Below are positions 1-64,000 of a stretch of 64,000 bases of DNA, one piece after another (position 1 is the first letter of the stretch; the number at the start of each line of letters is the position of its first letter). This DNA comes from Eledone cirrhosa. Taxonomy: Eukaryota. The position numbers were made by a program, and so were the translations under genes. The notes beneath the pieces were generated by a model, which saw only the letters and a list, made by a program, of their open reading frames with translations, searched no databases and had not been told where the DNA came from. The stretch covers positions 165,850,001 through 165,914,000 of the forward strand of contig OZ024742.1 of assembly GCA_964016885.1 (NCBI GenBank), given 5' to 3'.

Positions 1-3000
1 ACTACAGGACTACAGTAGATTATGAATACAGATATAGGTCATGTAGAAGTGTGACTGACTTCTACACATTGCTATGGTTAATCACACAACTACAGGACCT
101 AAGTAGGTTATAAATTCAGATATAGGTCATATAGCAGTGTGATTGACTTCTACACATTGCTATGGTTAATCACCCAGATATAGGTCATGTAGAACTGTGA
201 CTGACTTCTACCCATTGCTAGGGTTAATCTCCCAACAACAAGACTACAGTAGATTATGAATTCCGATATAGGTCATGTAGAACTGTGACTGACTTCTACC
301 CATTGCTATGGTTAATCATCCAGATATAGGTCATGTAGAACTGTGACTGACTTCTACTCATTGCTAGGGTTAATCACCCAACTACAGGACTATAATAGAT
401 TATGAATGCAGATATAGGTCATGTAGAACTGTGACTGACTTCTACCCATTGCTAGGGTTAATCAACCAGCTACAGGACTATAGTAGATTATGAATGCAGA
501 TTAAGGTCATGTAGAACTGTGACTGACTTCTACCCATTACTAGGGTTAATCACCCAACTACAGGACTACAGTAGATTATGAATGAAGATATAGGTCATGT
601 AGAACTGTGACTGACTTCTACCCATTGCTATGGTTAATCACCCAACTACAGGATTACAGTAGATTATGAATGCAGATGAAGGTCATGTAGAACTGTGACT
701 GACTTCTACCCATTGCTAGGGTTAATCACGCAACTAGAGGAATACAGTAGATTATGAATGCAGATATAGGTTATGTAGAACTGTAACTGACTTCTAACAA
801 TTGCTAGGGTTAATCAACCAACTACAGGACTACAGTATATTATGAATGCAGCAATAGGTGATGTAGAACTGTGACTGACTTCTACCCATTGCTAGGGTTA
901 ATCACGCAACTAGAGGAATACAGTAGATTATGAATGCAGATATAGGTCATGTAGAACTGTGACTGACTTCTAGCCATTTCTAGGGTTAATCACCCAACAA
1001 CAGGACTACAATAGATTATGAATGCAGATATAGGTCATGTAGAACTGTAACTGACTTCTAACAATTGCTAGGGTTAATCAACCAACTACAGGACTACAGT
1101 ATATTATGAATGCAGCAATAGGTCATGTAGAACTGTGACTGACTTCTACCCATTGCTAGGGTTAATCACGCAACTAGAGGAATACAGTAGATTATGAATG
1201 CAGCAATAGGTCATGTAGAACTGTGACTGACTTCTACCCATTTCTAGGGTTAATCACCCAACTACAGGACTACAGTAGATTATGAATGCAGATATAGGTC
1301 ATGTAGAACTGTTACTGAATTCTACCCATTGCTAGGGTTAATCAACCAACTACAGGACTACAGTAGATTATGAATGCTGCAATAGGTCATGTAGAACTGT
1401 GACAGACTTCTACACATTTGTAGGGTTAATCACGCAACTAGAGGAATACAGTAGATTATGAATGCAGATATAGGTCATGTAGAACTGTGACTGACTTCTA
1501 CCCATTGCTAGGGTTAATCACGCAACTACAGGACTACAGTAGATTATGAATGCAGATATAGGTCATGTAGAACTGTGACTGACTTCTACCCATTTCTAGG
1601 GTTAATCACCCAACAACAGGACTACAGCAGATTATGAATGCAGCAATAGGTCATGTAGAACTGTAACTGACTTCTACCCATTGCTAGGGTTAATCAAACA
1701 ACTACAGGACTACAGTAGATTATGAATGCAGATATAGGTCATGTAGAAGTGTGACTGACTTCTACACATTGCTATGGTTAATCACACAACTACAGGACCT
1801 AAGTAGGTTATGAATGCAGATACAGGTAATGTAGAACTGTGACTAACTTCTACCCATTGCTATGGTTAATCACCCAACTACAGGACTACAGTAGATTATA
1901 AATTCAGATATGGGTCATGTAGAACTGTGACTGACTTCTACCCATTGCTATGGTTAATCACCCAACTACAGGAATACAGTAGATTATGAATGCAGCAATA
2001 GGTCATGTAGAACTGTGACTGACTTCTACCCATTGCTAGGGTTGATCACGCAACTAGAGGAATTCAGTAGATTAAGAATGCAGATATAGGTCATGTAGAA
2101 CTGTGACTGACTTCTAACCATTTCTAGAGTTAATCACCCAACAACAGGAATACAATAGATTATGAATGAATATACAGGTCATGTAGAACTTTGACTGACT
2201 TCCACCCATTGCTAGGGTTAATCACCCAACAACAGCACTACAGTAGATTATGAATGCAGCAATAGGACATGTAGAAGTGTGACTGACTTCTACACGTTGC
2301 TAGGGTTAATCACCCAACTACAGGACTAGAGTAGCTTATGAATTCCGATGTAGGTCATGTAGAACTATGTCTGACTTCTACCCATTGCTAGGGTTATCAC
2401 CCAACTACAGGACTACAGCAGATTATGAATGCAGAAATAGGTCATGTAGAAGTGTGACTGACTTCTACACATTGCTATGGTTAATCACCCAACTACAGGT
2501 CTACAGTAGATTATGAATGCAGATATAGGTCATGTAGCAGCGTGATTGTCTTCTACACATTGCTATGGTTAATCACACAACTACAGCACCTAAGTAGGTT
2601 ATGAATGCAGATAGAGGTAATGTAGAACTGTGACTGACTTCTACCCATTGCTATGGTTAATCACCCAACTACAGGACTACAGTAGATTATGAATGCAAAT
2701 ATAGGTCATGTAGAAGTGTGACTGACTTCTACACATAGCTATGGTTAATAACCCAGATATAGGTAACGTAGAACTGTGACGGACTTCTACCCATTGCTAT
2801 GGTTAATCACCCAACTACAGGACTACAGTAGATTATAAATTCAGATATGGGTCATGTAGAACTGTGACGGACTTCTACCCATTGCTATGGTTAATCACCC
2901 AACTACAGGTCTACAGTAGATTATGATTGCAGATATGGGTCATATAGCAGTGTGATTTACTTCTACACATTGCTATGGTTAATCACACAACTACAGGACC

Positions 3001-6000
3001 TAAGTAGGTTATGAATGCATATATATGTCATGTAGAACTTTGACTGACTTCTATCCATTGCTAGGGTTAATTACGCACCTACAGCACTACAGTAGATTAT
3101 GAATGCAAATATAGGTCATGTAGAAGTGTGACTGACTTCTACACATTGCTATGGTTAATAACCCAACTACAGGACTACAGTAGATTATGAATGCAGATAT
3201 AGGTCATGTAGAACTGTGACTGACTTCTACCCATTGCTAGGGTTAATCAACAAACTACAGGACTACAGTAGATTATGAATCTAGATATAGGTCATGTAGA
3301 ACTGTGAGTGACTTCTACCCATTGCTAGGGTTAATCACGCAACTACAGAACTACAGTAGATTATGAATGCAGATATAGGTCATGTAGAACTGTGACTGAC
3401 TTCTACCCATTGCTATGGTTAATCACCCAACTACAGGACTACAGTAGATTATGAATGCAGATATAGGTCATACAACAGTGTGATTGACTTCTACACATTG
3501 CTATGGTTAATCACACAACTACAGATTATGAATGCATATATAGGTCATGTAGAACTTTGACTGACTTCTATCCATTGCTTGGGTTAATCATGCAACTACA
3601 GCACTACAGTAGATTATGAATGCAGATATAGGTCATGTAGAACTGTGACTGACTTCTACCCATTGCTAGGGTTAATCAACCAACTACAGGACTACAGTAG
3701 ATTATTAATGCAGCAATAGGTCATGTAGAACTGTGACTAACTTCTACCCATTGCTAGGGTTAATCACGCAACTAGAGGAATACAGTAGATTATGAATGCA
3801 GATATAGGTCATGTATGTAGAACTGTGACTGACTTCTACCCATTGCTAGGGTTAATCACGCAACTACAGGACTACAGTAGATTATGAATGAAACAATAGG
3901 TCATGTAGAACTGTGACTGACTTCTACCCATTTCTAGGGTTAATCACGCAACAACAGGACTACAATAGATTATGAATGCACAATAGGTCATGTAGAACTG
4001 TGACTGACTTCTACCCATTGCTAGGGTTAATCACGCAACTACAGGACTACAGTAGATTATGAATGAAACAATAGGTCATGTAGAACTGTGACTGACTTCT
4101 ACCCATTTCTAGGGTTAATCACGCAACAACAGGACTACAATAGATTATGAATGCACAATAGGTCATGTAGAACTGTGACTGACTTCTACACATTTGTAGG
4201 GTTAATCACCCAACTACAGGACTACAGTAGATTATGAATGCAGATATAGGTCATGTAGAACTGTGACTGACTTCTACCCATTGCTATGGTTAATCACCCA
4301 ACTACAGGACTACAGTAGATTATGAATGCAGATATGGGTCATATAGCAGTGTGATTGAATTCTACACATTGCTATGGTTAATCACACAACTACAGGACCT
4401 AAGTAGGTTATCAATTGAGATATACATCATGTAGAAGTGTGACTGACTTCTACACATATCTAGGGTTAATAACCCAGATATAGGTAACGTAGAACTGTGG
4501 ACTGACTTCTACCCATTGCTAGGGTTAATCACCCAACTACAGGACTACAGTAGATTATGAATTCCGATATAGGTCATGTAGAAGTGTGACTGACTTCTAC
4601 CCATTGCTCTGGGTAATCACTCAACTACAGGACTACAGTAGATTATGAATTAAGAAAAAGGTCATGTAGAACTGTGACTGACTTCTAGCCATTTCTAGGG
4701 TTAATCACCCAAATACAGGACTATAGTAGATTATGAATGCAGATATAGGTCATGTAGAACTGTAACTGACTTCTACCCATTGCTATGGTTAATCACCCAA
4801 CTACAGGACTACAGTAGATTATGAATGCAGATATAGGTCCTTAGAACTGTGACTGACTTCTACCCATTGCTATGATTAATCACCCAACTGCAGGACTACA
4901 ATAGATTATGAATGCAGATATAGGTCATGTAGCAGTGTGATTGACTTCTACACATTGCTATGGTTAATCACCCAACTGCAGGACTACAGTAGATTATGAT
5001 TGCAGATATAGGTCATGTAGCAGTGTGATTGACTTCTACACATTGCTATGGTTAATCACACAACTACACGACCTAAGTAGGTTATGAATGCATATATATG
5101 TTATGTAGAACTTTGACTGACTTCTATCCATTGCTAGGGTTAATTACGCACCTACAGCACTACAGTAGATTATGAATGCAAATATAGGTCATGTAGAAGT
5201 GTGACTGATTTCTGCACATTGCTATGGTTAATAACCCAGATATAGGTAACGTAGAATTGTGACTGACTTCTACCCATTGCTATGGTTAATCACCCACCTA
5301 CAGGACTACAGTAGATTATGAATGCAGATATAGGTCATGTAGCAGTGTGATTGACTTCTACACATTGCTATGGTTAATCACACAACAACAGGACCTAAGT
5401 AGGTTATGAATGCATATATAGGTCATGTAGAACGTTGACTGACTTCTATCCATTGCTAGGTTTAATCACGCAACTACAGCACTACAGTAGATTATGAATG
5501 CAAATATAGGTCATGTAGAAGTGTGACTGACTTCTACACATTGCTATGGTTAATAACCCAGATATAGGTAACGTAGAACTGTGACTGACTTCTACCCATT
5601 GCTATGGTTAATCACCCAACTACAGAACTACAGTAGATTATAAATGCGGATATGGGTCATGTAGAACTGTGACTGACTTCTTCCCATTGCTAGGGTTAAT
5701 CACCCAACTACAGGACTACAGTAGATTATGAATGCAGCAATAGATCATGTAGAACTGTTACTGACTTCTACCCATTCCTAGGGTTAATCAACCAACTACA
5801 GGATTACAGTAGATTATGAATGCAGCAATAAGTCATGTAGAACTGTGACTGATTTCTACACATTTCTAGGGTTAATCACCCAACTACAGGACTACAGTAG
5901 ATTATGAATGCAGATATAGATCCTATAGAACTGTGACTGACTTCTACCCATTGCTATGGTTAATCACCCAACTACAGGACAACAGTAGATTATTAATGCA

Positions 6001-9000
6001 GATATAGGTCATGTAGCAGTGTGATTGACTTCTACACATTGCCATGGTTAATCACACAACTACAGGACTACAGTAGATTATGAATGCAGATATGTGTCAT
6101 ATAGCAGTGTGATTGATTTCTACACAATGCTATGGTTAATCACACAACTACAGGACCTAAGTAGGTTATGAATGCAGATATAGGTCATTTAGAAGTGTGA
6201 CTGACTTCTACACATTGCTATGGTTAATAACCCAGATATAGGTAACGTAGAACTGTGACTGACTTCTACCTATTGCTAGGGTTAATCACCCACCTACAGG
6301 ACTACAGTAGATTATGAATGCAGATATAGGTCATGTAGAACTGTGACTGACTTCTACCAATTGCTAGGGTTAATCACGCAACTACAGGACTACAGAAGAT
6401 TAAGAATGCAGATATAGGTCATACAGCAGTGTGATTAACTTCTACACATTGCTATGGTTAATCACACAACTACAGATTATGAATGCATATATAGGTCATG
6501 TAGAACTTTGACTGATTTCTATCCATTGCTAGGGTTAATCACGCAACTACAGCACTACAGTAGATTATTAATGCAGATATGGGTCATATAGCAGTGTGAT
6601 TGATTTCTACACAATGCTATGGTTAATCACACAACTAGAGGAATACAGTAGATTATGAATGCAGATATAGGTCATGTAGAACTGTGACTGACTTCTACCC
6701 ATTGCTAAGGTTATTCACGCAACTACAGGTCTACAGTAGATCATGAATGCAGCAATAGGTCATGTAGAACTGTGACTGATTTCTACCCATTGCTATGGTT
6801 AATAACCCAACTACAGGACTATAGTAGATTATGAATGCAGATATAGGTCATACAGACTTCTACACATAGCTATGGTTAATCACACAACTACTGATTATGA
6901 ATGCATATATAGGTCATGTAGAACTTTGACTGACTTCTATCCATTGCTAGGGTTAATAACCCAGATATAGGTAACGTAGAACTGTGACTGACTTCTACCC
7001 ATTGCTAGGGTTAATCACCCAACTCCAGGACTACAGTAGATTATGAATTCCGATATAGGTCATGTAGATCTGTGACTGACTTCTACCCATTGCTATGGTT
7101 AATCACCCAACTACAGGACTACAATAGATTATGAATGCAGATATGTGTCATGTAGAACTGTGACTGACTTCTACCCATTGCTATGGTTAATCACCCAACT
7201 ACAGGGCTACAGTAGATTATAAATGCAGCAATAGGTCATGTAGAAGTGTGACTGACTTCTAAACATTGCTATGGTTAATCACCCGGATATAGGTCATGTA
7301 GAACTGTGACTGACTTCTACTCATTGTTAGGGTTAATCACCCAACTACAGGACTTCAGTAGATTATGAATGCAGATATAGGTCATGTAGATCTGTGACTG
7401 ACTTCTACCCATTGCTATAGTTAATCACCCAACTACAGGACTACAATAGATTATGAATGCAGCAATAGGTCATGTAGAACTGTGACTGACTTCTACCCAT
7501 TGCTAAGGTTAATCAACCAACTACAGGACTACAGTAGATTATGAATGCAGCAATAGGTCATGTAAAAGTGTGACTGACTTCTACACATTGCTATGGTTAA
7601 TCACCCGGATATAGGTAATGTAGAACTGTGACTGACTTCTACACATTGCTAGGATTAATCGCCCAACTACAGGACTACAGTAGATTATGAATGCAGCAAT
7701 AGATCATGTAGAACTCTTACTGATTTCTACCCATTGCTAGGGTTAATAAACCAGCTACAGGACTACAGTAGATTATTAATGCAGATATGGGTCATATAGC
7801 AGTGTGATTGACTTCTACACATTGCTATGGTTAATCACACAACTACAGGACCTAAGTAGGTTATGAATGCAGATATAGGTCATGTAGAAGTGTGACTGAC
7901 TTCTACACATATCTAGGGTTAATAACCCAGATATAGGTAACGTAGAACTGTGGACTGACTTCTACCCATTGCTAGGGTTAATCACCCAACTACAGGACTA
8001 CAGTAGATTATGAATGCACAATAGTTCATGTAGAACTGTGACTGACTTCAACCCATTGCTAGGGTTAATCACGCAACTACAGGACTACAGTAGATTATGA
8101 ATGCAGAAATAGGTCATGTAGAACTGTGACTGACTTCTAGCCATTTCTAGGGTTAATCACCCAACTACAGGACTACAGTAGATTATGAATGCAGATATAG
8201 GTCATGTAGCAGTATGATTGACTTCTACAGATTGCCATGGTTAATCACACAACTACAGGACTACAGTAGATTATGAATGCAGATATGGGTCATATAGCAG
8301 TGTGATTGATTTCTACACAATGCTATGGTTAATAACCCAGATATAGGTAGCGTAGAACTGTGACTGACTTCTACACATTGCTAGGGTTAATCACCCACCT
8401 ACAGCACTACAGTAGATTATGAATGCTGATATAGGTCATGTATAACTGTGACTGACTTCTACCCATTGCTGGGGTTAATCAACCAACTACAGTACTACAG
8501 TAGATTATGAATGCAGATATAACTCATGTAGAACTGTGACTGACTTCTACCCATTGCTAGGGTTAATCACGCAACTAGAAGAATACAGTAGATTATGAAT
8601 GCAGATATATTTCATGTAGCACTGTAACTGACTTCTACCCATTGCTAGGGTTAATCACGCAACTACAGGACTACAGTAGATTATGAATGCAGCAATAGGT
8701 CATGTAGAACTGTGACTGACTTCTACCCATTGCTAGGGTTAATCACGCAACTACAGCACTACAGTAGATTATGAATGCAGATATGGGTCATATAGCAGTG
8801 TGATTGATTTCTACACAATGCTATGGTTAATCACACAACTACAGGACCTAAGTAGGTTATGAATGCAAATATAGGTCATGTAGAAGTGTGACTGACTTCT
8901 ACACATTGATATGGTTAATAACCCAGATATAGGTAACGTAGAACTGTGAGTGACTTCTACCCATTGCTAGGGTTAATCACCCAACTACAGGACTACAGTA

Positions 9001-9925
9001 GATTATGAATTCCAATATAGATCATGTAGAACTGTGATTGACTTCTACCCATTGCTATGGTTAATCACGCAACTACAGGACTACAGTAGATTATGAATGC
9101 AGATATAGGTCCTGTAGAACTGTGACTGACTTCTACCCATTGCTAGTGTTAATCAACCAACTACAGGACTATAGTAGATTATGAATGCAGATATAGGTCA
9201 TGTAGAACTGTGATTGACTTCTACCCATTGCTATGGTTAATCACCCAACTACAGGACTACAGTAGATTATGAATGCAGATATAGGTCATGTAGAACTGTG
9301 ACTGACTTCTACCCATTACTAGGGTTAATCACACAACTACAGGACTACAGTAGATTATGAATGCAGATATAGGTCATGTAGAACTGTGAATGACTTCTAC
9401 CCATTTCTAGGGTTAATCACCCAACAACAGGAATACGATAAATTATGAATGCACAATAGGTCATGTAGAACTGTGACTGACTTCTACCCATTTCTAGGGT
9501 TAATCACACAACTACAGGACTATAGTAGATTATGAATGCAGATATAGGTCATGTAGAACTGTGACTGATTTCTACCCATTGCTATGGTTAATCACCCAAC
9601 TACAGGATTACAGTATATTATGAATGCAGATATAGGTCATGTAGAAGTGTGACCGACTTCTGCACATTGCTATGGTTAATAACCCAGATATAGGTAACGT
9701 AGAACTGTGACTGACATCTACACATTGCTATGGTTAATCACCCAGATATAGGTCATGTAGAACTGTGACTGACTTCTACTCATTGCTAGGGTTAATCACC
9801 CAACTACAGGACTACAGTAGATTATGAATACAGATATAGGTCATGTAGAACTGTGACTGACTTCTACCCATTGCTATGGTTAATCACCCAACTACAGCAT
9901 TACAGTAGATTATGAATGCAGATAT
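1..9925. repeat. 88-bp tandem satellite; consensus ACTACAGGACTACAGTAGATTATGAATGCAGATATAGGTCATGTAGAACTGTGACTGACTTCTACCCATTGCTAGGGTTAATCACCCA, interspersed with 58-bp deletion monomers
   Basis: ACTACAGGAC recurs at 1 and 89 and at 1261 and 1349 (period 88). GATATAGG at 119 and 177 gives the 58-bp form. The head-to-tail array runs from the window start and stops mid-monomer at 9925. Confidence 0.97.
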
Positions 9926-9962
9926 TTAATTCAATTTAATTTAATTTAATTTAATTTAATTT

Positions 9963-10050
9963 AGGGGAGATAATCGAACCAAGGGGAGATAATCGAGCCA
10001 AGGGGAGATAATCGAGTCAAGGGGAGATAATCGAGCCAAGGGTAGATAAT
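9963..10050 (+). repeat. 19-bp tandem repeat AAGGGGAGATAATCGAGCC, 5 cores (cassette 1)
   Basis: G-runs start at 9964, 9983, 10002, 10021 and 10040. The minus-strand ORF peptide has a 19-aa period, equal to 3 x 19 bp. Confidence 0.95.
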
Positions 10051-10060
10051 TTAATTTAAT

Positions 10061-10110
10061 ACCCGGAAATAACCGGAAATACGCGGAAATACCCAGAAAC
10101 ACCCGGAAAT
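10061..10110 (+). promoter_or_regulatory. Five 10-bp repeats (ACCCGGAAAT-like) carrying ETS-type CCGGAA/CGGAAA cores
   Basis: Sequence reads acccggaaat aaccggaaat acgcggaaat acccagaaac acccggaaat; equivalent blocks at 11098-11147 and 12269-12308. The repeat is seen directly; ETS binding is a motif-match inference. Confidence 0.4.
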
Positions 10111-10118
10111 AGCCCAGC

Positions 10119-10420
10119 GTGCATTGCGCATGCGCCAATGTTGGACAGCACTGCGCATGTGCTAAGGGTGGACCGTAGTTCGCATGCACGAATGTCGAAC
10201 CGCACAGCGCATGCGCGAATGTTGGACGGCATTGCGCATGCGCTAAGGTTGGACCATAGTGCGCATGCGCGAAAGTTGGACCGTAGTGCCCATGCGATAA
10301 GGATGGACTGTACTGCGCATGCGCAGTGCTGTCCAAACTTGGCGCATGCGCAGTGCCGTACAACCTTCCCACATGTACAGTACGGTCCAATTTTCGCGCA
10401 TGCGCACTACGGTCCAACCT
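10119..10420. repeat. 27-bp tandem repeat with palindromic GCGCATGCGC (NRF1/Ewg/P3A2-type motif), 11 motifs, orientation inverted at 10312-10327
   Basis: Motif starts at 10126 + 27n up to 10396, and the ORF peptides have a 9-aa period (AHA...). Units read AAGGTTGGACCGTAGT-GCGCATGCGC before the centre and the reverse complement after it. Confidence 0.92.
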
Positions 10421-10428
10421 CGAAACCA

Positions 10429-10540
10429 GTTTCGTTTCGTTTGGTTTTTTAGGTCCCCCAATTTCGTCTCCTTTCGGTTTTTTATGTTCCTCGGGTTCGT
10501 TTGATTTGATTTTTTTAGGTTTCGTTTCGTTTGTTTTTTT
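10429..10540 (+). repeat. ~32-bp T-rich repeat TTTCGTTTCGTTTGGTTTTTTAGGTTCCCCGG ending in a T-run (right-hand module of every closed cassette)
   Basis: 3-5 degenerate units here, at 11412-11558 and at 12627-12771; about 2.5 units close each type II cassette. Confidence 0.85.
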
Positions 10541-10904
10541 AAATTATATTAAATTAAATTAAATTAAATTAAATTAAATTAAATTAAATTAAATTAAATT
10601 AAATTAAATTAAATTGAATTAAATTAAATTAAATTAAATTAAATTAAATTAAATTAAATTAAATTAAATTAAATTAAAATGAATTAACATAATTAATTAA
10701 TTAATTAAAGAAAGTAATTAATAAAAAAAAATAAAAATAAATAAAATAAAATAAATTTAATTAATTAATTGATTAATTAAATAATTAATTAATTTAATTA
10801 ATTTGATTTAATTTAATTTAATGTAATTTAATTTAATTTAATTTAATCTAATTTAATTTAATTTAATTTAATTTAATTTAATTTAATTTAATTTAATTTT
10901 GTTT
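10541..10904. repeat. AT-only spacer: (AAATT)n ... (TAAT)n/A-tracts ... (AATTT)n
   Basis: (AAATT)n at 10541-10678 and (AATTT)n at ~10801-10900 are reverse complements. Related spacers separate all cassettes up to 23067. Confidence 0.95.
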
Positions 10905-11558
10905 ATGGGAGATAATCGAGCCAAGGGGAGATAATCGAGTCAAGAGGAGATAATCGAGCCAAGGGGAGATAATCGAGCCAATGGGAGATAATCGAGCCAA
11001 GGGGAGATAATCGAGCCAAGGAGAGATAATCGAGCCAAGGAGAGATAATCGAACCAAGGGGAGATAATGGAGCCAAGGGGAGATTATTTAATTTAATACC
11101 CAGAAATAACCGGAAATACGCGGAAATACCCAGAAACACCCGGAAATAGCCCACTGTGCACTGCGCAGGCGCTAAAATTGGACCGTAGTGTGCATGCGCG
11201 AAGGTCGGACCGTACTGCGCATGCGCGAATGTCGAACCGCACAGCGCATACGCGAAGGTTGGACCGTAGTGCGCATGCGGTAAGGATGGACGGTACTGCG
11301 CATGCGTAGTGCTGTCCAAATTTGGCGCATTCGCAGTGCGGTACAACCTTCGTACATGTGCAGTACGGACCATTTTTCGTGCATGCGCACTAAGGTCCGA
11401 TCTGGAAACCAGTTTCGTTTCGTTTGGTTTTTTAGGTTCCTCGATTTCGTCTCCTTTCGGTTTTTTAGGTTCCCCGGTTTCGATTCGTTTCATTTCTTAG
11501 GTTCGCCAGTTTCATTTCGTTTGTTTTTTTCAGGTACCCTGGTTTCGTTTCGTTTTTT
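10905..11558. mobile_element. Modular cassette type I, copy 2 core (10 x 19-mer cores, 5 x 10-mer, 9 x 27-mer motifs, T-rich block)
   Basis: 19-mer cores at 10906-11077, 10-mers at 11098-11147, 27-mer motifs at 11163 + 27n with the inversion centre at 11298. Confidence 0.5.
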
Positions 11559-11906
11559 AAATTAAATAAATTAAATTAAATTAAATTAAATTAAATAAAA
11601 TTAAATTAAATTATATTAAATTAAATTAAAATGAATTAAATTTATTTTATTTTATTTTTTTTTTTTTTTATTAATTACTTTATTAAGTAATTAATTATGT
11701 AATTAATTAATTAATTAATTAATTAATAAAGTAATTAATAAAAAAAAATAAAAAAATATAAAATGAAATAAATTTAATTGATTAATTAAATAATTAATTA
11801 ATTAATTAATTAAATAATTAATTAATTAAATTAATTAAATTAATTTGATTTAATTTAATTTAATTTAATTTAATTTAATTTAATTTAATTTAATTTAATT
11901 CAATTT
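11559..11906. repeat. Palindromic AT-rich spacer (~350 bp imperfect palindrome)
   Basis: TTATTAATTACTTTATTAA (11668-11686) is the reverse complement of TTAATAAAGTAATTAATAA (11723-11741). T-tract/A-tract and (AAATT)n/(AATTT)n arms extend the symmetry outward. Confidence 0.88.
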
Positions 11907-23520: not shown

Positions 23521-26500
23521 GGAGATAATTTCCAGCCCTCCAAGGGGCTATAATTTCCAGCGGTCCAAAGAGAGATAATTTCTAGCCGTCCAAGAGGAGA
23601 TAATTTCCAGCCAAGGGGAGATAATTTCCAGCCGTCCAAGGGGAGATAATTTTTTTAAAAATCAGGTGGAGATAATTTGTAAAAAAAATCAGGGGAAGAT
23701 AATTTGTAAAAACAAAATCAAGGGCAGATAATTTCCAGCCGTCCAAGGAGAGATAATTTCCAGCAGTGCAAGGGGAGATAATTTCCATCCGTCCAAGGGG
23801 AGATAATTTCCATCCTTCCAAGGGGAGATAATTTCCAGCCGTCCAAGGGGAGATAATTTCCCGCCAGCCAAGGGAAGATAATATTTAAAAAAATCAGGCG
23901 GAGATAATTTGTAAAAAAATCAGGGGGAAAAAATTTGTAAAAAAATCAGGGGGAGATAATTTGTAAAAAAAAATCAGGGGGAGATAATTTGTAAAAAAAA
24001 TCAGGGGGAGATAATTTGGAAAAAAAAATCAGGGGTAGATAATTTGTAAAAAAAAATCAGGGGGAGATAATTTCCAGCCGTCCAAGGGGAGATAATTTTC
24101 AGCCGTCCAAGGAGAGGTAATTTCTAGCCGTCCAAGGGGAGATAATTTCCAGCCGTCCAAGGGGAGATAATTTCCAGCCGTCCAAGGGGAGATAATTTTA
24201 AAAAAAAATCAGGCTGAGATAATTTGTAAAAAAAAAATCAGGGAGGAATAATTTGTAAAAACAAGCAGGGGGAGATAATTTGTAAAAAAAATCAAGGGGA
24301 GATAATTTCCAGCCGTCCAAGGGAAGATAATTTCCAGCCCTCCAAGGGGCTATAATTTCCAGCGTCCAAGGGGAGATAATTTCCAGCCAGCGAAGGGGAG
24401 ATAATTTTTTTAAAAAAATCACTGGGAGATTTGTAAAAAAAATCAGGGGGAGATAATTTGTAAAAAAAATCAAGGGGAGATAATTTCCAGCCGTCCAAAG
24501 AGAGATAATTTCTAGCCGTCCAAGGGGAGATAATTTCTAGGCAAGGGGAGATAATTTCCAGCCGTCCAAGGAGAGGTAATTTCTAGCCGTCCAAGGGGAG
24601 ATAATTTCCTGCCGTGCAAGGGGAGATAATTTCCAGCCGTCCAAGGGGAGATAATTTCCATCCTTCCAAGGGGAGATAATTTCCAGCCGTCCAAGGGGAG
24701 ATAATTTCCCGCCAGCCAAGGGAAGATAATTTTTAAAAAAATCAGGCGGAGATAAATTGTAAAAAAAATCAGGGGGAGATAATTTGTAAAAAAATCATGG
24801 GGAAATAATTTTAAAAAAAAAAATCAGGGGGAGATAATTTGTTAAAAAAATCAGGGGGTGATAATTTGTAAAAAAAAATCAGGGGGAGATAATTTGTAAA
24901 AACAAAATCAAGGGCAGATAATTTCCAGTCGTCCAAGGGGAGATAATTTCAAGCCGTCCAAGGAGAGATAATTTCCATCCTTCCAAGGGGAGATAATTTC
25001 CAGCCGTCCAAGGGGAGATAATTTCCCGCCAGCCAAGGGAAGATAATTTAAAAAAAAATCAGGCGGAGATAATTTGTAAAAAAAATCAGGGGGAGATAAT
25101 TTCCAGCCGTCCAAGGGGAGATAATTTTCAGCCGTCCAAGGAGAGGTAATTTCTAGCCGTCCAAGGGGAGATAATTTCCTGCCGTGCAAGGGGAGATAAT
25201 TTCCAGCCGTCCAAGGGGAGATAATTTCCATCCTTCCAAGGGGAGATAATTTCCCGCCAGCCAAGGGAAGATAATTTTTAAAAAAATCAGGCGGAGATAA
25301 ATTGTAAAAAAAATCAGGGGGAGATAATTTGTAAAAAAATCATGGGGAGATAATTTGTAAAAAAAAAATCAGGGGGAGATAATTTGTAAAAAAAAAATCA
25401 GGGGGAGATAATTTGTAAAAAAAATCAGGGGGAGATAATTTGTAAAAACAAAATCAAGGGCAGATAATTTCCAGTCGTCCAAGGGGAGATAATTTCAAGC
25501 CGTCCAAGGAGAGATAATTTCCATCCTTCCAAGGGGAGATAATTTCCAGCCGTCCAAGGGGAGATAATTTCCCGCCAGCCAAGGGAAGATAATTTTTAAA
25601 AAAATCAGGCGGAGATAATTTGTAAAAAAAATCAGGGGGAGATAATTTCCAGCCGTCCAAGGAGAGATAATTTTCAGCCGTCCAAGGAGAGGTAATTTCT
25701 AGCCGTCCAAGGGGAGATAATTTCCAGCCGTGCAAGGGGAGATAATTTCCAGCCGTCCAAGGGGAGATAATTTCCATCCTTCCAAGGGAAGATAATTTCC
25801 AGCCGTCCAAGGGGAGATAATTTCCCGCCAGCCAAGGGGAGATAATATTTAAAAAAATCAGGCGGAGATAATTTGTAAAAAAAATCAGGGGGAGATAATT
25901 TGTAAAAAAATCAGGGGGAGATAATTTGTAAAAAAAAAATCAGGGGGAGATAATTTGTAAAAAAAATCAGGGGGAGATAATTTGTAAAAAAAAATCAGGG
26001 GTAGATAATTTGTAAAAAAAATCAAGGGGAGATAATTTCCAGCCGTCGAAGGGGAGGTAATATCTAGCCGTCCAAGGGGAGATAATTTCCAGCCGTCCAA
26101 GGGGAGATAATTTCCAGCCGTCCAAGGGGAGATAATTTCCAGCCGTCCAAGGAGACATATTTTCCAGCCGTCCAAGGAGAGGTAATTTCTAGCCGTCCAA
26201 GCGGAGATAAATTCCAGCCTCCAAGGGGAGATAATTTCCAGCCAGCCAAGGGGAGATAATTTATCAAAAAATCAGGGGGAGATAATTTGTAAAAAAATCA
26301 GGGGGAGATAATTTGTAAAAAAAAATCAGGGGGAGATAATTTGTAAAAAAAAATCAGGGGGAGATAATTTGTAAAAAAAATCAGGGGGAGATAATTTGTA
26401 AAAAAAATCAAGGGGAGATAATTTCCAGCCGTCCAAGGGGAGATAATTTTCAGCCGTCCAAGGAGAGGTAATTTCTAGCCGTCCAAGGAGAGATAATTTC

Positions 26501-29500
26501 CAGCCGTCCAAGGGGAGATAATTTCCAGCCGTCCAAGGGGAGATAATTTCTAGCCGTCCAAGGAGAGATAATTTCCAGCCGTCCAAGGGGAGATAATTTC
26601 CAGCCGTCCAAAGAGAGATAATTTCTAGCCGTCCAAGGGGAGATAATTTCCAGCCAAGGGGAGATAATTTCCAGCCGTCGAAGGGGAGATAATTTTTTAA
26701 AAAATCAGGTGGAGATAATTTGTAAAAAAAATCAGGGGGAGATAATTTGTAAAAACAAAATCAAGGGCAGATAATTTCCAGCTGTCCAAGGGGAGATCAT
26801 TTCCAGCCGTGCAAGGGGAGATAATTTCCAGCCGTCCAAGGGGAGATAATTTCCATCCTTCCAAGGGGAGATAATTTCCATCCGTCCAAGGGGAGATAAT
26901 TTCCCGCCAGCCAAGGAAAGATAATTTTTAAAAAAATCAGGCGGAGATTGTAAAAAAATCAGGGGGAGATAATTTGAAAAAAAATCAGGGGGAGATAATT
27001 TGTAAAAAAAAAATCAGGGGGAGATAATTTGTAAAAAAAAATCAGTGGGAGATAATTTGTAAAAAAAATCAGGGGGAGATAATTTGTAAAAAAAATCAAG
27101 TGGAGATAATTTGCAGCCGTCCAAGGGGAGATAATTTTCAGCCGTCCAAGGAGAGGTAATTTCTAGCCGTCCAAGGGTAGATAATTTCCAGCCGTCCAAG
27201 GGGAGATAATTTCCAGCCGTCCAAGCGAAGATAATTTTTAAAAAAAAATCAGGCGGAGATAATTTGTAAAAAAAAATCAGGGGGAGATAATTTGTAAAAA
27301 AAAATCAGGGGGTGATAATTTGTAAAAAAAAATCAGGGGGAGATAATTTGTAAAAAAAATCAAGGGGAGATAATTTCCAGCCGTCCAAGGGAAGATAATT
27401 TCCAGCCCTCCAAGGAGCTATAATTTCCAGCGTCCAAGGGGAGATAATTTCCAGCCAGCGAAGGGGAGATAATTTTTTTTTAAAAATAATTGGGAGATTT
27501 GTAAAAAAAATCAGGGGGACATAATTTGTAAAAAAAATCAAGGGTAGATAATTTCCAGCCGTCCAAGGGGAGGTAATATCTAGCCGTCCAAGGGGAGATA
27601 ATTTCCAGCCGTCCAAGGGGAGAAAATTTCCAGCCGTCCAAGTGGAGATAATTTCCAGCCGTCCAAGGAGACATATTCTCCAGCCGTCCAAGGAGAGGTA
27701 ATTTCTAACCGTCCAAGGGGAGATAAATTCCAGCCTCCAAGGGGAGATAATTTCCAGCCAGCCAAGGAGATTGTAAAAAAAATCAGGGGGAGATAATTTG
27801 TAAAAAAAAATCAGGGGGAGATAATTTGTAAAAAAAAATCAGGGGGAGATAATTTGTAAAAAAAAATCAGGGGGAGATAATTTGTAAAAAAAATCAAGGG
27901 GAGATAATTTCCAGCCGTCCAAGGGGAGATAATTTTGAGCCGTCCAAGGGGAGATAATTTCCCGCCAGCCAAGGGAAGATAATATTTAAAAAAATCAGGC
28001 GGAGATAATTTGTAAAAAAAATCAGGGGGAGATAATTTGTAAAAAAATCAGGGGGAGATAATTTGTAAAAAAAAAATCAGGGGGAGATAATTTGTAAAAA
28101 AAATCAGGGGGAGATAATTTGTAAAAAAAAATCAGGGGGAGATAATTTGTAAAAAAAATCAAGGGGAGATAATTTCCAGCCGTCCAAGGAGAGATAATTT
28201 TAAAAAAAAATCAGGCGGAGATAATTTGTAAAAAAAAATCAGGGGGAGATAATTTGTAAAAAAAAATCAGGGGGAGATAATTTGTAAAAAAATCAAAGGG
28301 AGATAATTTCCAGCCGTCCAAAGAGAGATAATTTCTAGCCCTCCAAGGGGCTATAATTTCCAGTGTCCAAGGGGAGATAATTTCCAGCCAGCGAAGGGGA
28401 GATAATTTTTTAAAAAATCAGGTGGAGATAATTTGTAAAAAAAATCAGGGGGAGATAATTTGCAAAATCAAAATGAAGGGCATGTAATTTCCAGCTGTCC
28501 AAGGGGAGATAATTTCCAGCCGTGCAAGGGGAGATAATTTCCAGCCGTCCAAGGGGAGATAATTTCCATCCTTCCAAGGGGAGATAATTTCCAGCCGTCC
28601 AAGGGGAGATAATTTCCCGCCAGCCAAGGGAAGATAATTTTTAAAAAAATCAGGCGGAGATTGTAAAAAAAATCAGGAGGAGATAATTTGTAAAAAAATC
28701 AGGGGGAGATAATTTGTAAAAAAAAAATCAGGGGGAGATAATTTGTAAAAAAAAATCAGGGGGAGATAATTTGTAAAAAAAAATCAGGGGGAGATAATTT
28801 GTAAAAAAAAATCAGGGGGAGATAATTTGTAAAAAAAAATCAGGGGGAGATAATTTGTAAAAAAAATCAAGGGGAGATAATTTCCAGCCGTCCAAGGGGA
28901 GATAATTTTGAGCCGTCCAAGGGGAGATAATTTCCCGCCAGCCAAGGGAAGATAATATTTAAAAAAATCAGGCGGAGATAATTTGTAAAAAAAATCAGGG
29001 GGAGATAATTTGTAAAAAAATCAGGGGGAGATAATTCGTAAAAAAAAAATCAGGGGGAGATAATTTGTAAAAAAAATCAGGGGGAGATAATTTGCAGCCG
29101 TCCAAGGGGAGATAATTTTCAGCCGTCCAAGGAGAGGTAATTTCTAGCCGTCCAAGGGGAGATAATTTCCAGCCGTCCAAGGGGAGATAATTTCCAGCCG
29201 TCCAAGGGGAGAATTTTTTTAAAAAAATCAGGCGGAGATAATTTGTAAAAAAAAAATCAGGGGGAGATAATTTGTAAAAAAAAATCAGGGGGAGATAATT
29301 TGTAAAAAAAAATCAGGGGGAGATAATTTGTAAAACAAATCAAGGGGAGATAATTTCCAGCCGTCCAAGGTAAAATAATTTACAGCCCTCCAAGGGGCTA
29401 TAATTTCCAGCGTCCAAGTGGAGATAATTTCCAGCCAGCGAAGGGGAGATAATTCTTTTTTAAAAAATCAGGGGGAGATAATTTGTAAAAAAAATCAAGG

Positions 29501-32500
29501 GGATATAATTTCCAGCCGTCCAAGGGAAGATAATTTCCAGCCCTCCAACGGGCTATAATTTCCAGTGTCCAAGGGGAGATAATTTCCAGCCAGCGAAGGG
29601 GAGATAATTTTTTTTTTAAAATCAGGGGGAGATTTGTAAAAAAAATCAGAGGGAGATAATTTGTAAAAAAAATCAAAGTGAGGTAATTTCCAGCCGTACA
29701 AAGAGAGATAATTTCTAGCCGTCCAAGGGGAGATAATTTCCAGCCGTCCAAGGGAAGATAATTTTTTTAAAAATCAGGTGGAGATAATTTGTAAAAAAAA
29801 TCAGGGGGAGATAATTTGTAAAAACAAAATCAAGGGCAGATAATTTCCAGCTGTCCAAGGGGATAATAATTTCCAGCCGTGCAAGGGGAGATAATTTCCA
29901 GCCGTCCAAGGGGAGATAACTTCCATCCTTCCAAGGGGAGATAATTTCCAGCCGTCCAAGGGGAGATAATTTCCCGCCAGCCAAGGGAAGATAATTTTTA
30001 AAAAAATCAAGGTGAGATTGTAAAAAAAATCAGGGGGAGATAATTTGTAAAAAAATCAGGGGGAGATAATTTGTAAAAAAAAAATCAGGGGGAGATAATT
30101 TGTAAACAAAAATCAGGGGGAGATAATTTGTAAAAAAAAATCAGGGGGAGATAATTTGTAAAAAAAATCAGGGGTAGATAATTTGTAAAAAAAAATCAGG
30201 GGGAGATAATTTGTAAAAAAAAATCAGTGGGAGATAATTTGTAAAAAAAATCAAGGGGAGATAATTTGCAGCCGTCCAAGGGGAGATAATTTTCAGCCGT
30301 CCAAGGAGAGGTAATTTCTAGCCGTCCAAGGGGAGATAATTTCCAGCCGTCCAAGGGGAGATAATTTCCAGCCGTCCAAGGGAAGATAATTTTTTAAAAA
30401 AAATCAGGCGGAGATAATTTGTAAAAAAAAATCAGGGGGAGATAATTTGTAAAAAAAATCAAGGGGAGATAATTTCCAGCCGTCCAAGGAAAGATAATTT
30501 CCAGCCCTCCAAGGGGCTATAATTTCCAGCGTCCAAGGGGAGATAATTTCCAGCCAGCGAAGGGGAGATAATTTTTTTTTAAAAATCACTGGGAGATTTG
30601 TAAAAAAAATCAGGGGGAGATAATTTGTAAAAAAAATCAAGGGGAGATAATTTCCAGCCGTCCAAAGAGAGATAATTTCTAGCCGTCCAAGGGGAGATAA
30701 GTTCCAGCCAAGGGGAGATAATTTCCAGCCGTCCAAGGTGAGATAATTTTTTAAAATATCAGGTGGAGATAATTTGTAAAAAAAATCAGGGGGAGATAAT
30801 TTGTAAAAACAAGATCAAGGGCAGATAATTTCCAGCCGTCCAAGGGGAGATAATTTTCAGCCGTCCAAGGAGAGGTAATTTCTAGCCGTTCAAGGGGAGA
30901 TAATTTCCAGCCGTCCAAGGGGAGATAATTTCCAGCCGTCCAAGGAGAGATAATTTAAAAAAAAATCAGGCGTAGATAATTTGTAAAAAAAAATCAGGGG
31001 GAGATAATTTGTAAAAAAAAATCAGGGGGAGATAATTTGTAAAAAAAATCAAGGGGAAATAATTTCCAGCCCTCCAAGGGGCTATAATTTGCAGCGTCCA
31101 AGGGGAGATAATTTCCAGCCAGCGAAGGGGAGATAATTTTTTTTAAAAAATCACTGGGAGATTTGTAAAAAAATCAGGGGGAGATAATTTGTAAAAAAAA
31201 TCAAGGGGAGATAATTTCCAGCCGTCCAAAGAGATAATTTCTAGCCGTCCAAGGGGAGATAATTTCCAGCCAAGGGGCGATAATTTCCAGCCGTCCAAGG
31301 GGAGATAATTTTTTAAAATATCAGGTGGAGATAATTTGTAAAAAAAATCAGGGGGAGATAATTTTTAAAAACAAAATCAAGGGCAGATAATTTCCAGCCG
31401 TCCAAGGGGAGATAATTTTCAGCCGTCCAAGGAGAGGTAATTTCTAGCCGTCCAAGGGGAGATAATTTCCAGCCGTGCAAGGGGAGATAATTTCCAGCCG
31501 TCCAAGGGGATATAATTTCCATCCTTTCAAGGGGAGATAATTTCCAGCCGTCCAAGGGGAGATAATTTCCCGCCAGCCAAGGGAAGATAATTTTTTAAAA
31601 AATCAGGCGGAGATAATTTGTAAAAAATATCAGGGGGAGATAATTTGTAAAAAAATCATGGGGAGATAATTTGTAAAAACAAAATCAAGGGCAGATAATT
31701 TCCAGCCGTCCAAGGGGAGATAATTTCCCGCCAGCCAAGGGAATATAATTTTTAAAAAAATCAGGCGGAGATAATTTGTAGAAAAATCAGGGGGAGATAA
31801 TTTGTAAAAAAAATCAGGGGGAGATAATTTTCAGCCGTCCAAGGAGAGGTAATTTCTAGCCGTCCAAGGGGAGATAATTTCCAGCCGTGCAAGGGGAGAT
31901 AATTTCCAGCCGTCCAAGGGGAGATAATTTCCATCCTTCCAAGGGGAGATAATTTCCAGCCGTCCAAGGGGAGATAATTTCCCGCCAGCCAAGGGAAGAT
32001 AATTTTTTTAAAAATCAGGCGGAGATAATTTGTAAAAAAATAAGCGGGAGATAATTTGTAAAAAAATCAGGGGGAGATAATTTGTAAAAAATCAGGGAGA
32101 TAATTTGTAAAAAAAAATCAGGGTAAGATAATTTCTAAAAAAAAATCAGGGGGCGATAATTTGTAAAAAAAATCAGGGGGAGATAATTTGTAAAAAAAAA
32201 TCAGGGGGAGATAATTTGTAAAAAAAAATCAGGGGGAGATAATTTGAAAAAAACATCAGGGGGAGATAATTTGTAAAAAAAATCAAGAGGAGATAATTTC
32301 CAGCCGTCCAAGGGGAGATAATTTTCAGCCGTCCAAGGAGAGGTAATTTCTAGCCGTCCAAGGACAGATAATTTGCAGCCGTCCAAGGCGAGATAATTTC
32401 CAGACGTCCAAGGGGAGATAATTTAAAAAAAAAATCAGGCGGATATAATTTGTAAAAAAAAATCAGGGGGAGATAATTTGTAAAAAAAATCAGGGGGAGA

Positions 32501-35500
32501 TAATTTGTAAAAAAAAATCAGGGGTAGATAATTTGTAAAAAAAAAAATCAGGGGGAGATAATTTGTAAAAAAATCAAGAGGAGATAATTTCCAGCCGTCC
32601 AAGGGGAGATAATTTCCAGCCGTCCAAGGGGAGATAATTTGTAAAAAAAAAATCAGGGGGAGATAATTTGTAAAAAAAAATCAGGGGGAGATTTGTAAAA
32701 AAATCAGAGATAATTTGTAAAAAAAATCAAAGGGACATAATTTCCAGCCGTCCAAAGAGAGATAATTTCTAGCTGTCCAAGGGGAGATAATTTCCAGCCA
32801 AGGAGAGATAATTTCCAGCCGTCCAAGGGCAGATAATTTCCATCCTTCCAAGGGGATATAATTTCCAGCCGTCCAAGGGGAGATAATTTCCCGCCAGCCA
32901 AGGGAAGATAATTTTTAAAAAAATCAGGCGGAGATAATTTGTAAAAAAAATCAGGGGGAGATAATTTGTAAAAAAATCATGGGGAGATAATTTGTAAAAA
33001 AAAAATCAGGGGGAGATAATTTGTAAAAAAAAATCAGGGTGAGATAATTTGTAAAAACAAAATCAAGGGCAGATAATTTCCAGCCGTCCAAGGGGAGATA
33101 ATTTCCAGCCGTCCAAGGAGAGATAATTTCCATCCTTCCAAGGGGAGATAAATTCCAGCCGTCCAAGGGGAGTTATTTCCCGCCAGCCAAGGGAAGATAA
33201 TTTTTAAAAAAATCAGGCGGAGATAATTTGTAAAAAAAATCAGGGGGAGATAATTTCCAGCCGTCCAAGGGGAGATAATTTTCAGCCGTCCAAGGAGAGG
33301 TAATTTCTAGCCGTCCAAGGGGAGATAATTTCCAGCCGTGCAAGGGGAGATAATTTCCAGCCGTCCAAGGGGAGATAATTTCCATCCTTCCAAGGGGAGA
33401 TAATTTCCAGCCGTCCAAGGGGAGATAATTTCCCGCCAGCCAAGGGAAGATAATTTTTAAAAAAATCAGGGGGAGATAATTTGTAAAAAAAAATCAGGGG
33501 GAGATAATTTGTAAAAAAAAATCAGGGGGAGATAATTTGTAAAAAACATCAGGGGGAGATAATTTGTAAAAAAAATCAAGGTGAGATAATTTCCAGCCAT
33601 CCAAGGGGAGATAATTTTCAGCCGTCCAAGGAGAGGTAATTTCTAGCCGTCCAAGGAGAGATAATTTCCAGCCGTCCAAGGGGAGATAATTTCCAGCCGT
33701 CAAAGGGGAGATAATTTTTTTAAAAAAATCAGGCGGAGATAATTTGTAAAAAAAAAATCAGGGGGAGATAATTTGTAAAAAAAAATCAGGTGGAGATAAT
33801 TTGTAAAAAAAATCAAGGGGATATAATTTCCAGCCGTCCAAGGGAAGATAATTTCCAGCCCTCCAAGGGGCTATAATTTCCAGCGTCCAAGGGGAGATAA
33901 TTTCCAGCCAGCGAAGGGGAGATAATTTTTTTTAAAAAAATCAGGGGGAGATAATTTGTAAAAAAAATCAGGTAGAGATAATTTGTAAAAAAAATCAAAG
34001 GGAGATAATTTCCAGCCGTCCAAAGAGAGATAATTTCTAGCCGTCCAAGGGGAGATAATTTCCAGCCAAGCGGCGATAATTTCCAGCCGTCCAAGGGGAG
34101 ATAATTTTTAAAAAAATCATGTGGAGATAATTTGTAAAAAAAATCAGGGGAAGATAATTTGTAAAAATAAAATCAAGGGCAGATAATTTCCAGCCGTCCA
34201 AGGGGAGATAATTTCCCGCCAGCCAAGGGAAGATAATATTTTAAAAAATCAGGCGGAGATAATTTGTAAAAAAATCAGTGGGAGATAATTTGTAAAAAAA
34301 AAATCAGGGGGAGATAATTTGTAAAAAAAAATTAGGGGGAGATAATTTGTAAAAAAAAATCAGGGGTAGATAATTTGTAAAAAAAAATCAGGGGGAGATA
34401 ATTTGTAAAAAATAATCAGGGGTAGATAATTTGTAAAAAAAATCAAGGGGAGATAATTTCCAGCCGTCCAAGGAGAGATAATTTAAAAAAAAAATCAGGC
34501 GGAGATAATTTGTAAAAAAAAATCAGGGGGAGATAATTTGTAAAAAAAAATCAGGAAGAGATAATTTGTAAAAAAAATCAAGGGGAGATAATTTCCAGTG
34601 TCCAAGGGGAGATAATTTCCAGCCAGCGAAGGGGAGATAATTTTTTTAAAAAAATCAGGGGGAGATTTGTAAAAAAATTCAGAGGGAGATAATTCGTAAA
34701 AAAAATCAAAGGGAGATAATTTCCAGCCGTCCAAAGAGAGATAATTTCTAGCCGTCCAAGGGGAGATAATTTCCAGCCAAGGGGAGATAATTTCCAGCCG
34801 TCCAAGGGGAGATAATTTTTTAAAAAATCAGGTGGAGATAATTTGTAAAAAAAATCAGGGGGAGATAATTTGTAAAAAAATCATGGGGAGATAATTTGTA
34901 AAAAAAAAATCAGGGGGAGATAATTTGTAAAAAAAAATCAGGGGGAGATAATTTGTAAAAAAAAATCAGGGGGAGATAATTTGTAAAAAAACATCAGGGG
35001 GAGATAATTTGTAAAAATAATCAAGGTGAGATAATTTCCAGCCGTCCAAGGGGAGATAATTTTCAGCCGTCCAAGGAGAGGTAATTTCTAGCCGTCCAAG
35101 GAGAGATAATTTCCAGCCGTCCAAGGGGAGATAATTTCCAGCCGTCCAAGGGGAGATAATTTTTTAAAAAAAATCAGGCGGAGATAATTTGTAAAAAAAA
35201 ATCAAGAGGAGATAATTTGTAAAAAAAAATCAGGTGGAGATAATTTGTAAAAAAAATCAAGGGGAGATAATTTCCAGCCGTCCAAGGGAAGATAATTTCC
35301 AGCCCTCCAAGGGGCTATAATTTCCAGCGTCCAAGGGGAGATAATTTCCAGCCAGCGAAGGGGAGATAATTTTTTTTAAAAAAATCAGGGGGAGATAATT
35401 TGTAAAAAAAATCAGGGGGAGATAATTTGTAAAAAAAATCAAGGGGAGATAATTTCCAGCCGTCCAAAGAGATAATTTCTAGCCGTCCAAGGGGTGATAA

Positions 35501-38500
35501 TTTCCAGCCAAGGGGAGATAATTTCCAGCCGTCCAAGGGGAGATAATTTTCAGCCGTCCAAGGAGAGGTAATTTCTAGCCGTCCAAGGGGAGATAATTTC
35601 CAGCCGTGAAAGGGGAGATAATTTCCAGCCGTCCAAGGGGAGATAATTTCCCGCCAGCCAAGGGAAGAAAATTTTTAAAAAAATCAGGCGGAGATAATTT
35701 GTAAAAAAATCAGCGGGAGACAATTTGTAAAAAAATCAGGGGGAGATAATTTGTAAAAAATCAGGGAGATAATTTGTAAAAAAAAATCAGGGGAAGATAA
35801 TTTGTGAAAAAAAATCAGGGGGTGATAATTTGTAAAAAAAAATCAGGGGGAGATAATTTGTAAAAAAATCAGGGGGAGATAATTTGTAAAAACAAAATCA
35901 AGGGCAGATAATTTCCAGCTGTCCAAGAGGAGATAATTTCCAGCAGTGCAAGGGGAGATAATTTCCAGCCGTCCAAGGGGAGATAATTTCCATCCTTCCA
36001 AGGGGAGATAATTTCCGGCCGTCCAAGGGGAGATAATTTCCCGCCAGCCAAGGGAAGATAATATTTAAAAAAATCAGGCGGAGATAATTTGTAAAAAAAA
36101 TCAGGGGGAGATAATTTGTAAAAAAATCAGGGGGAGATAATTTGTAAAAAAAAAATCAGGGGGAGATAATTTGTAAAAAAAATCAGGGGGAGATAATTTG
36201 TAAAAAAATCATGGGGAGGTAATTTGTAAAAAAAAAATCAGGGGGAGATAATTTGTAAAAAAAAATCAGGGGGAGATAATTTGTAAAAAAAAATCAGGGG
36301 GAGATAATTTGTAAAAAAAAATCAGGGGGAGATAATTTGTAAAAAAAAATCAAGGGGAGATAATTTCCAGCCGTCCAAGGGGAGATAATTTTCAGCCGTC
36401 CAAGGAGAGGTAATTTCTAGCCGTCCAAGGAGAGATAATTTCCAGCCGTCCAAGGCGAGATAATTTCCAGCCGTCCAAGGGGAGATAATTTTTAAACAAA
36501 AAATCAGGCGGAGATAATTTGTAAAAAAAATCAGGGGAAAATAATTTGTAAAAACAAAATCAAGGGCAGATAAATTCCAGCCGTCCAAGGGGAGATAATT
36601 TCCAGCAGTGCAAGGGGAGATAATTTCCAGCCGTCCAAGGGGAGATAATTTCCATCCTTCCAAGGGGAGATAATTTCCAGCCGTCCAAGTGGAGATAATT
36701 TCCCGCCAGCCAAGGAGAGATAATATTTAAAAAAATCAGGGGAAGATAATTTGTAAAAAAATCAGGGGGAGATAATTTGTAAAAAAAAATCAGGGGGAGA
36801 TAATTTGTAATAAAAATCAGGGGGAGATAATTTGTAAAAAAAAATCAGGGGTAGATAATTTGTAAAAAAAAATCAGGGGGAGATAATTTGTAAAAAAAAA
36901 ATCAGGGGGAGATAATTTGTAAAAAAAAAATAAGGGGGAGATAATTTGTAAAAAAAAATCAGGGGGAGATAATTTGTAAAAAAAATTAGGCGTAGATAAT
37001 TTGTAAAAAAAAATCAGGGGGAGATAATTTGTAAAAAAAAATCAGGGGGAGATAATTTGTTAAAAAAATCAAGGGGAGATAATTTGCAGCCGTCCAAGGG
37101 GAGATAGTTTTCAGCCGTCCAAGGAGAGGTAATTTCTAGCCGTCCAAGGGGAGATAATTTCCAGCCGTCCAAGGGGAGATAATTTCCAGCCGTCCAAGGG
37201 GAGATAATTTTTTTAAAAAAAATCAGGCGGAGATAATTTGTAAAAAAAAATCAGGGGGAGATAATTCGTAAAAAAAAATCAGTGGGAGATAATTTGTAAA
37301 AAAAAATCAGGGGGAGATAATTTGTAAAAAAAATCATGGGGAGATAATTTCCAGCCGTCCAAGGGGAGGTAATATCTAGCCGTCCAAGGGGAGATAATTT
37401 CCAGGCGTCCAACGGGAGATAATTTCCAGCCGTCCAAGGGGAGATAATTTCCAGCCGTCCAAGAGGAAATAAATTCCAGCCTCCAAGGAGAGATAATTTC
37501 CAGCCAGCCAAGGGGAGATAATTTGTAAAAAAATCAGGGGGAGATAATTTGTAAAAAAAATCAGGGTGAATTAATTTCCAGCCGTCCAAGGGGAGATAAT
37601 TTCCAGCCCTCCAAGGGGCTATAATTTCCAGCGTCCAAGGGGAGATAATTTCCAGCCAGCGAAGGGGAGATAATTTTTTTAAAAAAATCACTGGGAGATT
37701 TGTAATAAAAATCAGGGGGAGATAATTTGTAAAAAAAATCAAGGGGAAGATAATTTGTGAAAAAAAATCAGGGGGTGATAATTTGTAAAAAAAAATCAGG
37801 GGGAGATAATTTGTAAAAAAATCAGGGGGAGATAATTTGTAAAAACAAAATCAAGGGCAGATAATTTCCAGCTGTCCAAGAGGAGATAATTTCCAGCAGT
37901 GCAAGGGGAGATAATTTCCAGCCGTCCAAGGGGAGATAATTTCCATCCTTCCAAGGGGAGATAATTTCCGGCCGTCCAAGGGGAGATAATTTGTAAAAAA
38001 AATCAGGGGGAGATAATTTGTAAAAAAAAATCAGGGGGAGATAATTTGTAAAAAAAAATCAGGGGGAGATAATTTGTAAAAAAAATCAAGGGGAGATAAT
38101 TTCCAGCCGTCCAAGGGGAGATAATTTTCAGCCGTCCAAGGAGAGGTAATTTCTAGCCGTCCAAGGAGAGATAATTTCCAGCCGTCCAAGGCGAGATAAA
38201 TTCCAGCCGTCCAAGGGGAGATAATTTCCAGCAGTGCAAGGGGAGATAATTTCCAGCCGTCCAAGGGGAGATAATTTCCATCCTTCCAAGGGGAGATAAT
38301 TTCCAGCCGTCCAAGGGGAGATAATTTCCCGCCAGCCAAGGAGAGATAATATTTAAAAAAATCAGGCGGAGATAATTTGTAAAAAAATCAGGGGAAGATA
38401 ATTTGTAAAAAAATCAGGGGGAGATAATTTGTAAAAAAAAATCAGGGGGAGATAATTTGTAAAAAAAATCAGGGGGAGATAATTTGTAAAAAAAAATCAG

Positions 38501-39548
38501 GGGTAGATAATTTGTAAAAAAAAATCTGGGGGAGATAATTTTTAAAAATAAATCAGGGGGAGATAATTTGTAAAAAAAAAATCAGGGGGAGATAATTTGT
38601 TATAAAAAATCAGGGGGAGATAATTTGTAAAAAAAATTAGGCGTAGATAATTTGTAAAAAAAATCAGGGGGAGATAATTTGTTAAAAAAATCAAGGGGAG
38701 ATAATTTGCAGCCGTCCAAGGGGAGATAATTTTCAGCCGTCCAAGGAGAGGTAATTTCTAGCCGTCCAAGGGGAGATAATTTCCAGCCGTCCAAAGGGAG
38801 ATAATTTCCAGCCGTCCAAGGGGAGATAATTTTTTTAAAAAAATCAGGCGGAGATAATTTGTAAAAAAAAATCAGGGGGAGATAATTCGTAAAAAAAAAT
38901 CAGGGGGAGATAATTTGTAAAAAAAAATCAGGGGGAGATAATTTGTAAGAAAAATCATGGGGAGATAATTTCCAGCCGTCCAAGGGGAGGTAATATCTAG
39001 CCGTCCAAGGGGAGATAATTTCCAGCCGTCCAAGGGGAGATAATTTCCAGCCGTCCAAGGGGAGATAATTTCCAGCCGTCCAAGGGGAAATAAATTCCAG
39101 CCTCCAAGGAGAGATAATTTCCAGCCAGCCAAGGGGAGATAATTTGTAAAAAAATCAGGGGGAGATAATTTGTAAAAAAAATTAGGGTGAGATAATTTCC
39201 AGCCGTCCAAGGGGAGATAATTTCCAGCCCTCCAAGGGGCTATAATTTCCAGCGTCCAAGGGGAGATAATTTCCAGCCAGCGAAGGGGAGATAATTTTTT
39301 TAAAAAAATCACTGGGAGATTTGTAATAAAAATCAGGGGGAGATAATTTGTAAAAAAAATCAAGGGGAGATAATTTCCAGCCGTCCAAGGGGAGATAATT
39401 TAAAAAAAAATCAAGTGGAGATAATTTGTAAAAATAATCAGGGGAAGATAATTTGTAAAAACAAAATCAAGGGCAGATAATTTCCAGCCGTCCAAGGGTA
39501 GATAATTTCCCGCCAGCCAAGGGAAGATAATATTTAAAAAAATCAGGC

Positions 39549-41800
39549 GGAGATAATTTGTAAAAAAAATCAGGGGGAGATAATTTGTAAAAAAATCAGT
39601 GGGAGATAATTTGTAAAAAAAAAATCAGGGGGAGATAATTTGTAAAAAAAATCAGGGGGAGATAATTTGTAAAAAAAATCAGGGGTAGATAATTTGTAAA
39701 AAAAAATCAGGGGGGGATAATTTGTAAAAAAAAATCAGGGGGAGATAATTTGTAAAAAAAATCAAGGGGAGATAATTTCCAGCCGTCCAAGGGGAGGTAA
39801 TATCTATCCGTCCAAGGGGAGATAATTTCCAGCCGTCCAAGGGGAGATAATTTCCAGCCGTCCAAGGGGAGATAATATCCAGCCGTCCAAGGAGACATAT
39901 TTTCCAGCCGTCCAAGGAGACGTAATTTCTAGCCGTCCAAGGGGAGATAAATTCCAGCCTCCAAGGGGAGGTAATTTCCAGCCAGCCAAGGGGAGATAAT
40001 TTGTAAAAAAATCAGGGGGAGATAATTTCCAGCCGTCCAAGGGGAGATAATTTTCAGCCGTCCAAGGAGAGGTAATTTCTAGCCGTCCAAGGAGAGATAA
40101 TTTCCAGCCGTCCAAGGGGAGATAATTTCCAGCCGTCCAAGGGGAGGTAATATCTAGCCGTCCAAGGGGAGATAATTTCCAGCCGTCCAAGGGGAGATAA
40201 TTTCCAGCCGTCCAAGGGGAGATAATTTCTAGCCGTCCAAGGAGACATATTTTCCAGACGTCCAAGGAGAGGTAATTTCTAGCCGTCCAAGGGGAGATAA
40301 ATTCCAGACTCCAATGGGAGATAATTTCCAGCCAGCCAAGGGGAGATAATTTCCAGCCGTCCAAGGGGAGATAATTTCCCGCCAGCCAAGGGAAGATAAT
40401 TTTAAAAAAAATCAGGCGGAGATTGTAAAAAAAATCAGTGGGAGATAATTTGTAAAAAAAAATCAGGGGGAGATAATTTGTAAAAAAAAATCAGGGGGTG
40501 ATAATTTGTAAAAAAAATCAAGGGGAGATAATTTCTAGTCGTCCAAGGGAAGATAATTTCCAGCCCTCCAAGGGGCTATAATTTCCAGCGTCCAAGGGGA
40601 GATAATTTCCAGCCAGCGAAGGGGAGATAATTTTTTTTTTTTAAATCAGGGGGAGATAATTTGTAAAAAAAATCAGGGGGAGATAATTTGTAAAAAAATC
40701 AGTGGGAGATAATTTGTAAAAAAAAAATCAGGGGGAGATAATTTGTAAAAAAAATCAGGGGGAGATAATTTGTAAAAAAAATCAGGGGTAGATAATTTGT
40801 AAAAAAAAATCAGGGGGGGATAATTTGTAAAAAAAAATCAGGGGGAGATAATTTGTAAAAAAAATCAAGGGGAGATAATTTCCAGCCGTCCAAGGGGAGG
40901 TAATATCTATCCGTCCAAGGGGAGATAATTTCCAGCCGTCCAAGGGGAGATAATTTCCAGCCGTCCAAGGGGAGATAATATCCAGCCGTCCAAGGAGACA
41001 TATTTTCCAGCCGTCCAAGGAGACGTAATTTCTAGCCGTCCAAGGGGAGATAAATTCCAGCCTCCAAGGGGAGGTAATTTCCAGCCAGCCAAGGGGAGAT
41101 AATTTGTAAAAAAATCAGGGGGAGATAAGTTCCAGCCGTCCAAGGGGAGATAATTTTCAGCCGTCCAAGGAGAGGTAATTTCTAGCCGTCCAAGGAGAGA
41201 TAATTTCCAGCCGTCCAAGGGGAGATAATTTCCAGCCGTCCAAGGGGAGGTAATATCTAGCCGTCCAAGGGGAGATAATTTCCAGCCGTCCAAGGGGAGA
41301 TAATTTCCAGCCGTCCAAGGGGAGATAATTTCTAGCCGTCCAAGGAGACATATTTTCCAGCCGTCCAAGGAGAGGTAATTTCTAGCCGTCCAAGGGGAGA
41401 TAAATTCCAGACTCCAATGGGAGATAATTTCCAGCCAGCCAAGGGGAGATAATTTCCAGCCGTCCAAGGGGAGATAATTTCCCGCCAGCCAAGGGAAGAT
41501 AATTTTAAAAAAAATCAGGCGGAGATTGTAAAAAAAATCAGTGGGAGATAATTTGTAAAAAAAAATCAGGGGGAGATAATTTGTAAAAAAAAATCAGGGG
41601 GTGATAATTTGTAAAAAAAATCAAGGGGAGATAATTTCTAGTCGTCCAAGGGAAGATAATTTCCAGCCCTCCAAGGGGCTATAATTTCCAGCGTCCAAGG
41701 GGAGATAATTTCCAGCCAGCGAAGGGGAGATAATTTTTTTTTTTTAAATCAGGGGGAGATAATTTGTAAAAAAAATCAGGGGGAGATAATTTGTAAAAAA
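39549..41800 (+). repeat. 1103-bp tandem duplication within the composite satellite
   Basis: ORFs are offset by 1103: 39679/40782, 39804/40907, 40054/41157. Confidence 0.88.
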
Positions 41801-44800
41801 AATCAAGGGTAGATAATTTCCAGCCGTTCAAAGAGAGATAATTTCTAGCCGTCCAAGGGGAGATAATTTCCAGCCAAGTGGAGATAATTTCCAGCCGTCC
41901 AAGGGGAGATAATTTCCATCCTTCCAAGGGGAGATAATTTCCAGCCGTCCAATGGGAGATAATTACCCGCCAGCCAAGGAGAGATAATATTTAAAAAAAT
42001 CAGGCGGAGATAATTTGTAAAAAAAATCAAGGGGAGATAATTTGTAAAAAAATCAGGGGGAGATAATTTGTAAAAAAAAAATCAGGGGGAGATAATTTGT
42101 AAAAAAAATCAGGGGGAGATAATTTGTAAAAAAAAATCAGGGGTAGATAATTTGTAAAAACAAAATCAAGGGCAGATAATTTCTAGCCGTCCAAGGGGAG
42201 ATAATTTCCAGCCGTCCAAGTGGAGATAATTTCCAGCCGTCCAAGGGGAGATAATTTTTTTAAAAAAATCAGGCGGAGATAATTTGTAAAAAAAATCAGG
42301 GGGAGATAATTTGTAAAACCAAAATCAAGGGCAGATAATTTCTAGCCGTCCAAGGGGAGATAATTTCCAGCCGTCCAAGGGGAGATAATTTCCAGCCGTC
42401 CAAGGAGACATATTTTCCAGCCGTCCAAGGAGAGGTAATTTCTAGCCGTCCAAGGGGAGATAAATTCCAGCCTCCAAGGGGAGATAATTTCCAGCCAGCC
42501 AAGGGGAGATAATTTGTAAAAAAATCAGGGGGAGATAATTTGTAAAAAAAATCAGGGGGAGATAATTTGTAAAAAAAAATCAGGGGGAGATAATTTGTAA
42601 AAAAAAATCAGGGGGAGATAATTTGTAAAAAAAAATCAGGGGGAGATAATTTGTAAAAAAATCAAGGGGAGATAATTTCCAGCCGTCCAAGGGAAGATAA
42701 TTTTCAGCCGTCCAAGGAGAGGTAATTTCTAGCCGTCGAAGGGGAGATAATTTCCAGCCGTCCAAGGGGAGATAATTTGTAAAAAAAAAATCAGGGGGAG
42801 ATAATTTGTAAAAAAAAGTCAGGGGAAGATTTGTAAAAAAATCAGAGGGAGATAATTTGTAAAAAAAAATCAGGGGTAGATAATTTGTAAAAACAAAATC
42901 AAGGGCAGATAATTTCTAGCCGTCCAAGGGGAGATAATTTCCAGCCGTCCAAGTGGAGATAATTTCCAGCCGTCCAAGGGGAGATAATTTTTTTAAAAAA
43001 ATCAGGCGGAGATAATTTGTAAAAAAAATCAGGGGGTGATAATTTGTAAAAACAAAATCAAGGGCAGATAATTTCTAGCCGTCCAAGGGGAGATAATTTC
43101 CAGCCGTCCAAGGGGAGATAATTTCCAGCCGTCCAAGGGGAGATAATTTCCAGCCGTCCAAGGGGAGATAATTTGCAGCCGTCCAAGGGGAGATAATTTC
43201 CAGCCGTCCAAGGAGACATATTTTCCAGCCGTCCAAGGGGAGATAATTTCCAGCCGTCCAAGGAGACATATTTTCCAGCCGTCCAAGGAGAGGTAATTTC
43301 TAGCCGTCCAAGGGGAGATAAATTCCAGCCTCCAAGGGGAGATAATTTCCAGCCAGCCAAGGGGAGATAATTTGTAAAAAAATCAGGGGTAGATAATTTG
43401 TAAAAAAAATCAGGGGGAGATAATTTGTAAAAAAAAATCAGGGGGAGATAATTTGTAAAAAAAAATCAGGGGGAGATAATTTGTAAAAAAAATCAGGGGG
43501 AGATAATTTCTAAAAAAAAATCAGGGGGAGATAATTTGTAAAAAAAAATCAAGGGGAGATAATTTCCAGCCGTCCGGGGAGATAATTTTCAGCCGTCCAA
43601 GGAGAGGTAATTTCTAGCCGTCCAAGGAGAGATAATTTCCAGCCGTCCAAGGGGAGATAATTTCCAGCCGTCCAAGGGGAGATAATTTCCAGCCGTCCAA
43701 GGAGACATATCTTCCAGCCGTCCAAGGAGAGGTAATTTCTAGCCGTCCAAGGGGAGATAAATTCCAGCCTCCAAGGGGAGATAATTTCCAGCCAGCCAAG
43801 GGGAGATAATTTGTAAAAAAATCAGGGGTAGATAATTTGTAAAAAAAATCAGGGGGAGATAATTTGTAAAAAAAAATCAGGGGGAGATAATTTGTAAAAA
43901 AAAATCAGGGGGAGATAATTTGTAAAAAAAATCAAGGGGAGATAATTTCCAGCCGTGCAAGGGGAGATAATTTCCAGCCGTCCAAGGGGAGATAATTTCC
44001 ATCCTTCCAAGGGGAGATAATTTCCAGCCGTCCAAAGGGAGATAATTTCCCGCCAGCCAAGGGAAGATAATTTTTAAAAAAATCAGGCGGAGATTGTAAA
44101 AAAATCAGGGGGAGATAATTTGTAAAAAAATCAGGGGGAGATAATTCGTAAAAAAAAATCAGGGGGAGATAATTTGTAAAAAAAAAATGAGGGGGAGATA
44201 ATTTGTAAAAAAAAATCAGGGGTAGATAATTTGTAAAAAAAATCAGGGGGAGATAATTTGTAAAAAAAAATCAGGGGGAGATAATTTGTAAAAAAAATCA
44301 AGGGGAGATAATTTGCAGCCGTCCAAGGGGAGATAATTTTCAGCCGTCCAAGGAGAGGTAATTTCTAGCCGTCCAAGGGGAGATAATTTCCAGCCGTCCA
44401 AGGGGAGATAATTTCCAGCCGTCCAAGGGGAGATAATTTTTTTTTAAAAATCAGGCGGAGATAATTTGTAAAAAAAAATCAGGGGGAGATAATTTGTAAA
44501 AAAAAATCAGGGGGAGATAATTTGTAAAAAAAATCAAGGGGAGATAATTTCCAGCCCTCCAAGGGGCTATAATTTCCAGCGTCCAAGGGGAGATAATTTC
44601 CAGCCAGCGAAGGGGAGATAATTTTTTTTTTAAAATCATTGGGAGATTTGTAAAAAAAATCAGTGGGAGATAATTTGTAAAAAAAATCAAGGGGAGATAA
44701 TTTCCAGCCGTCCAAGGGGAGGTAATATCTATCCGTCCAAGGGGAGATAATTTCCAGCCCTCCAAGGGGAGATAATTTCCAGCCGTCCAAGGGGAGATAA

Positions 44801-47800
44801 TATCCAGCCGTCCAAGGAGACATATTTTCCAGCCGTCCAAGGAGAGGTAATTTCTAGCCGTCCAAGGGGAGATAAATTCCAGCCTCCAAGGGGAGGTAAT
44901 TTCCAGCCAGCCAAGGGGAGATAATTTGTAAAAAAATCAGGGGGAGATAATTTGTAAAAAAAATCAGGGGGAGATAATTTGTAAAAAAAAATCAGGGGGA
45001 CATAATTTGTAAAAAAAATCAGGGGGAGATAATTTGTAAAAAAAAATCAGGGGGAGATAATTTGTAAAAAAAATCAAGGGGAGATAATTTCCAGCCGTCC
45101 AAGGGGAGATAATTTTCAGCCGTCCAAGGGGAGATAATTTCCCGCCAGCCAAGGGAAGATAATATTTAAAAAAATCAGGCGGAGATAATTTGTAAAAAAA
45201 ATCAGGGGGAGATAATTTGTAAAAAAAAATCAGGCGGAGATAATTTGTAAAAAAAAATCAGGGGGAGATAATTTGTAAAAAAAAATCAGGGGTAGATAAT
45301 TTGTAAAAAAAAATCAGGGGGAGATAATTTGTAAAAAAAATCAAGGGTAGATAATTTCCAGCCGTCCAAGGAGAGATAATTTTTTAAAAAAATCAGGCGG
45401 AGATAATTTGTAAAAAAAAATCAGGGGGTGATAATTTGTAAAAAAAAATCAGGGGGAGATAATTTGTAAAAAAAATCAAGGGGAGATAATTTCCAGCCGT
45501 CCAAGGGGAGATAATTTCCAGCCGTCCAAGGGGAGATAATTTTTTTAAAAAAATCAGGCGGAGATAATTTGTAAAAAAAAAATCAGGGGGAGATAATTTG
45601 TAAAAAAAAATCAGGGGGAGATAATTTGTAAAAAAAAATCAGGGGGAGATAATTTGTAAAAAAAATCAAGGGGAGATAATTTCCAGTCGTCCAAGGGAAG
45701 ATAATTTCCAGCCCTCCAAGGGGAGATAAATTCCAGCCAAGGGGAGATAATTTGTAAAAAAAATCAGTGGAAGATAATTTTAAAAACAAAATCAAGGGCA
45801 GATAATTTCCAGCCGTACAAGGGGAGATAATTTCCCGCCAGCCAAGGGAAGATAATATTTAAAAAAATCAGGCGGAGATAATTTGTAAAAAAAATCAGGG
45901 GGAGATAATTTGTAAAAAAATCAGGGGGAGATAATTTGTAAAAGAAAAATCAGGGGGAGATAATTTGTAAAAAAAATCAGGGGGAGATAATTTGTAAAAA
46001 AAAATCAGGGGTAGATAATTTGTAAAAAAAAATCAGGGGGAGATAATTTGTAAAAAAAAATCAGGGGGAGATAATTTGTTAAAAAAATCAAAGGGAGATA
46101 ATTTCCCGCCATCCAAGGGAAGATAATTTCCAGCCCTCCAAGGGGCTATAATTTCCAGTGTCCAAGGGGAGATAATTTCCAGCCAGCGAACGGGAGATAA
46201 TTTTTTTAAAAAAATCAGGGGGAGATTTGTAAAAAAAATCAGAGGGAGATAATTTGTAAAAAAAATCAAAGGGAGATAATTTCCAGCCGTTCAAAAATAG
46301 AGATAATTTCTAGCCGTCCAAGGGGAGATAATTTCCAGCCAAGGGGAGATAATTTCCAGCCGTGCAAGGGGAGATAATTTCCAGCCGTCCAAGGGGAGAT
46401 AATTTCCATCCTTCCAAGGGGAGATAATTTCCAGCAGTCCAAGGGGAGATAATTTTCCGCCAGCCAAGGGAAGATAATTTTTAAAAAAATCAGGCGGAGA
46501 TTGTAAAAAAAATCAGGGGGAGATAATTTGTAAAAAAATCAGGGGGAGATAATTTGTAAAAAAAAAATCAGGGGGAGATAATTTGTAAAAAAAAATCAGG
46601 GGGAGATAATTTGTAAAAAATAATCAGGGGGAGATAATTTGAAAAAAAAATTAGGGGTAGATAATTTGTTAAAAAAATCAGGGGGAGATAATTTGTAAAA
46701 AAAAATCAGGGGGAGATAATTTGTAAAAAAAATCAAGGGGAGATAATTTGCAGCCGTCCAAGGGGAGATAATTTTCAGCCGTCCAAGGAGAGGTAATTTC
46801 TAGCCGTCCAAGGAGAGATAATTTCCAGCCGTCCAAGGGGAGATAATTTCCAGCCGTCCAAGGGGAGATAATTTTTTTAAAAAAATCAGGCGGAGATAAT
46901 TTAAAAAAAAAAATCAGGGGGAGATAATTTGTAAAAAAAAATCAGGGGGAGATAATTTGTAAAAAAAATCAAGGGGAGATAATTTCCAGCCGTCCAAGGG
47001 AAGATAATTTCCAGCCCTCCAAGGGGCTATAATTTCCAGCGTCCAAGGGGAGATAATTTCCCGGCAGCCAAGGGAAGATAATTTTTAAAAAAATCAGGCG
47101 GAGATTGTAAAAAAAATCAGGGGGAGATAATTTGTAAAAAAATCAGGGGGAGATAATTCGTAAAAAAAAAATCAGGGGGAGATAATTTGTAAAAAAAAAT
47201 CAGTGGGAGATAATTTGTAAAAAAAATCAGGGGTAGATAATTTGTAAAAAAAAATCAGGGGGAGATAATTTGTAAAAAAAATCAGGGGGAGATAATTTGT
47301 AAAAAAAAATCAGGGGGAGATAATTTGTAAAAAAAATCAAGGGGAGATAATTTGCAGCCGTCCAAGGGGAGATAATTTTCAGCCGTCCAATGAGAGGTAA
47401 TTTCTAGCCGTCCAAGGGGAGATAATTTCCAGCCGTCCAAGGGGAGATAATTTCCAGCGTCCAAGGGGAGGTAATATCTATCCGTCCAAGGGAAGATAAT
47501 TTCCAGCCGTCCAAGGGGAGATAATTTCCAGCCGTCCAAGGGGAGTTAATATCCAGCCATCCAAGGAGACATATTTTCCAGCCGTCCAAGGAGAGGTAAT
47601 TTCTAGCCGTCCAAGGGGAGATAAATTCCAGCCTCCAAGGGGAGGTAATTTCCAGCCAGCCAAGGGGAGATAATTTGTAAAAAAATCAGGGGGAGATAAT
47701 TTTCTAAAAAAAATCAGGGGGAGATAATTTGTAAAAAAAAATCAGGGGGAGATAATTTGTAAAAAAAATCAGGGGGAGATAATTTGTAAAAAAAAATCAG

Positions 47801-50800
47801 GGGGAGATAATTTGTAAAAAAAATCAAGGGGAGATAATTTCCAGCCGTCCAAGGGGAGATAATTTTCAGCCGTCCAAGGGGAGATAATTTCCCGCCAGCC
47901 AAGGGAAGATAATATTTAAAAAAATCAGGCGGAGATAATTTGTAAAAAAATCAGGGGGAGATAATTTGTAAAAAAATCAGGGGGAGATAATTTGTAAAAT
48001 AAAAATCAGGCGGAGATAGTTTGTAAAAAAAATCAGGGGGAGATAATTTGTAAAAAAAAATCAGGGGGAGATAATTTGTAAAAAAAATCAAGGGGAGATA
48101 ATTTGCAGCCGTCCAAGGGGAGATAATTTTCAGCCGTCCAAGGAGAGGTAATTTCTAGCCGTCCAAGGGGAGATAATTTCCAGCCGTCCAAGGGGAGATA
48201 ATTTCCAGCCGTCCAAGGGGAGATAATTTTTTTTTAAAAATCAGGCGGAGATAATTTGTAAAAAAAAATCAGGGGAAGATAATTTGTAAAAAAAAATCAG
48301 GGGGAGATAATTTTTAAAAAAAATCAAGGGGAGATAATTTCCAGCCCTCCAAGGGGCTATAATTTCCAGCGTCCAAGGGGAGATAATTTCCAGCCAGCGA
48401 AGGGGAGATAATTTTTTTTTTAAAATCATTGGGAGATTTGTAAAAAAAATCAGTGGGAGATAATTTGTAAAAAAAATCAAGGGGAGATAATTTCCAGCCG
48501 TCCAAGGGGAGGTAATATCTATCCGTCCAAGGGGAGATAATTTCCAGCCGTCCAAGGGGAGATAATTTCCAGCCGTCCAAGGGGAGATAATATCCAGCCG
48601 TCCAAGGAGACATATTTTCCAGCCGTCCAAGGAGAGGTAATTTCTAGCCGTCCAAGGGGAGATAAATTCCAGCCTCCAAGGGGAGGTAATTTCCAGCCAG
48701 CCAAGGGGAGATAATTTGTAAAAAAATCAGGGGGAGATAATTTGTAAAAAAAATCAGGGGGAGATAATTTGTAAAAAAAAATCAGGGGGAGATAATTTGT
48801 AAAAAAAATCAGGGGGAGATAATTTGTAAAAAAAAATCAGGGGGAGATAATTTGTAAAAAAAATCAAGGGAAGATAATTTCCAGCCGTCCAAGGGGAGAT
48901 AATTTTCAGCCGTCCAAGGGGAGATAATTTCCCGCCAGCCAAGGGAAGATAATATTTAAAAAAATCAGGCGGAGATAATTTGTAAAAAAAAAATCAGGGG
49001 GAGATAATTTGTAAAAAAAAAATCAGGCGGAGATAATTTGTAAAAAAAAATCAGGGGGAGATAATTTGTAAAAAAAAATCAGGGGTAGATAATTTGTAAA
49101 AAAAAATCAGGGGGAGATAATTTGTAAAAAAAATCAAGGGTAGATAATTTCCAGCCGTCCAAGGAGAGATAATTTTTAAAAAAAATCAGGCGGAGATAAT
49201 TTGTAAAAAAAAATCAGGGGGTGATAATTTGTAAAAAAAAATCAGGGGGAGATAATTTGTAAAAAAATCAAGGGGAGATAATTTCCAGCCGTCCAAGGGG
49301 AGATAATTTCCAGCCGTCCAAGGGGAGATAATTTTTTTAAAAAAATCAGGCGGAGATAATTTGTAAAAAAAAAATCAGGGGGAGATAATTTGTAAAAAAA
49401 AATCAGGGGGAGATAATTTGTAAAAAAAAATCAGGGGGAGATAATTTGTAAAAAAAATCAAGGGGAGATAATTTCCAGTCGTCCAAGGGAAGATAATTTC
49501 CAGCCCTCCAAGGGGAGATAATTTCCAGCCAAGGGGAGATAATTTGTAAAAAAAATCAGTGGAAGATAATTTTAAAAACAAAATCAAGGGCAGATAATTT
49601 CCAGCCGTACAAGGGGATAATTTGTAAAAAAAATTAGGCGTAGATAATTTGTAAAAAAAAATCAGGGGGAGATAATTTGTAAAAAAAAATCAGGGGGAGA
49701 TAATTTGTTAAAAAAATCAAGGGGAGATAATTTGCAGCCGTCCAAGGGGAGATAGTTTTCAGCCGTCCAAGGAGAGGTAATTTCTAGCCGTCCAAGGGGA
49801 GATAATTTCCAGCCGTCCAAGGGGAGATAATTTCCAGCCGTCCAAGGGGAGATAATTTTTTTAAAAAAATCAGGCGGAGATAATTTGTAAAAAAAAATCA
49901 GGGGGAGATAATTCGTAAAAAAAAATCAGTGGGAGATAATTTGTAAAAAAAAATCAGGGGGAGATAATTTGTAAAAAAAATCATGGGGAGATAATTTCCA
50001 GCCGTCCAAGGGGAGGTAATATCTAGCCGTCCAAGGGGAGATAATTTCCAGCCGTCCAACGGGAGATAATTTCCAGCCGTCCAAGGGGAGATAATTTCCA
50101 GCCGTCCAAGAGGAAATAAATTCCAGCCTCCAAGGAGAGATAATTTCCAGCCAGCCAAGGGGAGATAATTTGTAAAAAAATCAGGGGGAGATAATTTGTA
50201 AAAAAAATCAGGGTGAATTAATTTCCAGCCGTCCAAGGGGAGATAATTTCCAGCCCTCCAAGGGGCTATAATTTCCAGCGTCCAAGGGGAGATAATTTCC
50301 AGCCAGCGAAGGGGAGATAATTTTTTTAAAAAAATCACTGGGAGATTTGTAATAAAAATCAGGGGGAGATAATTTGTAAAAAAAATCAAGGGGAAGATAA
50401 TTTGTGAAAAAAAATCAGGGGGTGATAATTTGTAAAAAAAAATCAGGGGGAGATAATTTGTAAAAAAATCAGGGGGAGATAATTTGTAAAAACAAAATCA
50501 AGGGCAGATAATTTCCAGCTGTCCAAGAGGAGATAATTTCCAGCAGTGCAAGGGGAGATAATTTCCAGCCGTCCAAGGGGAGATAATTTCCATCCTTCCA
50601 AGGGGAGATAATTTCCGGCCGTCCAAGGGGAGATAATTTGTAAAAAAAATCAGGGGGAGATAATTTGTAAAAAAAAATCAGGGGGAGATAATTTGTAAAA
50701 AAAAATCAGGGGGAGATAATTTGTAAAAAAAATCAAGGGGAGATAATTTCCAGCCGTCCAAGGGGAGATAATTTTCAGCCGTCCAAGGAGAGGTAATTTC

Positions 50801-53800
50801 TAGCCGTCCAAGGAGAGATAATTTCCAGCCGTCCAAGGCGAGATAATTTCCAGCCGTCCAAGGGGAGATAATTTTTAAACAAAAAATCAGGCGGAGATAA
50901 TTTGTAAAAAAAATCAGGGGAAAATAATTTGTAAAAACAAAATCAAGGGCAGATAAATTCCAGCCGTCCAAGGGGAGATAATTTCCAGCAGTGCAAGGGG
51001 AGATAATTTCCAGCCGTCCAAGGGGAGATAATTTCCATCCTTCCAAGGGGAGATAATTTCCAGCCGTCCAAGGGGAGATAATTTCCCGCCAGCCAAGGAG
51101 AGATAATATTTAAAAAAATCAGGCGGAGATAATTTGTAAAAAAATCAGGGGAAGATAATTTGTAAAAAAATCAGGGGGAGATAATTTGTAAAAAAAAATC
51201 AGGGGGAGATAATTTGTAAAAAAAATCAGGGGGAGATAATTTGTAAAAAAAAATCAGGGGTAGATAATTTGTAAAAAAAAATCAGGGGGAGATAATTTTT
51301 AAAAATAAATCAGGGGGAGATAATTTGTAAAAAAAAAATCAGGGGGAGATAATTTGTTATAAAAAATCAGGGGGAGATAATTTGTAAAAAAAATTAGGCG
51401 TAGATAATTTGTAAAAAAAATCAGGGGGAGATAATTTGTTAAAAAAATCAAGGGGAGATAATTTGCAGCCGTCCAAGGGGAGATAATTTTCAGCCGTCCA
51501 AGGAGAGGTAATTTCTAGCCGTCCAAGGGGAGATAATTTCCAGCCGTCCAAAGGGAGATAATTTCCAGCCGTCCAAGGGGAGATAATTTTTTTAAAAAAA
51601 TCAGGGGGAGATAATTTGTAAAAAAAATCAGGGGTAGATAATTTGTAAAAAAAAATCAGGGGGGGATAATTTGTAAAAAAAAATCAGGGGGAGATAATTT
51701 GTAAAAAAAATCAAGGGGAGATAATTTCCAGCCGTCCAAGGGGAGGTAATATCTATCCGTCCAAGGGGAGATAATTTCCAGCCGTCCAAGGGGAGATAAT
51801 TTCCAGCCGTCCAAGGGGAGATAATATCCAGCCGTCCAAGGAGACATATTTTCCAGCCGTCCAAGGAGACGTAATTTCTAGCCGTCCAAGGGGAGATAAA
51901 TTCCAGCCTCCAAGGGGAGGTAATTTCCAGCCAGCCAAGGGGAGATAATTTGTAAAAAAATCAGGGGGAGATAATTTCCAGCCGTCCAAGGGGAGATAAT
52001 TTTCAGCCGTCCAAGGAGAGGTAATTTCTAGCCGTCCAAGGAGAGATAATTTCCAGCCGTCCAAGGGGAGATAATTTCCAGCCGTCCAAGGGGAGGTAAT
52101 ATCTAGCCGTCCAAGGGGAGATAATTTCCAGCCGTCCAAGGGGAGATAATTTCCAGCCGTCCAAGGGGAGATAATTTCTAGCCGTCCAAGGAGACATATT
52201 TTCCAGCCGTCCAAGGAGAGGTAATTTCTAGCCGTCCAAGGGGAGATAAATTCCAGACTCCAATGGGAGATAATTTCCAGCCAGCCAAGGGGAGATAATT
52301 TCCAGCCGTCCAAGGGGAGATAATTTCCCGCCAGCCAAGGGAAGATAATTTTAAAAAAAATCAGGCGGAGATTGTAAAAAAAATCAGTGGGAGATAATTT
52401 GTAAAAAAAAATCAGGGGGAGATAATTTGTAAAAAAAAATCAGGGGGTGATAATTTGTAAAAAAAATCAAGGGGAGATAATTTCTAGTCGTCCAAGGGAA
52501 GATAATTTCCAGCCCTCCAAGGGGCTATAATTTCCAGCGTCCAAGGGGAGATAATTTCCAGCCAGCGAAGGGGAGATAATTTTTTTTTTTTAAATCAGGG
52601 GGAGATAATTTGTAAAAAAAATCAGGGGGAGATAATTTGTAAAAAAAATCAAGGGTAGATAATTTCCAGCCGTTCAAAGAGAGATAATTTCTAGCCGTCC
52701 AAGGGGAGATAATTTCCAGCCAAGTGGAGATAATTTCCAGCCGTCCAAGGGGAGATAATTTTCATCCTTCCAAGGGGAGATAATTTCCAGCCGTCCAATG
52801 GGAGATAATTACCCGCCAGCCAAGGAGAGATAATATTTAAAAAAATCAGGCGGAGATAATTTGTAAAAAAAATCAAGGGGAGATAATTTGTAAAAAAATC
52901 AGGGGGAGATAATTTGTAAAAAAAAAATCAGGGGGAGATAATTTGTAAAAAAAATCAGGGGGAGATAATTTGTAAAAAAAAATCAGGGGTAGATAATTTG
53001 TAAAAACAAAATCAAGGGCAGATAATTTCTAGCCGTCCAAGGGGAGATAATTTCCAGCCGTCCAAGTGGAGATAATTTCCAGCCGTCCAAGGGGAGATAA
53101 TTTTTTTAAAAAAATCAGGCGGAGATAATTTGTAAAAAAAATCAGGGGGAGATAATTTGTAAAACCAAAATCAAGGGCAGATAATTTCTAGCCGTCCAAG
53201 GGGAGATAATTTCCAGCCGTCCAAGGGGAGATAATTTCCAGCCGTCCAAGGAGACATATTTTCCAGCCGTCCAAGGAGAGGTAATTTCTAGCCGTCCAAG
53301 GGGAGATAAATTCCAGCCTCCAAGGGGAGATAATTTCCAGCCAGCCAAGGGGAGATAATTTGTAAAAAAATCAGGGGGAGATAATTTGTAAAAAAAATCA
53401 GGGGGAGATAATTTGTAAAAAAAAATCAGGGGGAGATAATTTGTAAAAAAAAATCAGGGGGAGATAATTTGTAAAAAAAAATCAGGGGGAGATAATTTGT
53501 AAAAAAATCAAGGGGAGATAATTTCCAGCCGTCCAAGGGAAGATAATTTTCAGCCGTCCAAGGAGAGGTAATTTCTAGCCGTCGAAGGGGAGATAATTTC
53601 CAGCCGTCCAAGGGGAGATAATTTGTAAAAAAAAAATCAGGGGGAGATAATTTGTAAAAAAAAGTCAGGGGAAGATTTATAAAAAAATCAGAGGGAGATA
53701 ATTTGTAAAAAAAAATCAGGGGTAGATAATTTGTAAAAACAAAATCAAGGGCAGATAATTTCTAGCCGTCCAAGGGGAGATAATTTCCAGCCGTCCAAGT

Positions 53801-56800
53801 GGAGATAATTTCCAGCCGTCCAAGGGGAGATAATTTTTTTAAAAAAATCAGGCGGAGATAATTTGTAAAAAAAATCAGGGGGTGATAATTTGTAAAAACA
53901 AAATCAAGGGCAGATAATTTCTAGCCGTCCAAGGGGAGATAATTTCCAGCCGTCCAAGGGGAGATAATTTCCAGCCGTCCAAGGGGAGATAATTTCCAGC
54001 CGTCCAAGGGGAGATAATTTGCAGCCGTCCAAGGGGAGATAATTTCCAGCCGTCCAAGGAGACATATTTTCCAGCCGTCCAAGGGGAGATAATTTCCAGC
54101 CGTCCAAGGAGACATATTTTCCAGCCGTCCAAGGAGAGGTAATTTCTAGCCGTCCAAGGGGAGATAAATTCCAGCCTCCAAGGGGAGATAATTTCCAGCC
54201 AGCCAAGGGGAGATAATTTGTAAAAAAATCAGGGGTAGATAATTTGTAAAAAAAATCAGGGGGAGATAATTTGTAAAAAAAAATCAGGGGGAGATAATTT
54301 GTAAAAAAAAATCAGGGGGAGATAATTTGTAAAAAAAATCAGGGGGAGATAATTTCTAAAAAAAAATCAGGGGGAGATAATTTGTAAAAAAAAATCAAGG
54401 GGAGATAATTTCCAGCCGTCCGGGGAGATAATTTTCAGCCGTCCAAGGAGAGGTAATTTCTAGCCGTCCAAGGAGAGATAATTTCCAGCCGTCCAAGGGG
54501 AGATAATTTCCAGCCGTCCAAGGGGAGATAATTTCCAGCCGTCCAAGGAGACATATCTTCCAGCCGTCCAAGGAGAGGTAATTTCTAGCCGTCCAAGGGG
54601 AGATAAATTCCAGCCTCCAAGGGGAGATAATTTCCAGCCAGCCAAGGGGAGATAATTTGTAAAAAAATCAGGGGTAGATAATTTGTAAAAAAAATCAGGG
54701 GGAGATAATTTGTAAAAAAAAATCAGGGGGAGATAATTTGTAAAAAAAAATCAGGGGGAGATAATTTGTAAAAAAAATCAAGGGGAGATAATTTCCAGCC
54801 GTGCAAGGGGAGATAATTTCCAGCCGTCCAAGGGGAGATAATTTCCATCCTTCCAAGGGGAGATAATTTCCAGCCGTCCAAAGGGAGATAATTTCCCGCC
54901 AGCCAAGGGAAGATAATTTTTAAAAAAATCAGGCGGAGATTGTAAAAAAATCAGGGGGAGATAATTTGTAAAAAAATCAGGGGGAGATAATTCGTAAAAA
55001 AAAATCAGGGGGAGATAATTTGTAAAAAAAAAATGAGGGGGAGATAATTTGTAAAAAAAAATCAGGGGTAGATAATTTGTAAAAAAAATCAGGGGGAGAT
55101 AATTTGTAAAAAAAAATCAGGGGGAGATAATTTGTAAAAAAAATCAAGGGGAGATAATTTGCAGCCGTCCAAGGGGAGATAATTTTCAGCCGTCCAAGGA
55201 GAGGTAATTTCTAGCCGTCCAAGGGGAGATAATTTCCAGCCGTCCAAGGGGAGATAATTTCCAGCCGTCCAAGGGGAGATAATTTTTTTTTAAAAATCAG
55301 GCGGAGATAATTTGTAAAAAAAAATCAGGGGGAGATAATTTGTAAAAAAAAATCAGGGGGAGATAATTTGTAAAAAAAATCAAGGGGAGATAATTTCCAG
55401 CCCTCCAAGGGGCTATAATTTCCAGCGTCCAAGGGGAGATAATTTCCAGCCAGCGAAGGGGAGATAATTTTTTTTTTAAAATCATTGGGAGATTTGTAAA
55501 AAAAATCAGTGGGAGATAATTTGTAAAAAAAATCAAGGGGAGATAATTTCCAGCCGTCCAAGGGGAGGTAATATCTATCCGTCCAAGGGGAGATAATTTC
55601 CAGCCCTCCAAGGGGAGATAATTTCCAGCCGTCCAAGGGGAGATAATATCCAGCCGTCCAAGGAGACATATTTTCCAGCCGTCCAAGGAGAGGTAATTTC
55701 TAGCCGTCCAAGGGGAGATAAATTCCAGCCTCCAAGGGGAGGTAATTTCCAGCCAGCCAAGGGGAGATAATTTGTAAAAAAATCAGGGGGAGATAATTTG
55801 TAAAAAAAATCAGGGGGAGATAATTTGTAAAAAAAAATCAGGGGGACATAATTTGTAAAAAAAATCAGGGGGAGATAATTTGTAAAAAAAAATCAGGGGG
55901 AGATAATTTGTAAAAAAAATCAAGGGGAGATAATTTCCAGCCGTCCAAGGGGAGATAATTTTCAGCCGTCCAAGGGGAGATAATTTCCCGCCAGCCAAGG
56001 GAAGATAATATTTAAAAAAATCAGGCGGAGATAATTTGTAAAAAAAATCAGGGGGAGATAATTTGTAAAAAAAAATCAGGCGGAGATAATTTGTAAAAAA
56101 AAATCAGGGGGAGATAATTTGTAAAAAAAAATCAGGGGTAGATAATTTGTAAAAAAAAATCAGGGGGAGATAATTTGTAAAAAAAATCAAGGGTAGATAA
56201 TTTCCAGCCGTCCAAGGAGAGATAATTTTTTAAAAAAATCAGGCGGAGATAATTTGTAAAAAAAAATCAGGGGGTGATAATTTGTAAAAAAAAATCAGGG
56301 GGAGATAATTTGTAAAAAAAATCAAGGGGAGATAATTTCCAGCCGTCCAAGGGGAGATAATTTCCAGCCGTCCAAGGGGAGATAATTTTTTTAAAAAAAT
56401 CAGGCGGAGATAATTTGTAAAAAAAAAATCAGGGGGAGATAATTTGTAAAAAAAAATCAGGGGGAGATAATTTGTAAAAAAAAATCAGGGGGAGATAATT
56501 TGTAAAAAAAATCAAGGGGAGATAATTTCCAGTCGTCCAAGGGAAGATAATTTCCAGCCCTCCAAGGGGAGATAAATTCCAGCCAAGGGGAGATAATTTG
56601 TAAAAAAAATCAGTGGAAGATAATTTTAAAAACAAAATCAAGGGCAGATAATTTCCAGCCGTACAAGGGGAGATAATTTCCCGCCAGCCAAGGGAAGATA
56701 ATATTTAAAAAAATCAGGCGGAGATAATTTGTAAAAAAAATCAGGGGGAGATAATTTGTAAAAAAATCAGGGGGAGATAATTTGTAAAAGAAAAATCAGG

Positions 56801-59800
56801 GGGAGATAATTTGTAAAAAAAATCAGGGGGAGATAATTTGTAAAAAAAAATCAGGGGTAGATAATTTGTAAAAAAAAATCAGGGGGAGATAATTTGTAAA
56901 AAAAAATCAGGGGGAGATAATTTGTTAAAAAAATCAAAGGGAGATAATTTCCCGCCATCCAAGGGAAGATAATTTCCAGCCCTCCAAGGGGCTATAATTT
57001 CCAGTGTCCAAGGGGAGATAATTTCCAGCCAGCGAACGGGAGATAATTTTTTTAAAAAAATCAGGGGGAGATTTGTAAAAAAAATCAGAGGGAGATAATT
57101 TGTAAAAAAAATCAAAGGGAGATAATTTCCAGCCGTTCAAAAATAGAGATAATTTCTAGCCGTCCAAGGGGAGATAATTTCCAGCCAAGGGGAGATAATT
57201 TCCAGCCGTGCAAGGGGAGATAATTTCCAGCCGTCCAAGGGGAGATAATTTCCATCCTTCCAAGGGGAGATAATTTCCAGCAGTCCAAGGGGAGATAATT
57301 TTCCGCCAGCCAAGGGAAGATAATTTTTAAAAAAATCAGGCGGAGATTGTAAAAAAAATCAGGGGGAGATAATTTGTAAAAAAATCAGGGGGAGATAATT
57401 TGTAAAAAAAAAATCAGGGGGAGATAATTTGTAAAAAAAAATCAGGGGGAGATAATTTGTAAAAAATAATCAGGGGGAGATAATTTGAAAAAAAAATTAG
57501 GGGTAGATAATTTGTTAAAAAAATCAGGGGGAGATAATTTGTAAAAAAAAATCAGGGGGAGATAATTTGTAAAAAAAATCAAGGGGAGATAATTTGCAGC
57601 CGTCCAAGGGGAGATAATTTTCAGCCGTCCAAGGAGAGGTAATTTCTAGCCGTCCAAGGAGAGATAATTTCCAGCCGTCCAAGGGGAGATAATTTCCAGC
57701 CGTCCAAGGGGAGATAATTTTTTTAAAAAAATCAGGCGGAGATAATTTAAAAAAAAAAATCAGGGGGAGATAATTTGTAAAAAAAAATCAGGGGGAGATA
57801 ATTTGTAAAAAAAATCAAGGGGAGATAATTTCCAGCCGTCCAAGGGAAGATAATTTCCAGCCCTCCAAGGGGCTATAATTTCCAGCGTCCAAGGGGAGAT
57901 AATTTCCCGCCAGCCAAGGGAAGATAATTTTTAAAAAAATCAGGCGGAGATTGTAAAAAAAATCAGGGGGAGATAATTTGTAAAAAAATCAGGGGGAGAT
58001 AATTCGTAAAAAAAAAATCAGGGGGAGATAATTTGTAAAAAAAAATCAGTGGGAGATAATTTGTAAAAAAAATCAGGGGTAGATAATTTGTAAAAAAAAA
58101 TCAGGGGGAGATAATTTGTAAAAAAAATCAGGGGGAGATAATTTGTAAAAAAAAATCAGGGGGAGATAATTTGTAAAAAAAATCAAGGGGAGATAATTTG
58201 CAGCCGTCCAAGGGGAGATAATTTTCAGCCGTCCAATGAGAGGTAATTTCTAGCCGTCCAAGGGGAGATAATTTCCAGCCGTCCAAGGGGAGATAATTTC
58301 CAGCGTCCAAGGGGAGGTAATATCTATCCGTCCAAGGGAAGATAATTTCCAGCCGTCCAAGGGGAGATAATTTCCAGCCGTCCAAGGGGAGTTAATATCC
58401 AGCCATCCAAGGAGACATATTTTCCAGCCGTCCAAGGAGAGGTAATTTCTAGCCGTCCAAGGGGAGATAAATTCCAGCCTCCAAGGGGAGGTAATTTCCA
58501 GCCAGCCAAGGGGAGATAATTTGTAAAAAAATCAGGGGGAGATAATTTTCTAAAAAAAATCAGGGGGAGATAATTTGTAAAAAAAAATCAGGGGGAGATA
58601 ATTTGTAAAAAAAATCAGGGGGAGATAATTTGTAAAAAAAAATCAGGGGGAGATAATTTGTAAAAAAAATCAAGGGGAGATAATTTCCAGCCGTCCAAGG
58701 GGAGATAATTTTCAGCCGTCCAAGGGGAGATAATTTCCCGCCAGCCAAGGGAAGATAATATTTAAAAAAATCAGGCGGAGATAATTTGTAAAAAAATCAG
58801 GGGGAGATAATTTGTAAAAAAATCAGGGGGAGATAATTTGTAAAATAAAAATCAGGCGGAGATAGTTTGTAAAAAAAATCAGGGGGAGATAATTTGTAAA
58901 AAAAAATCAGGGGGAGATAATTTGTAAAAAAAATCAAGGGGAGATAATTTGCAGCCGTCCAAGGGGAGATAATTTTCAGCCGTCCAAGGAGAGGTAATTT
59001 CTAGCCGTCCAAGGGGAGATAATTTCCAGCCGTCCAAGGGGAGATAATTTCCAGCCGTCCAAGGGGAGATAATTTTTTTTTAAAAATCAGGCGGAGATAA
59101 TTTGTAAAAAAAAATCAGGGGAAGATAATTTGTAAAAAAAAATCAGGGGGAGATAATTTTTAAAAAAAATCAAGGGGAGATAATTTCCAGCCCTCCAAGG
59201 GGCTATAATTTCCAGCGTCCAAGGGGAGATAATTTCCAGCCAGCGAAGGGGAGATAATTTTTTTTTTAAAATCATTGGGAGATTTGTAAAAAAAATCAGT
59301 GGGAGATAATTTGTAAAAAAAATCAAGGGGAGATAATTTCCAGCCGTCCAAGGGGAGGTAATATCTATCCGTCCAAGGGGAGATAATTTCCAGCCGTCCA
59401 AGGGGAGATAATTTCCAGCCGTCCAAGGGGAGATAATATCCAGCCGTCCAAGGAGACATATTTTCCAGCCGTCCAAGGAGAGGTAATTTCTAGCCGTCCA
59501 AGGGGAGATAAATTCCAGCCTCCAAGGGGAGGTAATTTCCAGCCAGCCAAGGGGAGATAATTTGTAAAAAAATCAGGGGGAGATAATTTGTAAAAAAAAT
59601 CAGGGGGAGATAATTTGTAAAAAAAAATCAGGGGGAGATAATTTGTAAAAAAAATCAGGGGGAGATAATTTGTAAAAAAAAATCAGGGGGAGATAATTTG
59701 TAAAAAAAATCAAGGGAAGATAATTTCCAGCCGTCCAAGGGGAGATAATTTTCAGCCGTCCAAGGGGAGATAATTTCCCGCCAGCCAAGGGAAGATAATA

Positions 59801-62451
59801 TTTAAAAAAATCAGGCGGAGATAATTTGTAAAAAAAAAATCAGGGGGAGATAATTTGTAAAAAAAAAATCAGGCGGAGATAATTTGTAAAAAAAAATCAG
59901 GGGGAGATAATTTGTAAAAAAAAATCAGGGGTAGATAATTTGTAAAAAAAAATCAGGGGGAGATAATTTGTAAAAAAAATCAAGGGTAGATAATTTCCAG
60001 CCGTCCAAGGAGAGATAATTTTTAAAAAAAATCAGGCGGAGATAATTTGTAAAAAAAAATCAGGGGGTGATAATTTGTAAAAAAAAATCAGGGGGAGATA
60101 ATTTGTAAAAAAATCAAGGGGAGATAATTTCCAGCCGTCCAAGGGGAGATAATTTCCAGCCGTCCAAGGGGAGATAATTTTTTTAAAAAAATCAGGCGGA
60201 GATAATTTGTAAAAAAAAAATCAGGGGGAGATAATTTGTAAAAAAAAATCAGGGGGAGATAATTTGTAAAAAAAAATCAGGGGGAGATAATTTGTAAAAA
60301 AAATCAAGGGGAGATAATTTCCAGTCGTCCAAGGGAAGATAATTTCCAGCCCTCCAAGGGGAGATAATTTCCAGCCAAGGGGAGATAATTTGTAAAAAAA
60401 ATCAGTGGAAGATAATTTTAAAAACAAAATCAAGGGCAGATAATTTCCAGCCGTACAAGGGGATAATTTGTAAAAAAAATTAGGCGTAGATAATTTGTAA
60501 AAAAAAATCAGGGGGAGATAATTTGTAAAAAAAAATCAGGGGGAGATAATTTGTTAAAAAAATCAAGGGGAGATAATTTGCAGCCGTCCAAGGGGAGATA
60601 GTTTTCAGCCGTCCAAGGAGAGGTAATTTCTAGCCGTCCAAGGGGAGATAATTTCCAGCCGTCCAAGGGGAGATAATTTCCAGCCGTCCAAGGGGAGATA
60701 ATTTTTTTAAAAAAATCAGGCGGAGATAATTTGTAAAAAAAAATCAGGGGGAGATAATTCGTAAAAAAAAATCAGTGGGAGATAATTTGTAAAAAAAAAT
60801 CAGGGGGAGATAATTTGTAAAAAAAATCATGGGGAGATAATTTCCAGCCGTCCAAGGGGAGGTAATATCTAGCCGTCCAAGGGGAGATAATTTCCAGCCG
60901 TCCAACGGGAGATAATTTCCAGCCGTCCAAGGGGAGATAATTTCCAGCCGTCCAAGAGGAAATAAATTCCAGCCTCCAAGGAGAGATAATTTCCAGCCAG
61001 CCAAGGGGAGATAATTTGTAAAAAAATCAGGGGGAGATAATTTGTAAAAAAAATCAGGGTGAATTAATTTCCAGCCGTCCAAGGGGAGATAATTTCCAGC
61101 CCTCCAAGGGGCTATAATTTCCAGCGTCCAAGGGGAGATAATTTCCAGCCAGCGAAGGGGAGATAATTTTTTTAAAAAAATCACTGGGAGATTTGTAATA
61201 AAAATCAGGGGGAGATAATTTGTAAAAAAAATCAAGGGGAAGATAATTTGTGAAAAAAAATCAGGGGGTGATAATTTGTAAAAAAAAATCAGGGGGAGAT
61301 AATTTGTAAAAAAATCAGGGGGAGATAATTTGTAAAAACAAAATCAAGGGCAGATAATTTCCAGCTGTCCAAGAGGAGATAATTTCCAGCAGTGCAAGGG
61401 GAGATAATTTCCAGCCGTCCAAGGGGAGATAATTTCCATCCTTCCAAGGGGAGATAATTTCCGGCCGTCCAAGGGGAGATAATTTGTAAAAAAAATCAGG
61501 GGGAGATAATTTGTAAAAAAAAATCAGGGGGAGATAATTTGTAAAAAAAAATCAGGGGGAGATAATTTGTAAAAAAAATCAAGGGGAGATAATTTCCAGC
61601 CGTCCAAGGGGAGATAATTTTCAGCCGTCCAAGGAGAGGTAATTTCTAGCCGTCCAAGGAGAGATAATTTCCAGCCGTCCAAGGCGAGATAATTTCCAGC
61701 CGTCCAAGGGGAGATAATTTTTAAACAAAAAATCAGGCGGAGATAATTTGTAAAAAAAATCAGGGGAAAATAATTTGTAAAAACAAAATCAAGGGCAGAT
61801 AAATTCCAGCCGTCCAAGGGGAGATAATTTCCAGCAGTGCAAGGGGAGATAATTTCCAGCCGTCCAAGGGGAGATAATTTCCATCCTTCCAAGGGGAGAT
61901 AATTTCCAGCCGTCCAAGGGGAGATAATTTCCCGCCAGCCAAGGAGAGATAATATTTAAAAAAATCAGGCGGAGATAATTTGTAAAAAAATCAGGGGAAG
62001 ATAATTTGTAAAAAAATCAGGGGGAGATAATTTGTAAAAAAAAATCAGGGGGAGATAATTTGTAAAAAAAATCAGGGGGAGATAATTTGTAAAAAAAAAT
62101 CAGGGGTAGATAATTTGTAAAAAAAAATCAGGGGGAGATAATTTTTAAAAATAAATCAGGGGGAGATAATTTGTAAAAAAAAAATCAGGGGGAGATAATT
62201 TGTTATAAAAAATCAGGGGGAGATAATTTGTAAAAAAAATTAGGCGTAGATAATTTGTAAAAAAAATCAGGGGGAGATAATTTGTTAAAAAAATCAAGGG
62301 GAGATAATTTGCAGCCGTCCAAGGGGAGATAATTTTCAGCCGTCCAAGGAGAGGTAATTTCTAGCCGTCCAAGGGGAGATAATTTCCAGCCGTCCAAAGG
62401 GAGATAATTTCCAGCCGTCCAAGGGGAGATAATTTTTTTAAAAAAATCAGG
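40748..62451 (+). repeat. 10,846-bp near-perfect tandem duplication (higher-order repeat; copies ~40748-51593 and ~51594-62451)
   Basis: A constant ORF offset of 10846 holds along the whole length (40782/51628, 41845/52691, 44451/55297, 47282/58128, 49898/60744, 51357/62203). Confidence 0.93.
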
Positions 62452-62593
62452 CGGAGATAATTTGTAAAAAAAAATCAGGGGGAGATAATTCGTAAAAAAA
62501 AATCAGGGGGAGATAATTTGTAAAAAAAAATCAGGGGGAGATAATTTGTAAGAAAAATCATGGGGAGATAATTTCCAGCCGTCCAAGGGGAGG

Positions 62594-64000
62594 TAATTTC
62601 CAGCCCTCCAAGGGGCTATAATTTCCAGTGTCCAAGGGGAGATAATTTCCAGCCAGCGAACGGGAGATAATTTTTTTAAAAAAATCAGGGGGAGATTTGT
62701 AAAAAAAATCAGAGGGAGATAATTTGTAAAAAAAATCAAAGGGAGATAATTTCCAGCCGTTCAAAAATAGAGATAATTTCTAGCCGTCCAAGGGGAGATA
62801 ATTTCCAGCCAAGGGGAGATAATTTCCAGCCGTGCAAGGGGAGATAATTTCCAGCCGTCCAAGGGGAGATAATTTCCATCCTTCCAAGGGGAGATAATTT
62901 CCAGCAGTCCAAGGGGAGATAATTTTCCGCCAGCCAAGGGAAGATAATTTTTAAAAAAATCAGGCGGAGATTGTAAAAAAAATCAGGGGGAGATAATTTG
63001 TAAAAAAATCAGGGGGAGATAATTTGTAAAAAAAAAATCAGGGGGAGATAATTTGTAAAAAAAAATCAGGGGGAGATAATTTGTAAAAAATAATCAGGGG
63101 GAGATAATTTGAAAAAAAAATTAGGGGTAGATAATTTGTTAAAAAAATCAGGGGGAGATAATTTGTAAAAAAAAATCAGGGGGAGATAATTTGTAAAAAA
63201 AATCAAGGGGAGATAATTTGCAGCCGTCCAAGGGGAGATAATTTTCAGCCGTCCAAGGAGAGGTAATTTCTAGCCGTCCAAGGAGAGATAATTTCCAGCC
63301 GTCCAAGGGGAGATAATTTCCAGCCGTCCAAGGGGAGATAATTTTTTTAAAAAAATCAGGCGGAGATAATTTAAAAAAAAAAATCAGGGGGAGATAATTT
63401 GTAAAAAAAAATCAGGGGGAGATAATTTGTAAAAAAAATCAAGGGGAGATAATTTCCAGCCGTCCAAGGGAAGATAATTTCCAGCCCTCCAAGGGGCTAT
63501 AATTTCCAGCGTCCAAGGGGAGATAATTTCCCGCCAGCCAAGGGAAGATAATTTTTAAAAAAATCAGGCGGAGATTGTAAAAAAAATCAGGGGGAGATAA
63601 TTTGTAAAAAAATCAGGGGGAGATAATTCGTAAAAAAAAAATCAGGGGGAGATAATTTGTAAAAAAAAATCAGTGGGAGATAATTTGTAAAAAAAATCAG
63701 GGGTAGATAATTTGTAAAAAAAAATCAGGGGGAGATAATTTGTAAAAAAAATCAGGGGGAGATAATTTGTAAAAAAAAATCAGGGGGAGATAATTTGTAA
63801 AAAAAATCAAGGGGAGATAATTTGCAGCCGTCCAAGGGGAGATAATTTTCAGCCGTCCAATGAGAGGTAATTTCTAGCCGTCCAAGGGGAGATAATTTCC
63901 AGCCGTCCAAGGGGAGATAATTTCCAGCGTCCAAGGGGAGGTAATATCTATCCGTCCAAGGGAAGATAATTTCCAGCCGTCCAAGGGGAGATAATTTCCA
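62594..64000 (+). repeat. Third partial copy of the ~46124-47530 segment (offsets 16470 and 5624)
   Basis: The rare marker ccgttcaaaaatagag occurs at ~46287, ~57133 and ~62757; ORF ends align at 47282/58128/63752. Confidence 0.85.

What the first reader, a model, noticed from the sequence alone, without database searches (positions are those of the whole stretch)
9926..64000. Spatially ordered record of satellite birth: the internal array of a cassette grows, mutates and escapes into a >40-kb satellite
Seen in sequence: one core, GGGGAGATAAT, persists across 54 kb while its context changes stepwise from left to right. First come 19-mers in full cassettes (5, 10, then ~19 cores), then 25-mers in reduced cassettes (about 16-32 units). 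The cassette opened at 23068 never closes and becomes the A/B satellite. Intermediates are present: 25-mers that keep the 19-mer's CGAG (ataatttcgagccgg at ~14608, ~17843, ~19557) and 21-mers AAGGGGAGATAATTTCCAGCC (~23600, ~26640, ~31260). Established: satellites can derive from the central tandem repeats of non-autonomous elements (e.g. Helentron-derived DINE-1/HINE elements, foldback elements). Inference: this locus preserves consecutive stages of that process side by side. The direction of time is assumed, not proven.
Basis: partly seen in the sequence, partly recalled or inferred. Interest (0 to 1): 0.75.

Follow-up and report, generated by a model that had tools for sequence, protein, structure and literature searches.

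The report
Ancestors beside an 18-Mb satellite
Two rare, related forms of a repeat sit beside the edge of a huge satellite found on at least five chromosomes; they are likely its ancestors, but the satellite likely joined them later by recombination rather than being born at this spot.

Summary
One core runs from 9964 to the window end through 3 full 19-mer cassettes, 12 reduced 25-mer cassettes and the A/B satellite.

The order of descent is supported. Core-less cassettes at other loci form an outgroup. All reduced cassettes group with this window's full cassettes 2 and 3 (99/89), and edge units keep the older letters.

The 'escape' step is not recorded here. A/B is about 18 Mb on at least five chromosomes and 2.0 Mb at this locus. 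It is fully formed from its first unit at 23519. Five different abrupt cassette/satellite joints exist, in both orders, and on C1 A/B blocks open and close inside cassettes. The 21-mers are a deletion inside A/B, and array growth is not monotonic. A/B is likely a further collapsed cassette that joined cassette arrays through the shared core.

The cassette is not shown to be a Helentron or foldback element. Satellites born from internal repeats, and one-sided hybrids, are known. This scan noted the same lineage before on other DNA (e1-10328835). Long reads and sister species were not available. Verdict: partly supported; new member of a known kind.

The parts
1..9925 (+). Unrelated 88-bp satellite with 58-bp variants; about 12.5 kb in all, starting 2.6 kb upstream of the window; left neighbour only
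9924..10905 (+). Full (type I) cassette 1: (ATTTA)n, 5 cores of 19-mer (9964-10050), 10-mers (10058-10111), head-to-head 27-mers (10121-10417), 32/33-mer closing module z (10431-10532), palindromic AT spacer
10121..10417 (.). Head-to-head 27-mer module; predicted long hairpin, -114 kcal/mol, z -13 against 100 shuffles; absent from all reduced cassettes
10906..11907 (+). Full cassette 2 (10 cores); its z module groups with all reduced cassettes
11908..13261 (+). Full cassette 3 (19 cores); its z module groups with all reduced cassettes
13262..23068 (+). Eleven closed reduced (type II) cassettes: GGCC-type 25-mer array, shortened z, spacer; 10-mer and 27-mer modules absent, join at a shared TTT
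16183..23335 (+). Exact tandem duplication, offset 3570, 0 mismatches over 3583 bases (very recent, or an assembly artefact)
23069..23518 (+). Twelfth reduced cassette: 18 GGCC units, a truncated relative of the cassettes at 14075 and 19499
23517..23537 (+). Abrupt cassette/satellite joint inside the shared core; the following units are standard A/B variants
23519..64000 (+). A/B satellite: runs of GTCC-type 25-mers alternate with runs of 26-29-bp poly-A B units; continues to about G000:C3:167,893,100 (2.0 Mb; 140 kb read contiguously, the rest sampled)
40748..62451 (+). 10,846-bp higher-order duplication inside A/B, 4 mismatches

Best explanation
The window holds three related repeat forms side by side; they likely descend one from another by successive deletions, and the last form, a multi-chromosome satellite, was likely joined to the cassette array secondarily by recombination at the shared core. 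Steps: (0) a core-less modular cassette exists at 8 other loci examined (shown). (1) A 19-mer array entered its AATTT tract (shown as structure; event inferred). (2) The hairpin-forming 10-mer and 27-mer modules were lost at a TTT microhomology and the unit became a 25-mer, likely from a cassette like the window's cassettes 2 and 3 (inferred from tree and markers). (3) A reduced cassette likely collapsed further: the closing module became the B unit, the spacer was lost and G>T swept the inner A units (inferred, about even odds). (4) This A/B seed spread to about 18 Mb in mid-chromosome blocks (size shown; recency inferred). (5) A/B and cassette arrays exchange at the common core, giving abrupt joints in either order (joints shown; mechanism inferred).
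For: Outgroup and nesting: spacer marker in 0 of 44 core-less, 5 of 5 19-mer and 86 of 104 reduced cassettes. Reduced cassettes plus window cassettes 2 and 3 are one side of a branch at 99/89, and one clade for 19-mer cassettes is rejected, p-AU 0.0003; two z letters occur together in 0 of 44 core-less, 0 of 3 C2, 2 of 3 window full and 72 of 99 reduced cassettes. Edge relics: on C1 the first unit keeps the 19-mer's CG in 51 of 80 arrays against 5 of 1274 other units; in A/B the AG form, which keeps the cassette's G21, occurs in 434 of 756 units just before a B run against 28 of 2981 others. A second, differently joined deletion with 19-mers exists on C2. Between chromosomes A units are about 1% apart and share 22-24% of 50-mers; cassette units are 3.6-4.6% apart and share 1.5%. 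No gradient at the joint: GGCC in 1 of 6652 A units; 24 variants shared by at least 4 of 6 sequences make up 78% of units; private divergence 1.3% at the edge and 1.2-1.5% inside. Five distinct joints: window and C1 cassette>A/B; two on C1 and one on C21 A/B>cassette.
Against: The tree rests on 66-72 bases of a module that is itself repeated; on it 19-mer plus reduced cassettes as one clade is rejected (p-AU 0.027), against the spacer marker. Cassettes 2 and 3 could have been converted by their reduced neighbours. The edge counts are copies of few events. Mean divergence from consensus does not rank the layers: 19-mers 4.5-5.1%, 25-mers 4-7%, A units about 6%. The C3 array is among the most diverse A/B arrays (1.2-1.5% against 0.5% on C1), so C3 as the source is not excluded. 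The B-from-z match is post hoc (10 of 2000 shuffles as good). No sister species and no spanning long reads were available.
Confidence: 0.62

Rival explanations
1. In-situ birth: A/B arose at 23519 from the last cassette's array and spread from here; later homogenisation erased the intermediates.
For: The order matches the inferred lineage and this is the only locus found with all three forms. Step 19>25 looks local. C3 A/B is among the most diverse. The C21 cassette piece is a 94% copy of window 17742-19155, so this locus has exported DNA.
Against: The first units after the joint are standard variants. 0 of 15 common multi-change A haplotypes occur in window cassettes, 2 of 15 on C1. The AG last unit is seen in C1 cassettes (36 of 95) but not in the window's (0 of 7). 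The edge is not recently turned over (33-58% unique 50-mers) yet shows no ancestral trace. At least four other joints are secondary.
Confidence: 0.22
2. Reverse capture: an older core-bearing satellite invaded the core-less cassette through AATTT microhomology, so 25-mer and 19-mer cassettes are captured and shortened satellite pieces.
For: A/B is far more abundant and widespread than 19-mer cassettes. The same backbone is joined to several unrelated satellites at short homologies. On C1 young A/B does invade cassette arrays.
Against: It needs regain of the 10-mer, 27-mer and full z modules. Reduced cassettes nest beside full ones. Edge units keep 19-mer and GGCC states, not A/B states. No B unit occurs in closed cassette arrays.
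Confidence: 0.1
3. The left-to-right order is an assembly artefact.
For: A 3583-base duplicate with 0 mismatches; gaps lie at other A/B ends; no spanning reads were available.
Against: No N in the window or the 200 kb read around it. Both transitions lie outside the duplicate. The same kind of joint recurs on C1 and C21 with different variants.
Confidence: 0.06

Closest known systems
Helentron non-autonomous elements with central repeats (Cg_HINE, Cg170/HindIII of Pacific oyster; PMC7492417 and PMC8268682 passages, PMC12628747 section 5)
   Same: Short array inside a modular unit next to a microsatellite; the same repeat exists element-bound, standalone and in a one-sided form, which these papers say may arise by recombination between element-bound and standalone arrays.
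   Different: No sub-terminal inverted repeats or fixed ends shown; cassettes occur as ragged tandem clusters, not solo insertions; the monomer changes length (19 to 25) and the satellite has a second unit.
Tetris foldback element and TIR-220 satellite of Drosophila virilis (PMC4079207, abstract and outline only)
   Same: Modular, rearranged, non-autonomous-looking unit whose internal repeats seed long arrays.
   Different: No terminal inverted repeats bounding a unit; no target duplication at the one empty site tested; the satellite here is megabases long.
Layered expansion of human alpha satellite (10.1101/2021.07.12.452052, passages)
   Same: Older relatives at the array edge, a younger homogeneous array inside, seeding by insertion from another array (seen on C1).
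   Different: Only one side is layered, with no mirror symmetry on C3; centromere function untested; the layers differ in architecture as well as sequence.
Earlier scan note e1-10328835 (unreviewed)
   Same: Same lineage idea: a composite repeat found beside telomere-type DNA stripped down into the large satellite, lining array edges on three chromosomes.
   Different: This window adds the 19-mer stage, the tree placing reduced cassettes beside it, and the evidence that the joints are secondary.

Membership tests
Non-autonomous Helentron (HINE/DINE-1) | Microsatellite next to a central tandem array | tested here: met
   (ATTTA)n directly precedes every 19/25-mer array
Non-autonomous Helentron (HINE/DINE-1) | 11-12-bp sub-terminal inverted repeats with a short 5' IR | tested here: inconclusive
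   One search shows only microsatellite and 27-mer inversions, but lists just the 25 longest of 163 and of 67 pairs
Non-autonomous Helentron (HINE/DINE-1) | Short 3' palindrome near the end | tested here: inconclusive
   A long internal hairpin is predicted; it is not terminal and is missing from reduced cassettes
Non-autonomous Helentron (HINE/DINE-1) | Conserved ends and dispersed single copies | tested here: not met
   The 40 scored of 588 candidates fall in tandem clusters; an exact junction word gave 10 hits in 5 clusters; the 11 cluster ends printed stop in different modules. 548 candidates were not scored
Non-autonomous Helentron (HINE/DINE-1) | No target-site duplication | tested here: inconclusive
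   One empty site (C2): no duplication, but about 290 bp of the host repeat are missing, more like a repair patch
Non-autonomous Helentron (HINE/DINE-1) | Autonomous Rep/helicase partner sharing the ends | not tested
   No fixed ends to search with
Foldback DNA transposon | Long modular terminal inverted repeats bounding the element | tested here: not met
   Inversions are internal (27-mers, spacer arms); window units are head to tail; some C2 clusters hold both orientations
Foldback DNA transposon | Target-site duplication | tested here: not met
   None at the single site tested
Layered-expansion centromeric satellite | Older relatives outside, younger array inside | tested here: met
   On the left side of the C3 array
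Layered-expansion centromeric satellite | Mirror symmetry of layers | tested here: not met
   The far end joins a 9-mer satellite; the inverted block's outer end stops on (TA)n without cassettes
Layered-expansion centromeric satellite | CENP-A binding or hypomethylated dip | not testable with these tools
   Only position is known: blocks at 44-60% of the length of C1-C4 and about 50% of C21

The most novel reading that the evidence does not exclude
An 18-Mb satellite is a miniaturised composite cassette: each A-run/B-run pair is a whole cassette whose closing module was inverted and shrunk into the B unit. Its four-step ancestry is still readable in one genome, and the same non-transposon hairpin cassette is a recurrent nursery for several unrelated satellites.
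Probability: 0.35. Interest if true: 0.65.

Novelty: new member of a known kind. Interest (0 to 1): 0.42.

Why it matters
How a megabase satellite first arises is rarely traceable because intermediates are erased. Here four stages survive with markers that order them, so the path can be tested in related species. The case also warns that side-by-side order at an array edge is not proof of birthplace: a shared core lets old and new arrays join in either order.

Tried and rejected
21-mers as intermediates: rejected (only inside A/B, one main context). Window CGAG units as proof: weak (7 copies, 2-3 events; C>G in 32 of 591 distinct units against 21 C>A and 26 C>T); the better case is on C1. Monotonic growth: rejected. 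Divergence-from-consensus gradient along the window: none. C21 A/B as a specific daughter of the window edge: not resolved (100-mer share 0.093, equal to C1's). Protein coding: 16 ORFs of 150 aa or more are repeat read-throughs, nearly all TTG starts on the - strand; not pursued. Public runs: 20 of 24 had shares of only 0.08-0.11; seven contig runs laid gave 0-5 short pieces, so no outgroup; one reduced-representation short-read run shows backbone and 25-mer reads but spans no transition. An 11-A junction pattern found 0 hits. Earlier-finding look-ups near the window and by sequence were empty. Paper searches listed no description of this repeat (listings only; one returned nothing); supplements were not opened and subscription papers are not covered. 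Rfam was not searched.

Full report
Observation. The core GGGGAGATAAT occurs 1057 times exactly, all on the + strand, from 9964 to 63985 and never in the 88-bp satellite to its left. Three full cassettes carry 5, 10 and 19 cores of a 19-mer, then 10-mers, head-to-head 27-mers, a 32/33-mer closing module (z) and a palindromic AT spacer. Eleven closed reduced cassettes and a twelfth open one carry a 25-mer ending GGCCAA. From 23519 runs of a 25-mer ending GTCCAA (A) alternate with poly-A units (B). Four reduced cassettes are an exact 3570-bp duplicate, and A/B holds a 10,846-bp duplicate with 4 mismatches.

Where this lies. The window is G000:C3:165,850,001-165,914,000 of a 3.0-Gb genome. A/B fills all 140 kb read downstream and all 19 two-kb samples to 167.88 Mb. 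It ends at about 167,893,100 in a direct join to a 9-mer satellite, so it is about 2.0 Mb; breaks between samples cannot be excluded. An AT-rich satellite follows, then an inverted A/B block of about 0.35 Mb whose outer end stops on (TA)n without cassettes. One A/B junction 35-mer has 29,677 exact hits genome-wide; at 575 hits per 358 kb sampled this is about 18 Mb. A/B also lies on C1, C2 (7 of 8 samples over 245.6-251.5 Mb), C4, C21 and unplaced C123. All chromosome blocks are mid-chromosome; centromere function is untested, and earlier unreviewed notes name other candidates.

The cassette family. The backbone has 588 first-look candidates, 40 scored. At the 9 other loci fetched it forms tandem clusters; 8 lack the core altogether, and most border other satellites such as degenerate TTAGGG arrays, a 32-mer and a 16-mer. 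19-mer arrays were found by exact patterns at only 2 loci, the window and C2:192.175 Mb. The reduced cassette's closing word has 69 hits: 55 on C1, 11 in the window, 2 at C3:179.43 Mb, 1 on C21.

Direction of descent. A spacer marker is in 0 of 44 core-less, 5 of 5 19-mer and 86 of 104 reduced cassettes; 9 of 163 anchors were dropped first, including window cassette 1, and 1 was unclassified. On the last 72 bases of z (57 distinct rows, C1 thinned to one in eight), reduced cassettes plus window cassettes 2 and 3 form one side of a branch at 99/89, and one clade of 19-mer cassettes is rejected (p-AU 0.0003). That group was seen first (93/78), so it was not named in advance. Against this reading, 19-mer plus reduced cassettes as one clade is also rejected (p-AU 0.027). 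Loss of the 10-mer and 27-mer modules joins GATAATTT to CGTTTCG at a shared TTT (sequence). The lost part is a predicted strong hairpin, and a different deletion of the same modules with 19-mers exists on C2. On C1 the first unit of an array keeps the 19-mer's CG in 51 of 80 arrays against 5 of 1274 other units; these are copies of few events. Between chromosomes, A units are about 1% apart and cassette units 3.6-4.6%, so A/B spread or homogenised later than the cassette arrays split. Mean divergence from consensus does not rank the layers.

The claimed intermediates. Window CGAG units are 7 copies of 2-3 events in inner positions, and C>G is not clearly in excess. 21-mers are absent from 1885 cassette units and 12 of 14 window copies follow the same A variant, so they are best read as one deletion inside A/B. 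Array size shows no trend after the third cassette.

The escape step. The open cassette is a truncated relative of those at 14075 and 19499. The units after 23519 are standard variants. GGCC occurs in 1 of 6652 A units; 24 shared variants make up 78% of them; private divergence is 1.3% at the edge and 1.2-1.5% inside. None of 15 common multi-change A haplotypes occurs in window cassettes, 2 do on C1. On C1, A/B blocks of 8-9 kb and one of about 210 kb (sampled) begin and end inside cassette arrays, which then close normally; C21 has A/B before the cassettes. That gives five distinct abrupt joints in both orders, all at the core. At most one can be a birthplace, and none shows a gradient. C3 is not excluded as source, as its A/B is among the most diverse and C1's the least.

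How A/B likely arose (inference). The cassette's G21 survives in A/B almost only in the unit before a B run (434 of 756 against 28 of 2981), the position that precedes z in a cassette. B reads TTTG-TAAAAAAATC-AGG where z reads TTTG-ATTTTTT-AGG, the pattern of a small inversion; 10 of 2000 shuffles match as well, and the test was post hoc. So A/B is more likely a collapsed cassette than a runaway array; I put this at about even odds.

Comparison with known systems. Satellites from central repeats of Helentrons, and one-sided hybrids that may arise by recombination with standalone arrays, are described for oyster (PMC7492417 and PMC8268682, passages; PMC12628747, section 5 and passages). Tetris is the foldback case (PMC4079207, abstract and outline). 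Layered expansion with seeding from another array is described for human centromeres (10.1101/2021.07.12.452052, passages). The cassette works like these but fails or leaves open the defining tests: ragged ends, no solo copies among those scored, and at the one empty site tested a 290-bp loss with no duplication. Searches listed no paper on this repeat; supplements were not read.

Verdict. Real, well-ordered lineage; the first step likely local, the satellite's birth likely not. Known kind of process, seen before in this scan, with an unusually complete set of stages. Interest 0.42.

Noticed in passing
L179:4700-5600 (G000:C15:43.217 Mb); related L180, L181: The same AT spacer, without cassette, grades through a chain of pentamers (AATTC, AATCC, AGCCG, GTTCG, GTTTC, GCTTG, GCTTA) into a satellite of at least 5 kb; a truly gradual record that includes the CGAGCC of the 19-mer and the GTTTC of z.
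   Followed up: partly
L043-L046, L041-L042, L050-L052 (C8, C14, C13): Core-less cassette clusters sit between degenerate TTAGGG arrays and a 32-mer satellite; the 32-mer joins the 27-mer module at nearly the same point at four loci.
   Followed up: partly
L047-L049 (G000:C4:101.46-101.49 Mb): The cassette's 27-mer is expanded to 23-67 copies and alternates with a 16-mer GCAC-type satellite: a second module of the same cassette growing into arrays.
   Followed up: no
L037:5140-8180 (G000:C2:192.175 Mb): Four 19-mer cassettes replace about 290 bp of a dispersed repeat whose copies are 94-98% alike, without target duplication; looks like a recent break-repair patch.
   Followed up: yes
G000:C3:167.893-168.76 Mb: A 9-mer and an 11-13-mer AT-rich satellite lie between two A/B blocks that point toward each other; the 9-mer also borders A/B on C21 and the 11-13-mer lies near A/B on C4.
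   Followed up: partly
G000:C2:245.6-251.0 Mb: The largest A/B block sampled switches strand between 248.3 and 249.0 Mb, arms pointing away from each other.
   Followed up: no
window 16183-23335: Exact 3570-bp duplicate with no mismatch; needs long reads to tell recent duplication from assembly error.
   Followed up: no
window 1-9925: 88-bp satellite with recurring 58-bp deletion units forming 146/234/322-bp higher-order periods.
   Followed up: no
window 11640-11760 and 12830-12960; L084:6940-7100: Spacers of full cassettes 2 and 3 hold an inverted copy of the spacer core, and the cassette at C3:179.43 Mb has it only inverted.
   Followed up: no
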